DNA of 64,000 bases from an uncultured Candidatus Saccharibacteria bacterium. Its GTDB lineage: Bacteria; Patescibacteriota; Doudnabacteria; UBA920. Both the position numbers and the translations under genes were made by a program. The number at the start of each line of letters is the position of its first letter. Within the stretch, counting starts at the first letter, position 1. Where the stretch lies: positions 127,291 through 191,290 of the forward strand of contig CAZBAS010000002.1 in assembly GCA_964490395.1 (NCBI GenBank), in the 5' to 3' direction. Of the stretch, positions 1 through 64,000 are shown piece by piece. The notes beneath the pieces are model-generated. The model saw nothing but the letters and a program-made list of their open reading frames with translations. It did no database searches and was not told the origin of the DNA.

Positions 1-643
1 AGTTCTCAGAAGAGAACACTGTAATTACAGCCCCTTGTTTAATATCTTTTTTCATTGCACTCGTTAGCACAGGGTCTTTTGAATTTGTGTGGCAAATAAT
101 TACATCAAAATCACCAATATGTTCAAGATTCGCTTGTTCCAGCTTTACACCGAGATCATTTGCAGCCTTAGCGAAAGCGTCTACCTGGCCCGTGCGATTA
201 ATATATGAAACGATATGCAAATCTGAATAGTATGCTTTAAGTGCAGCCAGATCGCGCTGAGCAATATTTCCTGTTCCTATGTACAGAACCTTTTTAGAGT
301 TAATTTCTTTTACACCTAGCCCATCCAAAACCACAGCAGTCATAACCCCGGTACGCTGGCGCATGTAAGGCGTAAACTCCGTGGTCATGACTATTTCCCC
401 TGACCGGAATATCACCGCATGATCCGAACTCTTGCGGGTTATTACGTCATACGGACTAAACGTATGGTAGAATATCGGCGGATTTTCACCATCCAATTCA
501 AACATGGTCAAGCTAAAGAAGTCGCCAACATATTCACCCTCTTTTTTAAATGCTGGTACGTGCTTATCAAGTTGATATTTATCACCGGCAAGATACACTT
601 GCCGGATGTTCGCACCCAATTCTTTATAGTCTAATTCGTTCAT
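1..643 (-). CDS. Ornithine cyclodeaminase/mu-crystallin family protein. Partial: start codon at 643, C-terminus runs off the window edge.
   Basis: Minus-strand ORF from ATG at 643 to the window edge. Has an OCD-family RTG(V/A)..A motif (RQRTGVMTAVVLDG) followed by the Rossmann GTGNIAQ motif. Not in the ORF track because it is truncated. Confidence 0.4.
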   Translation of the reverse strand, partial: MNELDYKELGANIRQVYLAGDKYQLDKHVPAFKKEGEYVGDFFSLTMFELDGENPPIFYHTFSPYDVITRKSSDHAVIFRSGEIVMTTEFTPYMRQRTGVMTAVVLDGLGVKEINSKKVLYIGTGNIAQRDLAALKAYYSDLHIVSYINRTGQVDAFAKAANDLGVKLEQANLEHIGDFDVIICHTNSKDPVLTSAMKKDIKQGAVITVFSSEN

Positions 644-706
644 ATATTTGATTAATACTTATTTCATTATAGCCATAGTCAGTAAAGTTTTATTGCGAAA
701 TACATA

Positions 707-1048
707 CTACACCCCCTTTGAAACTAAATATTTTTTAGCGACTTCTAGGGCGTCGGTGTGAGCTGCTTCTAAGTTTATTTTGTAGATGTCGGCAATGCGG
801 ATAATGATGAGTAGTATATCACTAAGCTCGTCCGCTATTTTCTCCTGAGTAACTGCGTACTGCGGCTGATCAGCATCTCTGTCTTTAGGGTAATACTGCT
901 CCTGCATCATAATAAGTGCAGACAGCTGGCCCACTTGCTTGGACAACTCTATCATAGCACCGTTTATGCCCCACGGCTTCCCCTCTATCTTCTCAAACCG
1001 CTGTATAACTTGTTTTGTTTGTTCTATAACTTCTTGAAACGTGTCCAT
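707..1048 (-). CDS. MazG-like nucleotide pyrophosphohydrolase domain protein. Start taken at the ATG at 1048; the track's TTG at 1081 lies inside a palindromic repeat.
   Basis: All-alpha ~113 aa protein with an acidic EExxE/D-type motif (IADELSDIL), typical of the MazG/HisE NTP-PPase fold. Confidence 0.5.
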   Translation of the reverse strand: MDTFQEVIEQTKQVIQRFEKIEGKPWGINGAMIELSKQVGQLSALIMMQEQYYPKDRDADQPQYAVTQEKIADELSDILLIIIRIADIYKINLEAAHTDALEVAKKYLVSKGV

Positions 1049-1070
1049 ATGGCATTTATCAAAAATTCTA

Positions 1071-1130
1071 CTGCGTTGCAATGGTCATCTTTGCGACGGT
1101 TGCAAAGATGACCATTGCAACGGGAATTAC
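1071..1130. repeat. Palindromic repeat family A, copy 1: CTGCGTTGCAATGGTCATCTTTGC-GACGGTT-GCAAAGATGACCATTGCAACGGGAATTAC.
   Basis: Perfect 20-bp arms at 1075-1094 and 1102-1121 with a 7-nt loop. Same flanks as the copy at 3038-3097. Confidence 0.85.
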
Positions 1131-1215
1131 TATATTTCGTATCTGATAATTTTAATTCATTTACAGCGTCAAAAATATCACCCTTGTAGCTGTCACAAGG
1201 CTGGCATCGTTAAAT

Positions 1216-2415
1216 TTATTCGCGCTCCAAAGCTTGTCCCCTATTCATTCGTTTCAACATATACATAGTGGCATTGGCAATCTGGTCTTCTCTAAAATAG
1301 TGCACTCCATGCACTCCATTATGTTGCGCTTTTAGAACCCTAACGCCGTTTGCATTATGGAATACTTCCTGCATCATTTTCTCTTCACGTTTTTGCTGTG
1401 ACCACAGAGACTGATCATGCGCAATTTCTGGCACAAATTTATCTGCATTAAAAGCAGCATCTTTTTCCCCCACTACAAGTACCACAGGCACCTCTAGCTC
1501 GCGAGCATGTTCATTTACTTTTGCAGCCTCTTTTGATTCACGCACCGTACGCTTAGCTAATTGCCCCCTCACCGCTTCTTTGGCCATATTATAAGCAACG
1601 CTTGCGCCTAACTTTGATGAAGCAGCAACGCCCTGCTTGTACTTGGTAGGATTTTTTACAGCCTGACTTACAACTTCTAGGGTGGTAGCACCTAAAGAAT
1701 CTTTGAAGAAATTCTTTGTAAGCTCCTTTTCATCTTGCTCAATTATACCGCCAGGGCTGGTGAGAACAAGGCCCTCAATCTCAATCTGCGTGGCGCCCTC
1801 TACTTTGTTTGCTTCTTGAATGAGCCAGGCTAGATCAATGCCCTTATTCGCGCCCTGCGAGTTACCAACAATAGTTATTTTCTTTAAACCTTGTTCAGTT
1901 ATAAATTTTAGTATTGCTTGTGCCTGTATTTCTTGGGAATTTTCAGTGGTCGGACTACCTAACCTGGTAGATATGGTATATGTTTTTGCCTGACTGGCAT
2001 TTGCAAAATGAGTACCCGATTCCACCACCGGACCAGAATCCCCCTCCAAAGCTACACCAGGTAAAAATATAACCGCTTCGTCTTCTCCAGCTTGTGCCAC
2101 ATAGTCCTCTGGACCTGCCACAAAAGGCTCGCGACGAGGCAACACATCTCCATCATTTACCACCCCCATATCCTGAAGTTTTTCCGAGAGTTCTACTTCC
2201 GAAGTGTCTAACAATTCAGGATTTTTATTTACATCACTCCGCAAACGTTTCTGTGTAGGACGAGACACTTGCCACACCAGCTCCACTTTATCCCCTTCAT
2301 TGGTCGGGTATTCTATACGGCCGCCGTCTGGCATTCGTTGCTCTTTTTTATTCTCCTGATCTTCCGGATGCCAATTGGCCATGGATTCTAGCGAGTTGTA
2401 TTCACCTTCAAGCAT
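1216..2415 (-). CDS. Alpha/beta-hydrolase fold protein with a GNSQG nucleophile elbow. N-terminal extension in the track rejected.
   Basis: GxSxG motif (IVGNSQGANKG). ORF-track residues 1-29 translate the family-A palindrome (VAKMTIATQ), so the start is taken at MLEGEY (ATG at 2415). Confidence 0.55.
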   Translation of the reverse strand: MLEGEYNSLESMANWHPEDQENKKEQRMPDGGRIEYPTNEGDKVELVWQVSRPTQKRLRSDVNKNPELLDTSEVELSEKLQDMGVVNDGDVLPRREPFVAGPEDYVAQAGEDEAVIFLPGVALEGDSGPVVESGTHFANASQAKTYTISTRLGSPTTENSQEIQAQAILKFITEQGLKKITIVGNSQGANKGIDLAWLIQEANKVEGATQIEIEGLVLTSPGGIIEQDEKELTKNFFKDSLGATTLEVVSQAVKNPTKYKQGVAASSKLGASVAYNMAKEAVRGQLAKRTVRESKEAAKVNEHARELEVPVVLVVGEKDAAFNADKFVPEIAHDQSLWSQQKREEKMMQEVFHNANGVRVLKAQHNGVHGVHYFREDQIANATMYMLKRMNRGQALERE

Positions 2416-2440
2416 AATATTTAGTAATATTTTAATTTGC

Positions 2441-2469
2441 GTTGCAATGGTCATCTTTGCAACGGTTAC
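2441..2469. repeat. Family A solo arm (GTTGCAATGGTCATCTTTGCAACGGTTAC), lacking the partner arm.
   Basis: Identical to the left arm and loop of the copies at 1075 and 3042. Confidence 0.6.
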
Positions 2470-2470
2470 A

Positions 2471-3032
2471 TTACATATCAAACACTCTAAATTCGTACTC
2501 ACGCAAGGTCACGAGCTCCAAATCGGGATGAATATTTGCCAATCCACTATCAACTTCTCCCGCATAGTGGCACATAAGACGAATGGGCAAAATACCCAAA
2601 CCTTCTAGCAATCCATTCCGTATGCTATGAAAGGCCGCAGCCAAAGGATTTGCTCCAGCAGAATCACCAGCAATAATCTTTCCTTGGAATGCCGATTTAA
2701 GATCTGGGAACTTTTTTAAGGTTTCAATGCTCTTACTGCTACTCCCCCCATGCAAATAGACCACATCGGCCCACGCAATTTGCGAAAGAAAATTCTGTTC
2801 TTCCGCAATTTGAAACGTTAAAGACTTAGCGCCTTTATTTTTATTGAATTGATCCATGTCTTCTGCGCTATTCTTGGGAATGCGATCCAGTTCTTTTGCG
2901 AAATACACAAGCAAAACTTTAGCATTGTCTGGCGCAGTAGATAGCACTTCGGCAAAAAAAGTATCGTCTTCCTGGGCGCTACCCGGAGTAAACCCGCCAT
3001 GTAAAATATATTTCGTGTTCATCATTTTAATT
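2471..3032 (-). CDS. Peptidase S51 / class-I glutamine-amidotransferase-like protein (dipeptidase E-like).
   Basis: Nucleophile-elbow motif IIAGDSAGA and an overall PepE/cyanophycinase-like layout. Start taken at MNTKYILHGGF (ATG at 3032) because the upstream extension translates the family-A palindrome. Confidence 0.5.
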
Positions 3033-3037
3033 AATTG

Positions 3038-3097
3038 CTGCGTTGCAATGGTCATCTTTGTAACCGTCGCAAAGATGACCATTGCAACGGGAATTAC
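3038..3097. repeat. Palindromic repeat family A, copy 3, with an inverted loop.
   Basis: Arms GTTGCAATGGTCATCTTTG / CAAAGATGACCATTGCAAC. Loop TAACCGTC is the reverse complement of copy 1's loop GACGGTT. Conserved flanks CTGCG...GGGAATTAC. Confidence 0.85.
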
Positions 3098-3621
3098 TTC
3101 ATTAATAGTGCGAGCTTGCGGACGGTATTTACGTTGCGGGCCGTCATGTTTTTGTAGAGAGGTGTGCCAATGAATTTCCGTACCCCGCTTTTTGTATGAA
3201 ATTTTCTCGTTATTCTCCAAATGATAGCGCCGTCTGTGTATTTGAGCTTATCGGCTTCGGGGTGTGGGGTAATTAAACCTAAAGAACTCTTTTTACTATA
3301 CTCGTCCCACAGAAAGAGCACATCTGTTTTTACTTCTGTATTGTTGTCCCACCCCGCAGGAATGGCTTTAACTACTTTAGCAATGCTTGCACTATCGCGC
3401 AGCACCACACCAATAGCAAACCCAAACCTCTTTTTAACCACCTGTTCTATATCCCCCGCCTTCGGTGCGGTTTTACTTTCAAAAATAACATTACCAGAAT
3501 TTATGTAAGTAGAAACATTTCCATACCCAAGTTTCTCAAACACCTGTTTGAGCCTTTTCATTTCCACTTTATTATTCCCACCCACATTTATTCCGCGCAA
3601 CAGCGCTACGTATTTTTTCAT
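3094..3621 (-). CDS. DUF1697 family protein.
   Basis: N-terminus MKKYVALLRGINVGGNNKV is the signature start of DUF1697 proteins. Confidence 0.6.
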   Translation of the reverse strand: MKKYVALLRGINVGGNNKVEMKRLKQVFEKLGYGNVSTYINSGNVIFESKTAPKAGDIEQVVKKRFGFAIGVVLRDSASIAKVVKAIPAGWDNNTEVKTDVLFLWDEYSKKSSLGLITPHPEADKLKYTDGAIIWRITRKFHTKSGVRKFIGTPLYKNMTARNVNTVRKLALLMK

Positions 3622-3668
3622 TCCAAACTCTTTATTGCTAGGACAGCACGCATAAAATTATGCCGTAT

Positions 3669-4028
3669 CTATATTTCTAACGCCAGCTCCCATTGCATAG
3701 GTATCAGCATAATATTAACCACATCGGCAATCCCCTGAGCAGCCTTATATTCCGAAACCTTCTTGGATATTAAATCTAACATCTTGTGTGCATCGTTCTC
3801 CGGTATAGCATCTCGACTAATTCGAATATACACCTCCATTGGCGCAGGGTTCAAAGCAAATTCGTATTTTCGAGCACTTAACGGAGAATCCTCTAGTGTC
3901 TCATCAGCGGCTTCAGCAGTTGCTTGTTGGATAACTGCGCACATGTTACTTAGCTTCTCTTCTGAGAAAAACTTCTGATCGTACTCAACAGAAATAACAG
4001 GCATATAATAAGTATTAATTCTTAGCAA
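3669..4028 (-). CDS. Hypothetical protein, possibly tautomerase-like if it starts at internal MPVISVEY (ATG at 4004).
   Basis: ORF only. The N-terminal Pro after the internal Met suggests, but does not prove, a tautomerase-superfamily protein. Confidence 0.3.
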   Translation of the reverse strand: MLRINTYYMPVISVEYDQKFFSEEKLSNMCAVIQQATAEAADETLEDSPLSARKYEFALNPAPMEVYIRISRDAIPENDAHKMLDLISKKVSEYKAAQGIADVVNIMLIPMQWELALEI

Positions 4029-4030
4029 AA

Positions 4031-4384
4031 CTAACTCAGCGCCGTCGAAGCAATAACCTTAATTTCTACTTTTGCGTTGCGAGGCAAGTCTTTCACCCCT
4101 ACGCAAATACGAGCAGGAAAAGGTTCGGCAAATAACTCTCTATACACGTCATTCATGGGCGCGTAGTCTTCCTCAAAAGAAGTTAGAAATACTTCCGAAG
4201 AAACTACATTCGCTAGGCTTAAACCAACCCCTTCTAAAATGCCAGCAATGTTTTGAATGGTTTGTTTAGTCTCGGCTTCTATGCCGCCCTCTATTAACTC
4301 CCCATCCTTCATGCCTATCTGCCCGGACACGAATACTAAATCCCCTGCTTTTCTATATGTACTCAATGGAAATGTTGTTGGCAT
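4031..4384 (-). CDS. ridA: RidA/YjgF family reactive-intermediate deaminase.
   Basis: 117 aa with the typical RidA sequence (GDLVFVSGQIG...ARICVGV..LP..A.VEI). Confidence 0.75.
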   Translation of the reverse strand: MPTTFPLSTYRKAGDLVFVSGQIGMKDGELIEGGIEAETKQTIQNIAGILEGVGLSLANVVSSEVFLTSFEEDYAPMNDVYRELFAEPFPARICVGVKDLPRNAKVEIKVIASTALS

Positions 4385-4402
4385 AAAATTTAAATAAGAA
4401 AA

Positions 4403-5146
4403 TTATTTTAAGGTATATCCGCCGTCAATAAAAATATTTTGACCTGTTATATTTTTTGCTGTATCTGAAGCAAGAAATACTATCATGCGCGCTATCTCTT
4501 CAGGTTCTGCAAGCTTGCCTAGCGGAGTCTTGGCTAGCGTTTCGGTGGTTTCTTCTTCGGGTGCTGCCACCCAATATCCTGCGCGCACCGCAGCGGGTGA
4601 TATAGCGTTTGCTCGGCCAAAGGGAGCCAATAATTTAGCATAGGCCTGGGTAATGTTAACTATTGCTGCTTTGGCAGCTGCGTAAGATAGAACATCGTCT
4701 TTACCTCCCGCTGAATAACGAGAGCTAACATTCACCATAACTCCGGACCGCTGTTCTTGAAATTGTTGCACAGCGTACTTAGAGATACTCATAACAGATA
4801 CTAAATTCTGCTTAAGCGATTCTACCCACACTTCCACCTCACCATCCCATTCATCTCCAGCAATATAACCCCCTGCATTATTCACAACCACGTCAAGCTT
4901 TCCGTACTTACTAACCGCAGCTCCTACTAATGCCGCGGCTTGCGCATCGTCACATAAATCAGCTTGATACGCAACAGCTTCGGCACCTACGTCTTTGACG
5001 TGAGCAACTACTTCTTCGGCTCCCTTACTATTGTCTTTATAGCTAATCGCCACATGAGCCCCCTGCTTACCAAATTCTATTGCAGTAGCTGCGCCAATCC
5101 CGCTGGAACCTCCAGTTATTAATACGACCTTATTTTTAAATTCCAT
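4403..5146 (-). CDS. SDR family oxidoreductase (FabG-like).
   Basis: TGGSSGIGAATA Rossmann motif, NNAG motif and a YxxxK catalytic dyad region. Confidence 0.8.
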   Translation of the reverse strand: MEFKNKVVLITGGSSGIGAATAIEFGKQGAHVAISYKDNSKGAEEVVAHVKDVGAEAVAYQADLCDDAQAAALVGAAVSKYGKLDVVVNNAGGYIAGDEWDGEVEVWVESLKQNLVSVMSISKYAVQQFQEQRSGVMVNVSSRYSAGGKDDVLSYAAAKAAIVNITQAYAKLLAPFGRANAISPAAVRAGYWVAAPEEETTETLAKTPLGKLAEPEEIARMIVFLASDTAKNITGQNIFIDGGYTLK

Positions 5147-5218
5147 GCTATTCCGAATTTGATTATTTATGAGATTATTGTATAATAGTCTAGCAATTTA
5201 AACCAATTTACTCGCTAT

Positions 5219-5292
5219 TGCCCGGTAGCCAAGCGGTAAGGCAGAGGACTCTGAATCCTCCATCCTAGGTTCGAATCCTAGCCGGGCAGCCA
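5219..5292 (+). tRNA. tRNA-Gln (anticodon CTG).
   Basis: Cloverleaf readable by eye. Acceptor TGCCCGG/CCGGGCA, D-arm GCCAAGCGGTAAGGC, anticodon stem GAGGA/TCCTC with loop CUCUGAA, T-arm GGTTCGAATCC, 3' GCCA. Close to E. coli tRNA-Gln. Confidence 0.8.
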
Positions 5293-5356
5293 CCAAAATC
5301 GCCGAATAGGCGGTTTTTTGTTATGCTGTAAAACATTATCTTCCCCATTCAAAGAG

Positions 5357-5413
5357 CACCACCCCAGGTCTTAAAAACACTACCCCTTATTCGCGCGAAT
5401 AGTGACTGGGGTG
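5357..5413. repeat. Nested inverted repeat downstream of the tRNA. Outer arms CACCCCAGGTC/GACTGGGGTG enclose the perfect 14-bp palindrome TATTCGCGCGAATA (5388-5401).
   Basis: Read directly from the sequence. Confidence 0.7.
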
Positions 5414-5464
5414 CTTAGGGCTTCATGGTTATGTGTTACGCTATAGATAAGTAACAATATATAC

Positions 5465-5845
5465 ATGAACTCACATACAGAATTTTATCCAACAGTGCCT
5501 GTACAGGACTTAGAGCGGGCAAAAAAGTTTTACATGGATATGCTCGGGTTTAGTGTTATGGACGAGAGCGTACCCAGCATAGCCATGATGCAAAACGATA
5601 CGCATGGCAAGCTTATGCTGTTCCAGCGGCCACCAACAAAAGCAGACAACGCCATAATTGGTTTTGTGGTAGATATAGACCAAGCTGTAGATGAGCTCGC
5701 AGCCAAAGGCGTACACATGGAGCAGTACGACATGGGCGAAGGCATGAAAACTGACGAACGAGGCATATTGCACTACGGAAACACCGCAGCCGCATGGTTT
5801 AAAGATACCGAAGGCAACATTCTTTCCCTTCACGGTAAAATATAG
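5465..5845 (+). CDS. VOC/glyoxalase family protein.
   Basis: 126 aa with the glyoxalase/bleomycin-resistance fold pattern. Confidence 0.65.
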   Translation: MNSHTEFYPTVPVQDLERAKKFYMDMLGFSVMDESVPSIAMMQNDTHGKLMLFQRPPTKADNAIIGFVVDIDQAVDELAAKGVHMEQYDMGEGMKTDERGILHYGNTAAAWFKDTEGNILSLHGKI

Positions 5846-5851
5846 CCCGTT

Positions 5852-6570
5852 TTAAAAGGGTCACCCTTTTATACACCTAAGCGATGACCGCCAAAGGAGT
5901 ATACTAAAAAGGGTGACCCTTTTATGCGTTATAGAGACAACAAAGAATTCTACGAAGGTAATATCCACCACGCATATAATCGTGGAGTAAATAGGCAAGA
6001 TATATTTCTTACCAGTGCAGACTTCGTTGCTTTTTTACTGCGTTTAGGCATCTTACTCGGCCTTCCAAAGCCGGCGAATTGCAAACTGCATTTAAAAGCC
6101 TTTGACCCCCGTGATTTTGATATCCTGGGCTACTGTTTAATGCCGAATCACTTCCACTTACAAATACGACAAAATGGCGCAACTCCAATTGGAGAACTGG
6201 TGCATAAACTCTGCACTAGCTACGGAATGTACTTTAATAGAAAATATGATAGGCTCGGCGCAGTATGGCAAGACACATTTAAGTCGAAAAACGTAACAGA
6301 CGATCCGTATTTATTAACCCTCTCTGCCTATATTCACAATAACCCCAAGAACCCGGACTCGTATACATATTCAAGCTATCAGGATTACCTTGGTCTGCGC
6401 AGCAGCCAACTGTGTAAACCTGATTTTATCTTATCTATATTCAAAGACAATCGATCATCTTACAAAACATTTGTAGAACAGTGGCGTACAAAAGATGTTT
6501 CGCAAGTTCCTTTTTGGGAATAGTCCACTAAAAAGGGTCACCCTTTTACAGTCAAAGGGTGACCCTTTTT
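5852..6570 (+). mobile_element. RAYT/IS200-like Y1 (HuH) transposase gene flanked by REP-like hairpin doublets.
   Basis: Four ~19-bp hairpins AAAAGGGT(C/G)ACCCTTTT: 5852-5870 and 5906-5924 on the left, 6529-6547 and 6554-6570 on the right. They alternate TCA/TGA loop orientation around the transposase ORF. Confidence 0.65.
5924..6523 (+). CDS. IS200-like / REP-associated tyrosine transposase family protein (COG1943), possibly an inactivated derivative.
   Basis: HuH motif LMPNHFHLQ. Downstream block GAVWQDTF...YIHNNP matches the RAYT WQxxY...NP block, but the conserved Tyr position is Phe (F119). Confidence 0.6.
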   Translation: MRYRDNKEFYEGNIHHAYNRGVNRQDIFLTSADFVAFLLRLGILLGLPKPANCKLHLKAFDPRDFDILGYCLMPNHFHLQIRQNGATPIGELVHKLCTSYGMYFNRKYDRLGAVWQDTFKSKNVTDDPYLLTLSAYIHNNPKNPDSYTYSSYQDYLGLRSSQLCKPDFILSIFKDNRSSYKTFVEQWRTKDVSQVPFWE

Positions 6571-6615
6571 AGTTACGTCCTGCCTAAAACTCTTCATTTT
6601 TGCTATCATACTTCC

Positions 6616-7161
6616 ATGACAGTACTTATTCTCCACGGCGTAGATGGTCACGCAGGCACACATTGGCAGGAGTGGCTGCATAACGAGCTTATTGTTCTTG
6701 GGCATAAAGTAATAATGCCAACCCTCCCGGACGCCCACCACCCCAGTAGGCACACCTGGCTTTCTACAATTCAGCAGCTTGTAGCGCATGTGCCAACGAG
6801 TGAATTAGTTTTGGTTGGCCACTCACTTGGAGTTGCGTCTGCGCTCGACTTCATAGAAGCATCACCCACAACTGTAAAAGGACTGGTAAGTGTTTCTGGT
6901 TTTGCAAACGACTACGGCGCTGAGCTCAATGGATATTTTATGGCAGAGCGGAGTATAGATTTTACCAAAGTAAATGAAAAGTTAGAAAACGCATTTGTCT
7001 TTTACGGCGACAACGACCCGTACGTTCCACAAACAGAGCTCGCTAACCTTTCCACACAACTCAACGTCTCCCCCACCACCATCTCCAATGGCGGACACCT
7101 TAACACCGACGCAGGGTTTACGACATTTCCTGAATTGTTAACAACAATCACCTCTATATGA
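6616..7161 (+). CDS. RBBP9/YdeN-like alpha/beta serine hydrolase.
   Basis: Starts LILHG and has GHSLG (GxSxG). Start set at the ATG at 6616, because the track's upstream start runs through the REP hairpin. Confidence 0.55.
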   Translation: MTVLILHGVDGHAGTHWQEWLHNELIVLGHKVIMPTLPDAHHPSRHTWLSTIQQLVAHVPTSELVLVGHSLGVASALDFIEASPTTVKGLVSVSGFANDYGAELNGYFMAERSIDFTKVNEKLENAFVFYGDNDPYVPQTELANLSTQLNVSPTTISNGGHLNTDAGFTTFPELLTTITSI

Positions 7162-7628
7162 CAGATAGCACCAACGAACAGCAAAATAGCCGACCACGAA
7201 TTTTACTTGTAAATAGATGTTTCGTTCTTGATGAAACAAAATCTAAGTTTTTATTAATTAAAAGATCAGCGCAAGACAGCCATAACTCAGGATTATGGGA
7301 AGTTCCTGGCGGAAAACTGGACGAAGGCCAGGACCTTAGTCATGCACTGGAAAGAGAAGTTTTAGAGGAAACAGGATTGCTTGTAGAACCAAGCCAGCGG
7401 CTTATGTATGCAGACAGCCAAATGGCCACTATAAAAAAGTATGAGGGCATGTTGTATTTGGTCCTGTTTGGAATTGGTCAGATCGTTGGCGGCAAACTTC
7501 AATTAAGTGAAGAGCATGAGGATTCGGCGTGGGTTACGTACGATGAAGCACTAGATTACAACCTAAGCCCCGAAGTAAGAAAAGCGCTCATTATCCTACA
7601 GCAACACCTTATACCACAGAGCATATAA
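7158..7628 (+). CDS. NUDIX hydrolase.
   Basis: Nudix box GX5EX7REVLEETG (ALEREVLEETGL). Confidence 0.7.
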   Translation: MTDSTNEQQNSRPRILLVNRCFVLDETKSKFLLIKRSAQDSHNSGLWEVPGGKLDEGQDLSHALEREVLEETGLLVEPSQRLMYADSQMATIKKYEGMLYLVLFGIGQIVGGKLQLSEEHEDSAWVTYDEALDYNLSPEVRKALIILQQHLIPQSI

Positions 7629-7632
7629 ACCC

Positions 7633-8136
7633 ATGGATTACGATATATTTTCATCACCAGTAGGCAACCTCACCATAAGCTGTACGGAAAATGGCATTAG
7701 CGGTTTACACATAGAAGGTGACCGCTATTTTGAACGGGTCCCCAGCAAGTGGACACATAACCACAAGTCAAAACTATTACTCAAAGCCAAAGAACAACTA
7801 GACGAATACTTTGCTGGCACACTGGAGCAGTTTGACCTGCCTTTAGACCTCGAAGGGACCCATTTTCAGCAAGAAGTATGGGCCGCGCTACTGGACGTAC
7901 CATATGGCACCACCACAACTTACGCGCACATAGCAGAAAAAATTGGAAAACCAAATGCAGTCCGCGCAGTAGGCAGTGCTGTTGGCCGTAACCCTGTATG
8001 CATACTTATCCCCTGCCACCGCGTGCTAACAAGCGACGGCAAACTCGGGGGTTACGTCGCGGGTTTGGAGTGCAAAAAGCAGTTGCTGGATTTAGAGAGA
8101 CCTAACGCAGCAGCACCGGAAGATATAAATATTTAG
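7633..8136 (+). CDS. ogt: Methylated-DNA-protein-cysteine methyltransferase.
   Basis: Active-site PCHRV motif and a C-terminal DNA-binding wing, about 167 aa. Confidence 0.8.
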   Translation: MDYDIFSSPVGNLTISCTENGISGLHIEGDRYFERVPSKWTHNHKSKLLLKAKEQLDEYFAGTLEQFDLPLDLEGTHFQQEVWAALLDVPYGTTTTYAHIAEKIGKPNAVRAVGSAVGRNPVCILIPCHRVLTSDGKLGGYVAGLECKKQLLDLERPNAAAPEDINI

Positions 8137-8147
8137 TAAAAGAAAAG

Positions 8148-8180
8148 GCGTACGTCAGTATAAAAACTGTACCATACGCC
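8148..8180. terminator. Imperfect hairpin between ogt (+) and a small minus-strand ORF; possible bidirectional terminator.
   Basis: GGCGTACGTCAGT...ACTGTACCATACGCC stems. Confidence 0.35.
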
Positions 8181-8190
8181 GGAGAACCCA

Positions 8191-8329
8191 TTATTCTTTA
8201 TCTTTGTCGCCAGGGCAGGGGCCTGCGGGTGGCCAGGCGGGCTTTGAGGGGTATAGCTCTTTCAAAAACATGGCGACGAAGACACATATAATGACCAACA
8301 GAATTATTACTTTGGTCATATTCCTCCTT
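8191..8329 (-). CDS. Small (~45 aa) hydrophobic peptide ORF with a strong Shine-Dalgarno sequence.
   Basis: Minus-strand AAAGGAGGAATATG; ORF MTKVIILLVIICVFVAMFLKELYP... is below the track's size cutoff. Confidence 0.25.
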
Positions 8330-8358
8330 TCCGTGTTGTACACGGGGATATTTTTTGA

Positions 8359-9051
8359 GTGAAATTTTTTATGACATTTGGAAATAAGGTACTACGGTTT
8401 TATAAAAGTCTGCAAGCCCCAAAGTTGCCAAAAGGGGTTTTGGCTATGAATCCCTACACAAATAAGGATGCTTTTGCCCTGGTAAAGCTGTTTACGGATA
8501 GGTTTTATAACGACACTAGCAAACGCATTTTGGTACTTGGCATAAACCCTGGCAGGGTTGGCGGAGGTAGCACGGGAGTAAATTTTACTGACCCAGTGGC
8601 CCTGGAACGGTTTTGCAGCATACCGAATACTCTCCCCAAAAAGCGAGAACTTTCATCGGAATTCATATATAACTTCATAGAGCATTACGGCGGTCCAAAA
8701 AAGTTTTACAAGTCTTTTTTTCTGAGCGCCATAAGCCCGCTCGGGTTTACCAAAAATGGATTGAACTATAACTACTACGACGACACAGACCTGCTCAAAG
8801 CAACAGAAGCGTTTATAGTAGCAACACTCAAACAGCAAATAGCATTGGGTACATCTACCAAAGCAGTTATACTCTTTGGCACGGGTAAAAACTTAAAAGC
8901 ATTTACTGAACTTAATACCAAGCACCACTTTTTTGAAAAAGTGTACGCACTCGAGCACCCTCGCTTCATAATGCAATACAAACGCAAACACTTAGGAACA
9001 TATATAGAAAAATACGCGGGCATATTTTCAGAGGCATTGCGAAATAAGTAA
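8359..9051 (+). CDS. Uracil-DNA glycosylase superfamily protein (Mug/TDG-like GINPG motif).
   Basis: ILVLGINPGRVGG matches the UDG family-2/DUF4918-type catalytic motif. Confidence 0.5.
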   Translation: MKFFMTFGNKVLRFYKSLQAPKLPKGVLAMNPYTNKDAFALVKLFTDRFYNDTSKRILVLGINPGRVGGGSTGVNFTDPVALERFCSIPNTLPKKRELSSEFIYNFIEHYGGPKKFYKSFFLSAISPLGFTKNGLNYNYYDDTDLLKATEAFIVATLKQQIALGTSTKAVILFGTGKNLKAFTELNTKHHFFEKVYALEHPRFIMQYKRKHLGTYIEKYAGIFSEALRNK

Positions 9052-9056
9052 ATATA

Positions 9057-9095
9057 CAATGGGCACCATTGCGCAGCGCAATGGTGCCCATTGTA
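9057..9095. terminator. Long hairpin ACAATGGGCACCATTGCGC-AGC-GCAATGGTGCCCATTGT, bidirectional-terminator-like.
   Basis: 19-bp perfect stem. Outer stem sequence is shared with the hairpin at 33798-33838. Confidence 0.6.
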
Positions 9096-9315
9096 ATAGT
9101 AGTGTATGTAACATAAAACCGGTATATACGTTCTATAACTTAAGGCATTCCAAAAGCTCATCCGGTAGGCTGGCCGCGTCGCTCGCGAGCCACAGTCGTT
9201 CGAGAACGACGTGGCGAGCAACACGACTGGGGATAATTCGCCGAAAATTCCGCTTGACTAAACATGCTATTCTTGCGACTCTAATTAGCTAACTAGTAAT
9301 AAACCCAAAAGAACT

Positions 9316-10083
9316 ATGGACAACAAACCAAGCTCGACCTCCGGAGGAAAAGGCCAAAGTTTTGTACAGCAGAACCGAAACCCCCTTATAATTGCAGCAA
9401 TTGTTATAATTTTGCTGGTAATTTACTTTGCTACTCGTGGCAACACTGAAACTGGCCAGCAAGACCAGAACTCAAACCAGGAAATGAGCCAAAACAGCAA
9501 CACCAGCTCCGAAGGTGACCAGGGCAACAAGCCCGCAGAAGGATCGGCTATGAAAGACACCTCAAAGCCAGCCACACCAACTTCCGCAACCTCGGGCGAA
9601 GCCATGACCGGCAACCTTACCGTAACCGGCAAGCTGAGCGCCACAGACAACACAAGCAAGGGTAACTACATGGTTGCAAGCGACAAGGGCATGGTATACG
9701 TCAACACTCAACGCGACTTTAGCAGCCTGGTTGGCCAAAACGTAACTCTAACTGCAGATGGCACCATGACCGCATTTACTCTCATGGACATAAAAGCAAC
9801 AGGTGACGTAAAAGGCGCTACCGACACCACAGCAAAAGGCGGCGACACAGAAACTGCCCCAGCTCCAGCCACTAAGCCCGAAGAAATGGGTGAGGTAAAG
9901 TTCTCTGGTAAATTGGACAAATCCACCGACCCAGCTAAAGGCACCTACACTATTACTTCCGGCAAAACCGTTGTATACCTCCAGTCTAGCCGCGACTACT
10001 CTGCATGGGTAGGAAGCGATGTAGACCTTACCGCAAAAGGAACCATAAAAGACTTCTCCGGCGCCACCTTGGCAAAGAAGTAG
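9316..10083 (+). CDS. Membrane-anchored secreted protein with a low-complexity linker and an internally duplicated ~65 aa beta domain.
   Basis: N-terminal TM helix and S/T/N/Q-rich linker. Two homologous repeats (GNLTVTGKLSATDNTSKGNYMVASDKGMVYVNTQRDFSSLVGQNVTLTADGT / GEVKFSGKLDKSTDPAKGTYTITSGKTVVYLQSSRDYSAWVGSDVDLTAKGT). Confidence 0.5.
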   Translation: MDNKPSSTSGGKGQSFVQQNRNPLIIAAIVIILLVIYFATRGNTETGQQDQNSNQEMSQNSNTSSEGDQGNKPAEGSAMKDTSKPATPTSATSGEAMTGNLTVTGKLSATDNTSKGNYMVASDKGMVYVNTQRDFSSLVGQNVTLTADGTMTAFTLMDIKATGDVKGATDTTAKGGDTETAPAPATKPEEMGEVKFSGKLDKSTDPAKGTYTITSGKTVVYLQSSRDYSAWVGSDVDLTAKGTIKDFSGATLAKK

Positions 10084-10104
10084 CACTCTATAAAAAGAAC
10101 AAAG

Positions 10105-10129
10105 AATCGCCCTTGTGGCGATTTTTTGT
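10105..10129 (+). terminator. Rho-independent terminator (AATCGCC-CTTGTG-GGCGATT followed by TTTTGTT).
   Basis: Stem-loop plus T-tract immediately after the stop at 10083. Confidence 0.6.
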
Positions 10130-10157
10130 TATTATGCACGTATTATATAGAGCCTGT

Positions 10158-10715
10158 ATGCACGTATACATAGTAGCCATAACCCCTTCTCCGGAAAGTT
10201 GCACCTTGGTACGACACTACCAAGACCTATACCCAGAGTACAATCCATACCTTATACCCCCGCACATTACACTATATCCCCCATTCCACATTCAAGATAG
10301 CTCAGAAGAGACCGTGGTACACCTTCTAGGGCAAGAGATTAAACACCTACGGCCACACACAGTGCATATACAAGATACAGGGTATTTTGAAGGAAAGAAC
10401 AATGTTATATACCTAAAACCAGACGAAACCAGTACTGAATGGCTCCGAGGCGCTTTTAATACGGTTGCTAAAGCCATAGGAGAGTCCGTTGTACAGGCTT
10501 TTAGCGACTACTCCATGGACAAAGACAACTACCGCCCACACATAACCATTGCCGAGCAAATTCCGCGAGACAAGTTTGAAGCCATAAAAAAAGAACTGGG
10601 AACAATAGACCCATTTTTCTTTACTGTACAAAGTATAGACCTGTACCGCCGCTCGCCGGAAACAAAACAATACGACAAGATTTTTGAGTTTTCTCTTGCC
10701 GCGCATGCAGCATAA
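10158..10715 (+). CDS. 2H phosphoesterase superfamily protein (LigT/ThpR-like RNA 2',3'-cyclic phosphodiesterase).
   Basis: Two H-x-T-x motifs (HITLYP and HITIAE). Start taken after the terminator (ATG at 10158, or 10134); the ORF-track start at 10005 overlaps the previous gene. Confidence 0.55.
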   Translation: MHVYIVAITPSPESCTLVRHYQDLYPEYNPYLIPPHITLYPPFHIQDSSEETVVHLLGQEIKHLRPHTVHIQDTGYFEGKNNVIYLKPDETSTEWLRGAFNTVAKAIGESVVQAFSDYSMDKDNYRPHITIAEQIPRDKFEAIKKELGTIDPFFFTVQSIDLYRRSPETKQYDKIFEFSLAAHAA

Positions 10716-10748
10716 CCTTGCTCGCAGAATGAGCCCTACAGACTATAT

Positions 10749-11147
10749 TTATTCCCTATCGGAGAACGCCCAGCTCTCTGCCTCCTGGTTAGAAGCAAAC
10801 GAACGAATGTTGTAGCGATCTGCCAAGGCACCTACAATACTTAACGCCAAACGAATTTCCGGGTCCTTAACAACAAGGCCGGTGCGGTGTATGTGGGGCT
10901 TGTTCTGTTTCTGAAAGTCCACCAACGCATTTATAACAGCCGGGTCTTTGGCTTCCTTAATGCCAACAAGGTCGAACACGCAGGAAATAGTTTTTCCCGA
11001 TTGTTCGTGCATATGTGCAATAAGGGCAGCTGTTTTGGTAACCCAGTCTTGTATTTGCGCGGTGCTTTCACCGCTCAGTGAGCCAGAGGCCTTAAGCCAA
11101 AGCCTATCTGGAGCAAGTTGTTTACTTTCAAATACTAAACCTGTCAT
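10749..11147 (-). CDS. Hypothetical protein, STAS/SpoIIAA-like fold suspected.
   Basis: 132 aa with weak resemblance to anti-sigma-antagonist-type alpha/beta proteins. Low certainty. Confidence 0.3.
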   Translation of the reverse strand: MTGLVFESKQLAPDRLWLKASGSLSGESTAQIQDWVTKTAALIAHMHEQSGKTISCVFDLVGIKEAKDPAVINALVDFQKQNKPHIHRTGLVVKDPEIRLALSIVGALADRYNIRSFASNQEAESWAFSDRE

Positions 11148-11165
11148 AATTCAATTATACACCAT

Positions 11166-11627
11166 ATGAAAATTCACGAACTTGGCCACGTAGTCTTATA
11201 TGTAACAAACGTTGAACGTGTAGCAAATTTTTACCGCGACACACTCGGCTTTCACGAAATACGCCGCGAAGGGCCTATTGCGCTTTTTTCTTCTGGCCGC
11301 ACCCATCATGAAATGTTATTAATAGAAATAGGCGGTGTACCAAAACCAATGCACCGAGCGCCTGAACCCGGGTTATACCACATTGGTTTTAAAGTTGCAG
11401 ACAGCCACGAAGAACTAAAAACTGTATACCAAGAGCTGCAAGAAAAAAACGTGCCCATACTGGGCCTTACCGACCACGGCGTAACCCACAGTATTTACAT
11501 AATGGACCCCGATGGTAACGAACTGGAACTATACGCGGACATCTCCGACGAATGGAAAACTAACCCCATGGCAGTCCTCGCGCCTTCCCGCCCCCTATCC
11601 CTCAGCCAAGAACACATTGAAAAATAG
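11166..11627 (+). CDS. VOC family protein (glyoxalase / extradiol-dioxygenase-like).
   Basis: Tandem beta-alpha-beta-beta-beta module pattern, HxxxxxE-type metal ligands. Confidence 0.6.
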   Translation: MKIHELGHVVLYVTNVERVANFYRDTLGFHEIRREGPIALFSSGRTHHEMLLIEIGGVPKPMHRAPEPGLYHIGFKVADSHEELKTVYQELQEKNVPILGLTDHGVTHSIYIMDPDGNELELYADISDEWKTNPMAVLAPSRPLSLSQEHIEK

Positions 11628-11812
11628 TTGTACAATTGTGTAACTATTTTTCAGTATCGGATTACGCAGATGGGCGCCGCGAGTAAACATGTGGAGATAG
11701 TCTGCAGATGGTGGCAATCAACACATACAACATAACTCCATGCTCACGGGCGTGAGAATATGGATTGTGGGAGATTTCGATTCTTGTTCCAAACTTATAC
11801 ATTTGTACATAT

Positions 11813-12337
11813 ATGAGACAACTCCATAAAATAATATTTGCGGTGGGCCTTGCCGTGCTTTTTATACCAACTACCACAGCCGCACATGGAGGGTTTGAAA
11901 AGCGCGCTGGAGATACGGTTGTGTATATTACCCAGTCCCCCATCTCGCCGTATGTAGGTGAAAAGGTTACCATAAATATGGTGTTTCAGCAGTACAACAG
12001 TTTAGACCGCTGGAAAAACCTGGACGTACAGCTAAAACTCATAGACACTTATTACGGCGACGAAAGTAGAGATAGGGTTGTATTTACCACCACTGAAACA
12101 ACAGATGTAAACGGCTCATTGAATTTCAGTTACACATTCCCCAAAGAAAATTATTTTGATGTTGACCTTAGTTTTACCAACCCGCAAACAGGAAAAAAAG
12201 AAGAAACTGGATTCTTAATTCAGCCGAGAAATAAAAGTCCCGTACCTTCCCGGACCTACCTTCTGTGGATATCCCCTGCCTTGGTAGGGGGAATAATAAT
12301 AGGCATGTTGGCGCGCACAAGAAAACGCCATGCATAA
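11813..12337 (+). CDS. Secreted hypothetical protein with a C-terminal membrane anchor.
   Basis: Signal peptide MRQLHKIIFAVGLAVLFIPTTTAAHG. C-terminal hydrophobic segment plus basic tail (ARTRKRHA). Confidence 0.45.
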   Translation: MRQLHKIIFAVGLAVLFIPTTTAAHGGFEKRAGDTVVYITQSPISPYVGEKVTINMVFQQYNSLDRWKNLDVQLKLIDTYYGDESRDRVVFTTTETTDVNGSLNFSYTFPKENYFDVDLSFTNPQTGKKEETGFLIQPRNKSPVPSRTYLLWISPALVGGIIIGMLARTRKRHA

Positions 12338-12608
12338 GTAAAGACACCCAGGCAAACGCACGCAATCCAAATTATTTACCTATCATGCTTGCGTAAGCCG
12401 TCCCGCATTTCGTTGGGGGACTGACGCTCAGCCTGATAGACTGCATTTCTGGATTCCGGCTCACGCAAAGCCTTGGCCGGAATGACATACGTGTAGACAA
12501 ATTCCAATTTTAGCATTCATGCCACGCAATGCGCTGCAGACAAGTATAGATTTCGCGAAAGAACAATTTGCACTATACTAATACTAAATAGCTAAATTAT
12601 CATTCTAT

Positions 12609-13268
12609 ATGAAAAAAATAGTTTTAGGAGTTGTGGTTTTGTTAGTCCTACTAGTCGGTAGTGTTCTGCTCAATAGAGCAAAACATACTGGCGAGGTAGC
12701 GGACAGCACAGCAGCCATTACCCCTGTCACGCCAAGCACAACACCAACCACTGAGAATGTCTCGCTTAAAAGCCTCCTTGCAATGAACAAGGCTCAAAAA
12801 TGCACCTTTGACAACGAAAGCGTGAGCGGCACAACCTACATAAGTAATGGCAAAGTGCGCGGCGACTACACTGCCAAGACTGGCGGCTCTACCCCGGCCA
12901 CACACATGATAGTAGACGGCACCACAAGCTACATGTGGATGGACAATGCCACCACGGGATACAAAATGAACTTTTCTGCCATGGAAGACAACCCCACCAA
13001 AGGCGACGTAAACAACACTGGGCAAGTAAACGTTGACCCAAACAAAACCATGAACTATAACTGCAGCGCCTGGTCTGCAGACGCAAGTGTTTTTGCACTC
13101 CCCAGTTCTGTACAGTTTACCGACATGAGCGCCATGATGGACAAATACCAAACCCCACCAACCATAGCACCTACTCCAGGGAGCAAAAACATGGACGAGA
13201 TGATGGCAGCCTGTAACAAACTCCCAGAACCTGCGAAAACTCAGTGCTTAAGTTCAATGAAGAAATAA
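12609..13268 (+). CDS. Secreted hypothetical protein.
   Basis: N-terminal signal/TM and a Thr/Pro-rich linker. No recognisable domain. Confidence 0.45.
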   Translation: MKKIVLGVVVLLVLLVGSVLLNRAKHTGEVADSTAAITPVTPSTTPTTENVSLKSLLAMNKAQKCTFDNESVSGTTYISNGKVRGDYTAKTGGSTPATHMIVDGTTSYMWMDNATTGYKMNFSAMEDNPTKGDVNNTGQVNVDPNKTMNYNCSAWSADASVFALPSSVQFTDMSAMMDKYQTPPTIAPTPGSKNMDEMMAACNKLPEPAKTQCLSSMKK

Positions 13269-13286
13269 AATCAATTTTCTTAAAAA

Positions 13287-13312
13287 AGACCAGTGTATAC
13301 CTGGTCTTTTTT
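13287..13312 (+). terminator. Rho-independent terminator AGACCAG-TGTATAC-CTGGTCT + TTTTT.
   Basis: Follows the stop at 13268. Confidence 0.7.
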
Positions 13313-13473
13313 ATGCCATATAGCATTCTGCCATGCTCGCCCACTAGCAGGCAGATGCAGACATGTCGCTATTGGGGCGACACTGGATCCCAAAAAAAAT
13401 CGGGAATAACAGAGGGCGCTGCGGCGCTAACACCAAACGTGCTATAATAGGTATATATTCATAACCCACACTC

Positions 13474-13923
13474 ATGAAAGAACAAAATTACGATAATCAC
13501 AGAAAACTTACTCCTCTATTCCATATTTGGCTGAGCCTACTCCTCTTGCTACTACTCGTTGGTAGCAGCTACAACATTTACTGGCAATGGGTGCACAGAA
13601 ATGGCTGCGGATACGTCTCGCTGGTGCAGTCATGGCTTATCTTGGGCATTGTTGTATTCATCGGTATTAGCGCCTTCCTAACGCGCAGCTTTAGCGCCAA
13701 AGTCCAAGACCGCGCCATCCGCGCAGAAGAAAACTTCCGCCATTTTACGGCTACTGGCAAACCCTTGGATAAGGCCCTTACCATGAAACAAGTTATTGCA
13801 CTCAGGTTCGCAAGCGATGAAGAATTCATAGAGCTTGCCAAACGCGCGGTTTCCGAAAACCTGACCAATGATCAAATAAAGCGGGCCATTAAAAACTGGC
13901 GCGCCGACCACCACCGCATTTAA
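13474..13923 (+). CDS. Membrane protein, hypothetical.
   Basis: Two N-terminal TM helices followed by a soluble domain. Confidence 0.4.
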   Translation: MKEQNYDNHRKLTPLFHIWLSLLLLLLLVGSSYNIYWQWVHRNGCGYVSLVQSWLILGIVVFIGISAFLTRSFSAKVQDRAIRAEENFRHFTATGKPLDKALTMKQVIALRFASDEEFIELAKRAVSENLTNDQIKRAIKNWRADHHRI

Positions 13924-13934
13924 CCTATGCAAAA

Positions 13935-13958
13935 ACCACCCTCTCTGGGTGGTTTTTA
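13935..13958 (+). terminator. Rho-independent terminator ACCACCC-TCTCT-GGGTGGT + TTTTAT.
   Basis: Follows the stop at 13923. Confidence 0.7.
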
Positions 13959-13984
13959 TGTTACGTGCGGTATACTACAGAGGT

Positions 13985-14305
13985 ATGATTACTCATCACA
14001 TACTCTTACGCTGGCAACAAACCCTTTCTGAGGACGGCATAGATGCTGCCCTCCGAAGGCTCGTAGCCCTACCCCTTTCTGTGCCGGGACTGACTGCTGT
14101 ATATGCGGGTAAAAATTATCGTGACAAGGCTTTTAGCTTTAGCCATACTGCATTAATAGCAGCTGCAAATGAGCATGCCATGCGTGAGTTTTACCACCAC
14201 CTACACACCTTAGAAATACAGGCTACTTTAGCAAAAGAAGACGTTGATTTCGTGCCCATAATAACCCTTGGAGACTACACCCAGAGGCAGGTAGTTCCCA
14301 GATGA
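13985..14305 (+). CDS. Dabb (stress-responsive alpha-beta barrel) domain protein.
   Basis: ~105 aa. Matches the Dabb pattern (HIVLLRW...G.N......F.HTALI.....A...F..HP.H). Confidence 0.4.
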   Translation: MITHHILLRWQQTLSEDGIDAALRRLVALPLSVPGLTAVYAGKNYRDKAFSFSHTALIAAANEHAMREFYHHLHTLEIQATLAKEDVDFVPIITLGDYTQRQVVPR

Positions 14306-14375
14306 AATCCGCTCAATATCAGCTTTTGATTTTACTAAAACCCTGCTATTATAAGGTATAAGTAAATAGAAATAC

Positions 14376-15014
14376 ATGAATACACGTTCTAAACTGTTCG
14401 GAATTTGGGTCGTATTGGCAGCCATTATGACTGTCTTGGTTGGCCTTGTATATGCTGGTGTACAACAAAATTACCGACAAAATGCCAATGACCCGCAAAT
14501 AGAAATTACTCAGGAAATTAGTGAAGCCATAACCAAAGGCGCTCCTGCAGACCAGATCATCCCCCCAACCGCTGGTACCGACATAAAAGATAGCCTGGCT
14601 GCATTTGCTATGGTGTTTGACAAAGATGGCAAGGTCATTGGTTCTTCTGCCAAACTAAATGACAAAGATCCAGTACCACCAAAAGGCGTATTTGACGATG
14701 CAAAGAAGCATGGCCGCAACATCCTTACCTGGCAGCCAGAAAAAGGAGTTCGCATAGCTGCAGTGGTAGCACCAGTTAAAAACGGCGACAACGAATACTT
14801 CATTCTTGCCGGACGCAACATTCGCGAAATAGAAAAGCGCGAACACAGTCTTGCCCTTATGTCTGGCATAAGCTGGGTAGTCCTTTTACTCCTCTCGGGC
14901 TTACTCGCCATGGCACTGGGCAACCTCGCTCGCAGCTTTGGCAATATAATAGAGAAAGATACTGAGGTAGTAATTATCGAGGAGACCGCAACAGACAAAA
15001 AGACTGACGCATAA
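14376..15014 (+). CDS. Membrane protein, hypothetical (N- and C-terminal TM helices).
   Basis: ORF with hydrophobic segments at both ends. Confidence 0.4.
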   Translation: MNTRSKLFGIWVVLAAIMTVLVGLVYAGVQQNYRQNANDPQIEITQEISEAITKGAPADQIIPPTAGTDIKDSLAAFAMVFDKDGKVIGSSAKLNDKDPVPPKGVFDDAKKHGRNILTWQPEKGVRIAAVVAPVKNGDNEYFILAGRNIREIEKREHSLALMSGISWVVLLLLSGLLAMALGNLARSFGNIIEKDTEVVIIEETATDKKTDA

Positions 15015-15035
15015 AATTACGCTACTATCGTATAA

Positions 15036-15069
15036 AACCACCGAGGCGCTCTTTGGTGGTTTTATGTTT
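15036..15069 (+). terminator. Rho-independent terminator AACCACC...GGTGGTT + TTATGTTTT.
   Basis: Follows the stop at 15014. Confidence 0.55.
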
Positions 15070-15217
15070 TACATACAAGCTGAAAATTCGAATACCGAAA
15101 TCCGAAGTAAATCAACAATCTTACATAAGCCCCTGCGCAAATCCCCCGGGTTTAAAATTTGCATATTTAATATTAAGATTTACTTTGGATTTAGAGTTTC
15201 GTGCTTCGAATTTAGCT

Positions 15218-15226
15218 GATATACTA
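15218..15226 (+). promoter_or_regulatory. Extended -10 element TGATATACT, 30 bp upstream of the LOG gene start.
   Basis: TGnTATACT-type motif. Recurs upstream of several minus-strand genes (27198, 31057, 32393, 58688, and as a TATAAT variant at 61877). Confidence 0.35.
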
Positions 15227-15255
15227 CTAGTACAGATATACGTAAAATAAACTCC

Positions 15256-16155
15256 ATGCCTACAGAAAAAAAACCTAAAAAAATACACGTTGTATTGCCG
15301 CCTAAAAAAGCGCACAAAACCCCCGACGCATCCCAAGGCAGACTCACCAAGCGACAGCTTCACTCGCTCATGAGTCCCCAGGCAAACCTGTTCTCCCCTG
15401 CCCGTCTCTGGCGCATTGTTTCGGAATTCATGGAAGGCTTTCGGTTTATAGGCCAATTCGACTACGCCGTAAGCATGTTTGGCTCGGCCCGTTGGGGCGC
15501 AGAGCATAGCGTATACAGAGACGCCCAAAAACTTTCCTATTTACTAGCCAAAGAAGGGTTTGCGGTCGTTACAGGCGGCGGCCCAGGCATTATGGAAGCG
15601 GCAAATAAAGGCGCGCGCGAAGCAGGCGGCAAATCTGTTGGCCTAAACATACAACTCCCAAACGAACAGCGTGTAAACCGGTACGTAAATGAAAGTGAAA
15701 GCTTTCACTATTTCTTCACCCGCAAAGTGATGCTTGCCTCGGTGGCGCAAATATATATCTTTTTCCCCGGTGGTTTTGGCACCCTTGATGAATTATTTGA
15801 AATACTCACACTTATTCAGACAAAAAAAATATCTGGGGTATATGTTATTTTAGTAGACCGCGACTTTTGGAAACCATTACTCGCATGGGTCAATAAAGTG
15901 GTATTAAAAGAGCATCGTGCCATAGCGCCAGAAGATGTAGATATGTACCACGTAGTAGAACACGCGGAAGCAGCATACCACTACATAAATAAGCTCTTAG
16001 TGAATGGAGCATTCCAGCACCCACGCGCTATACACTTAGAGCACAACCCAGCTGGCGTACAGATGTCCGACTACGGGCCTACCCACCTACCGCCTATTGT
16101 TGAAAAGCCAGCGCATAAACGACCAGCTACAAAGCATAAACCACGCCCTCTCTAA
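15256..16155 (+). CDS. LOG family protein (TIGR00730; cytokinin riboside 5'-monophosphate phosphoribohydrolase / lysine-decarboxylase-like).
   Basis: [14 protein letters not shown] and [12 protein letters not shown] motifs. Confidence 0.7.
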
Positions 16156-16172
16156 CATTTGGTACACTCTCT

Positions 16173-16655
16173 ATGTCCACACCCATTATTTCCCTTGATC
16201 AAGCAAAGCAAGACAAGCTTTTTTACTTCGCCCCCACAGTAATGGTGTACAGGGAGAGCGATGGCAGGTGCCTGCTCATAAAACGCCACGAGCGTGAGGT
16301 AGTCGGAGGTGGCAAATGGGCAACGCCAGGAGGAAAACTTGAGCGAAAAGACTTACCCGAGCAGGTAAACAGAAACGCCCTCGAAAACCTCCTCATGCGT
16401 GAAACCCGAGAAGAGTGCGGCCTAGAGCTAGTACCAAAATTTATATATCTGCGAAGCCTGACTTTTGTACGGCCCGATGGCATACCAGTTATAACTCTCT
16501 CGTTTGCTGCGGCCTGCAAAAATGACACAGTACGGCTCGAAGAAGGAAGTTTTACTGAATACGCTTGGGTAAATGCTGAAGAAGTAAAAAATTATGACTG
16601 TCTAGGCACTATCCCAGACGAAATAGTGCAAACCATAGAAGCATTTAAACAGTAA
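16173..16655 (+). CDS. NUDIX hydrolase.
   Basis: Nudix box ...LMRETREECGLEL. Confidence 0.7.
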   Translation: MSTPIISLDQAKQDKLFYFAPTVMVYRESDGRCLLIKRHEREVVGGGKWATPGGKLERKDLPEQVNRNALENLLMRETREECGLELVPKFIYLRSLTFVRPDGIPVITLSFAAACKNDTVRLEEGSFTEYAWVNAEEVKNYDCLGTIPDEIVQTIEAFKQ

Positions 16656-16672
16656 CACCAACACCATCCCCG

Positions 16673-17914
16673 ATGAGTACACAAAAGAAAATTACTATAG
16701 GCATTGTTTTATTACTCTTAGTGGCTGCAGCAGGAGCGGGCGCTTGGTTTTATAAGCACAACTTGTCGGGAAGCGGTCCAGCCTTTAGAGCCCCAGACAA
16801 GGACATAACCACGCTTGTGCCTCCGAGTGGCTCCGCACCCGCTACCAACACCACCGGCATGCCACTGCACTTGCCCGATGGCTTTGCTATATCCATCTAC
16901 GCAAAAGGGCTTGGCAGTCCGCGCGCCCTAGGCACGGACCCCCACGGCAGGCTTGTGGCAAGCATTCCAAACCAAGGCAAAATAGTAGCCTTTGACGACA
17001 ACAACGGCGTTGCAAACCCCATGATTACTGTTGCATCTGGTTTAAACAAACCACACGGTTTTGTATTTCGCTGTGACTTGGCCACATGTAAACTCTTTGT
17101 GGCAGAAGTAAATAGTGTAAAAGTGTTCTCCTATGACGCAGCTAAAGCTGTGGCCACTGCGCCGCAAAAAATACTGGATTTGCCAAGTGGCGGAAACCAC
17201 ACCACTCGCACCCTCCATATACTTAACACCTCTACTGGACCACGGCTATTGGTTGCCATAGGGTCTTCGTGTAACGTCTGTAACGAGCAGGATGAGCGCA
17301 GAGCCGCCATATGGAGCAGCAATCTTGATGGCGGCGACTTTAAGCCGTACGACACTGGACTACGCAATTCTGTATTCATGGCAGAAAATCCACAAACAGG
17401 TGAACTCTGGGCTACAGACATGGGCCGTGACCTTCTTGGGGACAATACACCACCAGATGAAGTGAACATAATTACAGAAGGTAAAAATTATGGATGGCCC
17501 ATATGCTATAGCAAAAATATTCACGATACGGACTTTGATAAAAACCAATACATCCGCGACCCGTGCGCAGATAAACAAACACCGCATATAGAAATTCCTG
17601 CCCATTCTGCGCCCCTCGGCCTTGCATTCGCCCCTACAGAAAACTGGCCTTCTAACTATCAAAACAGCCTATTTGTCGCATTCCATGGCTCATGGAATAG
17701 AAGTGTGCCTACTGGCTATAAAATAGTGCAATACAAACTTGGTGCAGATGGTTCAGTAGAAAGTACCGCCGACTTCCTTTCCGGGTTTCTTGCGAGTGAT
17801 AATAAAACCGCGCTAGGACGACCTGTAGACATACTCATACGGAATTCCACCATGTATGTAAGCGATGACAAAGCCGGAGTTATATATAAGATCCAGCCAT
17901 TGAGCAACCCTTAA
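16673..17914 (+). CDS. PQQ-dependent sugar dehydrogenase family protein (soluble glucose/sorbosone dehydrogenase-like beta-propeller), membrane-anchored.
   Basis: N-terminal TM. Family-typical blocks GFAISIYAKGLGSPRALGTDPHGRLVAS and WATDMGRDLLGDNTPPDEVNII..GKNYGWP. Confidence 0.6.
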   Translation: MSTQKKITIGIVLLLLVAAAGAGAWFYKHNLSGSGPAFRAPDKDITTLVPPSGSAPATNTTGMPLHLPDGFAISIYAKGLGSPRALGTDPHGRLVASIPNQGKIVAFDDNNGVANPMITVASGLNKPHGFVFRCDLATCKLFVAEVNSVKVFSYDAAKAVATAPQKILDLPSGGNHTTRTLHILNTSTGPRLLVAIGSSCNVCNEQDERRAAIWSSNLDGGDFKPYDTGLRNSVFMAENPQTGELWATDMGRDLLGDNTPPDEVNIITEGKNYGWPICYSKNIHDTDFDKNQYIRDPCADKQTPHIEIPAHSAPLGLAFAPTENWPSNYQNSLFVAFHGSWNRSVPTGYKIVQYKLGADGSVESTADFLSGFLASDNKTALGRPVDILIRNSTMYVSDDKAGVIYKIQPLSNP

Positions 17915-17950
17915 CTGTTCATCATTTCCGCCGACAAATATACTTTTTAG

Positions 17951-18097
17951 GGCGGATCCGCCTTGGGCGAAAATCTTTAACCAGACCCACTCTGTCATTG
18001 CGAGGAGACCATGCTTTGATGGTCAACGTGGCAATCTACCGTTATAGACTACTATTTAGATTGCCACGTCGCTCGCAGACTCACTCCTCGCAATGAC
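17951..18097. repeat. Complex structured intergenic element built from nested inverted repeats: palindrome GGCGGATCCGCC, outer 14-bp IR, and inner hairpins.
   Basis: GGCGGATCCGCC at 17951-17962. Outer IR GTCATTGCGAGGAG (17994-18007) / CTCCTCGCAATGAC (18084-18097). Inner hairpins GACCAT-gctttg-ATGGTC (18007-18024) and ACGTGGCAATCTA (18026-18038) / TAGATTGCCACGT (18057-18069). Confidence 0.75.
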
Positions 18098-18117
18098 AAT
18101 GCAATTATTATCAACCC

Positions 18118-18798
18118 ATGAAAAAGCTGGCTACTGTATTACTCGTCATACTTATACTACTTGGCGCACTCACCAGTATTTTTGCATTGGGCGCAAGCGG
18201 TGACGAACACAACTGGTTCAATACAACGTGGAGACCTCGCTTTGCGCGCGTGGCGAGCCTACGGAGTCTATTCAATCTCCACGATGATGGCGATGCCAAA
18301 AGCGAATATCTGGGCAAGCAAAAACAATACATTGCCATTATAATAAAACCATATGTTGACCCGTGGTTTAGCGATGGTGTGTGGAAAGAGTTTAGCAAAA
18401 AAGTAACCGAAATTACGGGCAAACAAGTAGAGCTTCTCACAGATACAGATATACCCACGTCTAATGACGCACCTGTATACATATACCTTGAAAGCGTTAA
18501 CGAAGAAAATGCACTCACCCTAGGAAAAACATATAATGAGAATGGCATTATTTTGTACAAGCAGGGTTTGGAAAGCTTCAGTAACGGTACTCCGGAAACA
18601 AAAGAAGCCTACATTATGTCTACGCTCCTTCATGAGTTCGGCCATCAGCTAGGCCTAGTCCACAACGAAGAACCCGGCTGCCTCATGAACAGCCATGCCG
18701 AAACCGGCGGCAATGCCAAGCTCGTGACCAGCGAAGTGATAACAAACTTCTGCGCGGAGGAGATTGAACAAATTTCAAAAATCAAAAGTGAATTATGA
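18118..18798 (+). CDS. Secreted metzincin-type zinc metalloprotease.
   Basis: Signal peptide. HEFGHQLGLVH matches the HExxHxxGxxH zinc-binding consensus, with a downstream CLM Met-turn candidate. Confidence 0.6.
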   Translation: MKKLATVLLVILILLGALTSIFALGASGDEHNWFNTTWRPRFARVASLRSLFNLHDDGDAKSEYLGKQKQYIAIIIKPYVDPWFSDGVWKEFSKKVTEITGKQVELLTDTDIPTSNDAPVYIYLESVNEENALTLGKTYNENGIILYKQGLESFSNGTPETKEAYIMSTLLHEFGHQLGLVHNEEPGCLMNSHAETGGNAKLVTSEVITNFCAEEIEQISKIKSEL

Positions 18799-18880
18799 AG
18801 TAAGAATTATGAAGTATGTATTTAAGAACTCTTAAGGCATTTCTACTACGTAATTCATAATTCCTTATTCATAATTCCGC
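18788..18880. repeat. Word-palindrome, family 5 (GAATTATGAAG arms), overlapping the 3' end of the metzincin gene.
   Basis: GTGAATTATGAAGTAAGAATTATGAAGTATG ... CGTAATTCATAATTCCTTATTCATAATTCC. Confidence 0.7.
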
Positions 18881-18896
18881 GCTCTGCGCTCCCCTC

Positions 18897-19118
18897 ATGG
18901 CTTTTCACGAACACTACAAACGGTCTATCTTAAAAGCGATTACCTATCGCTTTATTATCTTGCTTTCGGATGGACTCATCATATTTCTTATTACCCACCG
19001 CTACGACACTACAGCCAAAGTGATAGTATTTTCCAACATAGCTAGCACTGCATTTTATTTTCTGCACGAGCGTTTTTGGAACAATGTACACTGGGGAAAG
19101 TCGCGTAAGAACGCGTAA
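18897..19118 (+). CDS. DUF2061 family small membrane protein.
   Basis: RSILKAITYRFI...FYFLHERFWNNV matches the DUF2061 signature (KTITWR...HER.WN). Confidence 0.5.
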   Translation: MAFHEHYKRSILKAITYRFIILLSDGLIIFLITHRYDTTAKVIVFSNIASTAFYFLHERFWNNVHWGKSRKNA

Positions 19119-19128
19119 TTCATTTAAA

Positions 19129-19233
19129 CATGTAAGCATGCAAACATTTAAACATTTAAACAGTTAAACAATAACACGGGCGTTGCCCGTGTTATTGTGT
19201 TTACCTTTGTTTATATGTTTGCATGCTTACATG
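19129..19233. terminator. Bidirectional terminator hairpin at 19170-19196 (AATAACACGGGC-GTT-GCCCGTGTTATT), enclosed by a perfect 18-bp inverted repeat.
   Basis: Enclosing IR is CATGTAAGCATGCAAACA (19129-19146) / TGTTTGCATGCTTACATG (19216-19233). Lies between convergent genes. Confidence 0.7.
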
Positions 19234-19248
19234 TTTATATGCGACCTA

Positions 19249-20991
19249 CTACTTTATTGGTCTATTCGGTGGTACATTGAAATATGAAAGCAAGAACTGT
19301 GCCATTTGGCCCCAGGCTGGAGCAGCGGTACTTTCGGCGAACTGTACTGTGCGCGGATGGTTTACGCGTACAAGCATAACGAATTTCGGATCTTCTACCG
19401 GAGCGTACCCTACAAACGTACCAATGTTATTGTTTGGGTCATATCCCCCACCTTCTTTCTTCGCCACTTGCGCAGTTCCCGTCTTACCAGCAACATAGTA
19501 CCCTTTAACTCCTGCCCGCTTACCATGACCTCGCTCAACTACACTCACGAGCATGGCTCCCAAGGTGCTTGCAGTTTTTTCCGAAATAACTGGGGCAGAT
19601 AACTTTGGTTCTGTAGCAATAGTTTTTCCATCAGGGGTAATTTGCGCAGCAACTACATACGGCGTAGGCAGACGTCCGCCGTTTGCCATGGCTGCATAGG
19701 CACGCACCATTTGCAGTGGTGTTACAGAAATCCCCTGACCAAAACTTGCCGTGTCAAAGTTTACTTCCACGTTACCCTTTAAGTTATTTATGTTTCCAGT
19801 GGATTCGGGAAGGTCTATACCTGTAGGCGCGCCAAATCCAAACTTGGTTACATAGTCTGAAAAAATAGTATTACCAATTTTATTCTTCACAAAAATAACA
19901 CCAGTATTCAGCGACTCCTCAAGCACCTGTGTCATGGTTTGTATGCCATGGCCTTTATTGTCCGAGTTTTTAATGGTGTAGCCATCCACCACCACCTGCC
20001 CAGTATCGTCATAGGTGGTGTCCGGCCCAACTGCACCTTTTTCTAGGCCAGCAGCCATGGTTACTGCTTTAAATACCGAGCCAGGCTCGTAGTTGCTACT
20101 AGTGCAAGAGTTAATAAAAGCTGCTTGGTCAGTAACCTTATTGTATTCATTTGGATCGTAGGTTGGATTGCTGGCCATGGCCAAAATAGCCCCAGTTTTT
20201 GGATCCATAACCGTTATGCAGCCCCCGTCTGCTAAATTGTCTGTGACTGCTTTTGTTAAAATTTGCTCTGCCTGCATTTGAATAGCACGGTCAACCGTAA
20301 GCATAAGGTTGTTGCCATTTTGAGCGGGGATAAAATCTCCTCCCGAGCCAAACAACCACCTGCCCGCCGCACTTTGGTTGCGAATACCTCCGGCAGTACC
20401 AGATAAAATAGCATCGTATTTTCGTTCCAAACCGTACACACCCACTTGGTCAGAGCCGCTGTCACTTCTATAGCCCAAAAAACCAACAATGTGACTCAAA
20501 AATTGCCGCTCTGGGTAAAAACGTACCCGTTCCGTATCAAAGTGCACCCCAGCCAAATGCAAAGCTTCTATGGCCTTTTTATCGCTATCTGTGAGCCTGT
20601 GCTTAAGTGGTACATAGACTTTATCTGTATTTGCCAGTCTGCTTGCCAGATCCGCTTCCGTAGACCCCACCAGAGGCGCGAGCGCCTTAGCAGTTACCGG
20701 TGCATTGGTAATTTCTTTTGGAACCGCATAGACCAACGTAGCTTCAATGTTTGTAGCCACTGGGTAACTTTCCGGACTTAACTGGTCAGAAATTTTTATG
20801 TCGCCACGTAAAGGGTTAAGCTTGGCAAAAAAAGCATGCTGATCCTGCGCAAGACCTTTATAGTAGTCACTCGACGCAACTTGCAGTGTGGTAAGCCGCA
20901 AAATTAGACACACAAACAATAAAGCAAAAAAACCGGCAAGAAACCGGATGCGGCCAGAGTTGGATTTAGGTTTTATCGGGGGCCGGGTCAT
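19249..20991 (-). CDS. ftsI: Penicillin-binding protein 2/3 family transpeptidase (FtsI).
   Basis: N-terminal TM, dimerisation domain, and transpeptidase motifs SVFK (SxxK), SDN and KTGT. Position in the dcw cluster. Confidence 0.85.
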   Translation of the reverse strand: MTRPPIKPKSNSGRIRFLAGFFALLFVCLILRLTTLQVASSDYYKGLAQDQHAFFAKLNPLRGDIKISDQLSPESYPVATNIEATLVYAVPKEITNAPVTAKALAPLVGSTEADLASRLANTDKVYVPLKHRLTDSDKKAIEALHLAGVHFDTERVRFYPERQFLSHIVGFLGYRSDSGSDQVGVYGLERKYDAILSGTAGGIRNQSAAGRWLFGSGGDFIPAQNGNNLMLTVDRAIQMQAEQILTKAVTDNLADGGCITVMDPKTGAILAMASNPTYDPNEYNKVTDQAAFINSCTSSNYEPGSVFKAVTMAAGLEKGAVGPDTTYDDTGQVVVDGYTIKNSDNKGHGIQTMTQVLEESLNTGVIFVKNKIGNTIFSDYVTKFGFGAPTGIDLPESTGNINNLKGNVEVNFDTASFGQGISVTPLQMVRAYAAMANGGRLPTPYVVAAQITPDGKTIATEPKLSAPVISEKTASTLGAMLVSVVERGHGKRAGVKGYYVAGKTGTAQVAKKEGGGYDPNNNIGTFVGYAPVEDPKFVMLVRVNHPRTVQFAESTAAPAWGQMAQFLLSYFNVPPNRPIK

Positions 20992-21012
20992 AGAATAGTA
21001 TCAAAAATATAA

Positions 21013-21098
21013 TTGACCAAGATTGAGCAAGAATGAACAAGATTACCTACACAATCTTGGTCAATTTTGTACAATCATGGTCAATCTTGGTCAATTCA
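21013..21098. repeat. Array of a 13-bp motif TTGACCAAGATTG in direct and inverted orientation, between ftsL and ftsI.
   Basis: Forward copy at 21013-21025. Reverse-orientation copies CAATCTTGGTCAA at 21052-21064, CAATCATGGTCAA at 21074-21086, and CAATCTTGGTCAATT at 21085-21098, plus degenerate copies. Confidence 0.7.
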
Positions 21099-21099
21099 C

Positions 21100-21543
21100 T
21101 TATCTCATTGTAAGTGTGGAAGTGTTGTGCGCAGTGATGAATTCCGGAGTACCAACCGACACAAACTCTCCCGTACCAACCGCCACCTCGCGCATGCGAA
21201 TACCTGAAGATGCGTCTGCAATTTTTACCTGCCACTGCCTTTGTTGGTCTCTGAGCACCTCAAGCTCTTTTTGTGCCTGAGTTGCCTTGTATGTGTACGC
21301 CTGCTGCTGGTTCACACTGATTAAATAAAACAAGAACATACCAATGTTTAATGCCAACAGCAATGCTGGTACGAAAGTAAAATAGTTATTTTTTCGTGCT
21401 ACTCCTGCTTTTGCCACTGGTACTTTTGTGACAACCGCAGAACGAATGGGTTTTTTATGGGCACCTTGTTCAAGCTCTTTATGTATGGTAAAGCTCGGAA
21501 GAGAAAGGCCTATGGTGGTTGATGCTACGTGAGGTACTGACAT
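21100..21543 (-). CDS. ftsL: FtsL-like cell-division protein (single TM plus periplasmic coiled coil).
   Basis: Sits between rsmH and ftsI. Has a TM helix (FVPALLLALNIGMFLFYLI) followed by a coiled coil. Start taken at MSVPHV; the longer track ORF extends into the family-1 repeat. Confidence 0.5.
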   Translation of the reverse strand: MSVPHVASTTIGLSLPSFTIHKELEQGAHKKPIRSAVVTKVPVAKAGVARKNNYFTFVPALLLALNIGMFLFYLISVNQQQAYTYKATQAQKELEVLRDQQRQWQVKIADASSGIRMREVAVGTGEFVSVGTPEFITAHNTSTLTMR

Positions 21544-21570
21544 GTTTGTTTTTTGTTTACGGATATAGCC

Positions 21571-21668
21571 GACCCTCATCTACAAATGAAACACGAATGT
21601 CACGAATAATTAGGCGGATATTTTAATCATTGGGGTCATTCGCGTGCATTCGTATATTTAGAGTCGCA
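21571..21668. repeat. Intergenic element, family 1, copy 1 (ACACGAATGTCACGAATAATTAGG ... ATTCGTATATTTAGAGTCGC).
   Basis: About 80% identical to the copies at 24985 and 26775. Internal inverted CGAATAATT/AATTATTCG-type arms. Confidence 0.75.
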
Positions 21669-22610
21669 TTATAATTTTTTAATTGCTCTGAGTTTTGCTG
21701 ACTTTGCCCGGGAATTCCGGGAGACTTCCGAGTCGCTTGCCACAATAGGTTTTTTTGTCAGGATTTCAGCAGTAGCATTCTGCTCGCAGCGGCAGATGGG
21801 AAAGTCCTTGGGACAGATACAACCCTGAGCGGTCTTTGCAAAAAACTGTTTTACTATTCGGTCTTCCAAAGAATGGAAGGACACAACAGCAAGCACGCCA
21901 CCAGGAGCCAGAATATGTAGAGCATCTGGCAAAAACCGTTCAAGGTTTTCTAACTCTCCGTTCACTGCTATACGCAACGATTGAAAAATGCGCCGTACTG
22001 AATCCAGGGCCTTATGCTTCAAGCGACCCGGAATGCTGGCCGTAATAACATCTACTAACTCAAAGGTCGTAGTAAGTTGACCTGAGGTTCGATTACGGAC
22101 AATATCCCGAGCGATTTTGGCAGCAAATTTTTCTTCGCCGTATGTATTGAACATGTACGCGAGTTCTTGCTCGGTAGAATTGGCAAGTAGAGAAGCTGCA
22201 GTCTGGCCCTTGCCCGATGCGTTAAATCGCATATCCAAAGGCTCGTCCTTTTGGAATGAAATTCCCCTACCAGCCTGGTCTAGTTCATAGCTGGAGAGGC
22301 CAATATCCGCAACAATAATCTGAGGACTCGTAAAGCCATGCTGCTTTGCAAGGGTAGCAACGTCGGCAAAATTCCCATGAGCAAGAGTAACTCGATCTTG
22401 AAAATTGGAAATTGAAAATTGAAAATTCTGTATAGCGTCAATATCAAGATCTATGGCTAACACTTTCCCGCTCGGAGCTGTTCGCTCTAAGAGGGCCCTT
22501 GTGTAGCCGCCGCCGCCAAGCGTTGCGTCTATGCACACATCACCAGGCTTTGGGCTGGTTAACTGCAATACTTCTTGTAAAAGAACAGGAATGTGAGTGT
22601 AAGAAAGCAT
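21669..22610 (-). CDS. rsmH: 16S rRNA (cytosine1402-N4)-methyltransferase RsmH (MraW).
   Basis: Sits in the dcw cluster after mraZ, with SAM-binding DATLGGGGY and the other canonical motifs. Confidence 0.9.
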   Translation of the reverse strand: MLSYTHIPVLLQEVLQLTSPKPGDVCIDATLGGGGYTRALLERTAPSGKVLAIDLDIDAIQNFQFSISNFQDRVTLAHGNFADVATLAKQHGFTSPQIIVADIGLSSYELDQAGRGISFQKDEPLDMRFNASGKGQTAASLLANSTEQELAYMFNTYGEEKFAAKIARDIVRNRTSGQLTTTFELVDVITASIPGRLKHKALDSVRRIFQSLRIAVNGELENLERFLPDALHILAPGGVLAVVSFHSLEDRIVKQFFAKTAQGCICPKDFPICRCEQNATAEILTKKPIVASDSEVSRNSRAKSAKLRAIKKL

Positions 22611-22746
22611 AAATCCGAAATCCTAATTTCGAAACCCGAAACAAATTCTAAATTCCAAATGATAAAGGTTCAGTCAGTTTTTGAATTTCAGTGTTGAAAT
22701 TTTGATATTGTTTCGAATTTCGAGTTTCGATATTCGAATTTTTCTT
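22611..22746. repeat. Word-palindrome (CGAAAT / ATTTCG arms) between mraZ and rsmH.
   Basis: CCGAAATCCTAATTTCGAAACCCGAAAC ... GTTTCGAATTTCGAGTTTCGATATTCGAATTT. Confidence 0.7.
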
Positions 22747-23178
22747 TTACACTCCTAGAGAACCAAGCTGTTCGGCGATTGCCGTACTTTCCTTTTCTGT
22801 TTCTGACTTATAGGTTTTCCAGCGCTCTTCGCTCCATATTTCTATGCGGTTGTATAAACCGGCAAATACGACGCGTTTAGCAACACCAGCAAATTCTTTT
22901 AGATATCCAGGAAGAATAATTCTTCCTTGTTTATCTATATCGCATTCCATAGCCCCAGCCAGCATAAGTCTTGAGAAAGCGCGGGTGTTTGCAGTAGAAA
23001 TAGGGAGACTAGCCAACTTCTCTGCCATCACTTTCCACTCAGCTTGAGGATATAAAAAGAGCGACTGGTCCAGACCGCGGGTAACCACGACCCTACCTTT
23101 AAGAGTAGTACGGAATTTAGTGGGTACTGCAACCCGCCCTTTATCGTCGATGGAAGCTTCGTATTCACCGATGAACAT
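22747..23178 (-). CDS. mraZ: Transcriptional regulator MraZ.
   Basis: 143 aa. Conserved N-terminus (GEYEASIDDKGRV.VP..FR) and duplicated MraZ domain. Confidence 0.85.
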   Translation of the reverse strand: MFIGEYEASIDDKGRVAVPTKFRTTLKGRVVVTRGLDQSLFLYPQAEWKVMAEKLASLPISTANTRAFSRLMLAGAMECDIDKQGRIILPGYLKEFAGVAKRVVFAGLYNRIEIWSEERWKTYKSETEKESTAIAEQLGSLGV

Positions 23179-23282
23179 AGACAGGAATGTAGAATTAAGA
23201 ATTTTGAATGTAGAATAAATGCATTTTAATTCAGCATTCGCTACTCTACACTCTACGTTTGTGGGGTCTTGTTAAGTTATGC

Positions 23283-23328
23283 ACTTATCCACCCACTTAT
23301 CCCCACTTTTCACCACTCACTACCACTA
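23283..23328 (-). promoter_or_regulatory. MraZ operator-type array: five GTGGN pentamers at 10-bp periodicity upstream of mraZ.
   Basis: On the minus strand: GTGGT-agtga-GTGGT-gaaaa-GTGGG-gataa-GTGGG-tggataa-GTG. MraZ proteins are known to bind direct GTGGG-type repeats at 10-nt spacing in their own promoters. Confidence 0.5.
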
Positions 23329-23383
23329 CTAAACCAGTATACCCCACTTCTCTCCGTAGGGTCAAAGGTCGCGCAAAATAAAA

Positions 23384-23405
23384 TTACCGCTTTTGCAAGC
23401 GGTAA
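23384..23405 (-). terminator. Rho-independent terminator (TTACCGCTT-TTG-CAAGCGGTAA + T-tract on the minus strand) downstream of the TrmH-family gene.
   Basis: Perfect 9-bp stem. On the minus strand it is followed by TTTTATTTT. Confidence 0.6.
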
Positions 23406-23476
23406 TTAAATATTTTTTGAGATTAAATTATAATGATCCACAACCCTTGTTAAGTTATGGTATTTTTATCAAAAAT

Positions 23477-23959
23477 TCATTTTTTGTGGATAGCAGTGCC
23501 GAAGTGGTACGCTGCAATGCCAAATGCTACGGAAACGTTCAAAGATTCCTTTGTGCCAAATTGAGGAATTTCTACAAATGCATTACACAATGTTCTCACA
23601 TTTTTTGGAAGACCCTTTACTTCTTCTCCAAGGACGAGCAATACGGGTCCACGAGGAACATAGTTTTGTATAAGTACCGTGCTCGGAAGGTTGTTTTCTA
23701 GTCCAATTACGGAAAGACCAGGGTGTTGCAATACAAGTTTCTTAATAAGCCGTACAGGCGACTTATGGTACTCCCACGGTACTGTAAGCTCGGCCCCGAG
23801 CGCTACTTTCCCCAGGCGTGGATCAGGCGGGTGGCCAGTATAGCCGCTCAGGTAGAGTTTAGACACCGCAAACACGTCACTCGTCCGAAAAATGGAACCA
23901 ACGTTATGCAAGGAACGAATGTTGTGGGCGAGAACGAAGAAGCTAGAATTATGAATCAT
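23477..23959 (-). CDS. SpoU/TrmH family RNA 2'-O-methyltransferase.
   Basis: ~160 aa SPOUT-fold protein. Family-typical motifs (NVGSIFRT, LVLGEE..GL, C-terminal knot region). Confidence 0.6.
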   Translation of the reverse strand: MIHNSSFFVLAHNIRSLHNVGSIFRTSDVFAVSKLYLSGYTGHPPDPRLGKVALGAELTVPWEYHKSPVRLIKKLVLQHPGLSVIGLENNLPSTVLIQNYVPRGPVLLVLGEEVKGLPKNVRTLCNAFVEIPQFGTKESLNVSVAFGIAAYHFGTAIHKK

Positions 23960-24030
23960 GGATCGAAGACGAGAATGACGAATTATGAATTAAGAATTAA
24001 GAATTAAGAAGCAGAAAGCATAACAAGAAT

Positions 24031-24077
24031 GGCAGAAGGGCATCTTCTGCAGCTGCTGCAGAAGATGCCCTTCTGCC
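24031..24077. repeat. Perfect 47-bp GC-containing palindrome GGCAGAAGGGCATCTTCTGCAGC-T-GCTGCAGAAGATGCCCTTCTGCC.
   Basis: 23-bp arms with no mismatches, between the TrmH start and the stop of the 166-aa gene. Preceded by direct GAATTA(TG/AG)AAT repeats (23947-24010). Confidence 0.85.
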
Positions 24078-24086
24078 CGCGAAACA

Positions 24087-24587
24087 CTAAAACTGCTCGG
24101 GATGTATATTTCTGAGCACGTTTTCCGATAGGCAGCGCTGAAGAACAGATAGACCCTGGTCCTCTGCCGTATCTATCTGCTCAAATGTGGCCTTATCCAC
24201 CAAATACACTTGTACACCATGCTCAAGCATGCAAAGAAGCCCAGAAGCATAGCGCGTTTCCGATACAACAGGCACGGAGTGTGCGCAGGTCCATTCTAGC
24301 TCGCCCAGTCCTTTGTCTAAATCGAAGGTAAAACCATCTGCGGCAATAGTATATATGGACCCGCCCAGGTCACGCATATCAAAATCGGCTTTTATGGCAA
24401 CAAAATAAGGCACTCCGTTAAATCTCCCGGAGTGCTGGCGAATGGGCACTAAAAACATACTCGCAATGGCCCTATTTGGCGTTGCGAACACCACGGGACC
24501 CTCACTCACATCCCGAACCGATATAGCGCGAGGAGTAAGCTCTTCTAAGCCAGATTTGCTTGAGCCATGATAGAGCTCTGCGGCCAT
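24087..24587 (-). CDS. Hypothetical protein (166 aa), likely co-transcribed with the adjacent response-regulator gene (4-bp gap).
   Basis: ORF with no recognisable motif. Confidence 0.5.
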   Translation of the reverse strand: MAAELYHGSSKSGLEELTPRAISVRDVSEGPVVFATPNRAIASMFLVPIRQHSGRFNGVPYFVAIKADFDMRDLGGSIYTIAADGFTFDLDKGLGELEWTCAHSVPVVSETRYASGLLCMLEHGVQVYLVDKATFEQIDTAEDQGLSVLQRCLSENVLRNIHPEQF

Positions 24588-24591
24588 AGAA

Positions 24592-24978
24592 TTACTGCTT
24601 GGCAGCCTGGCTGCGAGCGAGCACCTGCTGTACTTTTTCTATAATTTTATCTATGGACTGATCGCTCTTCAGTAAGTAATCTGTGCCACCTGCTTCCATA
24701 ATCTTGCTTATAGTGTCCATATCGGCCATGTTAGTAAGCACGACTACTGGCATATCTGCTGTTTCAGCGTTTGCTTTTATCTCCCAGAGCACGCCAATCC
24801 CATCAAGCTTTGGCATCATCACATCGAGGAGGGCTGTGTCGGGCTTTATTTCTTTTATCTTTGCCACTGCCTCTTCCCCGTCGTAGGCAGGGTGCACTTC
24901 AAAACCCGCATCGGTAAATGCGGTTACTAGTGAACCCGAGAGCAATTTATCGTCTTCTGCAATAACAATTTTATTCAT
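24592..24978 (-). CDS. Stand-alone response-regulator receiver (CheY-like) protein.
   Basis: Receiver-domain residues (DD..., LLDVMMPKLDG, T..K). Confidence 0.8.
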   Translation of the reverse strand: MNKIVIAEDDKLLSGSLVTAFTDAGFEVHPAYDGEEAVAKIKEIKPDTALLDVMMPKLDGIGVLWEIKANAETADMPVVVLTNMADMDTISKIMEAGGTDYLLKSDQSIDKIIEKVQQVLARSQAAKQ

Positions 24979-24984
24979 ACAGTA

Positions 24985-25092
24985 AGGGCGACACGAATTT
25001 ACAAATCTTCCACACGAATGTCACGAATAATTAGGAGTAGGTCTTAGTTATTCGTATCATTCGGGTGGAATTCGTATATTAGGGTCGCATTA
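24985..25092. repeat. Intergenic element, family 1, copy 2 (GGCGACACGAAT...ATTCGTATATTAGGGTCGC), between the HK and RR genes.
   Basis: Terminal GCGAC/GTCGC inverted ends. Shares ACACGAATGTCACGAATAATTAGG with copy 1. Confidence 0.75.
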
Positions 25093-25097
25093 TTAAT

Positions 25098-26762
25098 TTA
25101 TAAAGGTAAACTAAACGAGAATGTGGTTCCCATATTTTCTCCAGCGCTTTCAGCCCATATTTGCCCACCATGAGCCTCAACAATACCCTTAGTAACCACA
25201 AGCCCAAGACCGGTGCCCTTGCGAGCGTTGTCCACATTCTTAAGCTGGCGGAACTTGGAAAACAGCATAGGCAAGTCTTCCCGAGCAATGCCCACCCCTG
25301 CGTCTTTTACTGAAATAATAGCGATTTTCTTTTGCTGGTCCTGGCTAAATGTAGCCATGACCTCGCCGCCATCACTATATTTGATAGCATTCGACAACAG
25401 GTTCTCAAACGCTTGAGAGATACGAATTTTATCACATTTTAGCACGAATTTTTCAGGAGCGGTAATTTTAAGCTCTATATGCTTAGTTTCGGCAAGCGCC
25501 TTAAATGTTTGTATTTGTTCTTTTAGAATGGCGACTATGTCGTATTCCTGTATGTTTAGGTCAAACTTCCCTGCTTCTATCTTGGCTACATCCAGCAAGT
25601 CGTTCACCAGTTCAAGCATATTGCGTGATGCAGCACCTATGGTAGTTGCGGTTTCTTTTACCTTAGCAGCATCTATTTGGCTTCCGGGTATGGCAGCCTT
25701 GTCTAAGGATTCACTAGACCAGCGCACTGCAGTAAGCGGAGCCCGCAGCTCGTGCACCATCATGGCAGTAAAGTCTTGGCGCACTTTTTCTAAGTCCTTT
25801 TCTGTAGTTATGTCGTGAAATACCACAGCAGCACCTAGCTGTTCACCTTGCTGGCTGCGCACCGGAGTAATGGTCATTTCTACTACATGGTTTTTAAGCT
25901 GCACATTATTTACCACTACAGGCTCGTGAGTGCCTATGGCCTGCTCAATCTTCGTTCGAATATCTACCTTACCAGCCAAAGCATCTACTACGTCGTACAT
26001 GGTTGCTTCGGTCCCGCTTTGTATTTCCAACAGCTTTTTTACCGCAGGGTTAGACACCAGCACTTGGTTATGCATGTCTGCCATAACCACTCCATCGGTC
26101 ATGGAGTTTATAACGGAAACAAGCTTCCCCTTTTCGCTTTCCAGTATAAGCTGGAGCTTGGACACAGCCGTTGCTGCTTGGTTAGTAATGGAATAGAGAA
26201 TGGATGCCTGCGCATCACCATACTGGCCTGACTCATGCGAGGCTACGTTGATAAGCCCCACCAGTTTGTCACCAATCACAACCGGCAAGTTAAAGTATGA
26301 CTTTAAGGATATTTTTAAATTGTCATCGAGAATATTACCAGTAATGCTCTCGTCGAGCTGCCTTGTTTTGAGGTCTTTGTCTAAGATGGCGCTTATGGCC
26401 AAGAGCATCTTATCTTTTACCTCTGTTAAAAAGTTGTGCGTTACGCTGTTGTTTACATCGCACTTAAAAATGAGCTTATCGCCATTTTCCTGCAAGACCA
26501 TGTACGACACAGTATCGTACTCCAGCAAGTTACCCAGACTGCTCGTAATAATTTCAACAATTTTGTTCGTATCTAAACTATAGCCAATGCGCTCGCCTAT
26601 TTCTTTTAAAACCTGAATTTGATAAATGCGCTGTTGTAATTCGTGTGCCTGTCCCACCTGTCCCTGCAGTAAGTTTCGCTCCCGGAAGGAATAATGAATA
26701 TAGACCGCAATCATTACGGCCAACAGCACAAGGTCTACAATTAAAATTATATACAGCAGCAT
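25098..26762 (-). CDS. Sensor histidine kinase with N-terminal TM plus GAF and PAS-like domains.
   Basis: H-box HELRAPLTAV, and N/G1/G2 boxes (NAIKYS, DAGVGI, GTGLGLVVTKGIVEAHGG). Confidence 0.85.
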   Translation of the reverse strand: MLLYIILIVDLVLLAVMIAVYIHYSFRERNLLQGQVGQAHELQQRIYQIQVLKEIGERIGYSLDTNKIVEIITSSLGNLLEYDTVSYMVLQENGDKLIFKCDVNNSVTHNFLTEVKDKMLLAISAILDKDLKTRQLDESITGNILDDNLKISLKSYFNLPVVIGDKLVGLINVASHESGQYGDAQASILYSITNQAATAVSKLQLILESEKGKLVSVINSMTDGVVMADMHNQVLVSNPAVKKLLEIQSGTEATMYDVVDALAGKVDIRTKIEQAIGTHEPVVVNNVQLKNHVVEMTITPVRSQQGEQLGAAVVFHDITTEKDLEKVRQDFTAMMVHELRAPLTAVRWSSESLDKAAIPGSQIDAAKVKETATTIGAASRNMLELVNDLLDVAKIEAGKFDLNIQEYDIVAILKEQIQTFKALAETKHIELKITAPEKFVLKCDKIRISQAFENLLSNAIKYSDGGEVMATFSQDQQKKIAIISVKDAGVGIAREDLPMLFSKFRQLKNVDNARKGTGLGLVVTKGIVEAHGGQIWAESAGENMGTTFSFSLPL

Positions 26763-26774
26763 TGTTTATTTTGA

Positions 26775-26902
26775 AGGCGACACTAATCTATAAATTACAC
26801 ACGAATGATACGAATAATTAAGAACAACATTTTGCTTATAGAGAAAGGTTAGCTCGAATTATTCGTGTAATTCGGATGGTTCATTCGTAGATTCGGGTCG
26901 CT
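26775..26902. repeat. Intergenic element, family 1, copy 3 (GGCGACACTAAT...CACGAATGATACGAATAATTAAG...CGAATTATTCGTGTAATTCGG...GGGTCGC).
   Basis: Same end structure and core as copies 1 and 2. Internal inverted arms. Confidence 0.75.
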
Positions 26903-27170
26903 AAATGTTTTCAACGCCCGGATACTTTTCCAAAAGCGTGTTCAGAGTCATTTGAGCAATTTGTCCAGACAGGGTCATGTATTCGTTTGCCACGCCCTTA
27001 AGCACTACGCGAGGGTCGCCCGCCATTTCTAACACCTCACCATCATCACCAATTTTAAGATTTGGCACTTTACGCGCTTTATCAAGGGCTATGTTTGGAC
27101 CAAGCATTATCATCTGCTTCTTTATAAGGTCCGAAAGCATTTTTTTGTAACTTGCTATGTCGTCTGCCAT
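26901..27170 (-). CDS. Hypothetical small protein (89 aa).
   Basis: ORF preceded by an extended -10 motif. No recognisable domain. Confidence 0.45.
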   Translation of the reverse strand: MADDIASYKKMLSDLIKKQMIMLGPNIALDKARKVPNLKIGDDGEVLEMAGDPRVVLKGVANEYMTLSGQIAQMTLNTLLEKYPGVENI

Positions 27171-27197
27171 GTCTTTGAGCTTAAATCTATGTGTTTT

Positions 27198-27206
27198 TAG
27201 TATACC
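27198..27206 (-). promoter_or_regulatory. Extended -10 element TGGTATACT (minus strand) upstream of the 89-aa gene.
   Basis: The 16-mer GTTTTTAGTATACCACA is near-identical to the one at 31051-31067. Confidence 0.4.
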
Positions 27207-27225
27207 ACATGCAAAGCAAAGCTTT

Positions 27226-27309
27226 GGTAATGTCTAATTTCTAATATTCAATTTCTAATGAGCCGGACTGTCTTCCATTAGACATTAGGAATTAGAAATT
27301 AGACATTTC
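27226..27309. repeat. Word-palindrome, family 2 (AATGTCTAATTTCTAAT ... CATTAGACATTAGGAATTAGAAATTAGACATTTC), copy 1.
   Basis: About 80-90% identical to the copies at 28686 and 30411. GCCGGAC-type loop. Confidence 0.8.
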
Positions 27310-27317
27310 TTCAGACA

Positions 27318-28667
27318 CTAGTCCCCTCGTTTGTAGTCTGAGACGCTAAACTCGCGCATGCGGCCAAAGCCGAGTGAGTCGCGAATAACATCCTGGGCAA
27401 AGAATGCGGGACACGGCAATATTACATCTGCCCCGCGTTGTCCGCTTCCGCTCCCGAGCGCAGCGCGCTCGCGGGCAACTGACCATTCTTCCTGCGTATA
27501 TTTTTCGTTAATTTTATCTAGTGCTGCAGTAACTTTAAACCGGCGGTTCACCTCGGGAAACAAACTGAGCTGCTGCGCCAGAGGGCGAAGGCCAAATGCC
27601 GTAACCCCCACTCGGTAGATGGTTTCCGGCCACGCTCCTTCGTGCTCCGCCAAAATGGCATGGCGAGCCGCAGTAAATATATCGCGGCCCACCGCAATGG
27701 GAATTCCCAGTTGCCGCTGACCTCCGTGGTGAGCATAGTCTTTGTCCATAACATGAGCAGCCAACCCAGTAGCGCCCATACCAAGAGCGCGGAGCCTGCG
27801 GGCCACCATTTCCGAAAGCCGATACAGCACCTTTTCCGCCACTCCGACCCTAGTTCGGTACTGCTGCGCTACGGTATACATGTGGCCCACAGACTTTATA
27901 GGAGCGGCTTCGGCAAAACTTTCGTGCCACAAGCCCTCAAGCTGGCCCATGCTGTGTAAGTGATAGCCCATAATGCCGAACCAGTGCACCAAGTGTCCAA
28001 GTGGGCAATCGCGCAGGTCTGCAAGAGTGCGAATACCTTTTTGCCCCAGTCTCCGCGCTTGCCTATTGCCAATGCCTGGTATATCCACCAAGGTTAAACG
28101 TTTGTACAAAAACGGCTTGTCCTCTGGCCGTAGCACCGTAAGCCCGTCCGGCTTTTGCATGTCCGAACCTATTTTTGCTATAAGCTTACTCCAGCCAATG
28201 CCCACTGAGCAGCGCAAATAATCCCCCACTTCTGTCTTCATCCTTTCTTTAATCTCCCTCCCAATCCGCGCTGCCTCTTCGTATGGATCAACCATAGTGC
28301 GTCGAGCGTCTCCGGATTGACTTTCGACGTTCGTTACTCTTGTAACGTCCAAAAACGCTTCGTCTATGCTATACCGCTCTATGTCCTTGGTATAATCCTC
28401 AAACACTTTTAAAAACCGCGCAGTATAGTACCTATACCGGTCTGGGTTGGTCGTGGTAAGAATAATGTCCGGGCACAGTTTCTTCGCCTCCCATACTGGC
28501 GTACCCGTCTTAATGCCCCACCGCTTTGCCTCCACAGAAGGAGCAATGATAATCCCACCCAAATGTTCGCACACCCCCAGCGGCTTACCCCGCCACGCCA
28601 AATTATCCTGCTGTTCGCAGGAAGCAAAGTAACTATTCATGTCTATATGCATGATGATGCGAGGCAT
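27318..28667 (-). CDS. dinB: Y-family DNA polymerase (DNA polymerase IV-like) with a C-terminal extension.
   Basis: N-terminus HIDMNSYFASCEQ matches the DinB/UmuC catalytic motif. Palm, finger and little-finger layout; 449 aa. Confidence 0.8.
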   Translation of the reverse strand: MPRIIMHIDMNSYFASCEQQDNLAWRGKPLGVCEHLGGIIIAPSVEAKRWGIKTGTPVWEAKKLCPDIILTTTNPDRYRYYTARFLKVFEDYTKDIERYSIDEAFLDVTRVTNVESQSGDARRTMVDPYEEAARIGREIKERMKTEVGDYLRCSVGIGWSKLIAKIGSDMQKPDGLTVLRPEDKPFLYKRLTLVDIPGIGNRQARRLGQKGIRTLADLRDCPLGHLVHWFGIMGYHLHSMGQLEGLWHESFAEAAPIKSVGHMYTVAQQYRTRVGVAEKVLYRLSEMVARRLRALGMGATGLAAHVMDKDYAHHGGQRQLGIPIAVGRDIFTAARHAILAEHEGAWPETIYRVGVTAFGLRPLAQQLSLFPEVNRRFKVTAALDKINEKYTQEEWSVARERAALGSGSGQRGADVILPCPAFFAQDVIRDSLGFGRMREFSVSDYKRGD

Positions 28668-28685
28668 AAGGTGAGGAAATGTCTA

Positions 28686-28776
28686 ATTTCTAATACCTAA
28701 TTCCTAATGGTCCGGACATTCTTATATCTTTCATTAGACATTAGAAATTAGATATTGGTCATTTCCTACATAGTAT
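28686..28776. repeat. Word-palindrome, family 2, copy 2 (loop CTAATGGTCCGGACATTCTT).
   Basis: About 90% identical to the copy at 30411-30500. Confidence 0.8.
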
Positions 28777-28887
28777 ACGACCGTACACCGTACGTCAACA
28801 AAGAAAAAAGCACCCTATAAAAGGCGCTTGCGATAAATAAAGTGGGTCGGGAGCTATTACAGATGACCATGTACAAACTAGGGCCGA

Positions 28888-29997
28888 TCAGTAAACAATA
28901 CCAATAATTTTTTGGTTTTGAGGGAAAAGTGGACGAGGATTAGTAAGCATGCCCTGGCTTACTGTATACATAGTGGTTTTTTCGATAGTCTGGATAATTA
29001 TTTTTTTCTCATCCGGTAGCGGCCAAAAACTATACGCCCTCGCATCGGGCAGCTGATCGCCACGTATGTAAGGGATTACCTTTTTAGTGGCTACATCATA
29101 CGCATTAATCCCACTCGTTTGACCATTGTGAAGCAGGTCTTGCCCATATATGTAGTTGAATTGCTGTGCAGAGGCAGGAGTGCTAAAAAATAGTTTCTTA
29201 TTACTGGGTGACCACATGAGCTTACAAAATTGACCGTGCGTAATCCCACTGGGGGCCTTAAGTACATCGTTGGTATCGCCGGCGCGCAAAACACCATAGG
29301 ATAAAGTTTTGATTGACGAATTCTCAGGTGAAGGTGTCGCAGAAATAATTTGCTCCAGCGTAGACGGACTACGCTGAAAATCGACAATTGCAAGATACGA
29401 GTCCCCTTCTTTTACGACATATGTTGCTAAGTATTGACCACTAGGTGAAAGTGCGAGACCGTCCGTACAGTAAGCCCTAGCCAATCCATTATTCCCTGAG
29501 TCATCAAGCTGGAAAAGCGGCGCGTTACTTCTCTCCTGTACCGCACTAACCCCCTGCGCCGCTAAGTCAACCACACGTGCCGAAGAAGGCACTGCTGAAT
29601 AATTGACGGTATTCACCCGAAGAAACCGACCGTTCGCACTCACACTCACCGTAAGGTCTGCAGGCGATTGCAGTGCATCCGTATACCATGTATTAATTAC
29701 ATTATGAAACCAGTCACCCCGTACATACCCTAAATTATGATAGAGTAATTTATTATATTCACCACGGGAGTCCACATACCCTACATATTCGTTATTCGGC
29801 TTTTTTATATCACCAACTACAATCCCTTGTACTTGTAGCTCTTGTAAGATACTTTTCTGTTCAGAGGACAATGAAAAAACATAGAAGGGATTCTCTACAC
29901 CAGAATAAGAATACCAGTACTTGCCATAGACAAATAAGAACAATAGCACCAGCACACCGATAGTGATGAGAATCTTATATCTTAGGCGAATTTGCAT
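28888..29997 (-). CDS. Membrane-anchored secreted hypothetical protein, possibly beta-propeller (TolB-like) repeats.
   Basis: N-terminal TM. Repeated ..SPSGQYLA../..DG..-like strands. Weak. Confidence 0.4.
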   Translation of the reverse strand: MQIRLRYKILITIGVLVLLFLFVYGKYWYSYSGVENPFYVFSLSSEQKSILQELQVQGIVVGDIKKPNNEYVGYVDSRGEYNKLLYHNLGYVRGDWFHNVINTWYTDALQSPADLTVSVSANGRFLRVNTVNYSAVPSSARVVDLAAQGVSAVQERSNAPLFQLDDSGNNGLARAYCTDGLALSPSGQYLATYVVKEGDSYLAIVDFQRSPSTLEQIISATPSPENSSIKTLSYGVLRAGDTNDVLKAPSGITHGQFCKLMWSPSNKKLFFSTPASAQQFNYIYGQDLLHNGQTSGINAYDVATKKVIPYIRGDQLPDARAYSFWPLPDEKKIIIQTIEKTTMYTVSQGMLTNPRPLFPQNQKIIGIVY

Positions 29998-30021
29998 GCA
30001 ATATGTAGAGTCCTTTTGAGA

Positions 30022-30399
30022 TTATTTCTTTGCCAGTTGTTGGCGGCGTTCGACGTGGCGTTTTTTGTGGAAGAGGAAGATGGCGAGTGGTATAAAGAGG
30101 TAGCCCAAGGCGAAGCTTGGGTCTATGAGTACGCGCCAGCCCACCATGGGAGTGGCTACGGCTCCGTCCCCTATGAGTTCTAGTAGGAGCCAGAGGACCA
30201 TTACCACCACGGCCTCAAGCATGGTTATGAACCCCAACCGGCGGACCAGTGCGGTGGTAAGGACCCATACTATGAGCCAGTACACAACGTGGAGGTCAAA
30301 ACTTCCGGCCCAGGTGAAGTAGCCAAACAATACTATTTTCAAGATAACCAGAACAGCAGCGAGCAATATACCAAATCCGAAGAGCTTTTTGTAAGTCAT
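30022..30399 (-). CDS. Small polytopic membrane protein (4 TM).
   Basis: ORF with four hydrophobic helices. Confidence 0.4.
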   Translation of the reverse strand: MTYKKLFGFGILLAAVLVILKIVLFGYFTWAGSFDLHVVYWLIVWVLTTALVRRLGFITMLEAVVVMVLWLLLELIGDGAVATPMVGWRVLIDPSFALGYLFIPLAIFLFHKKRHVERRQQLAKK

Positions 30400-30410
30400 T
30401 ATGTAGAATG

Positions 30411-30500
30411 CAATGTCTAATTTCTAATATCTAATTCCTAATGGTCCGGACATTCTTTTGTCTTTCATTAGACATTAGGAATTAGAAATTGGACATTTCT
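30411..30500. repeat. Word-palindrome, family 2, copy 3.
   Basis: AATGTCTAATTTCTAATATCTAATTCCTAATGGTCCGGACATTCTTTTGTCTTTCATTAGACATTAGGAATTAGAAATTGGACATTTC. Confidence 0.8.
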
Positions 30501-30503
30501 TGT

Positions 30504-31019
30504 TTACGAGACACTTTTGCGGGCGGCGGACTTGCGGGGTGCGCGCTTGGAGACAGTCTTTGCTTTTGCCATTACTGGAATGGTGCGGCTTGGAGTGCTC
30601 TCTTGGTCAGCACTACCGCCAAACCGAATTGTATTTTCTTCAAAAAACCGAAGTCGTGGCGGGGTTTTTCCTGCAGAGGTATTTTCCATGGCAACTAGGT
30701 CGTCTATTTCCCAAGAATCCTCAGATGAACCACGCTTAGATGAAACTGACTGGCGTATCCAGCCAAACATGCTGCGGGTAGTTCGCTCTTCGTATATGGC
30801 AGCGTACCACACTAGTCCAAGCCATATACCATACCAAGCGCCAAACACTACTGCTATGGCAGTAGTCACTACACCCAGAGCCTCTGCAGATAGACTGCTT
30901 ACATCAGCGCCTATGAGAAACGCAACTAAAAACGCTGCGCGCTGGAGCATGAGGAATAGCAACACCCCAAGCACCATGGAAAGAAATATATAAAATGATT
31001 TTCTGGTATTTTCGCTCAT
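30504..31019 (-). CDS. Membrane protein with a basic C-terminal tail. Sits where mreC/mreD usually lie.
   Basis: 3-4 TM helices then a K/R-rich tail. Immediately downstream of mreB. Confidence 0.4.
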   Translation of the reverse strand: MSENTRKSFYIFLSMVLGVLLFLMLQRAAFLVAFLIGADVSSLSAEALGVVTTAIAVVFGAWYGIWLGLVWYAAIYEERTTRSMFGWIRQSVSSKRGSSEDSWEIDDLVAMENTSAGKTPPRLRFFEENTIRFGGSADQESTPSRTIPVMAKAKTVSKRAPRKSAARKSVS

Positions 31020-31056
31020 ACCTTTTTTGTTTCTTAAGTTATGTAAATTTGTTTTT

Positions 31057-31065
31057 AGTATACCA
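31057..31065 (-). promoter_or_regulatory. Extended -10 element TGGTATACT (minus strand) upstream of the 30504-31019 gene.
   Basis: Same 16-mer as at 27191-27206. Confidence 0.4.
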
Positions 31066-31084
31066 CAAAAATCTTAAAAGCAGG

Positions 31085-31235
31085 AAGATTTTTTAAATTG
31101 CAAGTACCAAATAACAAATCACAAATAAATTCCAATATAAAAATTCAAAATTCTAAAAAAGTATAGTCTTAGTTTGGAATTTGGGTTATTGAATATTGAG
31201 ATTTGTTTGAAATTTGATGCTTGTTATTTGGAATT
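31085..31235. repeat. Word-palindrome singleton (CCAAATAACAAATCACAAATAAATTCCAAT ... GAATTTGGGTTATTGA...TTGTTATTTGG).
   Basis: Inverted arms around the centre AAAAAAGTATAGTCTTAG. Confidence 0.65.
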
Positions 31236-31249
31236 TTCAGCAGTAAGCC

Positions 31250-32278
31250 TTACTTAATACTGAGTATGCTTCGCTTATAACTATCTAAGTTATCCAAGGC
31301 AACTCCAGTCCCCTTTGCAACGCACAAAAGCGGGTCTTCTGCCACAAAACACGGCACACCAATGGCCTGCGCTATGTAACGGTCAAGGTTTCGCAGCTGC
31401 GCTGTACCACCAGTCATAACCATACCTTTGTCTATAATGTCGGCAATAAGCTCTGGAGGTGTATCTTGCAATACCGTTTTAATGGCACGGACCATTTCTT
31501 GCAAGTCTTCGGTGAGTGCATCTACAATTTCATTCGCGCCCACAGTCGTAGTGCGAGGAAGACCGGTAATAATGTCTCGTCCTTTTGTCTCCATTACTTC
31601 CTCTTGAGGAAGGTGTACTGCACTGCCAATAGTAATTTTTATTTCTTCAGCTGTGCGCTCGCCAATGGCAAGACCATGTTTTTTCCGTACATAGTCGGCA
31701 ATGCTCTGGTCAAGCCTATTCCCGGCAACACGGACTGAGGTAGAAGTAACAATACCACCAAGTGAAAGTACGGCAACATCGGTAGTACCGCCACCAATAT
31801 CTATAACTAAGTTTCCTGCAGCGCTACCAATAGGAATACCAGCACCAATAGCTGCAGCAACAGTTTCTTTTATAACAAAGGCTTGGCGCGCACCTGCACT
31901 ACGTGCAGCATCGAGCACTGCGCGACGTTCTGTAGAGGTCACACCCCCGGGCACGCTAATCATTACTTCTGGTCTCAGCAACCTAAACCCAGTAAGCGCT
32001 TTGTTTATAAAATAGCGAAGCATGGCTTCTGTGACGCGATAATCTGCAATAACGCCATCGCGCATGGGCCTGCGTGCCACAATAGTTTCAGGCGTACGGC
32101 CAAGCATATCCTTTGCTTCTTGCCCTACTGCAAGTACACGATTATCATCCAAAGTAATGGCAACAACCGTAGGTTCGTTTATAACAATCCCCCGCTGCGG
32201 CAAAAAAACCAGCGTGTTCGCCGTTCCTAAATCTATACCAATTTTATTAGAAAACCATTGAGACATGAGAAAATGCAA
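31250..32278 (-). CDS. mreB: Rod-shape-determining protein MreB.
   Basis: Actin-fold motifs IGIDLGTANT and DIGGGTTD. 342 aa. Confidence 0.9.
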   Translation of the reverse strand: MHFLMSQWFSNKIGIDLGTANTLVFLPQRGIVINEPTVVAITLDDNRVLAVGQEAKDMLGRTPETIVARRPMRDGVIADYRVTEAMLRYFINKALTGFRLLRPEVMISVPGGVTSTERRAVLDAARSAGARQAFVIKETVAAAIGAGIPIGSAAGNLVIDIGGGTTDVAVLSLGGIVTSTSVRVAGNRLDQSIADYVRKKHGLAIGERTAEEIKITIGSAVHLPQEEVMETKGRDIITGLPRTTTVGANEIVDALTEDLQEMVRAIKTVLQDTPPELIADIIDKGMVMTGGTAQLRNLDRYIAQAIGVPCFVAEDPLLCVAKGTGVALDNLDSYKRSILSIK

Positions 32279-32287
32279 AATTTAGAA

Positions 32288-32495
32288 TGCAGAATTATGA
32301 ATTATGAATCAAAATTGCCAATAGCTTGAAAATTCCCCAAAAATAAGTAGGGCCTTGCTTAATTCATGATTCTTGCTTCATGATTCTATCCTAGTATACC
32401 AAACGCGGGCACATTGTAATAGCCCCATAAAAACGCTATAATATAAGGACTTTCATGCATAATTCTGCATTCTTCATTCTAAATTCTGCATTTAT
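32288..32495. repeat. Word-palindrome, family 5 (TAGAATGCAGAATTATGAATTATGAATC ... GCATAATTCTGCATTCTTCATTCTAAATTCTGCAT).
   Basis: Inverted arms at 32288-32330 and 32455-32495. The ~130-bp central region contains AGTATACCA (32393-32401) and TATAAT (32436-32441) and is the divergent promoter region for mreB and the 32496 gene. Confidence 0.7.
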
Positions 32496-33779
32496 ATGAC
32501 TCGCAAATCACGGTATGGACTTATTGTGGCAGGGATACTCATATTTGCCATTGGGGCGCCTTTATTAGTGCTGTACGTACAGGGTAAAACTATTCATTTA
32601 AGCGGTACCCGAACGCAGCTAACAGGCATCATCTCCGTAGAGACCTCCCCCTCCGGAGCCAAGATTACAGTAAACGACGAGCAAAAGACCAGCACGCCAG
32701 GAGCAGTGCGGTTTTTGGCATCCGGTGACTATACTGTAAGCCTGTCCAAGAGTGGCTACAGAACTTGGAGCAAGCGCCTGGCAGTAATTGCCGGTAGAGT
32801 CACTCATGTAAACCCAAACCCTGCCCCGCTCGTACTTTTAAAAGATGCGCAGCCTGCTACCTTAGCAACAGAAACAAGCCTGTACGCAACCGATGGCAAA
32901 ATTATTTACTACACCTCGGGCGAACCAAAACTCATACTGCTTTCCAAAGAAGATTTTTCAGAACTACAGAGTGTTGTGCTTCCTGGACCGGCCACAGCCC
33001 TTACTGCAGATACCGACTCGAACTCGGTGCTTGTTACGGGTAGTGGGTTTGTGGTTGTAATAGATGGCAAATCGCTCAAAGTGACGGACTATTCAAAAAA
33101 CTTCAGCACTATTCAAAATCTGGTGCTTATCAAGGGCAAGCTCTGGGGTATAGACAAAAACAACCAACTCGTAGTAAGCAACACAGCTAGTACCCCTGCA
33201 AGCATGACAACACAGTCTACCGTAGCGTTCTCCATCAAAGAAAACGACGTGTACTACCTTACCTCCGAAGGGATACTGCACCATGCTACGTTTAATGGTA
33301 CTAGCCTGGACCAAGACCAAATACTCGCCAGCAACATACCTCGGGGGACACAAACCGAAATATTTACGGACTCAGCCAAAGCCGCATATGTCCTCACAGA
33401 TAAAAAACTGCTGAGGATAAACACTACGGCATCAGAAATAGCTAGCAACGTTACCCAAGTAAGCGTAACAAGCGGCACACTAAGCTATACCACCCCAGGA
33501 GAACTTGCTTGGTTTAACAGCTCTACAAATAAGTCACAGCTCATCTCTCGCAGCAGCCAAACGTTTACTGCATTTTATGTAGACCCAGGTTTGCAATATG
33601 CATTTTTTACCCAAGGAGCAGAACTCGTTGCGCTTGAGCTAGACGACAACTCCGGCCAAAACAGGTACAGCTTAGATTTAGGCGCAGCAAATACAAGCCT
33701 TACTGACCTACTTCTCATAAACAATACAACACTCCTCTACCGAGACGGCAGTTCTTTAAAAAGCCTTACTGTTCGATAA
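32496..33779 (+). CDS. Secreted PEGA-domain protein.
   Basis: N-terminal TM/signal. PEGA-like block SPSGAKITVNDEQKTSTPGAVRFLASGDYTVSLSKSGY. Long Thr/Ser-rich beta-rich remainder. Confidence 0.5.
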   Translation: MTRKSRYGLIVAGILIFAIGAPLLVLYVQGKTIHLSGTRTQLTGIISVETSPSGAKITVNDEQKTSTPGAVRFLASGDYTVSLSKSGYRTWSKRLAVIAGRVTHVNPNPAPLVLLKDAQPATLATETSLYATDGKIIYYTSGEPKLILLSKEDFSELQSVVLPGPATALTADTDSNSVLVTGSGFVVVIDGKSLKVTDYSKNFSTIQNLVLIKGKLWGIDKNNQLVVSNTASTPASMTTQSTVAFSIKENDVYYLTSEGILHHATFNGTSLDQDQILASNIPRGTQTEIFTDSAKAAYVLTDKKLLRINTTASEIASNVTQVSVTSGTLSYTTPGELAWFNSSTNKSQLISRSSQTFTAFYVDPGLQYAFFTQGAELVALELDDNSGQNRYSLDLGAANTSLTDLLLINNTTLLYRDGSSLKSLTVR

Positions 33780-33797
33780 GGCCGGGTAAAACAATAA

Positions 33798-33838
33798 AAC
33801 AATGGGCACCCCGATATTACATCGGGGTGCCCATTGTT
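33798..33838. terminator. Bidirectional terminator hairpin AACAATGGGCACCCCGAT-ATTAC-ATCGGGGTGCCCATTGTT.
   Basis: 18-bp perfect stem between convergent genes. Outer stem is shared with the hairpin at 9057. Confidence 0.7.
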
Positions 33839-33852
33839 GATAACATTACATA

Positions 33853-34266
33853 CTAGCCTCGCGCATCCAAAGCCTTGTTTACCTGCGCGTCCGCTTCCTT
33901 GTTGTACTCACGGCGCACATGTGTAAATACCACACTCGCAAAATTACCTTTCAGCCGAATAACTTTTTGAGCTAACTCTTGGAGGGTGGGCTCTTTTATT
34001 TTATATAGGCCCTGCATTTGCTTTACTATGAGCTCGCTGTCCATGCGCACTAGGAGATCTGTGGCGCCCATATCACGGGCAGTTTCTAGGGATTTAATGA
34101 GCGCGCTGTATTCTGCCACATTATTTGTCGTTTCTCCAATATACGCGCCATGTTCAAAAATAATATTCTCTTGTTCATCGCGAATAATAACTCCAATCCC
34201 TGCAGCACCGGGGTTACCTCTACTTCCTCCGTCCGTATTTATGATAAGTTTTTTCATTGTAAGCAA
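33853..34266 (-). CDS. rnhA: Ribonuclease HI.
   Basis: INTDGGSRGNPGAAGIGVII and DEDD-type catalytic residues. 137 aa. Confidence 0.8.
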   Translation of the reverse strand: MLTMKKLIINTDGGSRGNPGAAGIGVIIRDEQENIIFEHGAYIGETTNNVAEYSALIKSLETARDMGATDLLVRMDSELIVKQMQGLYKIKEPTLQELAQKVIRLKGNFASVVFTHVRREYNKEADAQVNKALDARG

Positions 34267-34724
34267 GCTTGTTAGCTAGTTAGCTGTTTAGCTAATTAGG
34301 GAAAATTACGTCTTTAAGTTTCCTACCATGGTATTCAACATGCGCATTACTTCACCCAATAAGCCATCCACAGTAGTATAATCCAATTCTTTACCAAAAG
34401 GTAACCTCTTTACTAATTCTATCTGGGTTTCCAGCTCGGCACCCGACCCATAGGCAATAGTCAAAAAACGAGACAACTCGGCCTTTGAAGTCCGCCGGCG
34501 CCCTTCAGCGATATTGCTCGGAATAGATACCGCACACCTTCTACTCTGAGATACTAGACCATAAAGCTCTTCCTTAGGGTAGAATCCGGTTAAAACGTAG
34601 ACAGCCACCGCAAGGTCCATAGATTCTTGCCAGACAATTAGGTCTTTATAACTATGAATTTGTTCATTCATAATGTTTTTCCTAACAAGCTAAACAGCTA
34701 ACTAGCTAAACGGCTAAGAAGCTT
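34267..34724. mobile_element. IVS-like unit: a four-helix-bundle protein gene enclosed by a ~30-bp inverted repeat of family 3 (AGCTAA words).
   Basis: Left arm AAGCTTGTTAGCTAGTTAGCTGTTTAGCTAATT at 34267-34297. Right arm CTAACAAGCTAAACAGCTAACTAGCTAAACGGCTAAGAAGCTT at 34683-34724. They share the 22-mer AGCTAAACAGCTAACTAGCTAA in inverted orientation. Confidence 0.6.
34306..34671 (-). CDS. Four-helix-bundle protein (TIGR02436; 23S rRNA intervening-sequence protein family).
   Basis: Block YGL.SQ.RR.AVSIPSNIAEG..R.S..E..RFL.IA.GS..ELETQ is characteristic of the family. 121 aa. Confidence 0.7.
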   Translation of the reverse strand: MNEQIHSYKDLIVWQESMDLAVAVYVLTGFYPKEELYGLVSQSRRCAVSIPSNIAEGRRRTSKAELSRFLTIAYGSGAELETQIELVKRLPFGKELDYTTVDGLLGEVMRMLNTMVGNLKT

Positions 34725-36438
34725 TTATATCTACCACTCTGAGCTTCAGTTTGCGGACACCCTTCCAGGAGTCAGCAAGTAATTCTGCAGCAACATCTAC
34801 TGTGGCGCCAACATCCAGCACCTGGAGCAGATGCGGCTGACTAAAAGCAATGCCTTGCACTTGAGCGCCATCAATATCAAAACCTAACTGCACATGCTTG
34901 CTTTCCGCCCCTACACCCCGCAGCGTAGTTACCGTAGCATTTTTTATCCAAAACAGTGGCTTAGGGTTGCCTGCTCCAAACGGCGCCAGCTCTTCAAGCG
35001 TATCAAAAAAATCTAGAGTCAAGTTGCGCGGCATTAGCTCTGCATCAAGTTCGAGTACTACTTCACTCGTGCCCTCTTTGGCAATTATTTCTTCTGCATA
35101 GCGGGCTAGTTCTCTTCTAAAATTTTCAAGATCTTTTGTTTTGAGAGTGAGGCCGGCAGCTTCTTTGTGACCACCAAATTTGGTTAAATATTTGCTTGCG
35201 GCTTTCAGTGCCTCTACCACATTAAAATTCCCGTAGGTACGCGCGGAACCTGTGCACTCTTCGTCACCCTGCTCCAGTACTATAACTGGTTTACCAAACT
35301 CGCCTGAGAGCCTGCCTGCAGCAATACCCACAACTCCTTTGGGCCAATCTTTACCAGCCAGCACCAATATTTTCTGCTGCGCCTGAAACGCTGCTTGCTC
35401 ACGCGCCTCAGAAATGAGCCGCGCTGTTACATCTTGTCTTTTAAGATTGATTCGCTCCAGAACTTTTGCTGCCTGGTCTGCCACCATAGTATCTTTTGCA
35501 ACTAGTGTATCAAGTGCAATGTTGGCGTGTTCTAGTCTTCCTGCGGCGTTTATACGAGGCGCGAGTCCAAAACCTAAGGTATGAGTATCTAAACTGGATG
35601 CATTCTCCCCTTGTACATTTGCAAGCAGACTTCTGAGTCCCGGCCACTTTGTTTTTGCCAGAACCATAAGTCCATATTTTACGAATATACGGTTTTCTCC
35701 AAGGAGGCTGTGACAATCGGCAACCGTCCCAATAGCTACTAGATCCAAAAGCCACTTATCCCAGTGTTCCTGGTATTCTTCTTCTGGTATGGCTTTTAAC
35801 TTGACGACGTTCGACTTCTGACCCAAAAGTGCTCTTGCAAATTTATACGCCACCCCCACCCCGGTAATTTGCGGGTCTGGGTACCTATCTGCAGGATTTT
35901 TTGGATTGATGAGAGCGAAACTTTTAGGAGTCTCAGCGGTTATCTCGTGGTGGTCGGTTATGATAAGATCGATTTCGTTCTGAGCGCACCAGTCAGCCAC
36001 ATCGCAGGAGTTTGTACCACAGTCCACCGTTATAACCAGCTTTGCGCCATCAGCTTTTATTTTTTCAAATGCCTCTATGTTTAACCCGTACCCTTCGGTA
36101 AAACGATCGGGCACATAGCTTCCTACTTCAACCCCAAGGTATCTAAAGGTTTGCTGCAATACCGCATTGGCTGTAATGGCATCGGCATCGTAGTCACTGT
36201 ATATAACAATGCGCTCGCCTTTTTCTATGGCCTGCCACATTCTGTCCACAGCCTTCCGCATATCCTGAAAAAGGAAGGAGTCGAACTGCCCGTCATAGGT
36301 TGGATGCAAAAATTGCTGTACATGTTCTGCCGAAACCCCTCGCTGTGCAAGCAGACTCGCCAACACAGGAGGAATATCACCGTAGCCAGTAAGTGCGTCA
36401 GAAGTAGGAGTATCTTTTAATTTCCACTGTTTAGGCAT
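34714..36438 (-). CDS. recJ: Single-stranded-DNA-specific exonuclease RecJ.
   Basis: DHH motifs (DYDADAITA, ITDHH), DHHA1 domain and C-terminal OB-like domain. 574 aa. Confidence 0.85.
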   Translation of the reverse strand: MPKQWKLKDTPTSDALTGYGDIPPVLASLLAQRGVSAEHVQQFLHPTYDGQFDSFLFQDMRKAVDRMWQAIEKGERIVIYSDYDADAITANAVLQQTFRYLGVEVGSYVPDRFTEGYGLNIEAFEKIKADGAKLVITVDCGTNSCDVADWCAQNEIDLIITDHHEITAETPKSFALINPKNPADRYPDPQITGVGVAYKFARALLGQKSNVVKLKAIPEEEYQEHWDKWLLDLVAIGTVADCHSLLGENRIFVKYGLMVLAKTKWPGLRSLLANVQGENASSLDTHTLGFGLAPRINAAGRLEHANIALDTLVAKDTMVADQAAKVLERINLKRQDVTARLISEAREQAAFQAQQKILVLAGKDWPKGVVGIAAGRLSGEFGKPVIVLEQGDEECTGSARTYGNFNVVEALKAASKYLTKFGGHKEAAGLTLKTKDLENFRRELARYAEEIIAKEGTSEVVLELDAELMPRNLTLDFFDTLEELAPFGAGNPKPLFWIKNATVTTLRGVGAESKHVQLGFDIDGAQVQGIAFSQPHLLQVLDVGATVDVAAELLADSWKGVRKLKLRVVDIKAS

Positions 36439-36561
36439 ACAAAATACTTTATCCTGATATACAGATACTATACGAATCTACAGATACCTACGGATAAATG
36501 CCAAAGATGAGGATCAGTAGGTATCTGTAGATTCGTATAAATTCGTAGACCTGGATTATGT
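36439..36561. repeat. Word-palindrome singleton (CGAATCTACAGATACCTAC ... GTAGGTATCTGTAGATTCG).
   Basis: Near-perfect 19-bp inverted core with flanking TACAGATAC/TACGAAT words. Confidence 0.75.
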
Positions 36562-38163
36562 TTAGTTAAGTGCTGCAAGTAAGCTCACGGCAGTCATTTC
36601 AGGTGGCTTTTCCAGACCAAACAGTTCCAAAATAGTAGGGGCTACGTCGCTGACTGCGCCCTCGGGGACCACACCAGCAAGTGACAAATAGTTGGGTCGC
36701 TCGTCACGGATTTTGCGGAACTCGTTTGCGATGAGGATAAATGGTACTGGGTTTGTGGTGTGGTCTTTGTCTATCTCTCCTGTTTTGAGGTTTATAAGCT
36801 GTTCTATGTTACCATGGTCAGCGGTAATAATAAGCGCCGCATCTGCCTGCAGGGCTGCCTCAGCAATTCTCCCCACAGAAGCATCAAGTGAGCTTACCGC
36901 AAGTTTGCTCGCTTCAAGGTTCCCCGTATGGCCCACCATGTCGCCATTGGCATAGTTTGCCAATATAAAATTGGTGTCGCTTTTCGTAATTCTTTCTACG
37001 AGCACATCGGTAAGCACCGGAGCGGACATTTCTGGCTGGTCTGAGTAGTTATTGCTATTTGAGGGGCTGCTTACTATTTTTCGTTCCTCTCCTGGTAATA
37101 AGTCTGTTCTTCCGCAATTGAAAAACGCGGTTACGTGAGCATACTTTTCCGTTTCGGCTGCATGGAATTGCGTGTAGTTCTGTACAGACAGAAACTCTGC
37201 AAGGTTTCCCGCAAGCTCCTGGGACGCAAATGCTACTTGCACGGGCAAACCCTGCCTATACTCGGTCATGGCAGCAAAGTACATGTTCTGTAGCGGAGTA
37301 ATTTTACCAGCCAGCGGCGTTAGTGCGGTTTCCACAAAAGCCTGAGTGAGTTGCAAAGCCCGGTCTTGTCTGAAGTTAAAGAAAATAATGCCGTCACCAT
37401 CGCGCATAGTCGCTACGGGGCCGCCCGTCTCCCGCACTATAACCGTAGGCGGTACCATTTCATCGAACACGCTCCGATCGTAGTTAAATTGTACGGCCGC
37501 TTCTGCAGAAGGAGCTGTTGGACCAGCACCTTCCACCATGGCTCGGTAGGTTGTTTCGGTTTGCTCCCAGTGGCCACCGCGGTCCATAGCATAAAACCTA
37601 CCAGAAACTGTTGCAATTTCCCCTACACCTATTTCGCCTATCTTTTCCCGCAGCCGCGCAATATCTGAAAGAGCAACTTTTTCCGGAGTGTCTCTGCCGT
37701 CTAAAAATAGATGCACATATACGCGCTGCAGCCCCTGCATTTGAGCCAGTGCCAGAAGCGCGAATAAGTGATCTATGGAGCCGTGCACGCCGCCGCCACT
37801 CCCAAGACCCATTATGTGCAAAGAAGAATTATTTCGTTTTACGTGCTCACACGCACCCACAAGTGCTGAGTTCTTATAAAACTCACCAGTACCAATGGAG
37901 TTGTTTATGCGAGGCAAGTCCTGTGCCACAATTCTCCCTGCGCCAATATTTAAGTGCCCCACTTCGGAATTTCCCATTTCTCCCCATGGCAAACCAACCA
38001 GCGGACCCGAAGCCTGCAGTGTAGTGGATGGATATGCGTTCACCAGCTCATCTAAGTGAGGAGTACCGGCTAAGGAGATAGCATTACCCCTTGAGGGCGA
38101 TGCTACTCCAAAGCCATCCAGTACTATAAGCACTACTTTTTTGTATAATTTTGGTTTAAGCAT
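36562..38163 (-). CDS. gpmI: 2,3-bisphosphoglycerate-independent phosphoglycerate mutase.
   Basis: N-terminus VVLIVLDGFG. Ser-phosphatase and metal motifs. 533 aa. Confidence 0.9.
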   Translation of the reverse strand: MLKPKLYKKVVLIVLDGFGVASPSRGNAISLAGTPHLDELVNAYPSTTLQASGPLVGLPWGEMGNSEVGHLNIGAGRIVAQDLPRINNSIGTGEFYKNSALVGACEHVKRNNSSLHIMGLGSGGGVHGSIDHLFALLALAQMQGLQRVYVHLFLDGRDTPEKVALSDIARLREKIGEIGVGEIATVSGRFYAMDRGGHWEQTETTYRAMVEGAGPTAPSAEAAVQFNYDRSVFDEMVPPTVIVRETGGPVATMRDGDGIIFFNFRQDRALQLTQAFVETALTPLAGKITPLQNMYFAAMTEYRQGLPVQVAFASQELAGNLAEFLSVQNYTQFHAAETEKYAHVTAFFNCGRTDLLPGEERKIVSSPSNSNNYSDQPEMSAPVLTDVLVERITKSDTNFILANYANGDMVGHTGNLEASKLAVSSLDASVGRIAEAALQADAALIITADHGNIEQLINLKTGEIDKDHTTNPVPFILIANEFRKIRDERPNYLSLAGVVPEGAVSDVAPTILELFGLEKPPEMTAVSLLAALN

Positions 38164-38167
38164 GTAA

Positions 38168-38256
38168 GAGCTTGTTAGCTGATTAGCTAGTTAGCTTTTT
38201 AGAAAAACGTTATGGCTTTCGCTAACCAGCTAAAAAGCTAACTAGCTAAAAAGCTG
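38168..38256. repeat. Word-palindrome, family 3 (GAGCTTGTTAGCTGATTAGCTAGTTAGCTTTTTAG ... CTAACCAGCTAAAAAGCTAACTAGCTAAAAAGCTGCTC).
   Basis: Inverted AGCTAA-word arms around a 19-nt loop. Confidence 0.75.
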
Positions 38257-38258
38257 CT

Positions 38259-39509
38259 CTAGAGCTGCGCTTCTATTGCCATGAGACGGTTATACTTTGC
38301 TAGGCGCTCACCGCGGGCAAGTGAACCCATTTTCGCATAGTCAGCATTGACTGCTACTGCGAGGTCGGCAATGTAGTCGTCGTTCGTTTCACCACTGCGG
38401 TGTGAAATAACAACTTTATACTTATTCTTTTGCGCCAGCCTAATGGTGTCGAGCGTCTCAGAGAGCGAACCAATTTGGTTTACTTTTATGAGTACTGCAT
38501 TTGCCATGGTTTCGTCTATACCTTGCTGCAAACGTTCTATGTTTGTAACAAACAAGTCATCACCCACCAAAATAGTCTTTTTTCCAAGGTCTGCTGTGAG
38601 TGCTTTCCAACCAGTAAAGTCATCTTCCGCGCAACCGTCTTCTATTATTTGTAGGCTATATTTTTCAAACCACTGTTTGTACAAACTTGCTATGGTTTTT
38701 GGAGTGTATTTTTTGCCCGATGCAGTAACGTTGTACGTGCCAGTTTTTGCATCGAAAAATTCACTAGAAGCAGCATCTATGCCCATGGCAAAATCCTTAC
38801 CGAGCGCATATCCAGTATCTTTAATAGCCTGGGACAGTACTTCAAATGCCTTTTCGTTTTTACCCAAGTGCGGAGCAAATCCACCTTCATCACCAATGCT
38901 TACGGTAAGTTTTTTGGCAGATAGATTCTTCTTAAGCTGTTGGTAGACTTCTGCACCCATGCGAAGGCGTTCGGAGAACTTACCGCGCTGAGGAATAATG
39001 AAAAACTCTTGGATGTCTAAACCAGAATCTGCATGTGCACCGCCGTTGATTACGTTGAACAATGGCACGGGCATTTTCCCTGGTTTGTAACCATAGGTCT
39101 TTGCCAAATACTGATACAATTCCAGACCTTGCAACCTTGCGGCCAAACGACTTGCAGCCAGTGATACTGATAGAATACTATTGGCACCAAGTTTGGCTTT
39201 GTTTGGGGTACCGTCCATGGCCAACATAACGCCGTCTATGGACTTCTGATCTACAGGATTCATACCTACTACTTTTTTTGCTATAGCGCTCTTTACATTT
39301 TTGCATGCAGTAAGCACACCTTTTCCGCCATAGCGTTTTTTATCGCCATCACGCAGTTCCAGAGCTTCGTGAATTCCTGTAGATGCTCCACTTGGTACAC
39401 TTGCAGAAGCAGAGACGCTACCCGCCCACACCGTAGTTTCGATGGTTGGATTACCACGGCTGTCCAATACTTCTCGCGCTTGAATTTTAGTAATAGTACT
39501 GTTTTTCAT
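38259..39509 (-). CDS. eno: Enolase.
   Basis: Full-length conserved enolase (SIGDEGGFAP, KVNQIGS). 416 aa. Confidence 0.95.
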   Translation of the reverse strand: MKNSTITKIQAREVLDSRGNPTIETTVWAGSVSASASVPSGASTGIHEALELRDGDKKRYGGKGVLTACKNVKSAIAKKVVGMNPVDQKSIDGVMLAMDGTPNKAKLGANSILSVSLAASRLAARLQGLELYQYLAKTYGYKPGKMPVPLFNVINGGAHADSGLDIQEFFIIPQRGKFSERLRMGAEVYQQLKKNLSAKKLTVSIGDEGGFAPHLGKNEKAFEVLSQAIKDTGYALGKDFAMGIDAASSEFFDAKTGTYNVTASGKKYTPKTIASLYKQWFEKYSLQIIEDGCAEDDFTGWKALTADLGKKTILVGDDLFVTNIERLQQGIDETMANAVLIKVNQIGSLSETLDTIRLAQKNKYKVVISHRSGETNDDYIADLAVAVNADYAKMGSLARGERLAKYNRLMAIEAQL

Positions 39510-39555
39510 ATCAGTTTCTTATGAATTACTTGCTTATGTATTATACCTTACCGAA

Positions 39556-39582
39556 CAAAAAAAGCCACCCAATGGAGTGGCT
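39556..39582 (-). terminator. Rho-independent terminator downstream of pgk (hairpin AGCCACTCCATTGGGTGGCT + T7 on the minus strand).
   Basis: Stem 39563-39582, followed on the minus strand by TTTTTTT at 39556-39562. Confidence 0.65.
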
Positions 39583-39594
39583 GCATATGAATAT

Positions 39595-40833
39595 TTATTT
39601 TGTCGCTTGCTTTTCGAGTGCTTCAATTCCCGGGAGCTTGCTACCAGCCAAGTACTCCAGTGTAGCACCGCCGCCGGTAGAAAGGTGGTCAATGTAATCT
39701 GCTTGGTGGGCCTGACGAACTGCATCCACTGTTTCGCCGCCACCCACCACCGTATAGGCCCTACCTTTGCCTACAGAGCCTACAATGCGCGCGAGCGCCA
39801 TAGTGCTGTGGTGAAATGGTTTTGTTTCAAAGAAGCCAAGGGGCCCGTTCCAGACTATGGTTTTTGCTTGCTTTAGTACTTTTGCAAACGCCAGAATGGT
39901 CTTAGGACCTGCATCCAGAATGAGCTCGTTCTTCTTTACCTCATGAGGAGCACACGTGCGTATGGAGGTTTTTTCAAGTTTTGCATTTGCCACCACCACA
40001 TCGAGGGGTAGAATAATTTTACCTTTGAAATTCTTTTCCATTTGCCAGGCCAGCTTTACCGAATCGTGCTCTGCCTTGGATTTACCTATCTCATACCCCT
40101 TAGAAGCAAAAAATAAGTTGGCGAGACCACCTCCGATAAGCAACGTATCAGCCTTCTTGCCAAGATGATTTAGAGTCTTAATTTTATCCGATATTTTCGC
40201 CCCACCCATCATAACAACAAAAGGATGTTTTGGTTGTTGCATGACACGATCAAGCAGTTGTATTTCTCGCTCCAACTGAAGCCCTGCATATGCAGGCAAA
40301 TACTTCGTTATCGCAACCACAGACGCCTCCTTTCTATGATCCATCGCAAATGATTCGTTTACATAGACATCCGCCAGTTCGGCCAGCTTTTTGGCAAAGA
40401 AGCTATTATTTTCATCATTTTCTTTGTAGAATCGGATATTCTCCAAAAGAATAATGTTGTGCGGCGAAGCTTCGGCAATTGAATGACGAACTTTTTCTTG
40501 ATTCAAATCACCGTTACAAAACACTAGCTGATTTACGGCTGACTGCGGAAACTCGCAGTCGGTACAATAAAACTTTAATTTCAACAGCTCAGCTAAACGC
40601 TGCGCCACGGGACGCAAAGAATACTTTTCATCCCATTTCCCTTGAGGTCGACCCAAATGGCCAAAAAGAATAATTTTACATTTTTGCTTCAATAAATAGT
40701 CGATTGTCGGAATGAGCGAAACCAGCCGAAAATTATCAGCCACAACTCCGCCAGCGAGGGGAACATCTACATTGACCCGTACCAACACCGTCTTACCATT
40801 TATATTTGCGCCTTTGAGGTTTTTTATCGCCAT
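39595..40833 (-). CDS. pgk: Phosphoglycerate kinase.
   Basis: Conserved PGK N- and C-domains (RVNVDVP, GGGA hinge). 412 aa. Confidence 0.9.
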   Translation of the reverse strand: MAIKNLKGANINGKTVLVRVNVDVPLAGGVVADNFRLVSLIPTIDYLLKQKCKIILFGHLGRPQGKWDEKYSLRPVAQRLAELLKLKFYCTDCEFPQSAVNQLVFCNGDLNQEKVRHSIAEASPHNIILLENIRFYKENDENNSFFAKKLAELADVYVNESFAMDHRKEASVVAITKYLPAYAGLQLEREIQLLDRVMQQPKHPFVVMMGGAKISDKIKTLNHLGKKADTLLIGGGLANLFFASKGYEIGKSKAEHDSVKLAWQMEKNFKGKIILPLDVVVANAKLEKTSIRTCAPHEVKKNELILDAGPKTILAFAKVLKQAKTIVWNGPLGFFETKPFHHSTMALARIVGSVGKGRAYTVVGGGETVDAVRQAHQADYIDHLSTGGGATLEYLAGSKLPGIEALEKQATK

Positions 40834-40893
40834 ATAGCTTTTTTGAGTTTTACAACCTCCAAAGCAATGAGCTTTTAAGGTATAAAGTCATTT

Positions 40894-41919
40894 TTATTTT
40901 TTTCCTACCAAAATAGCTTGTTCCACTAGTCGATTGCTGTAGCCAAACTCGTTGTCATACCACGCAACAACTTTTACAAAGTTACCGTCTATAACTTGAG
41001 TAAGGGAAAGGTCCACAATGCAGCTAGCGGGGTTGCCAATAATGTCAGATGACACAATTTGCTCATTGGTTACCTCCAGTATGCCTTTATACATGGGAGT
41101 CTCGGAAGCGCTGGTAAATGCAGCATTTATTTCTTCTTTGGTAGTTGCTTTGCCAAGGAGCAGCGTAAAGTCGGAAAGACTTCCTACCGGAGTAGGTACG
41201 CGGAAGGCAAGGCCATCAAACTTACCTTTTAAGTCTGGTATGGCCTGCGTAGCGGAAATAGCAGCACCAGTAGTAGTAGGAATTATGTTTGCAGCAGCAG
41301 CGCGGGCACGGCGAAGATCGTTACTCTTTCCGCCTGGAGGTGGGCCATCTATTAAATTCTGCTCAGCGGTATAGCTATGAATGGTAGTCATGAATGCTTT
41401 TTCTATACCAAACTTACCATGCAGCACAGACATAACTGGAGTTATACAGTTAGTGGTGCACGAAGCATTGCTTATAATGGGCTGGCCAGTGTAGTCATCT
41501 GGGTTTACGCCAAGCACAATGGTAGGGGTAATGCCTTCGTCCTTTGCAGGGGCAGAGATAACCACATGACGGGCGCCAGCAGTTATGTGCGCGCCTGCTT
41601 TTTCACTGTCAGTAAAGCGGCCAGTAGATTCTATAACAACATCTACCTCGAGAGACTTCCACGGAAGGCTAGCCGGGTCTTTCTCCGCTAGCACTGGAAA
41701 CTTAACGCCATCTACAATGACATTTTTTTCGTCATGCGTAACGCTGCGATGATAGTTCTTATAGTTAGTATCGTATTTCAGTAAATGAGCCAGCACTTCT
41801 GGGCTGGTTAAATCGTTTATTGCCACTACTTCCAATTCCTGTTTTTCTAAGGCCAGTTTAAAAGCCTGACGACCGATGCGGCCAAAGCCGTTGATAGCTA
41901 CCTTTATCTTTTTATCCAT
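40894..41919 (-). CDS. gap: Type I glyceraldehyde-3-phosphate dehydrogenase.
   Basis: NGFGRIGR and SNASCTTNC active-site motifs. 341 aa. Confidence 0.9.
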   Translation of the reverse strand: MDKKIKVAINGFGRIGRQAFKLALEKQELEVVAINDLTSPEVLAHLLKYDTNYKNYHRSVTHDEKNVIVDGVKFPVLAEKDPASLPWKSLEVDVVIESTGRFTDSEKAGAHITAGARHVVISAPAKDEGITPTIVLGVNPDDYTGQPIISNASCTTNCITPVMSVLHGKFGIEKAFMTTIHSYTAEQNLIDGPPPGGKSNDLRRARAAAANIIPTTTGAAISATQAIPDLKGKFDGLAFRVPTPVGSLSDFTLLLGKATTKEEINAAFTSASETPMYKGILEVTNEQIVSSDIIGNPASCIVDLSLTQVIDGNFVKVVAWYDNEFGYSNRLVEQAILVGKK

Positions 41920-41935
41920 ATTTTTTACTTAATTA

Positions 41936-42232
41936 TTAATGTAACGAGGAAATTAAACTAAGCAGTGTCCACAATACTACCAGTATCGAGCCAACTCCCA
42001 GCACTATACCCCATACCGCGTATTGTTTTGCATGCGCATATGAACGTTCGCGCAGTATGCCAACAAAGCCTAAGAGTATCGCCATGAGCCCCAATGGAGC
42101 ATACCAACTCGTTGCGGCGTTTGGCAAATACCTTGGCCAAATTGCGTCCATCCAAATAATAACCGAGACCACGCCAAAGGCAAAACTGAGCTTACTAAAC
42201 ACAATAGAGGCGGGTGTTAGAGGTTCAGGCAT
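41936..42232 (-). CDS. Small membrane protein (3 TM), hypothetical.
   Basis: ORF with three hydrophobic helices. Confidence 0.35.
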   Translation of the reverse strand: MPEPLTPASIVFSKLSFAFGVVSVIIWMDAIWPRYLPNAATSWYAPLGLMAILLGFVGILRERSYAHAKQYAVWGIVLGVGSILVVLWTLLSLISSLH

Positions 42233-42242
42233 AGACAGTAAT

Positions 42243-42518
42243 TTATTCGACCCCCTCAGCCGATGCGTTAGAAGTAAATTGAGAAAATTGATGCACCTTT
42301 GTGTGCTTCACTGTTTTACCATGATCGGGAAATTCCACATAATCCGCCGAGACGAACAGCTGGGCTCGCCAAAATAACACGGACCCAAGGGCAAAAATGC
42401 CAACCACAACAACCAGGTACATTCGAAACCGTGGGTTTGCGTCGTGTATTAATGATCCGGTTAATCCTTCGCTAAACATATGTTGGAAAAGCAATAGGCA
42501 GGTAAGCAGTAGGCGCAT
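42243..42518 (-). CDS. Small membrane protein (2-3 TM), hypothetical.
   Basis: ORF with hydrophobic helices. Confidence 0.3.
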   Translation of the reverse strand: MRLLLTCLLLFQHMFSEGLTGSLIHDANPRFRMYLVVVVGIFALGSVLFWRAQLFVSADYVEFPDHGKTVKHTKVHQFSQFTSNASAEGVE

Positions 42519-42546
42519 ACTGGCAAGAGACCTACTGCTTATTGCT

Positions 42547-43422
42547 TTACTGTATACTGCTAATTACATTTTTTGTGCCAAATTGTTTTAATTTTTTCTC
42601 AGCCACTATTTTTACTGCCTCAATTACGGGCTTCATAATGTGGCGCGGATCCACCTCTTCAGGTTGGTCAGTCAGTGACTTGCGAAGTGCATCGCTATAG
42701 GCTATGCGCAGTTCTGTATCTATGTTTATTATAGCAATTCCATTTTTAATTGCTTCGGCTGTTACATTTTCATCCACTCCGCTTGCCCCATGGAGCACTA
42801 ACGGTATATTTACTTTTTCGTGAATCTGGCCAATGCGCTTTATATCTACCTGCGGTGTTACTCCGCCACGAATTTTAATAATGCCGTGCACCGTACCTAC
42901 GGCGCTCGCTAACGTGTCCACACCTGTTGCTTGGTAAAACTTAAAGGCGTCTTCAGGGTCAGTGAGCAGTGCCTCGGCATCAGTAACATTTACCCAGTCT
43001 TCATTACCGCGGATCTTCCCAATTTCACCTTGCACCCAAGCCCCATGAGCATGTGCAAAGTCCACCATGGCTTTGGTATCACGCACATTTTCGTCATAGC
43101 TTAACCCAGAATGGTCTATCATGACACTTGAAAAACCAAGCTCTATACCACGCTTGAGCTGGTCCATGTCTTTACCATGGTCCATATGGAGCGCAACTGG
43201 TACCTTGGCGCTTTGTGCAAGTGTAGCCATTATCTCGTACAACGTGGTCAGTCCCGCAAATTTAATAGCCCCTTCCGATACTTCCATTATGACCGGAGCA
43301 TTCAGCTCTTCGGCAGCAGCAATAATACCCTGCGTTATTTCCAAGTTCATGGTATTAAACGCAGGATAGGCAAACCGGCCAACGATATTTTCCTTAAATA
43401 ATTCTTTTATGTGTACGAGCAT
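42547..43422 (-). CDS. fba: Class II fructose-bisphosphate aldolase (ketose-bisphosphate aldolase family).
   Basis: Zn and phosphate-binding motifs of class II FBA (PVALHMDHG, LHGASG). 291 aa. Confidence 0.85.
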   Translation of the reverse strand: MLVHIKELFKENIVGRFAYPAFNTMNLEITQGIIAAAEELNAPVIMEVSEGAIKFAGLTTLYEIMATLAQSAKVPVALHMDHGKDMDQLKRGIELGFSSVMIDHSGLSYDENVRDTKAMVDFAHAHGAWVQGEIGKIRGNEDWVNVTDAEALLTDPEDAFKFYQATGVDTLASAVGTVHGIIKIRGGVTPQVDIKRIGQIHEKVNIPLVLHGASGVDENVTAEAIKNGIAIINIDTELRIAYSDALRKSLTDQPEEVDPRHIMKPVIEAVKIVAEKKLKQFGTKNVISSIQ

Positions 43423-43426
43423 ACGC

Positions 43427-43514
43427 AGCTTTTTAGCTTTTTAGCTACTTAGCTTTTTAGCAAGTCAGAAATTATTCCTAACAAGCTAAGTAGCTAACTA
43501 GCTACAAGCTAGGT
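43427..43514. repeat. Word-palindrome, family 3 (AGCTTTTTAGCTTTTTAGCTACTTAGCTTTTTAGCAAG ... CTAACAAGCTAAGTAGCTAACTAGCTACAAGCTAG).
   Basis: Inverted AGCTAA-word arms around the loop TCAGAAATTATTC. Confidence 0.75.
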
Positions 43515-44539
43515 TAGTCTTTCTTTTTTGCGACCAGTTTCAAAATTTTCTCTTTCGTTTTCAAGTCGGCAATATGCACTGCACGGAAAGACTTGAGTTT
43601 GCGCAGGTGTGATTCCAGCTGGGAATGCGTGAGCAAACCCTGAATTGGCCCAACGTACTGGACCACACTCCCCGCGTTCACTGGGCCCCAGGCGAGCGCC
43701 TCTGCGTGAGTCTTACCATATGCAAGCGCAGCTATGTACGCAGTAGTAAAACTATCTCCCGCGCCAGTAGCTTCAAGACGTGGCCCTGGATACTCAGGTA
43801 TATAGTAGAAACCTTCATCTGAATGAGAGTACGCGCCCCTGCGCCCATCGGTCAATACCACAGCTTTTGGCCCAAGTGTACGTAGCGCTTTACACAGTTC
43901 TTCTGGGTCTCGGCCATGTTCTCCCATCCACCGCTGCGCTTCTTCCACGTTTACCGATAACACATCGGTACGTTCGAGCATGGGCTTATTAACCTTTATC
44001 CCTGCTTTAAGCTGATAGGTACCCGGGTTAAAACCAAGTCGTACCTTGTTGGCATCTAAATACTCCGCAAGCGGTTTATATATTTTCTCAAAACCCTCAG
44101 GCATGCTGGTTAAATATACCCACTTACTTGCTGCAAGCTTTGGGAAATGGTAATGACGGTGTTCGTGGTATACAAAAATAGTCCGTTCACCTCCATGGGA
44201 GAGTACGGTATGGTAGTTTGTGCCGTGCTGTGTATCAAAGTGGATATACTCGGTAGACACTCCCTCTTTAGTCATACGGTGCTTTATTTCACGACCGCCT
44301 ACATCATCACCCACTATGCAGAAATACGCAGCTTTGAGACCCAAACGAGAGGACCCTATGGCATTGTTGGAAGCATTGCCAGCGACGCTCTTATAAAACT
44401 TTTGCACGGGCAATTTGTCGCCCCAGTTTATTATGGCTTTCAGCTCTTTGCCAATTTTCTTAACCTCAATGTCATCTACAAATAAAAAACTGTCTATGAC
44501 CGGATCTCCAATTGATATAATGTCGTACTTGGTTTTCAT
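43514..44539 (-). CDS. PfkB family carbohydrate kinase; in this gene context a candidate phosphofructokinase.
   Basis: Ribokinase-fold motifs (GGAGNASNNA-like N-terminal GG region, C-terminal GAGDSF anion hole). Confidence 0.65.
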   Translation of the reverse strand: MKTKYDIISIGDPVIDSFLFVDDIEVKKIGKELKAIINWGDKLPVQKFYKSVAGNASNNAIGSSRLGLKAAYFCIVGDDVGGREIKHRMTKEGVSTEYIHFDTQHGTNYHTVLSHGGERTIFVYHEHRHYHFPKLAASKWVYLTSMPEGFEKIYKPLAEYLDANKVRLGFNPGTYQLKAGIKVNKPMLERTDVLSVNVEEAQRWMGEHGRDPEELCKALRTLGPKAVVLTDGRRGAYSHSDEGFYYIPEYPGPRLEATGAGDSFTTAYIAALAYGKTHAEALAWGPVNAGSVVQYVGPIQGLLTHSQLESHLRKLKSFRAVHIADLKTKEKILKLVAKKKD

Positions 44540-44581
44540 GATTTTCTCTTAAAGATACTTATAGTTTTTAACACAATCCTA

Positions 44582-45070
44582 CTAGCCATCATCTTTACTC
44601 AATTCAGATGTAAACCTTGTTTCAATGAGGCTCTCTGGACCAAAGCCATACTTCTCAGTAAACCAAATGGTTTTTGCGGGATTATCCACCTGTTCAAGCT
44701 GCGCTTCATACTTAGCAATGTCATGGTACTTAGTTCTATCGTCACCGTCACGCTCAATGAGCACTTCGCCATTAATATAATCAGCGTCCAAATACCTGAG
44801 AGATTCTAATGCTTGCTCGTCCGGAACACCAGCAGCACGTAACTGGTTTGGTTGCGTAAGGCCATCATTTTTTTGGTAAAGCTCGTACATTCTTTGTTTT
44901 GCGAACTCTCGAGCAAGAGGCGTAGCCGGGCCTTCCTGATCTAAAGCGGCCCAGTCCAAGTACAATTGTCTCAACTTATGCACAACCTCTTTTTTCTTTG
45001 CCCACTCCTTTTCAAATTCCTGTTGATAATCTACCCCTGAGAATGGATGGCCCGACATTTCTCTAACCAT
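44582..45070 (-). CDS. Hypothetical protein (162 aa).
   Basis: ORF only. Confidence 0.4.
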   Translation of the reverse strand: MVREMSGHPFSGVDYQQEFEKEWAKKKEVVHKLRQLYLDWAALDQEGPATPLAREFAKQRMYELYQKNDGLTQPNQLRAAGVPDEQALESLRYLDADYINGEVLIERDGDDRTKYHDIAKYEAQLEQVDNPAKTIWFTEKYGFGPESLIETRFTSELSKDDG

Positions 45071-45087
45071 ATAATTACGCTGAGGGA

Positions 45088-46065
45088 CTACTTTCGTCCA
45101 ATGACTGATTTTATAGCAGCTTTAATATTTTCAACCCCCATACCAAACTTTTCAATAAGCTCATCTGGCTCGCCCGACTCGCCAAACCGATCTTGCATGC
45201 CTACCATTTCTACAGGCACGGGGTAGTTTTTTGCCAATACCTCGCACACAGCACTTCCTGCTCCGCCCATAACTTGGTGCTCTTCTAGGGTCACCACTGC
45301 GCCGCACTTCTTCGCCGCTGCTACGATTGTTTCTGAATCAATTGGTTTAATGGTGTGGTTATTTATAACCATAACACTAACCCCTTCTTTTTCCAGCTGC
45401 TGAGCAGCCAGCATTCCATTATACACTACTGGGCCAGAGCCGATAATAACTACATCAGTCCCATCACGCAAAACCGTTGCTTTTCCTATTTCAAAACCTG
45501 ACTCTTCAGTAGTAATGACCGGTGTTTTTTCCCGAGTGAGCCGTAGATACGCCGGACCTTTCATGCGCCCCAAAGCAATGGTTGCTTTTCTTGCTTCAAT
45601 AGCGTCTATGGGCACTACCACAGTAAGGTTTGGTAAAACGCGAGCAATGGCTATGTCTTCCAAGGCTTGATGAGTGGCGCCATCTGGCCCAACCGATACA
45701 CCGGTATGCGCACCCACTACTTTTACATTTGCCTGGCTATAACAAACGGAGACCCGGAGCTGGTCCCACGACCGCCCTGGCGAGAAGACCGCATAACTAG
45801 AAACGAACGCGGTTTTACCGGCAAGCGCTAGCCCTGCAGCCATACCCATCATGTTTTGCTCGGCCACCCCGCACTCAACAAAACGGTCTGGATATTTTTT
45901 AGCAAAATCTCCAGCCTTCACTGAATCGCGCAAGTCCGCAGTAAGCACCACCACTTCTGGATTTGCTTCACCAAGAACCAGCAGCCCTTCGCCATACCCA
46001 TTGCGAGTTGGCACCTGTTCTATATTGTCCTGCCCTATGTTTGGATTTAACTTTTCTTCTTTCAT
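45088..46065 (-). CDS. tkt: Transketolase, C-terminal (pyrimidine-binding plus C-terminal domain) subunit.
   Basis: Split-transketolase C-terminal-half motifs (GEDG..H, pyrimidine-binding domain). 325 aa. Confidence 0.85.
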   Translation of the reverse strand: MKEEKLNPNIGQDNIEQVPTRNGYGEGLLVLGEANPEVVVLTADLRDSVKAGDFAKKYPDRFVECGVAEQNMMGMAAGLALAGKTAFVSSYAVFSPGRSWDQLRVSVCYSQANVKVVGAHTGVSVGPDGATHQALEDIAIARVLPNLTVVVPIDAIEARKATIALGRMKGPAYLRLTREKTPVITTEESGFEIGKATVLRDGTDVVIIGSGPVVYNGMLAAQQLEKEGVSVMVINNHTIKPIDSETIVAAAKKCGAVVTLEEHQVMGGAGSAVCEVLAKNYPVPVEMVGMQDRFGESGEPDELIEKFGMGVENIKAAIKSVIGRK

Positions 46066-46082
46066 TAGAAATGAGATATTAT

Positions 46083-46108
46083 CCGCCCGAGGCGGACCGG
46101 CCTTGGGC
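46083..46108. repeat. GC-rich hairpin CCGCCCGAGG-CGGACCGG-CCTTGGGCGG, embedded in AT-rich flanks related to family 2.
   Basis: The flanks TAGAAATGAGATATT / AAATTAGATATTGGAAATT resemble family-2 words. Confidence 0.6.
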
Positions 46109-46115
46109 GGGGAAA

Positions 46116-47954
46116 TTAGATATTGGAAATTTTCTTCTCTTCTCCTGCCAAAAACCGCTGGAGCTTGTCTTTATGTTTCTGATAGAAGAATGCAACGGAA
46201 AGCAGAATTACCCCAAGCAAGATAAATGACACTACTCGGTAGCCAAGTTCGAGGGTCTGGACATCGTAGAGAAATACTTTTATGACTGTTATTGCAAACA
46301 AGACCACGGCAGACTTACGGAGAATATGGAAGCCCTTTAGGCCGCCCACTATGGCCAGAATGCCAGCATACACCATCCACCAGACACTAAGTAACAAGTT
46401 TCTAGTATTGCTATTATCAAACCCTGCGAATTGCGTTATCACCTCTTGCGAACCTGCAAGCCATACAACCGTAGCCACGGCAGCGCGGGCTATAGCAGGG
46501 ACTTGCTGTTCGTCAGCTGCTACTGAATGCGCTTCATATGTATACGCAGCTGCGAGTAGCACAGCGCTCACCAGTAGCTCCATACCAAACCGGATGTTGA
46601 ACAAGAACAAATAGCCATCGGTAGTGTAGTCAGAAAGTACTACTTTAAGTGTAGTAAGGAGAAGTAAAATAAGCCCCCACACCCGCAAGTCTTTTCGCTT
46701 GACCAAAAAGCCAATGCCTATCCCCAGCGCAGATAGGGCAAGTAAATATATATTTTCTGTTGCACCAGCAAACTGCCACAAGACTGCAGCAACTAAAAAC
46801 TTCGAACCAACAAATGAGAGCGGATAGTTAATGCGAACATATTCAAGTCTATCCATTATTGCATAGGACAGGAACGTCACCACTCCAAGGAGTAACATCA
46901 CAGGACCTAAGTAGTCTCTAAAATGGCCATAGAGAAGGCTGCTTGTGACGGCAAAAATACTCACGCCAAAGAGAGAGTAAAAAACACCAAGATGAAGATC
47001 TGCGTCCGCAGTAAGTTGCTTTGACTCATGCAGCTTACGGAAAATGGTGGCGGTAATAATCCCCACCAAGAGGTAGTTAAACAGAATAAATGCCATGCTT
47101 ATTCCAGTGTTTTCTGGCCCGGAATACGCTGCAAACCAGCCACCAAAACAAATTGCCGTACCAAAGAACGCAACAAACAAGAGCTCTACCCAATATTGCT
47201 TAAGCAACATGAGTAACACGCCAACGTTTACTATGGTTAAATACACAAACAAACCAACTTGTTTGTCTTCGCCAGAGCTAACCAGGAGCGGAGAAATATA
47301 ACCGCCAGCAACAGCGAAGAGGCCTAGCGCTTTTGAGTTGTATCTGTAGGACAGTGCAATGCCAAGGACGGTTATAACTATAGTGCACAAAAACGCTATA
47401 GGCTGGTCTAGCTTATGATAATACTGATATGCCGCAAAAATGGTGAAATATAATACAGCCAAACCGCTCCCGGTCAGCACGTGCGAGTATTTCGCATATT
47501 TCTGACTCCACAAATCGCCCAGCGCTACGAGCAAGCCGCCAACTGCGAGGCCCAGAATAATGCGCATCCATTCCGTTATCCAACCCTGATCAATGGCGTA
47601 CTTGAAGAAGAATCCTATACCAAGTAACAGCGCCAAAGCACCCACACCGCCAACCCACTGTGCTGCACTTATATCGCTTACCGGGCGATGCAGACCTTCA
47701 GGAGGTACAGGAGGAGTAAGCGGTGCAGTAGGAACTGGCGGTGCCACCTGCGCACTGCTCACGACTTGATCGGTTCGTCCTTGCATGACCGCAGATACAG
47801 CATCTGCCACAGGAGGAGTACTACTCCCCGAAACAGGTTGCGGAGCGGGCGCTGCGTTATTACGCATACGTGCTTCAAGCCGCGTCAACCTATTCGAAAC
47901 ACTTTGAAGATATAGGAACAGACCAACAATTGCTACAAAAAGTATAAATGACAT
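46116..47954 (-). CDS. Large polytopic membrane protein (N-terminal coiled coil/low complexity, then ~18 TM helices; DUF2339-like).
   Basis: Hydrophobicity pattern. Inserted between the two transketolase subunit genes. Confidence 0.45.
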   Translation of the reverse strand: MSFILFVAIVGLFLYLQSVSNRLTRLEARMRNNAAPAPQPVSGSSTPPVADAVSAVMQGRTDQVVSSAQVAPPVPTAPLTPPVPPEGLHRPVSDISAAQWVGGVGALALLLGIGFFFKYAIDQGWITEWMRIILGLAVGGLLVALGDLWSQKYAKYSHVLTGSGLAVLYFTIFAAYQYYHKLDQPIAFLCTIVITVLGIALSYRYNSKALGLFAVAGGYISPLLVSSGEDKQVGLFVYLTIVNVGVLLMLLKQYWVELLFVAFFGTAICFGGWFAAYSGPENTGISMAFILFNYLLVGIITATIFRKLHESKQLTADADLHLGVFYSLFGVSIFAVTSSLLYGHFRDYLGPVMLLLGVVTFLSYAIMDRLEYVRINYPLSFVGSKFLVAAVLWQFAGATENIYLLALSALGIGIGFLVKRKDLRVWGLILLLLTTLKVVLSDYTTDGYLFLFNIRFGMELLVSAVLLAAAYTYEAHSVAADEQQVPAIARAAVATVVWLAGSQEVITQFAGFDNSNTRNLLLSVWWMVYAGILAIVGGLKGFHILRKSAVVLFAITVIKVFLYDVQTLELGYRVVSFILLGVILLSVAFFYQKHKDKLQRFLAGEEKKISNI

Positions 47955-48338
47955 AGATTAATTGACAAAAATGACAAAAATTAAAAAAGTGACAAAATTA
48001 CTTAAGGCGCTGATTTTTAATAGTAGAATTTTTGGATGCAATCATAATAGCAGTTAATTCGCCAGATTCTTGTAGCAATTCTTTTAGAAGTTCATTTTTA
48101 ACCAAACCCGAATCGGACAGTAGTTCTAACCAAAGCTGTGTTTCATCACACTCTTCAATTTCGGTACCCATTTTTGAGATAAAATCTTTTCTCGATTTAC
48201 ACCTACACGCAGCTCTGTAGTTAGCGTCATGATTGTACCCAAACGAATGAGTTGGCTATTTGCAAGAATTTTTACCTGTCCGCCATAGCCTTGCGGCGGA
48301 TCATTTTTATTTATTTTTGTTCACTTTTGTCATTACCG
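47955..48338. repeat. Word-palindrome singleton flanking a 384-bp region that holds a truncated four-helix-bundle ORF.
   Basis: Arms ATTGACAAAAATGACAAAAATTAAAAAAGTGACAAAATTA (47957-47996) vs ATTTTTATTTATTTTTGTTCACTTTTGTCATTACC (48301-48335). Confidence 0.65.
48002..48171 (-). pseudogene. Fragment matching the C-terminal half of a four-helix-bundle (IVS-type) protein; truncated gene or remnant.
   Basis: 56-aa ORF MGTEIEECDETQLWLELLSDSGLVKNELLKELLQESGELTAIMIASKNSTIKNQRLK. It matches the conserved C-terminal E..W.....G....E....L......KML..L..S block. No N-terminal half is present. Confidence 0.35.
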
Positions 48339-49226
48339 TTATTCGTGTTCGCTCCTAATCTGACCACGCAATGTTCGGAGCTCTTCTAGAGCGATCCTCC
48401 CCTGTTCTTTCTTGGGTGGTTCACCGGGCACGTCCAAGCCCCCTGGCGGGGCGCCGTGCCATTTATAATCCCCTTCCATAAAGTCTACGCCCTTACCAGG
48501 AATGGTGTGAGCAATTATTACCGTTGGTTTTTCGTAAATAGCCTTTGCTTCGTTACACGCATCAATTATTTGCTGCATGTTATGCCCGTCTACTTCTAAC
48601 ACATGCCAGTTAAACGCTTCGTATTTGGCGCGGAGACTCTCCAGGGGCATTACGTCCTCGGTATATCCGTCTATTTGGATGTTGTTGCGGTCTATAATGG
48701 CAGTAATGTTATGAAGTTTCCGCGCCCCGGCGAACATAACTGCTTCCCACACCTGCCCTTCATTTTGCTCGCCATCAGACATAACCAAGTACACCCGCTG
48801 CTTTGCGTGGTTCATATTCAGAGCCAAAGCCATACCCACTGCCTGCGATGACCCCTGCGCAAGTGGCCCGCTCGATGTTTCCAGGCCAGGCAGTGCAAGG
48901 TTGTGCGGATGCCCATGCAGTCTTGTACCTAGTTTACGTAAGGTAAGCAGCTCTTCTTTAGGAAAGTATCCAGCCTCGCCCAAAGCCGCATACAGCACCG
49001 GACATGTGTGGCCGCAGGAAAGCACAAGCCTATCACGCCCCTCCCACGTAGGATTGTGGGGGTCGTGTGCGAGTACTTTGAAATAGAGCGCAGCAAAAAT
49101 ATCTGCCATACCAAGCGGCCCCGCGCTATGCCCAGATTTGGCAGCGAGCAACATCTGAATAATATCCTGCCGAATATCGTTCGCCTTATATTTCAGCTCA
49201 GTGATAGATACATTAAAAGGATTCAT
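48339..49226 (-). CDS. tkt: Transketolase, N-terminal (TPP-binding) subunit.
   Basis: GHSAGPLGMADI, GxxGSGP..G and HxxxLxGH motifs. Start taken at MNPFNV (ATG at 49226). Confidence 0.85.
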   Translation of the reverse strand: MNPFNVSITELKYKANDIRQDIIQMLLAAKSGHSAGPLGMADIFAALYFKVLAHDPHNPTWEGRDRLVLSCGHTCPVLYAALGEAGYFPKEELLTLRKLGTRLHGHPHNLALPGLETSSGPLAQGSSQAVGMALALNMNHAKQRVYLVMSDGEQNEGQVWEAVMFAGARKLHNITAIIDRNNIQIDGYTEDVMPLESLRAKYEAFNWHVLEVDGHNMQQIIDACNEAKAIYEKPTVIIAHTIPGKGVDFMEGDYKWHGAPPGGLDVPGEPPKKEQGRIALEELRTLRGQIRSEHE

Positions 49227-49237
49227 ATGATAGGTAG

Positions 49238-49492
49238 TTATAACCAAATTGTAAGCAACCTCACAATAGAAAGCACTGCCACAATAGCCCACACAACATC
49301 AAGAATTTCTCCGGAGTAGGCCCGCTTATAACGGTAGTAAGCAATGTTGCCCAGAGACCCTATTAAATTTAGCCCCTGATATGCAAGCCCTTCAGCACGA
49401 AGCCAGCCAAAGGAGACGCTCAGATACGCACCAAGAATGCATACCATACCGCCATAGCCGCACAATTCGTATAGTAATCGTTTTTGTTTCAA
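49238..49492 (-). CDS. Small membrane protein (3 TM), hypothetical.
   Basis: 84-aa ORF with three hydrophobic helices. Fits exactly between the tkt N-subunit start and the next gene. Confidence 0.3.
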   Translation of the reverse strand: MKQKRLLYELCGYGGMVCILGAYLSVSFGWLRAEGLAYQGLNLIGSLGNIAYYRYKRAYSGEILDVVWAIVAVLSIVRLLTIWL

Positions 49493-49496
49493 GTCT

Positions 49497-50351
49497 TTAC
49501 AGCAATAAATGTACTACCTCTACTATACCCCATATTGCCAATCCGATAAATGCCAAACTACCCACAAGCGATATAATAGGGTTTTTGACTATGCGCACTG
49601 TAGTGGTCGGAGAAATATAGAGCAATATGTTCAAAAGCATATGTCCTGCAAATACTCCCACTCCAAAGCCATAGACATTAACCACATTAAACACAGGTAC
49701 ATATCCGGCAAAGTCGTCTAGACCCAAAATAAATGGAATAGTAAAAGCGAAACCCAATAGCGGCCAAAAGCGCATAACACCCTTACTCGATATATCTACC
49801 TTCGGAATAATATAGCGAAGCACAGGAGCTATGGCCTTGTTTACTCGTTCCAGCCCACGTTCCAATACGGATATTACGCGCCGAAACCATGTAGGATATA
49901 ACGCGTACCCTTCCTGCGCATGCTCCAAGCCTTCTTCCGCAAGCTGGAGTAACACAAGTGCGGCTACAAGTATCATCAGCGCGAGCAGCGGCTGCACTTC
50001 TTTGAAAAATGCCCAAATGGCCAGAACTACCATTGTACCAGCGGCATTACCCACCGCAGTACCCAGTTCAATAGCTATGCGACTCTTTACCCCGGAATTG
50101 GTTTCCATGAGCCGCGCCATAAAAATGGCAAAATCAACCGATGTTTTTAGGTAAATAGTGAGCCCTAACAAAATATCGCTTATGTGTAGCGTAAGGGCTA
50201 TACCACTACGAGCAGTGCTGTTCAAAAGGTGAATTTCGAGCCAGAGTACACCCACGAGCAGCGCAAACACTACCAGGGTTAAAAAAATGGGCAGCAACTG
50301 GTTTACTACTGTCCCACGGATGTTATTTTTTTGTAGGGATGTCTGTGTCAT
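49497..50351 (-). CDS. Integral membrane protein (TerC/DUF475-like), hypothetical.
   Basis: ~8 TM helices. Two SVDF/LDDF-type intramembrane acidic motifs. Confidence 0.4.
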   Translation of the reverse strand: MTQTSLQKNNIRGTVVNQLLPIFLTLVVFALLVGVLWLEIHLLNSTARSGIALTLHISDILLGLTIYLKTSVDFAIFMARLMETNSGVKSRIAIELGTAVGNAAGTMVVLAIWAFFKEVQPLLALMILVAALVLLQLAEEGLEHAQEGYALYPTWFRRVISVLERGLERVNKAIAPVLRYIIPKVDISSKGVMRFWPLLGFAFTIPFILGLDDFAGYVPVFNVVNVYGFGVGVFAGHMLLNILLYISPTTTVRIVKNPIISLVGSLAFIGLAIWGIVEVVHLLL

Positions 50352-50357
50352 ATGGAT

Positions 50358-50996
50358 TTACGCGACCAATGCTTGCAGGTCTTCAAAAACTCTGCTTTCA
50401 TCATCCCAAAGCGCAGACCCAACCACGAGTAAATCTGCACCTGCTTTCGCAACTGCCTCTGCTGTCTCTAGCGATACTCCCCCATCTACTTCGATAACCG
50501 CATCAGGACAGAGTTTTCGCAGCTCAGCAATGCGTGCAAGTGACTCAGGGATAAACTCCGCTCCTTGCGTGCCTGGATGTACACTTAATATGGTAAATTG
50601 ATCAACATATTTTGCATAGTGCGCCACCGACTCTATGGGAGTTTCAGGGTTAATAGCTAAACCAACCTTAAGCCCCAGGTTTCTAATTTGAGCCAGTGAG
50701 GAAATTAATACAGCCTCATTGGTAAAAGCCTCAAAGTGCACAATGATTACCGTAAAACCAAGCATTTGATAATCGAAAAAATCTACAGGTTCCTCAACCA
50801 TTAGGTGGGCTTCCCATATGTAGTTAGGGCTTACCACATCTATATCTGGCGCTAGCACTGTGGTGTTACTAACAAATTTACCATCTGCTACATCTACCTG
50901 AATCCGTTGTACATTTAAAAGCCGCTCAAACCGTTTGGCTCGCGCTTCAAATTCTTCTTTGGTTTTTTCTAAAATTGCCGGAACGATAAGTGCCAT
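50358..50996 (-). CDS. rpe: Ribulose-phosphate 3-epimerase.
   Basis: TIM-barrel RPE motifs (N-terminal PSIL-type, H..MV..P, C-terminal VDGG). 212 aa. Confidence 0.85.
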   Translation of the reverse strand: MALIVPAILEKTKEEFEARAKRFERLLNVQRIQVDVADGKFVSNTTVLAPDIDVVSPNYIWEAHLMVEEPVDFFDYQMLGFTVIIVHFEAFTNEAVLISSLAQIRNLGLKVGLAINPETPIESVAHYAKYVDQFTILSVHPGTQGAEFIPESLARIAELRKLCPDAVIEVDGGVSLETAEAVAKAGADLLVVGSALWDDESRVFEDLQALVA

Positions 50997-50998
50997 GG

Positions 50999-51082
50999 TA
51001 GCTTTTTAGCTTTTTAGCTTTTTAGCTTTTTAGCTTTAGGGCGTTACCTAGAAAGCTAAGAAGCTACAAGCTAACAAGCTAT
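50999..51082. repeat. Word-palindrome, family 3 (four tandem AGCTTTTT words, then CTAGAAAGCTAAGAAGCTACAAGCTAACAAGCT).
   Basis: Inverted AGCTAA-word arms around the loop GCGTTA. Confidence 0.75.
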
Positions 51083-51519
51083 TCTAACTTACTAATCTTC
51101 TTTATTCTTCGTATGTGCCTCGCATCTTTTGACCACGGTGTTTCTAGCCAGGTTTTTACAATGCTTTGCGCTTGTTTTGTTGTCATATAGTCGCTAGGCA
51201 AACACAAAATATTGGTATGATCGTCGTTTCGGCTTGCTTTTGCTTCTTTGGTATTCCATACGAGACCAGCTCGTACGCCTTTAAATTTATTCGCAGCAAT
51301 GCATACACCCTGTCCGCTCCGGCAAATGAGTATGCCAAAATCGGTATCTGGGTTCTTAGATACTTTAGCCGCTACTTTCTTGGCGTAATCCGGGTAGTCA
51401 TCGTCGGGCACCAAAGTCTCTGGCCCCAGGTCGGATACGCGACCAGCCTCGGCGAGTAGCCAAGCTTTGAGTTGTTCTTTGAGAGCAAAGCCCCCGTGAT
51501 CGGATGCGATATATAACAT
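51079..51519 (-). CDS. rpiB: Ribose-5-phosphate isomerase B.
   Basis: SDHGG and ICRSGQG(V)CIAANK motifs. 146 aa. Confidence 0.85.
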   Translation of the reverse strand: MLYIASDHGGFALKEQLKAWLLAEAGRVSDLGPETLVPDDDYPDYAKKVAAKVSKNPDTDFGILICRSGQGVCIAANKFKGVRAGLVWNTKEAKASRNDDHTNILCLPSDYMTTKQAQSIVKTWLETPWSKDARHIRRIKKISKLE

Positions 51520-51526
51520 AGCTGCT

Positions 51527-51593
51527 AGGTTCTAGCTACTAGGTTCTAGCTGAGGGCTTATTCTAGAAGCTGTTAGCTAGTAACTAGAAGCTT
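51527..51593. repeat. Word-palindrome, family 3 variant (CTAGC/GCTAG words).
   Basis: AGCTGCTAGGTTCTAGCTACTAGGTTCTAGCTGAG ... CTAGAAGCTGTTAGCTAGTAACTAGAAGCTT. Confidence 0.65.
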
Positions 51594-52273
51594 AAATTAA
51601 TCATTGCATTAAAGTCTTTAGGCAAAAGGCTGGCGCCGCCAACCAGCAAGCCATCTATATTCGGTTGAGTTAGAAACTGCCCTGCGTTAGTAGCATTGGC
51701 GCTGCCGCCATATAAAATTTTAGCAGGTTTAAATTTGGTTCGAATAAATATGCTTATTTTTTCTGCATGGTCAGGCGTGGCTGGGCTGCCCGCACCTATG
51801 GCCCACACGGGCTCGTACGCAACCACAACTTTCGATGAGTCAACCCCTTTGAGCGCGGACTGGAGCTGGACCCGCAGAACATCTGCTACTTCTAATTCAT
51901 CCTGCTTCACCGTTGTACCATGGCCAACGCACAGTACTGGCGTTATGCCAACAGACAAAAGTGATTCTACTTTCTTATGTATCCCCTCTTCTGTTTCTCC
52001 GGTGTTGCGCCGTTCGCTATGGCCCACAAGGCAATATTTAACTTTTAAGCTTTTAAGCGTCAGGGGTGAAACCTGGCCAGTATGAGCGCCTTTATTTTCC
52101 CAAAAACAATCTTGTGCCCCGAGCTTCGGGTAGTGTATAGACGCTAAAAAAGCTGCAGGAGGACAAATAACCGCCTCATGAGCAGGTTTTGGGTCTATCT
52201 TTTTTGCCAAACTGACGGCTTCTTTTACAGTAACAGGGTTCAGTTTCCAATTGCCGATAATAAGTTTTTTCAT
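51584..52273 (-). CDS. tpiA: Triosephosphate isomerase.
   Basis: NWK, catalytic VGHSERR and C-terminal GGAS motifs. 229 aa. Confidence 0.9.
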   Translation of the reverse strand: MKKLIIGNWKLNPVTVKEAVSLAKKIDPKPAHEAVICPPAAFLASIHYPKLGAQDCFWENKGAHTGQVSPLTLKSLKVKYCLVGHSERRNTGETEEGIHKKVESLLSVGITPVLCVGHGTTVKQDELEVADVLRVQLQSALKGVDSSKVVVAYEPVWAIGAGSPATPDHAEKISIFIRTKFKPAKILYGGSANATNAGQFLTQPNIDGLLVGGASLLPKDFNAMINLSF

Positions 52274-52281
52274 AAGATATA

Positions 52282-52372
52282 GAGCTTCTTAGCTGGTTAG
52301 CTTTTTAGCTTTTTAGAAATTAGAGTGGACCCCTAATTAGCTAACAAGCTAATCAGCTAACTAGCTTTTTAG
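52282..52372. repeat. Word-palindrome, family 3; both ends carry AGCTTTTTAGAAATT.
   Basis: AGCTTCTTAGCTGGTTAGCTTTTTAGCTTTTTAGAAATTAG ... CTAATTAGCTAACAAGCTAATCAGCTAACTAGCTTTTTAGAAATT. Confidence 0.75.
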
Positions 52373-53347
52373 AAATTCCACTGCCTGCTCGGGAGGCATA
52401 GGGTTTACGGGGATACCCGTTGCGTACTCGAATCCTGCCCAAATGGTGATTCGCGGAAATACAGTTAGGTGCCAGTGGTAGCTTCCCTCCTCCCGCATAG
52501 TATGCTCACTCCGGGCAATGGGCATAGTATGGAAATAAAAATTCAAGGGAGGATCGGCAAGCTTGGTGTAGAGTTGACCCAGTACTGTTTTAAGCACATA
52601 CGACAAGTTCTTCAGTTCAGCATTGGTCATTTGCTCAAAGCGAGCGCCGTGTTTTTTTGGCAATATCCACGTTTCAAATGGCTTACGGGAAGCATATGCG
52701 GAAAGCACTATGAAGTCATCGGTTTCAAAAACCACTCTATCTTTCACCGTTCGCTCTTCCGTAATGATGTCGCAATATATGCAGGTTTTATTGAGCTGAT
52801 AATAATGGTAGCACCCTGCTACTTCCTGATGCACATGCGGTGGAATAATGGGGGTGGCCATTATCTGATAGTGCGGATGAATGAGTGATGCGCCTGCGTC
52901 GCGACCGTGGTTATGGAAAATTTGTATGTAGGCCACTCTGTCGTCTTCTGCCAAAAAGTTGTAGCGGTCAATAAATGTTTGCAGAGAGAGCTCAATGGTT
53001 GCCACAGACTGGAGCGCTACTGGCTCATTATGCTTTCTCGTAACCACCACCTCATGGCTACCATGACCGGCCAAGGAAGTATAAAATTCCTTATGCCTGT
53101 AGACTTTCATGCCATCAAGGGCGTGAAATTTATTTTCAATAACCCATATTTGCCAATCCCTACCCGTTGGATAGCGAAACAGTTCGTTATTTTCTGGCTC
53201 CCGACCAGGACAAAACACGCATGAAGCATCTTGTTCGGGTACACCCGCCATAACACTGTACGTTTTGTATTGGTCTGGGCGCATTGCTCTTTTCGGAGCT
53301 ATGAGCACCCATTGTTTGGTTATAGGATTCTGACGGAATTCACTCAT
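52361..53347 (-). CDS. galT: Galactose-1-phosphate uridylyltransferase family (HIT superfamily) protein.
   Basis: N-terminal CxFC zinc site (ASCVFCPGRE) and the HPHYQ active-site motif (HxHxQ). Confidence 0.65.
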   Translation of the reverse strand: MSEFRQNPITKQWVLIAPKRAMRPDQYKTYSVMAGVPEQDASCVFCPGREPENNELFRYPTGRDWQIWVIENKFHALDGMKVYRHKEFYTSLAGHGSHEVVVTRKHNEPVALQSVATIELSLQTFIDRYNFLAEDDRVAYIQIFHNHGRDAGASLIHPHYQIMATPIIPPHVHQEVAGCYHYYQLNKTCIYCDIITEERTVKDRVVFETDDFIVLSAYASRKPFETWILPKKHGARFEQMTNAELKNLSYVLKTVLGQLYTKLADPPLNFYFHTMPIARSEHTMREEGSYHWHLTVFPRITIWAGFEYATGIPVNPMPPEQAVEFLKS

Positions 53348-53431
53348 GATAAGTAAATAGAAAACAGTAATCAGAAAGCAGAGAATAAGAAAAGGGGTAA
53401 CCAGCTTAAGAATGATAATGCGACCTGGTTG

Positions 53432-53824
53432 CTACTTACTACTTACTGATTTCTGCCTATCTAAATAATTTTGTAAGATTATCTGCGCAGCAAGGCTATC
53501 TAGGTTTTTATGACCACCTGGTAAATTACTGGCCATCTTACTAGACCACCGTTCATCTATAAGTATAACAGGTAAGGCTGTTTTTTGTTCAACCATTTCT
53601 TTGAACGCAGACACTTCGCGAGTTTTATCTGTTTGCTGGCCGCTCATATTTAGTGGCCAGCCTAGTGCAATAGCTCCAACCTCAAACTCTACTACAAGCT
53701 TTGGCAATTCTGTAGCGAATTGTTTAGGTGAGACAATTTTAAGCTCACGGGCCAGCATGCCGAGCTCGTCCGAAATGGCCAGTCCTATTCGTTTTTCTCC
53801 GTAATCAATACCTAATATGCGCAT
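53432..53824 (-). CDS. ruvX: Holliday-junction-resolvase-like YqgF/RuvX.
   Basis: N-terminus MRILGIDYGEKRIGLAISD. 130 aa. Confidence 0.8.
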   Translation of the reverse strand: MRILGIDYGEKRIGLAISDELGMLARELKIVSPKQFATELPKLVVEFEVGAIALGWPLNMSGQQTDKTREVSAFKEMVEQKTALPVILIDERWSSKMASNLPGGHKNLDSLAAQIILQNYLDRQKSVSSK

Positions 53825-53908
53825 AATTAGTTCATAAAGTTTGTAAAGTTCATAAAGTTTGTAAAGTATTTACTTTATAAACTTTCTACTTTATGAACTT
53901 GATAGCTT
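53825..53908. repeat. Word-palindrome singleton (CATAAAGTTTGTAAAG x2 ... CTTTATAAACTTTCTACTTTATGAAC).
   Basis: Direct 16-mer duplication followed by its imperfect reverse complement. Confidence 0.7.
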
Positions 53909-55153
53909 CTACTTCGCTTCTTCCAATGTTACCTGGACTGTTTTTTCTTCACCTTTGCGATAGAGCTTAAGAGTCAGTACGTCTCCGGTGGAAAACTTTC
54001 GGAGCGCGCCTGCTAGAGTATGCTGCTCATCAAGTTTCTGTCCGTTCACTTCTAAAATAATGTCGTTTTCCACAATCCCGGCTTTGTCCGCTGGACTACC
54101 AGGGACTACCGCAACATCGCTTATCTGCTGCCCGCGAGACACAAGCGCTCCATACTCTTTTGGCAACTTTTGCTGTTTTGCTATGTCTGGGGTTATCATC
54201 AGGTACCGAACACCCAAGAGTGGTCTCGTTATCTTCCCTGTTTTATTAAAACTATCGAGATCTTTTTGAACGTCATTCGAAGGTATGGCAAATCCTACAG
54301 ACTGGCCTTCCTGGTCTATGGCCGTATTTATACCAATAACTTGTCCGGCAATATTGAGTAAAGGTCCACCCGAGTTGCCCGGGTTTATGGCAGCATCGGT
54401 TTGAATAACCCCTTCAAGCTGCTCTGCGCCATCGTTCCCGCCAGCGGTAATGCTGCGTCCTATGCCCGAGACCACTCCCACGGTAACTGTATTTGAATAC
54501 TGGCCCAAGGAGTTGCCAATGGCAATAACTGTTTGGCCAATATCTAAGTTATCTGAACTTGCCAATGCCAAGGTTGGCGCGTTGACGATATCAATTTTAA
54601 CTAGGGCTATATCGTTAACTGGGTCGCTTCCCACTACTTTTGCTTCGTAGCTTTTCCCGTCGCTCGTGAGGACTGTATAACTCGCCGCAGTGTCCGATAC
54701 TACATGTTTATTCGTAAGTATGAGTCCATTACTAGAAACAAAGAAGCCACTACCTGCCCCAACCTTTTGGACATTTGGTTCTTGTGGTGTTTGAGGGGTG
54801 GTTCTATTAAATCCAAACAATTGATCGAACGGGTCAAAACCGAAAGAGTTCCGGCCATATCCAGGAATTTTACTTAAGTCTTTCGAGATAACTATAGAAA
54901 CAACAGCAGGGCTCGCCTTCTTTACCACGTTGACTACTGCGGAATTTTCAGAAATGGTCACTGATTGAGTGCTGGCATGCTGTTCGGCAAGGGGCTGCAC
55001 ACGCCTTTGACTGCCAGCATAACCCCCAAGAAAGCCAGCAACCAAGCTCACTAAAATTAATGCAGAGACAACTCGCCCGGACAATGTTTGGGCAGTAGAC
55101 GAGGTTTTCAAAGACTCTTCAGTTGTAATAGGGTTTTCATTTGTATATGTCAT
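53909..55153 (-). CDS. HtrA/DegP family serine protease with a C-terminal PDZ domain.
   Basis: N-terminal TM. Trypsin-fold catalytic triad region (GNSGGPLLN) and PDZ domain. 414 aa. Confidence 0.85.
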   Translation of the reverse strand: MTYTNENPITTEESLKTSSTAQTLSGRVVSALILVSLVAGFLGGYAGSQRRVQPLAEQHASTQSVTISENSAVVNVVKKASPAVVSIVISKDLSKIPGYGRNSFGFDPFDQLFGFNRTTPQTPQEPNVQKVGAGSGFFVSSNGLILTNKHVVSDTAASYTVLTSDGKSYEAKVVGSDPVNDIALVKIDIVNAPTLALASSDNLDIGQTVIAIGNSLGQYSNTVTVGVVSGIGRSITAGGNDGAEQLEGVIQTDAAINPGNSGGPLLNIAGQVIGINTAIDQEGQSVGFAIPSNDVQKDLDSFNKTGKITRPLLGVRYLMITPDIAKQQKLPKEYGALVSRGQQISDVAVVPGSPADKAGIVENDIILEVNGQKLDEQHTLAGALRKFSTGDVLTLKLYRKGEEKTVQVTLEEAK

Positions 55154-55322
55154 ATAAGCTACATGTAGAAATGATATTACTTACTTATAGTATACTGCTT
55201 CTGCACGAAGTTTGGTGCACACCTGTACGTGGTGCATGGCCAAGCCCACCTGCGCCACGGACACAAAGATTTCGGCACTACAAACATCTTTAAGCAACAC
55301 GTTGAGTGGGTAAAAATGTAAG

Positions 55323-56948
55323 CTACTCAATGAGCTCACCACCAAACACCTGCAAGGCAACTGACAGTGTCTCACCCACAGAAGCATCGGCTTCTTCCCG
55401 CTCAACAAACTGTGCAATCACCCGCACAGGGCCACCAAGAGCAGCTGACACCGTTTGGCTAATAAGCATTTTATTTTTAGTAGACTCCAGCTGCTCCTTG
55501 TGAAAAAGATATTTCACCCCTATGGATATGCAGTTCCCCTCTATAGAACAGATGGGAGAATTCCTCACCAGAGTACCGAGAGGGCCGTTTACGTCTTTAA
55601 GTTTATTGCATACTTCGGGCCACAATTCTCGAACCTGTTGTTCGTCCAGCGTAAAACCTTCAGCCGGAACAGAGGCGTTAGGAGCCGCAACTTGGGCAGT
55701 TTGCGTCGTGCTCGCCTTAGGCAATGTACTTGCCTGAGGCGGTACTGACGTGGCTACTTGTCTTGGCGCCACATCTTCACCAGGGACAGAAGACATGCTT
55801 TTTGCTGCGCGGAGCACAGGCTCTGGCTCTACTCGCTTATCTACCACTGTTCCTGTTATCTGTTTTGATGGTTGTTGAATTTTATACAGTGCTTCTAGGC
55901 TAGCAATGAGTAACGGCAAAGAGCCTTCGGGACTCCCTGGGATTTCTTTATATGATCGCAAAAATTGTCTGAGTAAAAACAAAAGATCTTGCTCCATAAA
56001 CCACCCACTCGCCTGGACAAGCTCAGTCGGAAGCCCGGCTTTCTGCGGAGCCAAACGGGCCACAAGCAACTCCCGAAGGAGCTCTAGTACGTCTCTATTT
56101 ACTGCTTGCATATCAAAATATATTGCAGTAAGCGACTCAAAAAAATGTGGTAACTCTTCTGCAGATCCTGAGTGTATAATGCGCAATAGTTCAGTTAGCG
56201 ATTCTCGGCTGGTTTTGCCCAAGAGCCGTTCTACATCGGACAGACTCGGGTTTGGCCCCAAAGACAGCACTTGGTCTAACAACGTAAGCGCGTCGCGCAT
56301 ACCACCATCGGCTGCGTGCGCTATAAACGCCAGGAATTCTTCTGGAACAGTGCGAGATTCTTGCGCGGCCACCGATGTTAGCTGCGCAACCAATTCTGTT
56401 TCGGAAAACTTGTTAAAAGTGAACACCTGGGCTCGCGAATTTATGGTAGCCGGGACCTTACCCACTTCTGTTGTGGCTAACACAAACACGGTACGACTAG
56501 GCGGCTCTTCAAGCGTTTTAAGCAGCGCATTCCACGCACCCTTAGAGAGCATGTGCGCCTCATCTATAATGTACATTTTATACTTACCGGAAGTAGGCTG
56601 GAACCGAACGGTGTCTATGAGTGACCGCACGTTATCTACGCCAGTATTCGAGGCAGCATCCACCTCCAGCATATCCAAAAAACTCCCTGCATCAATTTCC
56701 CGGCAGACACGACAGTCAAGACAGGCTTCACCATTCTGGACGTTCAGACAGTTCAGCGCGCGGGCTAACACACGGGCCAATGTAGTTTTACCAAGCCCCC
56801 TACCGCCGCAAAACAAATATGCATGCGCCGGATTATCGGCCACTACAGCGTTCTGCAAAGTACGCACGATATGGGCCTGTCCAATGACGTCGGAAAAGCG
56901 TTTTGGTCTATAGGTTCGGTATAAAGCGGGCATACGTAAAGTGCGCAA
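55323..56948 (-). CDS. dnaX: DNA polymerase III subunit gamma/tau.
   Basis: Walker A GGRGLGKTT, Zn-module CxxC...CxxC, SRC/sensor motifs, and a Pro/Gln/Ala-rich linker. 541 aa. Confidence 0.9.
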   Translation of the reverse strand: MRTLRMPALYRTYRPKRFSDVIGQAHIVRTLQNAVVADNPAHAYLFCGGRGLGKTTLARVLARALNCLNVQNGEACLDCRVCREIDAGSFLDMLEVDAASNTGVDNVRSLIDTVRFQPTSGKYKMYIIDEAHMLSKGAWNALLKTLEEPPSRTVFVLATTEVGKVPATINSRAQVFTFNKFSETELVAQLTSVAAQESRTVPEEFLAFIAHAADGGMRDALTLLDQVLSLGPNPSLSDVERLLGKTSRESLTELLRIIHSGSAEELPHFFESLTAIYFDMQAVNRDVLELLRELLVARLAPQKAGLPTELVQASGWFMEQDLLFLLRQFLRSYKEIPGSPEGSLPLLIASLEALYKIQQPSKQITGTVVDKRVEPEPVLRAAKSMSSVPGEDVAPRQVATSVPPQASTLPKASTTQTAQVAAPNASVPAEGFTLDEQQVRELWPEVCNKLKDVNGPLGTLVRNSPICSIEGNCISIGVKYLFHKEQLESTKNKMLISQTVSAALGGPVRVIAQFVEREEADASVGETLSVALQVFGGELIE

Positions 56949-57010
56949 TTATGAAGTAAGTCGCCTCCTCGGCGGCCCGCCGAAGAGGCGGGAATTATGA
57001 ATTATGCGCC
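56949..57010. repeat. Family-5 words (AATTATGAAGTAAG / GGAATTATGAATTATG) flanking a GC-rich hairpin CGCCTCCTCGGCGG-CC-CCGCCGAAGAGGCG (56962-56990).
   Basis: 14-bp GC stem with one mismatch, inside AT-rich family-5 flanks. The partner arm CATAATTCTTACTTCATAC lies at 57127-57146. Confidence 0.65.
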
Positions 57011-57159
57011 CAGAAAGGTGGCATGAGCGCAAATTCTGCCTATGGATTTACATTATAGCATGGACCTTTGAAGAAGATTTTCTTTACTAAAATACCCTGC
57101 TTTTACAGGGTATTTATTCATGACTCATAATTCTTACTTCATACTTCTGGTCAGCCATT

Positions 57160-57888
57160 CTAGCGCTTAAACACAAACAACTTATACCCAATAAAATTCC
57201 AGGCTAAGGATATAAACACAGCGGCAAGTTTGGCAACATTTTTCACAAAACTCGGAGCAAGTGAGGGGGTAGCATGGAGAATAAGCGCCGCCAGCCCAGC
57301 CAGTACTATGCTATTTATAATCACCCCTATAATACTCACGAAAATAAATTTACCAAATTCCGTACTCACTGCGCCTTCCGTTGGCTTATGAAAACCAATG
57401 TTCACCCCAATAATAATTTGTAGTAAAAAGAAAAGTAATAACACTACGCCATAGTACAGGCCACTTCCTGTTATCACCGCCACAGGATGGCTACTATGCA
57501 CACCAACCAAAGTCGACAGTACGGGAATGCGATGGGTCGGATCCGCAAGGACCTCAGTCAACGAGGGCAAAATTGCTGCTATAAACGTGCACGCCCCAAG
57601 TCCTCCCACCAACACCATACCAAAGAAATGTTTGAGCACCGATACTGTAGAATCAGCAGCAAACGCCCAGTATTTATTCCAGTAATAACTTTGTATAATT
57701 GCCACTGTAACACCCACAACATTCACATAGGCCAATAATTTTGAGCCAGCATCTATGTGAAGGTAGTTCGTGAGCAAATTCAATATGACAAAATCTACGG
57801 CTGTATTAAGAGCGCCAATACATGCAAATCTAAGCAATTGCAAAATAATTGGCTTTCTACTGAGCAACGCGGTAAGTTGTGGGAACAT
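57160..57888 (-). CDS. GtrA-family membrane protein (N-terminal GtrA-like domain plus extra TM helices).
   Basis: LLRFACIGALNTAVDFVILNLL-type GtrA helix pattern. 6-7 TM helices. Confidence 0.45.
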   Translation of the reverse strand: MFPQLTALLSRKPIILQLLRFACIGALNTAVDFVILNLLTNYLHIDAGSKLLAYVNVVGVTVAIIQSYYWNKYWAFAADSTVSVLKHFFGMVLVGGLGACTFIAAILPSLTEVLADPTHRIPVLSTLVGVHSSHPVAVITGSGLYYGVVLLLFFLLQIIIGVNIGFHKPTEGAVSTEFGKFIFVSIIGVIINSIVLAGLAALILHATPSLAPSFVKNVAKLAAVFISLAWNFIGYKLFVFKR

Positions 57889-57902
57889 AGAAATATAATA
57901 AA

Positions 57903-57991
57903 ATGCCTAATGTCTAATTCTTAATTTCTAATGCGAAGCCTAAAAACATTTGACTCTTGCATTAGAAATTGGATATTAGAAATTAGACATT
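57903..57991. repeat. Word-palindrome, family 2, copy 5.
   Basis: TGCCTAATGTCTAATTCTTAATTTCTAATG...CATTAGAAATTGGATATTAGAAATTAGACATTC. Confidence 0.75.
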
Positions 57992-57995
57992 CTTT

Positions 57996-58646
57996 TTAAA
58001 GCTCTTCCTCTTCGGGCAACAAGCCTGAAGATTCGGTCCGAGGCGCTGGTTCATCACCTTCATTGATAAGCTCCATGCTTGCGCCAGCCTCAGCATGCTC
58101 ACCTTTCTTGATAACGTTTTCAACGGCTGCCCAGGTCGCTTCTTTTCCTTCCGGAAGAATAATAGTTACTTCGTCTCCAGGCTCTGCTTTGAAATACGTA
58201 AGGGACGCAAGCAACACACGGTATGGCTTACCATCTGCCAGCACTCGGAAGTCTGAACGTTCGTCCTGCACCAAAATACCCAAGACTTTTTTCCGATCAA
58301 TAGGGCCAATTTGCTTATATATGAACGACCCATCGTCTGCAATGGTAAGTTTAAGCACGTCACCTTCAACAAGTTTGCTCTTAGAAGCATAGTTGGCAGG
58401 CACTGGATACTGTTTCCCGTCTGGGCCAATCATGTTTTGTCCATCGAACACACCTTCAATAACTTTACCGCCCCCAGTTACGGAAAGCATAGCTGCTTTG
58501 GTCGCTAGGTTTTCAGCTGAAGGAGCACGCAAAGAAACGCCAGCGCCGCCCATAACTTCCCGGAGGAGCTGTTTAGCAGACTGGAGGTTCTTTTCCGCAG
58601 ATTCAATCATCTGACTCAAAAGAGCCAAATTTTCTAACTTATCCAT
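57996..58646 (-). CDS. Hypothetical protein with an N-terminal coiled coil, two small repeated beta modules and an acidic tail.
   Basis: ORF preceded by the extended -10 TGATATACT (58688-58696, minus strand). Internal repeat GDVLKLTIADDGSFIY / GDEVTIILPEGKEATW. Confidence 0.45.
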   Translation of the reverse strand: MDKLENLALLSQMIESAEKNLQSAKQLLREVMGGAGVSLRAPSAENLATKAAMLSVTGGGKVIEGVFDGQNMIGPDGKQYPVPANYASKSKLVEGDVLKLTIADDGSFIYKQIGPIDRKKVLGILVQDERSDFRVLADGKPYRVLLASLTYFKAEPGDEVTIILPEGKEATWAAVENVIKKGEHAEAGASMELINEGDEPAPRTESSGLLPEEEEL

Positions 58647-58734
58647 ATCTTTTTGTTTATGTTTCTAATCTTATGAAACTTAAGAATAGTATATCATAGC
58701 CTCGCGCAATTGCAAACACAAAAGGATCAGAATC

Positions 58735-58815
58735 AAGAATTACGAATTATGAATTAAGTAAACGCCGTCCAACCCGTCGCCACTGTTAGGAGCATAATTC
58801 ATAATTCTTGATTCA
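58735..58815. repeat. Word-palindrome, family 5 (GAATCAAGAATTACGAATTATGAATTAAG ... CATAATTCATAATTCTTGATTCATAATTC).
   Basis: Inverted GAATTATGAAT-word arms. Confidence 0.75.
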
Positions 58816-58824
58816 TAATTCTTC

Positions 58825-61359
58825 CTACAATGTTCTTTCAATGGACGCAGATCCTGCAGCCATCATATCGGCCACCATGCTTGCCTCCATTACTTCGGCT
58901 TCTACTTCGGCACGGGGGCGACCGTATTTAAGGCGACTCAACTGCCGTATAGCTTCGGCTATTTCTTTTTGCCTGTCAGTTGGCTTTGGCAGTGCATAAG
59001 TTGCCATGTTAAACGGCTTACTTGCTGTGCCATTTATCATAAGTTTAATAAAGCCGTTATACCGCTCTACGTTTACCAAATCGAATTCGTTGAACGTTGG
59101 CGCCATTTCTTTTGCCATTGCCTCCGCGTCTTCCACACCAATGCGGAAGGTAACCATAGTACCTGCATTACCAAATACTGCATCGCGCAAGCTCTTTGAC
59201 CCTGCTCCTTGTGCTCCTGCACCTTGTTCTAATTGAGCCAAATACTGGTGCGCAATTATCAGATTCAATCGATACTTTCTCGCCTCTGAGAGAATAGACT
59301 CAAACGCATCGGTAATAAAGTTTTGGAACTCATCTACGTACAAGTAAAAATCTTTGCGCTCGCTTTCACGGATGTCTGCGCGTGATAGCGCTGCCATTTG
59401 GAGCTTGGAAACAATTATCAGACCAAGCAATTTTGCGTTCATCTCCCCTACCCGCCCTTTAGACAAGTTCACGAGTAGTATTTTACCTTCGTCCATTATT
59501 TGGCGAAAATTGAACGAGCTATGAGGCTGGCCTACTATGTTACGGATCATGCCGTTTTCCACAAACCTACCAACCTTCGACACCAAGTACCCAAGCATTT
59601 CGCTTTTATGGAAATCGCTCGTTTTAGCCATTTCTTTTTCCCAAAACGCACGTACCAGAGGATCTTTAAGTTTGGAAACTTTGTATTTCTGAAACTCCAT
59701 ATCGGTAAAAATACGCGGTATATCTACAAGCGTCCCAGGGTTCTCTTCGTCCGCCATAAGGGTAAGCATGGCGTTGCGCATATTGTGCTCAAACATAGGC
59801 CCAAGCATAGCAGGGTCTGTAACGAGCTTGTAAAATATGGAGATCATTTCTTGGACAGCGAAGTCTTTCTGCGCCTCGTCTGGAGCTTCCAGCATATTCA
59901 GTCCGAGCGGACGTTCTATATCTGCAGGTTCAAACAGCACCACATCCTCTGCCCGCTCTTTCGGTACATGCGGCAATATGTCTTCTATAAAATCACCGTG
60001 CGGATCGATAATGCACAAGCCTTCGCCAGCTTGTATATCTTGCACCGCCATATTCTTCATAATTTCCGTTTTTCCAACACCAGTACGTCCAATAATATAC
60101 GTATGGCGTCGCCTATCATCACGCGCCATGCGTATTTTAGTGTCGAAATTGCGATACTCGTTACGGCCGAGCAGCACCCCTTCCACCGGCAAGTTAATAG
60201 GTGGCGGAGCCTTTTTTGAAACAAGCCATTTAATATTTGGCGTTTCAAGAAAACTCCCTGGCAGGTGCCAAAGGCTAGTAAGTTCTTCAGTATTTACTAT
60301 CTGATCTTTAAAAAAGTTACTCCTATAGACTCGGAAGATAAAATCTTTTACTATGTCATTTTTGTCGCGAGACCGCGCTTTGAGCGCGTTAAAAGGAGGC
60401 ATGTTGAACTGGAGAAAAGAAGAAGTAATGCCAGACAAGTGCAAACGAGCATTTCCCGGTATGGTAGATGCCGCAACAATACGAATATTCGTCTTAAACC
60501 CCGGACGGCTCGCTTTTTCCTCAAGCCGCTTTACAATTTCTTGCTGCATGGGGGTAAGGCTAATAGGACTATCAAGCCCACTCAAATCTTTTTTATTTAC
60601 CCCTTCTTTACTTCCCCCTGTAACCGCGCTCGTAAGCCCTTTTGAAACCTCATGCATGAGCTTACTGAATACACCCTGGCCTACAGACTCAGGATTCTTT
60701 CCCTGTTGAATTTCAAGAGCGGTTCGCCGAGGCCCGTTTTGCCACGAGCTACCCGCAGGAAGAATAATATACTGTATTGCTGCGCCTTCATTGTCTTGCA
60801 GCTTGCTCATGGCGTTTGTAACTGCATTGAGCGGATCGGTTTCCATAGCCTTATAGGTCCGGAGTGGGTACATATACGACTTAGCAAGCTCAAGCTCTGT
60901 TGCCTGTACCTCCGCCCCTTCTGGAAATGGATTGTACATTTCAACCTCATCAATAAACGCATGAGGGTACTGAGCATGAATCTGCTTTTCAATAAGGTCG
61001 TGGAGTCGTTTTGGACAATTTATATAAAAGCTTATCTTCTTGTCTATGCAGGCAATTTCAAAACTTATGTAATCCTTACTCCCCAAAAAGCCACTCTCGT
61101 GTCCAACATCAGAAATAGCAGTAAATAGCTGCTCGCCTATGGAAATACTATTTTTACGGTCATCACTTGCCTGACCGCGCTGCTGATCTTCATTTTTACT
61201 CTCTTTGGGCATTTGCACTTCCAAGAATACCCACTCCAGGGTCCTCGGCGTAATAATGCGAGTGTTATATATATGGTGCTTTGCGTAGTACACGAGCACA
61301 ACAAAAAACCCTACTACAAGGAATGCGAGTACGAGCAACGTTATAGTGAATACATCCAT
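58825..61359 (-). CDS. Membrane-anchored type IV secretion coupling-protein-like ATPase (TraD/TrwB/VirD4 family P-loop NTPase), with an ~420-aa N-terminal domain of unknown function.
   Basis: N-terminal TM helix. Walker A IIGRTGVGKTE followed by the CIIDPHGDF block typical of TrwB/VirD4 AAD. Walker B LYVDEFQNF and the ...LNLIIAHQYLAQL motif. 844 aa. Confidence 0.55.
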   Translation of the reverse strand: MDVFTITLLVLAFLVVGFFVVLVYYAKHHIYNTRIITPRTLEWVFLEVQMPKESKNEDQQRGQASDDRKNSISIGEQLFTAISDVGHESGFLGSKDYISFEIACIDKKISFYINCPKRLHDLIEKQIHAQYPHAFIDEVEMYNPFPEGAEVQATELELAKSYMYPLRTYKAMETDPLNAVTNAMSKLQDNEGAAIQYIILPAGSSWQNGPRRTALEIQQGKNPESVGQGVFSKLMHEVSKGLTSAVTGGSKEGVNKKDLSGLDSPISLTPMQQEIVKRLEEKASRPGFKTNIRIVAASTIPGNARLHLSGITSSFLQFNMPPFNALKARSRDKNDIVKDFIFRVYRSNFFKDQIVNTEELTSLWHLPGSFLETPNIKWLVSKKAPPPINLPVEGVLLGRNEYRNFDTKIRMARDDRRRHTYIIGRTGVGKTEIMKNMAVQDIQAGEGLCIIDPHGDFIEDILPHVPKERAEDVVLFEPADIERPLGLNMLEAPDEAQKDFAVQEMISIFYKLVTDPAMLGPMFEHNMRNAMLTLMADEENPGTLVDIPRIFTDMEFQKYKVSKLKDPLVRAFWEKEMAKTSDFHKSEMLGYLVSKVGRFVENGMIRNIVGQPHSSFNFRQIMDEGKILLVNLSKGRVGEMNAKLLGLIIVSKLQMAALSRADIRESERKDFYLYVDEFQNFITDAFESILSEARKYRLNLIIAHQYLAQLEQGAGAQGAGSKSLRDAVFGNAGTMVTFRIGVEDAEAMAKEMAPTFNEFDLVNVERYNGFIKLMINGTASKPFNMATYALPKPTDRQKEIAEAIRQLSRLKYGRPRAEVEAEVMEASMVADMMAAGSASIERTL

Positions 61360-61393
61360 TGGTTTTTTGTTTTTCTATGTGCGAATTACTTCC

Positions 61394-61831
61394 TTACACT
61401 ATGCCACCGAGCCCGTGTTCTTTATGGGATTGTTCAACTAGTAAATCCACTTCTTCGTTCAATATTGCGGGCCTCACCGCTGACTTGGAATCGGCCACCA
61501 GCAACTCAAGTTTTTTTGCAGTGCTGAGCTTTGCTGCGTCTTCCAGACTAACTCCTGTAATTTTTGCATAGAGCTCATCCACCTGCGCGGGGGTAGGTGG
61601 TGCAATCACTGCCCCAGCAGGGTCTGAAGCTGCCGCTGCTACTACCCCAAGCGCTGAAGCCTTATGTATTACATCACCAAGCCGCTCAGCCTCCGCCTTT
61701 GACTCAGCAGCTATATATTTGGTCTCCGCGCTTACGTCGGCTTTCTTTTCAACTTGCTCTACAACATCTGGTACAACTTCGGGTGCCGATTCAGGGCTAT
61801 TTATTTTAGGAATTTCTGGTGCAGTTGCCAT
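61394..61831 (-). CDS. Acidic hypothetical protein (145 aa), probably co-transcribed with the downstream ATPase gene (34-bp gap).
   Basis: ORF preceded by the extended -10 TGTGGTATAAT. Confidence 0.4.
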   Translation of the reverse strand: MATAPEIPKINSPESAPEVVPDVVEQVEKKADVSAETKYIAAESKAEAERLGDVIHKASALGVVAAAASDPAGAVIAPPTPAQVDELYAKITGVSLEDAAKLSTAKKLELLVADSKSAVRPAILNEEVDLLVEQSHKEHGLGGIV

Positions 61832-61876
61832 ATAGGGGGTTCACACTTTTTCCGCTCCGTTACTCTAATATTATTG

Positions 61877-61888
61877 AATTATACCACA
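61877..61888 (-). promoter_or_regulatory. Extended -10 promoter element TGTGGTATAATT (minus strand).
   Basis: Perfect TGnTATAAT-class motif 46 bp upstream of the 61831 start. Confidence 0.45.
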
Positions 61889-61904
61889 ATTGGCTCTCGT
61901 CGCA

Positions 61905-61933
61905 TAAAAAAACACGAGGCACTGCCTCGTGTT
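61905..61933 (-). terminator. Rho-independent terminator downstream of secY (hairpin ACACGAGGCAGTGCCTCGTGT + T8 on the minus strand).
   Basis: Stem 61913-61933 followed by TTTTTTTT (61905-61912) on the minus strand. Confidence 0.75.
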
Positions 61934-61962
61934 TGGTATACAACTCCACCGTTTACTACAAC

Positions 61963-63243
61963 CTATACTTCGTCGTAGTCATGAACGCTGAGCTGCGCTT
62001 CAATTTGTTTTATAGTCTCTATTACCACTGCAACAACAATGAGGATGCTAGTACCACCAAGAGTTAACGCCTGGGTTCCAGTAAATTTCTGAAGCAAGAA
62101 TGGCATGATGGCTATGAGACCCAAGAACACAGCGCCGGGTAACGTAATGCGGTTCAGTACTTTGTACAAATAGTCTGCTGTTTGCTTGCCTGGACGGAGC
62201 CCTGGAACAAAGCCACCGTTTTTCTGTACATTTTCAGCCACTTCGTCTGGATTAAACACCACCGCGGTGTAGAAATAGGTAAACACCACAACCAATACAA
62301 AGTAGGCAATACCGTAATACATGTTCTGAGAATTAAACAGGCTTATTACTTTTCCTGCATAATTGGCAACCACAGCAGATTTCGCATTTACAAAGAATTG
62401 AGCAATGAGCGCCGGGAACAAAAGCATGGAAATGGCAAAGATGATTGGAATAACCCCAGCCTGGTTTAACCGTAAAGGCAAGTGAGTATTTACACCACCA
62501 TATTGCTTATCGCCCCTTACGCGCCGAGCGTAGGAAATAGGTATATTTCGCTGGGCTTCGGTAATGAGAATAATACCAGCTACCACCAAAAGCCCTATAG
62601 CTATGTACCCCAAGAACACGGGCAAACGGGAAGGATCGTAGAAACTTATAACCGACTTCAAGCTAAATGGTAACCGGGCAATAATACCGGCAAATATTAC
62701 CAAACTTACACCGTTACCAATGCCGTACTCAGTAATAATTTCCCCTATCCACATAATTATCATAGTTCCTGCAGTCACGGAAAGTAGGGTCAAGAACCAC
62801 TGATACGACGTAAAGCTTGGCAATAATTGGCCACCAGCCTGGCTTTGCAAAAGGCGAATAGTACCAAAACCTTGCAAGAGCGCGAGCGGAATAGTCAGGT
62901 AGCGCATGTACATGTTCATCTTGAGCCTACCCTGCTCCCCGCCTTCTTTTTGCATTTCACCAAGGGATGGAATAATCACGGCCAGTAACTGAATTATAAT
63001 GGACGCCGTAATATAAGGACCAACACCGAGCATGGCCAAAGAGAAATTGGTAAGACCACCACCAGAGAAAAGATCGAGCAGGCCTAGAAACTGGTTTTGA
63101 TCGAGCGCGCTCTTAAGAGCAGAAGCATCTACCCCAGGAATAGGTATGTGCGCAAAGACACGTGTAACTAAAAGCAGGCCGATAATCCAGAGGATCCGTA
63201 CCCGCAAATCTTTCGTTTTCCAAATGAGAGAAATTTTATTCAT
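61963..63243 (-). CDS. secY: Preprotein translocase subunit SecY.
   Basis: 10-TM SecY with conserved blocks (GIGNGVSLVIF, plug/hinge regions). 426 aa. Confidence 0.9.
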   Translation of the reverse strand: MNKISLIWKTKDLRVRILWIIGLLLVTRVFAHIPIPGVDASALKSALDQNQFLGLLDLFSGGGLTNFSLAMLGVGPYITASIIIQLLAVIIPSLGEMQKEGGEQGRLKMNMYMRYLTIPLALLQGFGTIRLLQSQAGGQLLPSFTSYQWFLTLLSVTAGTMIIMWIGEIITEYGIGNGVSLVIFAGIIARLPFSLKSVISFYDPSRLPVFLGYIAIGLLVVAGIILITEAQRNIPISYARRVRGDKQYGGVNTHLPLRLNQAGVIPIIFAISMLLFPALIAQFFVNAKSAVVANYAGKVISLFNSQNMYYGIAYFVLVVVFTYFYTAVVFNPDEVAENVQKNGGFVPGLRPGKQTADYLYKVLNRITLPGAVFLGLIAIMPFLLQKFTGTQALTLGGTSILIVVAVVIETIKQIEAQLSVHDYDEV

Positions 63244-63377
63244 TGTAGTAATCGCGAATATACAAATTATATACCAAAATGTAGTAATCGCGAATATACA
63301 AATCTAGGGCAATATACGAATCTCAGAATTGGCCGTGATTTGTATATTTGTTTCTATTCGTATATTTGCGAATGCTA
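63244..63377. repeat. Word-palindrome singleton (GTAGTAATCGCGAATATACAAAT x2 direct ... ATTTGTATATTTGTTTCTATTCGTATATTTGCGAATGCTACTAT).
   Basis: Two direct 23-mers followed by their imperfect reverse complement. Confidence 0.7.
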
Positions 63378-63818
63378 CTATTTTACGCTGCCGCCAGCTG
63401 CTTTGATTGCCTCTGCAACAGATTTAGAGGTAGCTACTTTTATATCAAATTTTGCGCTCACCTTAGCTATTCCAACAATTTTAACTTTTGCTACAGATGC
63501 AGCAACCAGTTTTTTTGAACGGAGTACAGAAACGGTCACTGTTCCACCATCAGGAAATGCCTTTACAAGCTTGTCTAAACGGATTGCAGTAGCTTCTTCA
63601 CGAGGGCTTCTAAAACCTCGGTTCTTTGGCAATTGGCGCACCAATGGCTGGCGGCCACCTTCAAACGCTACTGGCATCTTGGAGTGACCAGTTCGAGCGG
63701 TTTGACCCTTACCACCACGAGTGGAATACGTACCTTTACCACTACCAAGACCACGACCAACAACTTTTTTGCGGTGAGTAGACTTCGGATGTTTACGGAT
63801 TGTGTGAAGTTGTAACAT
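63378..63818 (-). CDS. rplO: 50S ribosomal protein L15.
   Basis: N-terminus MLQLHTIRKHPKS..RKKVVGRGLGSGKGTYSTRGGKGQ is typical of L15. 146 aa. Confidence 0.85.
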   Translation of the reverse strand: MLQLHTIRKHPKSTHRKKVVGRGLGSGKGTYSTRGGKGQTARTGHSKMPVAFEGGRQPLVRQLPKNRGFRSPREEATAIRLDKLVKAFPDGGTVTVSVLRSKKLVAASVAKVKIVGIAKVSAKFDIKVATSKSVAEAIKAAGGSVK

Positions 63819-63826
63819 ATATACGC

Positions 63827-63915
63827 TGAAATTTCTAATTTCTAATTTCTAATTTCTAATGAGGTATCTAATCATGAGCTTACTAATTAGATATTAGAAA
63901 TTAGATATTGGGCAT
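63827..63915. repeat. Word-palindrome, family 2, copy 6 (four tandem TTTCTAAT words ... TTAGATATTAGAAATTAGATATTGGGCATTC).
   Basis: Inverted TCTAAT-word arms between rpsE and rplO. Confidence 0.75.
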
Positions 63916-63917
63916 TC

Positions 63918-64000
63918 TACTTGCGCAGGGCCGCAAGTTGCTCTTTGCTCTTCAATACCTTAAACGCTGCGAATACTGCCTTAATGTTATTTACCTTGTT
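63918..64000 (-). CDS. rpsE: 30S ribosomal protein S5, C-terminal end (partial; N-terminus beyond the window).
   Basis: C-terminal peptide ...NKVNNIKAVFAAFKVLKSKEQLAALRK resembles S5 C-termini (..[26 protein letters not shown]). Sits directly upstream of rplO with no L30 gene between. Confidence 0.55.

What the first reader, a model, noticed from the sequence alone, without database searches (positions are those of the whole stretch)
5852..6570. RAYT/IS200-like HuH transposase between REP-like hairpin doublets; catalytic tyrosine apparently replaced by phenylalanine
The 199-aa ORF has the HuH motif (NHFHLQ) and the COG1943/RAYT C-terminal block (WQ...F...YIHNNP).

It is flanked on each side by a pair of near-identical 19-bp hairpins, AAAAGGGT(C/G)ACCCTTTT, in alternating loop orientation. 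That is the REP-doublet (BIME-like) context in which RAYTs are found.

At the position where IS200 (WSRSY) and RAYTs (WQRGY) carry the catalytic Tyr, four residues after the conserved Trp, this protein has WQDTF. It may therefore be an inactivated or domesticated derivative, or it may use a nearby Tyr (Y108 or Y129).

The hairpin sequence does not recur elsewhere in the window.
Basis: partly seen in the sequence, partly recalled or inferred. Interest (0 to 1): 0.55.

Follow-up and report, generated by a model that had tools for sequence, protein, structure and literature searches.

The report
Intact RAYT-like nuclease with flanking hairpins
This is an ordinary, apparently functional hairpin-associated tyrosine nuclease gene (RAYT/TIRYT type) from a probable candidate-phyla-radiation bacterium; the claim that it lost its catalytic tyrosine came from looking at the wrong motif.

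Summary
The ORF (5924-6523, 199 aa) and four AAAGGGT(C/G)ACCCTTT palindromes, two on each side, are real. The palindromes occur nowhere else in the window (0.11 expected by chance).

The "Tyr replaced by Phe" reading is wrong. In Y1 HuH enzymes the nucleophile lies in the Y motif on helix alphaD, not four residues after the Trp. Alignment to E. coli TnpAREP pairs F119 with its native F98 and Y136 (YIHNNP) with the catalytic Y115. Y136 is invariant in 30 homologues. An AlphaFold model (pLDDT 90.5) matches TnpAREP (4er8) best.

The gene is a class-2 TnpA-Y1 (RAYT/TIRYT-like) in a REPtron/TIRtron-like arrangement. All 11 homologue loci examined also carry cognate hairpins on both sides, and the hairpin sequence changes with protein divergence. 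A related genome has an in-frame deletion remnant of the gene, with hairpins, at the same site, which argues for vertical inheritance and decay.

Copies away from the gene are few: none in the remaining 63 kb here, and a few doublets in relatives. Similar doublets sit in frame inside housekeeping genes in metagenome contigs.

Verdict: a new member of a known kind, of modest interest.

The parts
5853..5871 (.). Left outer hairpin (hp1), TAAAAGGGTCACCCTTTTA. It starts 8 nt after the stop codon of the upstream glyoxalase gene.
   Evidence: The ssDNA fold is -5.5 kcal/mol, z -3.5.
5907..5923 (.). Left inner hairpin (hp2), AAAAGGGTGACCCTTTT. It ends 1 nt before the ATG. With hp1 it forms an 18-nt perfect inverted repeat separated by 36 nt.
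   Evidence: I3. The whole left doublet, 5848-5927, folds at -24.2 kcal/mol, z -8.6.
5924..6523 (+). Gene for a 199-aa class-2 Y1 HuH nuclease (RAYT/TIRYT-like).
   Evidence: - ORF.
- Pfam Y1_Tnp, E 4.7e-10.
- 284 homologues.
- AlphaFold2 pLDDT 90.5.
- Foldseek top hit 4er8_A.
6149..6157 (+). HuH motif codons, H76-F77-H78 (predicted metal ligands).
   Evidence: H76 and H78 are invariant in A1. They align with H59/H61 of TnpAREP, whose role is given in PMC3479197.
6266..6280 (+). W115-Q-D-T-F119 block.
   Evidence: F119 is at least 90% conserved in the family, with Y in two members. It aligns with F98 of E. coli TnpAREP (WQPRF).
6329..6346 (+). Y motif, Y136-I-H-N-N140-P141. Y136 is the predicted catalytic nucleophile and N140 a predicted metal ligand.
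   Evidence: Y136, I137, H138, N140 and P141 are invariant. Y136 aligns with Y115 and N140 with N119 of TnpAREP. The class-2 signature is Y---NP.
6527..6573 (.). Right hairpin doublet (hp3 6531-6547, hp4 6554-6568). The 23-nt arms are 96% complementary with 1 nt between them. It starts 4 nt after the stop codon.
   Evidence: I1. The ssDNA fold is -21.1 kcal/mol, z -9.3. hp1 and hp4 are also terminal inverted repeats of the unit (I6).

Best explanation
Window 5853-6573 is a REPtron/TIRtron-like unit. It consists of a single-copy gene for a catalytically intact class-2 Y1 HuH single-strand-DNA nuclease (RAYT/TIRYT type) bracketed by its cognate hairpins, which are arranged as inverted doublets (REPIN-like).

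Shown here:
- The ORF is intact and keeps every family-invariant residue, including H76, H78, Y136 and N140.
- The predicted fold is closest to E. coli TnpAREP.
- Short G/C-core hairpins flank the gene on both sides in every homologue examined, and their sequence co-varies with the protein.
- A related genome carries a decayed copy at the same chromosomal site.
- Doublets of the same hairpin lie away from any such gene in a related MAG, and in frame inside housekeeping genes in metagenomes.

Inferred by analogy with TnpAREP and IS608 TnpA:
- The protein binds the folded hairpin on single-stranded DNA, for example at a replication fork.
- H76, H78 and N140 hold a divalent metal.
- Y136 attacks a phosphate next to the hairpin, forming a covalent 5'-phosphotyrosine intermediate that is then rejoined.
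- This occasionally copies or moves hairpin doublets, while the gene itself is mostly inherited vertically and is easily lost.
For: Identity and active site:
- Pfam Y1_Tnp is above its gathering score.
- hhalign and hmmsearch alignments to 4er8/TnpAREP pair H76/H78 with H59/H61, W115-Q116 with W94-Q95, F119 with F98, Y136 with Y115, and N140 with N119.
- The roles of those TnpAREP residues are given in PMC3479197.
- The Y---NP signature and the NH[YF]H/WQ motifs of class 2 are in PMC6006769.
- Y136 is invariant and F119 near-invariant across 30 homologues of 42-75% identity.
- The AlphaFold2 model has pLDDT 90.5. The top Foldseek hit is 4er8_A (E 5e-6), followed by the ISDra2 and IS608 TnpA structures.

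Hairpins:
- There are 4 copies against 0.11 expected.
- The other 11 homologue loci have cognate hairpins on both sides. The core is GGGTSACCC, GGGTWACCC, GGGGWCYCC, GGAGGGCGGCCCTCC or GGATWATCC, depending on the lineage.

Vertical inheritance and decay:
- L204 has, directly after the orthologous glyoxalase gene, a 31-codon remnant joining the first 7 codons and roughly the last 21 codons of the gene. It keeps one left hairpin and the right doublet.
- L206 lacks the unit at that site.
- The identical protein is seen in only one genomic context, and there is one copy in the 64 kb.

Dispersal of doublets:
- There are three S-type doublets on three contigs of a Saccharibacteria MAG, with no RAYT within the 8-kb loci fetched.
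- L072 has an extra doublet 2.8 kb from the gene, and L209 has two extra hairpins.
- Doublets lie in frame inside UvrB, TGT, TsaD, SecDF, Dus and ParB, and appear as insertions relative to solved homologues.
Against: - No biochemical data exist for this clade, and no cleavage site or guide sequence can be named.
- The hairpins lack the GT[AG]G foot of canonical REPs.
- Copy number is low: there is no copy outside the gene's flanks in 63 kb of this genome, and none in the 15-20 kb around L070, L074 and L208. Active dissemination in this genome is therefore unproven.
- The source genome was not in the genome collection, so no genome-wide count was possible.
- The NCBIfam REP_Tyr_transpos equivalog cutoff is not reached: 34.8 against 80 bits.
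- Sequence-only alignments to TnpAREP are statistically weak (E 0.78 and 0.0087). They gain weight only together with the fold match and motif conservation.
- The organisms carrying the intragenic doublets in metagenome contigs were not shown to encode this protein family. Only 2 of the 120 loci fetched held a homologue.
Confidence: 0.72

Rival explanations
1. The 720-bp unit is an autonomous IS200/IS605-like insertion sequence. The hairpins are its subterminal ends, and gene plus ends transpose together.
For: - The size and layout resemble IS200: one small tnpA between hairpins.
- hp1 and hp4 are perfect terminal inverted repeats (I6).
- The 73-75% identical homologues sit between entirely different neighbours: photolyase and integrase in L070, and an MmeI gene and an unidentified ORF in L072.
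- The unit is absent from the syntenic site in L206.
- The same variable region holds a genuine IS200-type tnpA in the closest relative.
Against: - The Y motif is Y---NP (class 2), not the Y---Q of IS200 transposases.
- The protein is 199 aa with a conserved C-terminal extension, not the roughly 150-aa core alone.
- There is no second copy in 64 kb.
- The identical protein occurs in one context only across 4 contigs, and P0065 in one context across 24 contigs.
- The nearest relatives are only 73-75% identical. An active IS would be expected to have near-identical copies.
- A species-level-diverged relative has a remnant at the same site, implying long residence.
- Doublets occur without the gene.
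Confidence: 0.12
2. The palindromes are ordinary regulatory or structural elements and are not substrates of the nuclease. They could be bidirectional terminators insulating the gene, an operator, or a hairpin controlling translation start.
For: - A-tract/stem/T-tract palindromes resemble bidirectional terminators.
- hp1 follows the glyoxalase stop codon by 8 nt.
- hp2 abuts the ATG and could occlude initiation.
- The long-hairpin forms are stable.
Against: - The simple terminator scan does not call them.
- The single stems are weak, about -5 kcal/mol.
- The same hairpin type follows this gene family into 11 other loci with unrelated neighbours, and co-varies with the protein.
- Identical doublets occur inside coding sequences, where a terminator would be harmful.
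- No Rfam family matches.
Confidence: 0.08
3. One reading: a domesticated or inactivated derivative in which the catalytic Tyr was replaced by Phe, possibly using Y108 or Y129 instead.
For: W115-Q-D-T-F119 does carry Phe where some IS200-type proteins have Tyr. An example is WSVGY in the IS200-type protein of L203.
Against: - That position is not catalytic. The active E. coli TnpAREP has Phe there (WQPRF, F98), and its nucleophile is Y115 in YIYINP.
- Y136 is invariant in the family.
- The IS200-type protein with WSVGY also has its own YIEWQ Y motif.
- All other invariant residues are retained.
Confidence: 0.03

Closest known systems
E. coli TnpAREP / RAYT and its REPtron (PDB 4er8; Messing 2012, PMC3479197; Ton-Hoang 2012, PMC3333891)
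   Same: - The HuH and Y---NP motifs, the WQ..F block and a C-terminal extension with conserved Ser are shared.
- It is the best structural match.
- The gene is low-copy.
- The gene is flanked on both sides by inverted hairpin pairs (REPIN-like).
   Different: - Identity in the structural alignment is only about 13%.
- The protein scores below the NCBIfam equivalog cutoff.
- The hairpins are short perfect palindromes (7-9 bp stem, 1-3 nt loop) with no GT[AG]G foot and no bulge.
- Dispersed copies are few, rather than hundreds.
- The host is a probable Patescibacteria/CPR bacterium, not a proteobacterium.
TIRYT / TIRtron (Di Nocera 2013, PMC3733652), roughly subclass 2.1 of TnpA-Y1 (Quentin 2018, PMC6006769)
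   Same: - The gene is RAYT-like and bracketed by terminal inverted repeats that can themselves be self-complementary and occur as dimers.
- The repeat families are only moderately abundant or absent.
- The TIR motif GGGGWSAS resembles AGGGTSAC here (7 of 8).
- The protein motifs NH[YF]H and FQ/WQ match.
- The HuH-Y distance of 60 aa falls within the 58-67 aa typical of most subclasses.
   Different: - The protein is 199 aa, against a median of 238 aa.
- No C-terminal HTH/DnaA-like domain is detected.
- The Y motif is YIHNNP, not Y[IV]HLNP.
- Quentin et al. found no REP-like structures next to subclass 2.1 genes. Here they are found at all 12 loci.
Subclass 2.6 TnpA-Y1 (Bertels group 5; Bacteroidetes)
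   Same: - The motifs are NH[LIV]H-like, WQ and YIH[QN]NP, with a conserved-Ser tail.
- The flanking secondary structures are 'atypical', with some copies elsewhere in the genome.
   Different: The HuH-Y distance is 60 aa here, against a median of 82 aa with a 21-aa insertion between alphaC and beta4 in subclass 2.6. The taxon also differs.
IS200/IS605 TnpA (IS608, ISDra2; class 1.1)
   Same: The fold and the HuH/Tyr chemistry are the same, and both recognise hairpins. An IS200-type gene lies in the same variable region of the closest relative.
   Different: Those enzymes have a Y---Q motif and about 150 aa. They are multi-copy with near-identical copies and often have a tnpB partner. None of this is seen here.
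Intragenic REPs and Rickettsia palindromic elements (knowledge; Di Nocera 2013 reports REPs inside replication and repair genes)
   Same: Palindromic doublets related to the flanking hairpins lie in frame inside UvrB, TGT, TsaD and other genes, adding 12-16 residues.
   Different: The repeat family is different. The link to this nuclease clade is by sequence resemblance only. None is in this window.

Membership tests
Y1 HuH transposase superfamily (Pfam PF01797, TnpA-Y1) | Domain match above the curated threshold | tested here: met
   Y1_Tnp scores 40.1 bits against a cutoff of 23, E 4.7e-10. Residues 61-140 match profile positions 37-121 of 121.
Y1 HuH transposase superfamily (Pfam PF01797, TnpA-Y1) | His-hydrophobic-His motif | tested here: met
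   H76-F77-H78. Both His are invariant in 30 homologues and align with H59/H61 of TnpAREP.
Y1 HuH transposase superfamily (Pfam PF01797, TnpA-Y1) | Single catalytic Tyr on helix alphaD (Y motif) | tested here: met
   Y136 is invariant and aligns with the catalytic Y115. The model has a helix at residues 127-138.
Y1 HuH transposase superfamily (Pfam PF01797, TnpA-Y1) | Fold | tested here: met
   The model has pLDDT 90.5. Foldseek hits 1-30 are all Y1 transposases, and the best is 4er8_A with E 5.3e-6 and TM 0.54/0.64.
Class 2 TnpA-Y1 (TnpAREP/RAYT in the broad sense, Quentin 2018) | Y---NP signature | tested here: met
   The motif is Y136-IHN-N140-P141.
Class 2 TnpA-Y1 (TnpAREP/RAYT in the broad sense, Quentin 2018) | Low intragenomic copy number | tested here: inconclusive
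   There is one copy in 64 kb, and the identical protein occurs in a single context. The rest of the genome was not available.
Class 2 TnpA-Y1 (TnpAREP/RAYT in the broad sense, Quentin 2018) | Gene flanked by cognate palindromes in inverted orientation (REPtron) | tested here: met
   Doublets lie on both sides. The same is seen at the other 11 homologue loci.
Canonical RAYT/REP system (Nunvar 2010; E. coli, Pseudomonas) | REP with a 5' GT[AG]G foot | tested here: not met
   The feet read TTTT, ACTA, ACTA and (reverse strand) ACTA before the A-tract. There is no GT[AG]G.
Canonical RAYT/REP system (Nunvar 2010; E. coli, Pseudomonas) | REPs dispersed at high copy number (usually more than 100 per genome) | tested here: not met
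   - There are 0 copies outside the gene's flanks in the window, with 2 mismatches allowed.
- There are 0-2 extra copies in 10-20-kb flanks of relatives.
- There are at least 3 doublets in one related MAG.
- No whole-genome count for this organism was possible.
Canonical RAYT/REP system (Nunvar 2010; E. coli, Pseudomonas) | NCBIfam equivalog NF047646 REP_Tyr_transpos | tested here: not met
   The score is 34.8 bits against a cutoff of 80.
Canonical RAYT/REP system (Nunvar 2010; E. coli, Pseudomonas) | Cleavage and rejoining of REP single-stranded DNA | not testable with these tools
   This needs a biochemical assay.
TIRYT/TIRtron (Di Nocera 2013), subclass 2.1 | Gene bracketed by terminal inverted repeats carrying GGGGWSAS | tested here: inconclusive
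   TIRs are present: 5854-5869 and 6554-6569 are 100% complementary. The core AGGGTSAC matches 7 of 8 positions of the motif.
TIRYT/TIRtron (Di Nocera 2013), subclass 2.1 | Long protein (median 238 aa) with a C-terminal HTH/DnaA-like domain, and Y[IV]HLNP | tested here: not met
   The protein is 199 aa with no second Pfam domain, and the motif is YIHNNP.
IS200/IS605 insertion sequence (class 1.1) | Y---Q motif in a core-only protein of about 150 aa | tested here: not met
   The motif is YIHNNP and the protein is 199 aa. L203 provides a contrasting genuine example with YIEWQ and 142 aa.
IS200/IS605 insertion sequence (class 1.1) | Several near-identical copies per genome | tested here: inconclusive
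   No second copy was seen in 64 kb or among contigs carrying the identical protein. The whole genome was not available.

The most novel reading that the evidence does not exclude
A clade of short RAYT/TIRYT-like nucleases, widespread in candidate-phyla-radiation bacteria, co-evolves with a minimal hairpin (core GGGT-S/W-ACCC). Inverted doublets of this hairpin behave as low-copy REPIN-like mobile elements. These can land in frame inside essential housekeeping genes (UvrB, TGT, TsaD, SecDF, Dus, ParB), adding KG[DNHY]P.. or RVTL.. peptides. No paper in the held library links RAYT/TnpAREP with these phyla.
Probability: 0.35. Interest if true: 0.5.

Novelty: new member of a known kind. Interest (0 to 1): 0.3.

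Why it matters
The feature that made this finding look unusual, a Y1 enzyme without its tyrosine, does not exist. The catalytic Tyr of IS200-family and RAYT proteins lies in the Y---Q or Y---NP motif, not in the W..(Y/F) block. That correction is worth recording, because the same misreading would flag thousands of normal genes.

What remains is a clean, compact example of the nuclease-plus-cognate-hairpin arrangement in a small, probably episymbiotic genome. The protein family is large: 1,732 cluster representatives at E <= 1e-30. Its hairpin is unusually short and well conserved. That could make it a convenient system for testing how these enzymes recognise and move hairpins, which is still unresolved for REPs.

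The in-frame doublets inside housekeeping genes of uncultured bacteria are a separate lead worth a systematic survey.

Tried and rejected
- phmmer of the single protein against PDB sequences found nothing. A family profile and hhalign were needed.
Residues 22-62 and 91-138 agree with the PDB chain printed.
- The genome-collection scan for the 17-mer did not contain the source genome. Most of its 65 hits are single chance matches.
- The metagenome pattern AGGGTNACCCT x2 was too loose. Most of the 120 loci are unrelated tandem arrays (periods 13, 17, 21), and only 2 carry a homologue. I therefore used only the 29 strict doublets.
- I compared the O-antigen ligase of L059 with its orthologues to test for insertion of the doublet. 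The result was inconclusive because the doublet lies in a hypervariable loop. The closest orthologue (82% identity) simply has a different, shorter loop.
- The terminator and promoter scan called none of the hairpins.
- Rfam gave only sub-threshold miRNA-like hits, that is, generic hairpins.
- The viral contig scan found 1 locus, which was not informative.
- The cluster look-up gave no organism names. The taxon (Patescibacteria, probably Saccharibacteria) is therefore inferred from named homologues and the matching MAG.
- I could not assign the protein to one of the 12 published subclasses. Its motifs mix features of 2.1 and 2.6, and the subclass HMMs were not available.
Full report
**1. Observation**

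An ORF at 5924-6523 (+) encodes 199 aa with N75-H-F-H78-LQ, W115-QDT-F119 and Y136-IHNNP141. Four palindromes AAAGGGT(C/G)ACCCTTT start at 5855, 5908, 6532 and 6554, with central bases C, G, C, G. With up to two mismatches allowed nothing else in the 64 kb matches. Chance expectation is 0.11 matches, and none of 100 shuffles reached four.

Each pair is also a long inverted repeat. The left arms are 18 nt, 100% complementary, 36 nt apart. The right arms are 23 nt, 96% complementary, 1 nt apart. As single-stranded DNA the single hairpins are weak, about -5 kcal/mol. The doublets fold into long hairpins of -24 and -21 kcal/mol, with z-scores of -8.6 and -9.3. hp2 ends one base before the ATG, and hp3 starts eight bases after the stop codon.

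**2. The catalytic tyrosine**

The protein matches Pfam Y1_Tnp above threshold: 40.1 bits against 23, through to the end of the profile. An alignment of 30 homologues of 42-75% identity shows that Y136, I137, H138, N140, P141, H76 and H78 are invariant. F119 is at least 90% conserved, and two members have Y there.

A profile of this alignment was matched against PDB sequences, and hhalign was run against E. coli TnpAREP. Both give the same register:
- H76/H78 opposite H59/H61
- W115-Q116 opposite W94-Q95
- F119 opposite F98
- Y136 opposite Y115
- N140 opposite N119

The TnpAREP structure paper names Y115 as the catalytic tyrosine, H59/H61 as the HuH histidines and N119 as a metal ligand from helix alphaD (PMC3479197). 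The published classification of the superfamily lists the 'Y motif' as Y---Q for IS200-type proteins and Y---NP for all class-2 (TnpAREP-like) proteins (PMC6006769).

The sequence alignments alone are statistically weak (E 0.78 and 0.0087), but they are backed by structure. An AlphaFold2 model with mean pLDDT 90.5 finds 4er8_A (TnpAREP bound to a REP hairpin) as its best PDB match. The ISDra2, IS608 and IS200 transposases follow.

The tyrosine is therefore present. An IS200-type protein found in a relative (L203) shows both features side by side: WSVGY and, further on, its real Y motif YIEWQ.

**3. What the unit is**

The family is large. There are 284 hits in the word-indexed search. Sources name some of them 'REP element-mobilizing transposase RayT' or 'putative transposase', and some come from Doudnabacteria and Yanofskybacteria MAGs. 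In the exhaustive search there were 1,732 cluster representatives at E <= 1e-30.

I fetched DNA around 11 further homologues. Every one has short G/C-core palindromes on both sides of the gene, within about 10-150 nt:

| Locus | Identity to the window protein | Flanking hairpins |
|---|---|---|
| L070, L072 | 73-75% | AAAGGGT(A/T)ACCCTTT doublets |
| L074 (Doudnabacteria) | 45% | ACGAGGGTCACCCTCGT, once on each side |
| L077, L078 | 48-53% | GGGTSACCC variants |
| L208 | 47% | AGAGGGGACTCCTCT and CGAGGGGTCCCCTCG |
| L209 (Yanofskybacteria) | 43% | GGAGGGCGGCCCTCC |
| L076 | 49% | AGGATTATCCT |
| L151, L167 | 35-40% | 50-nt doublets around TAGGGTWACCCT |
| L204 | deletion remnant (see below) | one left hairpin and the right doublet |

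The neighbouring genes differ from locus to locus. The hairpins therefore belong with the nuclease gene, and they change as the protein changes. This is the REPtron/TIRtron arrangement described for class-2 Y1 genes.

**4. History of this locus**

Downstream synteny (Ser-hydrolase, NUDIX, MGMT, UDG and so on) is kept in relatives.

In L204 the hydrolase is 86% identical in protein and about 76-80% in DNA. There, the orthologous glyoxalase gene is followed by one hairpin, then a 31-codon ORF, MRYRDNK-VYYKAFVEQWRTKDISQVPFWE, then the right doublet. That ORF is the first seven codons of the gene fused in frame to roughly its last 21 codons.

The gene therefore sat at this site in the common ancestor of two clearly diverged lineages and decayed in one of them. 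L206 (hydrolase 79% identical) has an ordinary terminator-like hairpin there and no trace of the unit. The closest relative (93%) has other DNA upstream, including an IS200-type tnpA.

The identical protein is found on four contigs, all with the same neighbours. There is no second copy in the window. This pattern is long residence, single copy and easy loss. It fits a host-resident RAYT-type gene better than an active insertion sequence.

**5. Are the hairpins a dispersed repeat?**

In this genome I can only say that the other 63 kb hold none. The source genome was not in the species-representative collection.

That scan did show a Saccharibacteria MAG (CAZYMS01) with the same S-type hairpin as doublets (spacing 21-22 nt) on three different contigs. 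No homologue of the nuclease lies within those 8-kb stretches. One doublet lies between convergent genes, one in the N-terminal extension of ParB, and one in a loop of an O-antigen ligase.

L072 has an extra doublet 2.8 kb from its gene. L209 has two extra single hairpins. L070, L074 and L208 have none in 15-20 kb. Copy numbers are thus low, far from the hundreds typical of canonical REPs.

**6. Intragenic doublets (outside the window)**

Most are unrelated tandem arrays, but 29 are strict AAGGGTNACCCTT doublets.

Many of these lie inside long open frames that are real housekeeping genes: UvrB, TGT, two TsaD genes, SecD/F, Dus, RNase H, VanY-like, a NiFe hydrogenase subunit and ParB. They encode KG[DNHY]P...G.P. 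or RVTL...RVTL peptides, depending on the frame.

Against solved homologues they appear as insertions:
- a 14-residue gap in UvrB exactly at SRVTLKEAPRVTL
- a split of the TGT match, with about 30 extra residues
- 16 extra residues in TsaD

One 30-kb contig has three such insertions (L116, L118). REPs inside replication and repair genes have been reported for other repeat families (PMC3733652). This shows that doublets of this design move. I did not show that the organisms concerned encode this nuclease family.

**7. Comparison with known families**

Features that place the protein in class 2 are Y---NP, NHFH, WQ (FQ in most family members), a conserved-Ser tail and low copy number.

It does not reach the NCBIfam equivalog for proteobacterial RAYTs, and its hairpins lack the GT[AG]G foot. 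It is therefore not a canonical RAYT/REP pair.

It shares motifs, and possibly the repeat core, with TIRYTs/subclass 2.1. AGGGTSAC matches 7 of 8 positions of GGGGWSAS. However, it is shorter and has no HTH tail.

It shares YIH[QN]NP and 'atypical structures' with subclass 2.6, but lacks that subclass's longer HuH-Y spacing: 60 aa here against a median of 82.

The 2018 classification does not mention candidate phyla. I found no paper in the held library linking RAYT/TnpAREP with Patescibacteria or Saccharibacteria.

**8. Verdict**

This is a real feature, correctly recognised as a RAYT-like gene between hairpin doublets. The proposed loss of the catalytic tyrosine is a misreading. It is a new member, from an under-described lineage, of a known kind of system. 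The mechanism is inferred by homology only. Interest is modest, at 0.3. The most interesting loose end is the family of in-frame doublets in housekeeping genes of uncultured bacteria.

Noticed in passing
L118 827-863 and 2932-2968; L116 7045-7081; L195 648-683; L090 8984-9017; L171 585-621; L129 3851-3885; L126 1050-1084; L019 5743-5777; L059 3470-3504: Palindromic doublets AAGGGTNACCCTT x2 lie in frame inside housekeeping genes: UvrB, Dus, TGT, TsaD, SecD/F, NiFe hydrogenase, ParB and O-antigen ligase. They add 12-16 residues (KG[DNHY]P... or RVTL...). Relative to solved UvrB, TGT and TsaD structures they are insertions. One 30-kb metagenome contig holds three.
   Followed up: partly
window 27229-27307, 28678-28756, 30412-30497, 57897-57996, 63830-63916; 18790-18877, 58729-58822, 32292-32390; 38177-38255, 43431-43507, 50998-51040, 52297-52350: There are at least 15 intergenic long hairpins, each built from inverted arrays of 7-nt units. 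Three unit types occur: AAT(T/G)TCT, GAATTAT/GAAGTAA and TTAGCTN. The three examined lie between same-strand genes. They are far more abundant in this window than the RAYT hairpin. Their function is unknown; they may be terminators or another repeat family.
   Followed up: partly
window 1074-1122, 2440-2460, 3041-3089; 9055-9095 and 33798-33838; 24031-24077: Other perfect palindromes with 18-24-bp stems recur in the window. CGTTGCAATGGTCATCTTTG occurs at three sites, an ACAATGGGCACC type at two, and GGCAGAAGGGCATCTTCTGC at one.
   Followed up: no
L203 1273-1701 (-), also L200 and L201 89-517 (-): In the closest relative (hydrolase 93% identical), the DNA upstream of the hydrolase holds a 142-aa IS200-type TnpA (DHVH, WSVGY, YIEWQ) instead of the RAYT-like unit. 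The segment between the glyoxalase and hydrolase genes is a variable region: L204 and L206 carry other small genes there.
   Followed up: partly
L204 1867-2025: An in-frame deletion remnant of the RAYT-like gene (31 codons), with one left hairpin and the right doublet, lies at the orthologous site.
   Followed up: yes
L009 1405-1421, L033 4635-4651, L035 6908-6924: An Actinomycetes MAG (GC about 62%) carries a longer palindrome, TTGACAAAAGGGTCACCCTTTTGTCAA, on three contigs. It may be a different repeat or a binding site.
   Followed up: no
alignment A2, columns about 335-380 (P0390, P0396): The same loop of the O-antigen ligase that holds the doublet in L059 is hypervariable. It carries 30-45-residue inserts in two other orthologues, possibly other inserted elements.
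   Followed up: no
L072 7293-7889: The gene call for P0004 (185 aa, GTG start) is probably truncated. An upstream ATG at 7293 restores the conserved N-terminus MLYRDYKQFY, and the left hairpin then lies 12 nt upstream.
   Followed up: partly

What the first reader, a model, noticed from the sequence alone, without database searches (positions are those of the whole stretch)
18788..63917. Nearly every intergenic gap is a long AT-rich palindrome built from a repeated short word
Over 45 kb, about 30 intergenic gaps are each an imperfect palindrome with 25-45-bp arms. One arm is a 6-13-nt word repeated in tandem; the other arm is its reverse complement. The families and singletons are:

- Family 1: CGAATAATTAGG words, with GCGAC/GTCGC ends (21571, 24985, 26775).
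- Family 2: AATGTCTAATTTCTAAT, with a GGTCCGGAC loop (27226, 28686, 30411, 46066, 57903, 63827).
- Family 3: AGCTAA/TTAGCT words (34267, 34683, 38168, 43427, 50999, 51527, 52282).
- Family 5: GAATTATGAAT (18788, 23947, 32288, 56949, 58735).
- Singletons at 22611, 31085, 36439, 47955, 53825 and 63244.

Copies within a family are 80-90% identical. This is too similar for coincidence, yet they differ gene by gene. Ordinary intrinsic terminators, which are short GC stems with a T-tract, also exist in the window (e.g. 13287, 13935, 61905) and look quite different. So the palindromes are a distinct layer of genome organisation.

Several roles are plausible. They could be RNase III-type processing sites that cut operons into monocistrons, insulator/terminator hairpins, or a family of non-autonomous hairpin elements (MITE/REP-like) propagated by template switching.
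Basis: seen in the sequence. Interest (0 to 1): 0.85.

Follow-up and report, generated by a model that had tools for sequence, protein, structure and literature searches.

The report
Hairpin mini-elements filling operon junctions
In this candidate-phyla-radiation bacterium, about 70% of the gaps between housekeeping genes hold a long hairpin built from a repeated 7-10-base word; these look like gene-less copies of small selfish elements of the kind first seen as "intervening sequences" in ribosomal RNA genes, which ties them to the unexplained heptamer repeats of cyanobacteria.

Summary
About 25 of 35 gaps of at least 39 nt between 18.8 and 64 kb carry imperfect palindromes. Their arms (18-48 nt) are tandem 7-10-nt words, far beyond what shuffles give.

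The window is a Patescibacteria (CPR) chromosome. The hairpins sit inside conserved operons (dcw, spc, glycolysis), usually filling the whole stop-to-ATG gap. They have no U-tract and leave no room for a promoter, so most are not terminators.

In three cases the arms bracket a small PF05635 gene ("23S rRNA intervening-sequence protein"). In relatives they also bracket PF13366 (PD-(D/E)XK-like) genes. Gene-less hairpins in the same genome share 78-96% of arm sequence with the gene-bearing copies.

Orthologous junctions are empty (2-16 nt) in some relatives and hold different families in others.

Across 72 metagenome loci, 53% of PF05635 genes have such arms, against 3% of neighbouring ORFs. Cyanobacterial plasmid copies are flanked by STRR-type heptamers.

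Best reading: these are IVS-like, MITE-like hairpin elements, tolerated because they fold out of the transcript, and probably cut by RNase III. That cleavage is inferred from Coxiella, not shown here. I rate this a new variant of a known kind, with moderately high interest.

The parts
18790..18877 (.). It begins at the stop of the + gene 18118-18798 and precedes a 73-aa ORF at 18897-19118.
   Evidence: (I9)
19121..19241 (.). Hairpin with CATTTAAA words in a convergent gap. An ordinary GC terminator (19168-19198) is nested in its loop.
   Evidence: (I2)
21011..21096 (.). Hairpin with the 10-nt word ATTGACCAAG, in the ftsL|ftsI junction.
   Evidence: I4; z -6.0
21591..21645 (.). Weak family-1 copy (CACGAAT words), in the mraW|ftsL junction.
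22611..22741 (.). Hairpin with AAATCCG / TTTCGAA words. It fills the mraZ|mraW junction.
   Evidence: z -4.6
23972..24010 (.). Single array (AGAATTA)x5.6 with no complementary partner, next to the GC-rich perfect palindrome 24031-24077.
24988..25090 (.). Family-1 hairpin with GGCGACAC...GGGTCGC ends and CACGAAT words.
   Evidence: z -6.2
26778..26900 (.). Family-1 hairpin with a longer loop.
27229..27307 (.). Family-2 hairpin (TCTAATT / AATTAGA words). Order in the gap is stop, hairpin, -10-like TGTGGTATACT, start.
   Evidence: (I6)
28674..28767 (.). Family-2 hairpin lying downstream of a canonical terminator plus promoter, i.e. in the 5' UTR of the dinB-like gene.
30412..30497 (.). Family-2 hairpin. 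Its loop is about 88% identical to that of the copy at 28674.
   Evidence: I7; z -6.2
31095..31236 (.). Hairpin with CAAATAA words. Order in the gap is stop, hairpin, promoter-like motif, start.
32271..32493 (.). Three arrays in the divergent mreB|PEGA gap. The outer arms (32271-32313 and 32451-32493) abut both start codons; a middle arm lies at 32366-32390.
34267..34713 (-). Gene-bearing element. AGCT-word arms (34267-34305 and 34672-34713) bracket an intact PF05635 / TIGR02436 four-helix-bundle gene (34306-34671).
   Evidence: (E 6e-34)
36469..36539 (.). Hairpin, 27-nt arms 96% complementary (TACGAATCTACAGATACC), in the gpmI|recJ junction.
   Evidence: I10; z -9.3
38177..38255 (.). Gene-less AGCT-word hairpin in the eno|gpmI junction. 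Relative L006 has a PF05635 element with different arms at this junction.
   Evidence: (I12)
43431..43507 (.). Gene-less AGCT-word hairpin in the pfkB|fba junction. The same word family sits at this junction in L005 and L006.
   Evidence: (I5)
47962..48335 (-). Gene-bearing element with a degraded PF05635 gene (about 47998-48300). Arms use TGACAAAAA words (47962-48000 and 48302-48335). The same degraded copy is present in L006.
50998..51081 (.). Gene-less AGCT-word hairpin in the rpiB|rpe junction. One arm is a perfect (TAGCTTTT)x4.9 array and the other is heterogeneous.
51520..51592 (.). AGCT/CTAG-word hairpin that fills the tpiA|rpiB junction from stop to ATG and extends into the last codons of tpiA.
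52283..52366 (.). Gene-less AGCT-word hairpin in the galT|tpiA junction. This junction is empty (16 nt) in L100 and L102 and holds a PF13366 element in L101, L103, L104 and L105.
53829..53904 (.). Hairpin with TAAAGTTTG words in the htrA|ruvX junction. This junction is 2-11 nt in four relatives.
   Evidence: z -7.5
56947..57147 (.). Split arms (GAATTATGAAGTAAG words) that enclose a terminator, a promoter-like TGCTATAAT and a GC-rich stem.
57902..57991 (.). Family-2 hairpin.
   Evidence: I3; z -8.8
58730..58822 (.). Hairpin with GAATTAT words (family 5), followed by a promoter-like motif.
   Evidence: (I11)
63281..63378 (.). Hairpin with CGAATATAC words in the rplO|secY junction of the spc operon.
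   Evidence: z -5.5
63830..63916 (.). Family-2-like hairpin upstream of rplO. One arm is a perfect (AATTTCT)x4.4 array.
   Evidence: (I1)

Best explanation
The palindromes are gene-less copies of a class of small hairpin-bracketed selfish elements.

A full element is a 5' arm of 3-6 tandem 7-10-nt words, then a loop, then a 3' arm of the complementary words. The loop is either short, or it carries one small gene that exactly fills it. [quoted passage not shown]

Copies are added at gene junctions inside operons. The arms then grow and shrink by replication slippage. Because every word pairs with every complementary word, slippage does not destroy the stem.

The insertion is tolerated for the same reason an IVS is tolerated in an rRNA helix. 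It folds out of the transcript as a closed stem, which leaves the upstream stop and the downstream start next to each other at the base of the stem.

The transcribed stem (25-45 bp, with periodic 1-2-nt internal loops) is most likely cut by RNase III, as the heptamer-repeat stem of the Coxiella IVS is. Cleavage would turn operon transcripts into stem-capped monocistrons.

Shown here: the anatomy, the family relations between gene-bearing and gene-less copies, presence/absence at orthologous junctions, and the cross-phylum association with PF05635. Inferred: the copying mechanism (candidates are microhomology/template switching, or repair started by the PD-(D/E)XK protein), the RNase III cleavage, and neutrality to the host.
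For: 1. **Anatomy beyond chance.**

2. **Every small gene of these two families is bracketed.** All 5 PF05635 genes in the window, L005 and L006 have tandem-word inverted arms. Two more copies in L103 and L104 do too. Five PF13366 genes in L100-L105 were tested: four (L101, L103, L104, L105) are bracketed by (TACGAAN)n/(NTTCGTA)n arms touching the ATG and containing the stop, scoring 22-26 against a shuffle maximum of 9, and the fifth (L100) scores 12.0 against 9.0 with different words.

3. **Gene-less copies match gene-bearing copies in the same genome.** In the window, the arms of the PF05635 element are 35/41, 37/44 and 25/26 identical (5' arm) and 34/43, 31/39 and 35/43 identical (3' arm) to the hairpins at 43.4, 38.2 and 52.3 kb. 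In L101 and L105, gene-less TACGAA hairpins are 78-88% identical to the arms of the PF13366 element.

4. **Insertion as units at orthologous junctions.**
   - htrA|ruvX is 2-11 nt in four relatives, an 84-nt hairpin in the window, and a 104-nt hairpin of another family in L105.
   - galT|tpiA is 16 nt in two relatives, an AGCT hairpin in the window, and a PF13366 element in four relatives.
   - tpiA|rpiB holds a different word array in each of the six genomes compared.

5. **Generality.** In 72 metagenome loci of GC 30-68%, 38 PF05635 genes (53%) have flanking complementarity of score 13 or more. Among 215 other ORFs of the same loci, 7 (3%) do, and 2 of those 7 are themselves PF05635 paralogs. 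Fisher p = 2e-20. Periods among the 38 are 7 (27 loci), 8 (10) and 9 (1). Arms lie a median of 18 nt from the start and 12 nt from the stop. Polarity is uniform: 34 of 38 have the AG-containing words in the 5' arm, with consensus AG[T/G][G/T]NNY.

6. **Link to STRR taxa.** A tblastn search of plasmids with the window's PF05635 protein hits 27 records, 24 of them cyanobacterial and mostly heterocystous. Four of 8 inspected copies have inverted heptamer arms, such as (TAGGGAG)n/(TCCCTAC)n between nrdB and nrdA; seven of 8 have arrays of some kind.

7. **Experimental precedent.** The Coxiella 23S IVS carries an S23p ORF preceded by 2-3 tandem heptamers (GACAGAT) whose number varies between strains. 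It lies in a 28-bp terminal inverted-repeat stem that RNase III cuts at the start of the first repeat (PMC4990558).

8. **Slippage.** One arm is often a perfect array while its partner is heterogeneous: 50999-51037 is 100% over 4.9 copies and 63830-63860 is 100% over 4.4 copies; the L006 pfkB|fba hairpin shows the same.

9. **Position in operons.** The hairpins sit inside the dcw, spc and glycolytic operons. In about 13 gaps they fill the whole stop-to-ATG distance.
Against: - No sense-strand excess of G.U over A.C mismatches (15 vs 18), so nothing shows that pairing is selected in RNA rather than DNA.
- No target-site duplications and no recognisable transposase, so the copying mechanism is unknown.
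- Only one window family (AGCT) and one singleton (TGACAAAAA) are tied to a gene-bearing copy inside the window. Families 2 and 5 have no gene-bearing partner here.
- The window's gene-less hairpins have mixed polarity (8 AG-first, 7 CT-first, 3 ties), unlike the uniform polarity around PF05635 genes. They may therefore not all belong to one class.
- In the metagenome loci, extra arrays of the same word near a PF05635 gene are only about 6-fold enriched (6 in 145 kb), so most genomes do not amplify gene-less copies.
- Some hairpins persist at the same junction with the same word family across genomes whose PGK is about 71-76% identical (pfkB|fba). Selection could also explain that.
- Whether this genome has RNase III is unknown; no rnc gene lies in the window.
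Confidence: 0.55

Rival explanations
1. The hairpins are host-selected operon punctuation. They are functional RNA signals (RNase III sites, 3'-end stabilisers, or devices that keep translational coupling) that the cell needs. The small genes merely land in their loops because the loops are safe sites.
For: - The hairpins sit exactly between stop and start inside operons.
- The pfkB|fba hairpin is kept with the same word family in three genomes.
- Mismatches cluster at the word spacer positions while word cores stay paired: 60 of 86 in the two top phases, against 51.9 expected, p = 0.0014.
- In orthologous PF13366 arms, differences between genomes fall in the unpaired 2-nt spacers.
- Stability and translational-coupling roles have been proposed for STRR hairpins between hupS and hupL (PMC2670836).
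Against: - Relatives manage with 2-16-nt junctions at the same sites.
- Families at one junction differ between genomes.
- Position relative to promoters and terminators varies: before a promoter, after one, or around one.
- In L006 the PF05635 gene in the eno|gpmI gap has arms unrelated to the window's hairpin at that site. This argues against insertion into a pre-existing hairpin.
Confidence: 0.2
2. The arrays arise on the spot. Replication slippage amplifies a short word already present at a gene end, and intrastrand template switching copies it into the opposite arm. Nothing moves and nothing is selected.
For: - Perfect arrays sit opposite heterogeneous partners.
- The gene's last codons are often the first word. 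galT ends ...AGCTAG in the window, and empty sites in L100 and L102 end AGCTAA/AGCTAG. tpiA ends AGCTTCTAG, which recurs in the arm.
- Word number varies among Coxiella strains and between the two Nostoc PCC 7120 plasmid copies.
Against: - Copies in different gaps share non-repetitive loops and arm ends: family-2 loops, the GGCGACAC...GGGTCGC ends of family 1, and the AGCTTGTTAGGAA inner boundary.
- Gene-bearing and gene-less copies share arms.
- Junctions jump from 2-11 nt to 84-104 nt with no intermediates.
- The uniform AG-first polarity around PF05635 genes across phyla (34 of 38) is not expected from local accidents.
Confidence: 0.1
3. The hairpins are transcription terminators or insulators of an organism that does not use U-tracts.
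For: - Four gaps have the order stop, hairpin, promoter-like TGnTATACT, start (27.2, 31.1, 58.7 and 63.3 kb).
- In the convergent gap 18799-19248 each gene has its own hairpin.
- Gaps tend to have either a tandem-word hairpin or a canonical terminator.
Against: - Canonical GC-stem plus T-tract terminators do exist in this genome.
- About 13 hairpins end 0-19 nt before an ATG with no promoter, inside conserved operons.
- One hairpin lies downstream of a terminator plus promoter (28.7 kb), and one pair of arms encloses a terminator plus promoter (57.0 kb).
- Hairpins are nearly absent from the left 18 kb, where genes look monocistronic.
Confidence: 0.07
4. The word arrays are binding sites on DNA or RNA for a protein that reads each word, such as the pentameric PF05635 protein or a nucleoid protein. 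The palindromic arrangement is secondary.
For: - Word cores are conserved and spacers are free.
- Arrays hold about 4-5 words, and S23p/Avd proteins are homopentamers (PMC4990558).
- Polarity of the words relative to the element centre is fixed.
- Some PF05635 genes have direct arrays or arrays on one side only: Pseudanabaena and Nostoc PCC 7120.
Against: - At least eight unrelated words coexist in 45 kb, alongside only two PF05635 copies (one degraded) in the window.
- Complementarity of the two arms is the most constant feature.
Confidence: 0.06
5. The hairpins are REP/REPIN elements mobilised by the IS200-like (RAYT-like) Y1 transposase encoded at 5924-6523.
For: A Y1_Tnp-domain gene is present and is itself flanked by palindromes.
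Against: - Its flanks are a different, GC-rich self-palindrome, AAAAGGGT(C/G)ACCCTTTT. That palindrome occurs only four times, all next to the gene.
- The tandem-word hairpins share nothing with that palindrome and have no conserved REP-type head.
Confidence: 0.02

Closest known systems
STRR (short tandemly repeated repetitive) heptamer sequences of heterocystous cyanobacteria, and the related intergenic heptamer repeats of Xanthomonas (GGGAATC) and Beggiatoaceae (TAACTGA)
   Same: - Tandem words of about 7 nt, intergenic, close to ORF ends, often as inverted pairs that fold into hairpins between co-transcribed genes such as hupS-hupL (PMC2670836; PMC4692102; PMC4679880).
- Function unknown.
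- Cyanobacterial PF05635 genes are flanked by such heptamers.
   Different: - The host is a CPR bacterium.
- Words are AT-rich and 7-10 nt long.
- Density is far higher, at about 70% of gaps in 45 kb.
- The papers I found make no link to PF05635 or PF13366 genes, nor to gene-bearing versus gene-less copies.
Intervening sequences (IVS) of 23S rRNA genes (Coxiella, Leptospira, Salmonella and others)
   Same: - A long stem formed by terminal inverted repeats.
- A loop that is short or carries an S23p/PF05635 ORF.
- In Coxiella, tandem heptamers next to the ORF whose number varies between strains.
- Regarded as selfish, and excised by RNase III (PMC4990558).
- CPR rRNA insertions also hold PF05635 ORFs (10.1101/2024.02.27.582315).
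   Different: - Here the elements lie between protein-coding genes, not in rRNA. None of 40 arm-bearing PF05635 loci lies in an rRNA gene and the window has no rRNA.
- A second passenger gene family (PF13366) is involved.
- Gene-less copies far outnumber gene-bearing ones.
- RNase III cleavage is untested here.
REP/REPIN elements with RAYT transposases, and MITEs
   Same: - Short intergenic palindromes in families.
- One or a few gene-bearing 'master' copies flanked by the same repeat in inverted orientation.
- Many gene-less copies, with presence/absence between relatives.
   Different: - Arms are tandem word arrays of variable length rather than a fixed repeat.
- No conserved GTAG/CGTC head.
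- No Y1 transposase in the loops.
- No target-site duplication seen.
- The passenger genes are a four-helix bundle and a PD-(D/E)XK-like protein with no shown activity.
RNase III processing sites between phage T7 genes (from general knowledge, not tested here)
   Same: Intercistronic imperfect stems with internal loops in long polycistronic transcripts. Cleavage leaves stem-capped mRNAs.
   Different: The T7 sites are unique sequences, not word arrays, and are not mobile. No cleavage data exist for the present stems.

Membership tests
STRR / intergenic heptamer repeats | Head-to-tail repeats of a short (about 7 nt) unit in non-coding DNA | tested here: met
   TRF finds periods 7, 8, 9 and 10 (14-20 as doublets) with 2-6 copies. 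Arm periodicity is 0.6-0.9.
STRR / intergenic heptamer repeats | Arrays often paired with the complementary array so that a hairpin can form between genes | tested here: met
STRR / intergenic heptamer repeats | Occurrence in heterocystous cyanobacteria with the canonical units (CCCCAGT, TTGGTCA, CAACAGT, as I recall them from Mazel et al. 1990) | tested here: not met
   The host is a CPR bacterium. The words are different and AT-rich. Only the 21011-21096 hairpin contains TTGGTCA.
23S rRNA intervening sequence (IVS) elements | Terminal inverted repeats form a long stem. The loop is short or carries an S23p/PF05635 ORF. | tested here: met
   Window elements at 34267-34713 and 47962-48335, plus copies in L005, L006, L103 and L104. 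38 of 72 metagenome copies also qualify.
23S rRNA intervening sequence (IVS) elements | Inserted in a helix of an rRNA gene | tested here: not met
   No rRNA in the window. No rRNA around 40 arm-bearing PF05635 genes. All window copies lie between protein-coding genes.
23S rRNA intervening sequence (IVS) elements | Excised from the transcript by RNase III | not testable with these tools
   Needs transcript ends or an in vitro assay. The precedent is the Coxiella IVS (PMC4990558).
REP/REPIN-RAYT | A Y1 (RAYT) transposase gene flanked by the same repeat that is dispersed in the genome | tested here: not met
   A Y1_Tnp gene lies at 5924-6523, but it is flanked by a different palindrome found nowhere else in the window.
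REP/REPIN-RAYT | Fixed 20-40-bp imperfect palindrome with a conserved tetranucleotide head | tested here: not met
   Arms are variable-length word arrays. No shared head was seen across families.
MITE (non-autonomous derivative of an autonomous element) | Terminal inverted repeats shared with a gene-bearing element of the same genome | tested here: met
   Arm identity is 78-96% between gene-bearing and gene-less copies.
MITE (non-autonomous derivative of an autonomous element) | Target-site duplication and a transposase in the autonomous copy | tested here: not met
   No duplication at filled versus empty junctions. The loop genes are PF05635 and PF13366, not known transposases.
Intrinsic (Rho-independent) terminator | GC-rich stem followed by a U-tract, at the end of a transcription unit | tested here: not met
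   The stems are AT-rich (gaps are 21-38% GC). They have no T-run and are followed directly by an ATG inside operons. The terminator scan picks up other sites.
Integron attC sites / gene cassettes | Imperfect palindromes after promoterless accessory cassettes, next to an integrase, with conserved R''/R' core sites | tested here: not met
   The flanking genes are syntenic housekeeping genes. No integrase was found among the ORFs scanned. No shared core sites are evident among the arm sequences of the different families; the R''/R' consensus itself was not searched for.

The most novel reading that the evidence does not exclude
Tandem-heptamer hairpins (cyanobacterial STRRs, the Xanthomonas and Beggiatoa heptamers, the short and long IVSs of rRNA genes, and the hairpins that fill operon junctions in this CPR genome) are all products of one cross-phylum class of selfish element. 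Its full form is a word-array stem enclosing a PF05635 or PF13366 gene, and these two 'hypothetical' protein families are its maintenance or mobility factors: an Avd-like nucleic-acid binder and a PD-(D/E)XK nuclease acting on hairpin or cruciform structures. In CPR bacteria the gene-less derivatives have been amplified until they punctuate most operons and set how mRNAs are processed.
Probability: 0.3. Interest if true: 0.85.

Novelty: new variant of a known kind. Interest (0 to 1): 0.7.

Why it matters
Heptamer repeats (STRRs) have been known since 1990 and rRNA intervening sequences since about the same time. Both still lack an origin and a mechanism. PF05635 and PF13366 are large families of 'hypothetical' proteins.

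The data here connect all four. The same word-array stem brackets both gene families. Gene-less stems are copies of gene-bearing ones. The association of PF05635 with such arms holds from GC 30% to 68% and in the very cyanobacteria where STRRs were defined.

This gives a testable origin for a widespread class of bacterial repeats. It also suggests a function to test for two orphan protein families.

For CPR bacteria, it would mean that most operon junctions in core operons (cell division, ribosomal proteins, glycolysis) carry long double-stranded RNA stems. That bears on how these small genomes process and translate polycistronic mRNAs, which apparently have little Shine-Dalgarno signal.

On the practical side, these stems are likely to break short-read assemblies and to confuse gene callers. 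Several arms overlap start or stop codons.

Tried and rejected
- **Rfam at gathering threshold.** The window gives only one tRNA. Forty PF05635 loci give only two tRNAs. There is no known RNA family and no rRNA context.
- **Strain variants.** Four Logan contigs with an identical PGK are 99.8-100% identical to the window and show no difference in the three hairpins they span. They say nothing about micro-evolution.
- **G.U versus A.C mismatch asymmetry on the sense strand.** The counts are 15 vs 18, so there is no signal.
- **Same-word arrays near PF05635 genes in metagenome loci.** I found only 6 in 145 kb, about 6-fold over the cross-locus control. Amplification of gene-less copies is therefore not general.
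- **Co-orientation of PF05635 genes with close neighbours.** It is 83%, which is close to the usual background for bacterial neighbours and not informative.
- **tblastn of the PF13366 protein against plasmids.** Only 4 hits, too few for a test like the one done for PF05635.
- **Readings considered and rejected.**
  - Cyanobacterial origin of the window: the genes and relatives are CPR.
  - A phage or integron cassette array: the genes are syntenic housekeeping genes.
  - CRISPR: there are no regular spacers.
  - REP elements driven by the Y1 transposase at 5924-6523: its flanking palindrome is different.
- **Literature.** Searches found no paper on such hairpins in CPR genomes, and none linking PF05635 or PF13366 to heptamer arrays in general. 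The single exception is the Coxiella description.

Full report
**What the window is.** GC content is 42-48% throughout. From 19249 to 63818 nearly all genes lie on the minus strand. They are core housekeeping genes:
- the dcw cluster mraZ-mraW-ftsL-ftsI;
- a histidine kinase and response regulator;
- a DinB-like polymerase, mreB, recJ and an RNase H-like gene;
- the glycolysis and pentose-phosphate genes gpmI, eno, pgk, gap, fba, pfkB, a split transketolase, rpe, rpiB and tpiA;
- galT, ruvX, htrA, dnaX, a TraG-like ATPase, secY and rplO.

The closest genomes are MAGs labelled Ca. Saccharibacteria or Ca. Doudnabacteria, so this is the candidate phyla radiation. The gene model is my own, based on ORFs. 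Promoters are inferred from sequence only.

**Checking the observation.** Tandem Repeats Finder reports about 60 short arrays of period 7-10, almost all in intergenic gaps and mostly in complementary pairs. The longest inverted repeats of the window are all intergenic.

For every gap I computed the best ungapped inverted repeat and compared it with 30 shuffles. About 24 gaps to the right of 18.8 kb exceed all shuffles, with arms of 18-48 nt, 73-100% complementarity and strong word periodicity. Sixteen hairpins were folded as RNA on the sense strand. Fifteen give z-scores from -4.2 to -9.3 with no dinucleotide shuffle out of 200 folding as well; the remaining one (51515-51595) gives z -2.1, with 4 shuffles folding at least as well.

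I count 27 elements in 25 of about 35 gaps of at least 39 nt. Family 2 aligns over arms and loop, and the copies at 28670 and 30405 are about 88% alike. Family 1 has conserved GGCGACAC...GGGTCGC ends. The left 18 kb holds only one such hairpin, at 15089-15201.

**Where the hairpins sit.** Reading each gap in the sense of transcription gives four arrangements.
- In about 13 gaps the hairpin fills the whole distance from the upstream stop to the downstream ATG. The 3' arm ends 0-19 nt before the ATG, there is no room for a promoter, and no U-tract follows.
- Four gaps have the order stop, hairpin, -10-like TGnTATACT, start.
- One gap has terminator, promoter, hairpin, start (28.7 kb).
- In one gap the two arms enclose a terminator and a promoter (57.0 kb).

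In the divergent mreB|PEGA gap the arms abut both start codons. Canonical terminators are few and look different.

The junctions concerned lie inside gene clusters that are co-transcribed in model bacteria (general knowledge). They include mraZ|mraW|ftsL|ftsI and rplO|secY. Most hairpins are therefore intercistronic parts of polycistronic transcripts, not terminators.

**The lead that changed the picture.** In three cases the two arms are not adjacent but bracket a small gene, and each time it is a PF05635 '23S rRNA intervening-sequence protein' (also called four-helix-bundle protein, TIGR02436, or Avd-like):
- window 34306-34671, intact, with AGCT-word arms;
- window about 47998-48300, degraded, with TGACAAAAA arms;
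- L006 12842-13237, in the eno|gpmI gap, where the window has a plain hairpin.

Two more copies in L005 and two in L103/L104 are bracketed in the same way.

Syntenic relatives fetched through TIM homologues revealed a second passenger. This is a PF13366 PD-(D/E)XK-like 'GxxExxY' gene (TIGR04256), found in the galT|tpiA gap of four genomes and the gap|pgk gap of a fifth. The four galT|tpiA copies are bracketed by (TACGAAN)n/(NTTCGTA)n arms that touch the ATG and contain the stop codon, scoring 22-26 against a shuffle maximum of 9. The fifth copy, in L100, scores 12.0 against 9.0 with different words.

**Gene-less hairpins are copies of gene-bearing elements.** In the window, the arms of the intact PF05635 element match the gene-less AGCT hairpins at 43.4, 38.2 and 52.3 kb. 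The 5' arm matches at 35/41, 37/44 and 25/26 positions and the 3' arm at 34/43, 31/39 and 35/43. The inner boundary AGCTTGTTAGGAA is shared as well.

In L101, L104 and L105, gene-less hairpins made of TACGAAN words lie one to three genes away from the PF13366 element. In L101 and L105 they share 78-88% of its arm sequence.

**Gain, loss and replacement at orthologous junctions.**
- htrA|ruvX is 2, 4, 6 and 11 nt in four relatives. It holds an 84-nt hairpin (TAAAGTTTG words) in the window and a 104-nt TACGAA hairpin in L105.
- galT|tpiA is 16 nt in L100 and L102. It holds an AGCT hairpin in the window and a PF13366 element in four genomes.
- tpiA|rpiB holds a different word array in each of the six genomes compared.
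- pfkB|fba keeps an AGCT/AGCA-type hairpin in the window, L005 and L006.

No target-site duplication is visible. The last codons of the upstream gene are often the first word of the arm. galT ends AGCTAG in the window, and the empty sites end AGCTAA/AGCTAG. This is compatible with microhomology at the point of insertion.

One arm is often a perfect array while its partner is heterogeneous, which is the signature of recent slippage in one arm. Because all words of an arm are alike, such slippage changes the register but not the ability to pair.

**How general is the link to PF05635?** A scan of metagenome contigs returned 80 loci with homologues of 44-69% identity and GC of 30-68%. Seventy-two of them have 110 nt of sequence on both sides.
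- Thirty-eight of the 72 (53%) show complementarity of score 13 or more between the upstream and downstream flanks. Among 215 other ORFs in the same loci, 7 (3%) do, and 2 of those 7 are themselves four-helix-bundle paralogs. Fisher p = 2e-20.
- Among these 38 loci the arms are tandem words of period 7 (27 loci), 8 (10 loci) or 9 (1 locus). They lie a median of 18 nt from the start and 12 nt from the stop.
- Polarity is uniform. In 34 of 38 loci the AG-containing words are in the 5' arm. This property does not depend on which strand is read. The consensus heptamer is AG[T/G][G/T]NNY.
- None of 40 such loci lies in an rRNA gene.

A tblastn search of plasmids with the window protein hits 27 records. 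Twenty-four are cyanobacterial and mostly heterocystous. In 4 of 8 inspected copies the gene is flanked by inverted heptamer arrays: (TCAGGAG)n, (TCAGAAG)n, (TAGGGAG)n between nrdB and nrdA, and (ACAGGTG)n between cas6 and cas4. In 7 of 8 there are arrays of some kind.

**What the literature says.**
- STRR hairpins between hupS and hupL are known and their function is unknown. Transcript stability, translational coupling and termination have been proposed (PMC2670836).
- Intergenic heptamers, including inverted pairs near ORF ends, are described for Xanthomonas and Nostoc (PMC4692102) and for Beggiatoaceae (PMC4679880).
- The Coxiella 23S IVS is called a selfish element. Its S23p ORF lies in the loop of a 28-bp terminal-inverted-repeat stem and is preceded by 2-3 tandem heptamers (GACAGAT) whose number differs among strains. 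RNase III cuts in the stem at the start of the first repeat (PMC4990558).
- PF05635 ORFs occur in rRNA insertions of CPR bacteria (10.1101/2024.02.27.582315).
- PF05635 is homologous to the Avd protein of diversity-generating retroelements (PMC10053308).
- I found no paper that generalises the link between these genes and heptamer arrays, or that describes such hairpins in CPR genomes. The library does not hold most subscription journals, so prior art cannot be excluded.

**Mechanism.** I take the hairpins to be gene-less copies of IVS-like elements that are added at operon junctions.

Their hairpin form is what makes them harmless. The stem closes on itself, so the upstream stop and downstream start stay adjacent, just as an IVS extends an rRNA helix without disturbing the rest. 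This is inference.

The transcribed stems are long enough to be RNase III substrates, and the one experimentally studied relative is cut there. This is inference by analogy.

Tests that could have shown RNA-level selection gave mixed results:
- G.U does not exceed A.C on the sense strand (15 vs 18).
- Mismatches cluster at the spacer positions of the words (60 of 86 against 51.9 expected, p = 0.0014).
- In orthologous PF13366 arms the differences between genomes fall in unpaired spacers.

These last two points fit conservation of either pairing or word identity.

How copies are made is unknown. The PD-(D/E)XK-like passenger is an obvious candidate for starting a repair-mediated copy. The four-helix-bundle protein is a candidate nucleic-acid binder.

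**Limits.**
- Families 2 and 5 have no gene-bearing copy in the window.
- The window's gene-less hairpins have mixed polarity (8:7:3), so more than one class may be present.
- The taxonomy of the metagenome loci is unknown.
- Only 64 kb of the genome was available.

**Verdict.** RNase III processing is plausible but untested. The terminator reading is unlikely for most copies.

The kind is known (STRR-type heptamer hairpins, IVS elements). The following appear new and are testable:
- the setting in CPR operon junctions at about 70% occupancy;
- the second passenger gene family;
- the pairs of gene-bearing and gene-less copies;
- the cross-phylum association with uniform polarity.

Noticed in passing
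window 5846-6573: A 199-aa ORF (5924-6523, + strand) hits PF01797 Y1_Tnp (IS200-like/RAYT-like, E 5e-10). It is flanked on each side by two copies of the self-palindrome AAAAGGGT(C/G)ACCCTTTT (5856-5868, 5909-5921, 6533-6545, 6555-6567). These are the only four copies in the window. It looks like a RAYT/IS200-type unit and is unrelated to the tandem-word hairpins.
   Followed up: partly
window 1074-1122, 3041-3089, 9055-9095, 24031-24077, 33798-33838: GC-rich, perfect or near-perfect palindromes recur. CGTTGCAATGGTCATCTTTG occurs twice with identical 20-nt arms. An AATGGGCACC-type stem occurs at 9055 and 33798. The 24031 stem resembles one in relative L100 (TGATGGGCATCTTCTCACA). This may be a second, REP-like or terminator-like repeat family.
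   Followed up: no
window, minus strand, near 27199-27209, 31056-31066, 28770-28775, 55180s, 58690s, 61870s: A recurrent motif (T)GTGGTATACTA(AAAA) or TGCTATAAT lies 25-50 nt upstream of start codons. It looks like an extended -10 promoter with no clear -35. The generic sigma-70 scan did not find more sites than in shuffles.
   Followed up: partly
window, most start codons between 19 and 64 kb: Almost no Shine-Dalgarno-like sequence precedes the start codons. Several ATGs directly follow the last word of a hairpin arm, for example at 51519 and 50996.
   Followed up: no
window 47998-48300 and L006 1900-2290: The degraded PF05635 copy in the tktN|DUF2339 gap is present at the same place in L006. 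It is about 77% identical in nucleotides and is also frameshifted, but with different lesions. Either the coding frame decayed independently, or the sequence is kept for a reason other than the protein.
   Followed up: partly
L098 (Pseudanabaena galeata plasmid pPg_01, 45862-47018) and L099 (Anabaena sp. 90 pANA02): In two cyanobacterial plasmids a four-helix-bundle gene sits between cas6 and cas4. In Pseudanabaena it is flanked by direct arrays, not inverted ones: (AGCTAAA)x15 upstream and (AGCCAAA)n downstream.
   Followed up: no
L006 9361-10000: The gap|pgk junction of this relative holds a different, GC-rich repeated unit (CCTTTCTCTCCTCCT...AGGAGGAG, and ACCCTTCCGTC.CCGCTACGCGGA.CCACCTTCCCTTAG) present two to three times. 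It is another kind of intergenic element in the same lineage.
   Followed up: no
L100 10691-11017: The tpiA|rpiB junction of this relative is a 327-nt composite of nested arrays. Outer GAGTAAC/TAGTTGC words enclose a CAAATNN hairpin and are followed by (CTTAGCC)n and (CTCTANC)n arrays. This suggests elements insert into one another.
   Followed up: no
window 45088-49292: The two halves of a split transketolase (tktN 48339-49292, tktC 45088-46065) are separated by a 612-aa DUF2339 membrane-protein gene. This order is conserved in all syntenic relatives.
   Followed up: no
window 1-18700 versus 18800-64000: Tandem-word hairpins are almost confined to the minus-strand housekeeping operons. The + strand block at 5.4-18.8 kb holds accessory-type genes (glyoxalases, NUDIX, MGMT, UDG, hydrolases) with ordinary terminators and has only one hairpin. 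GC skew keeps the same sign across the window, so the two blocks differ in orientation relative to the skew.
   Followed up: no
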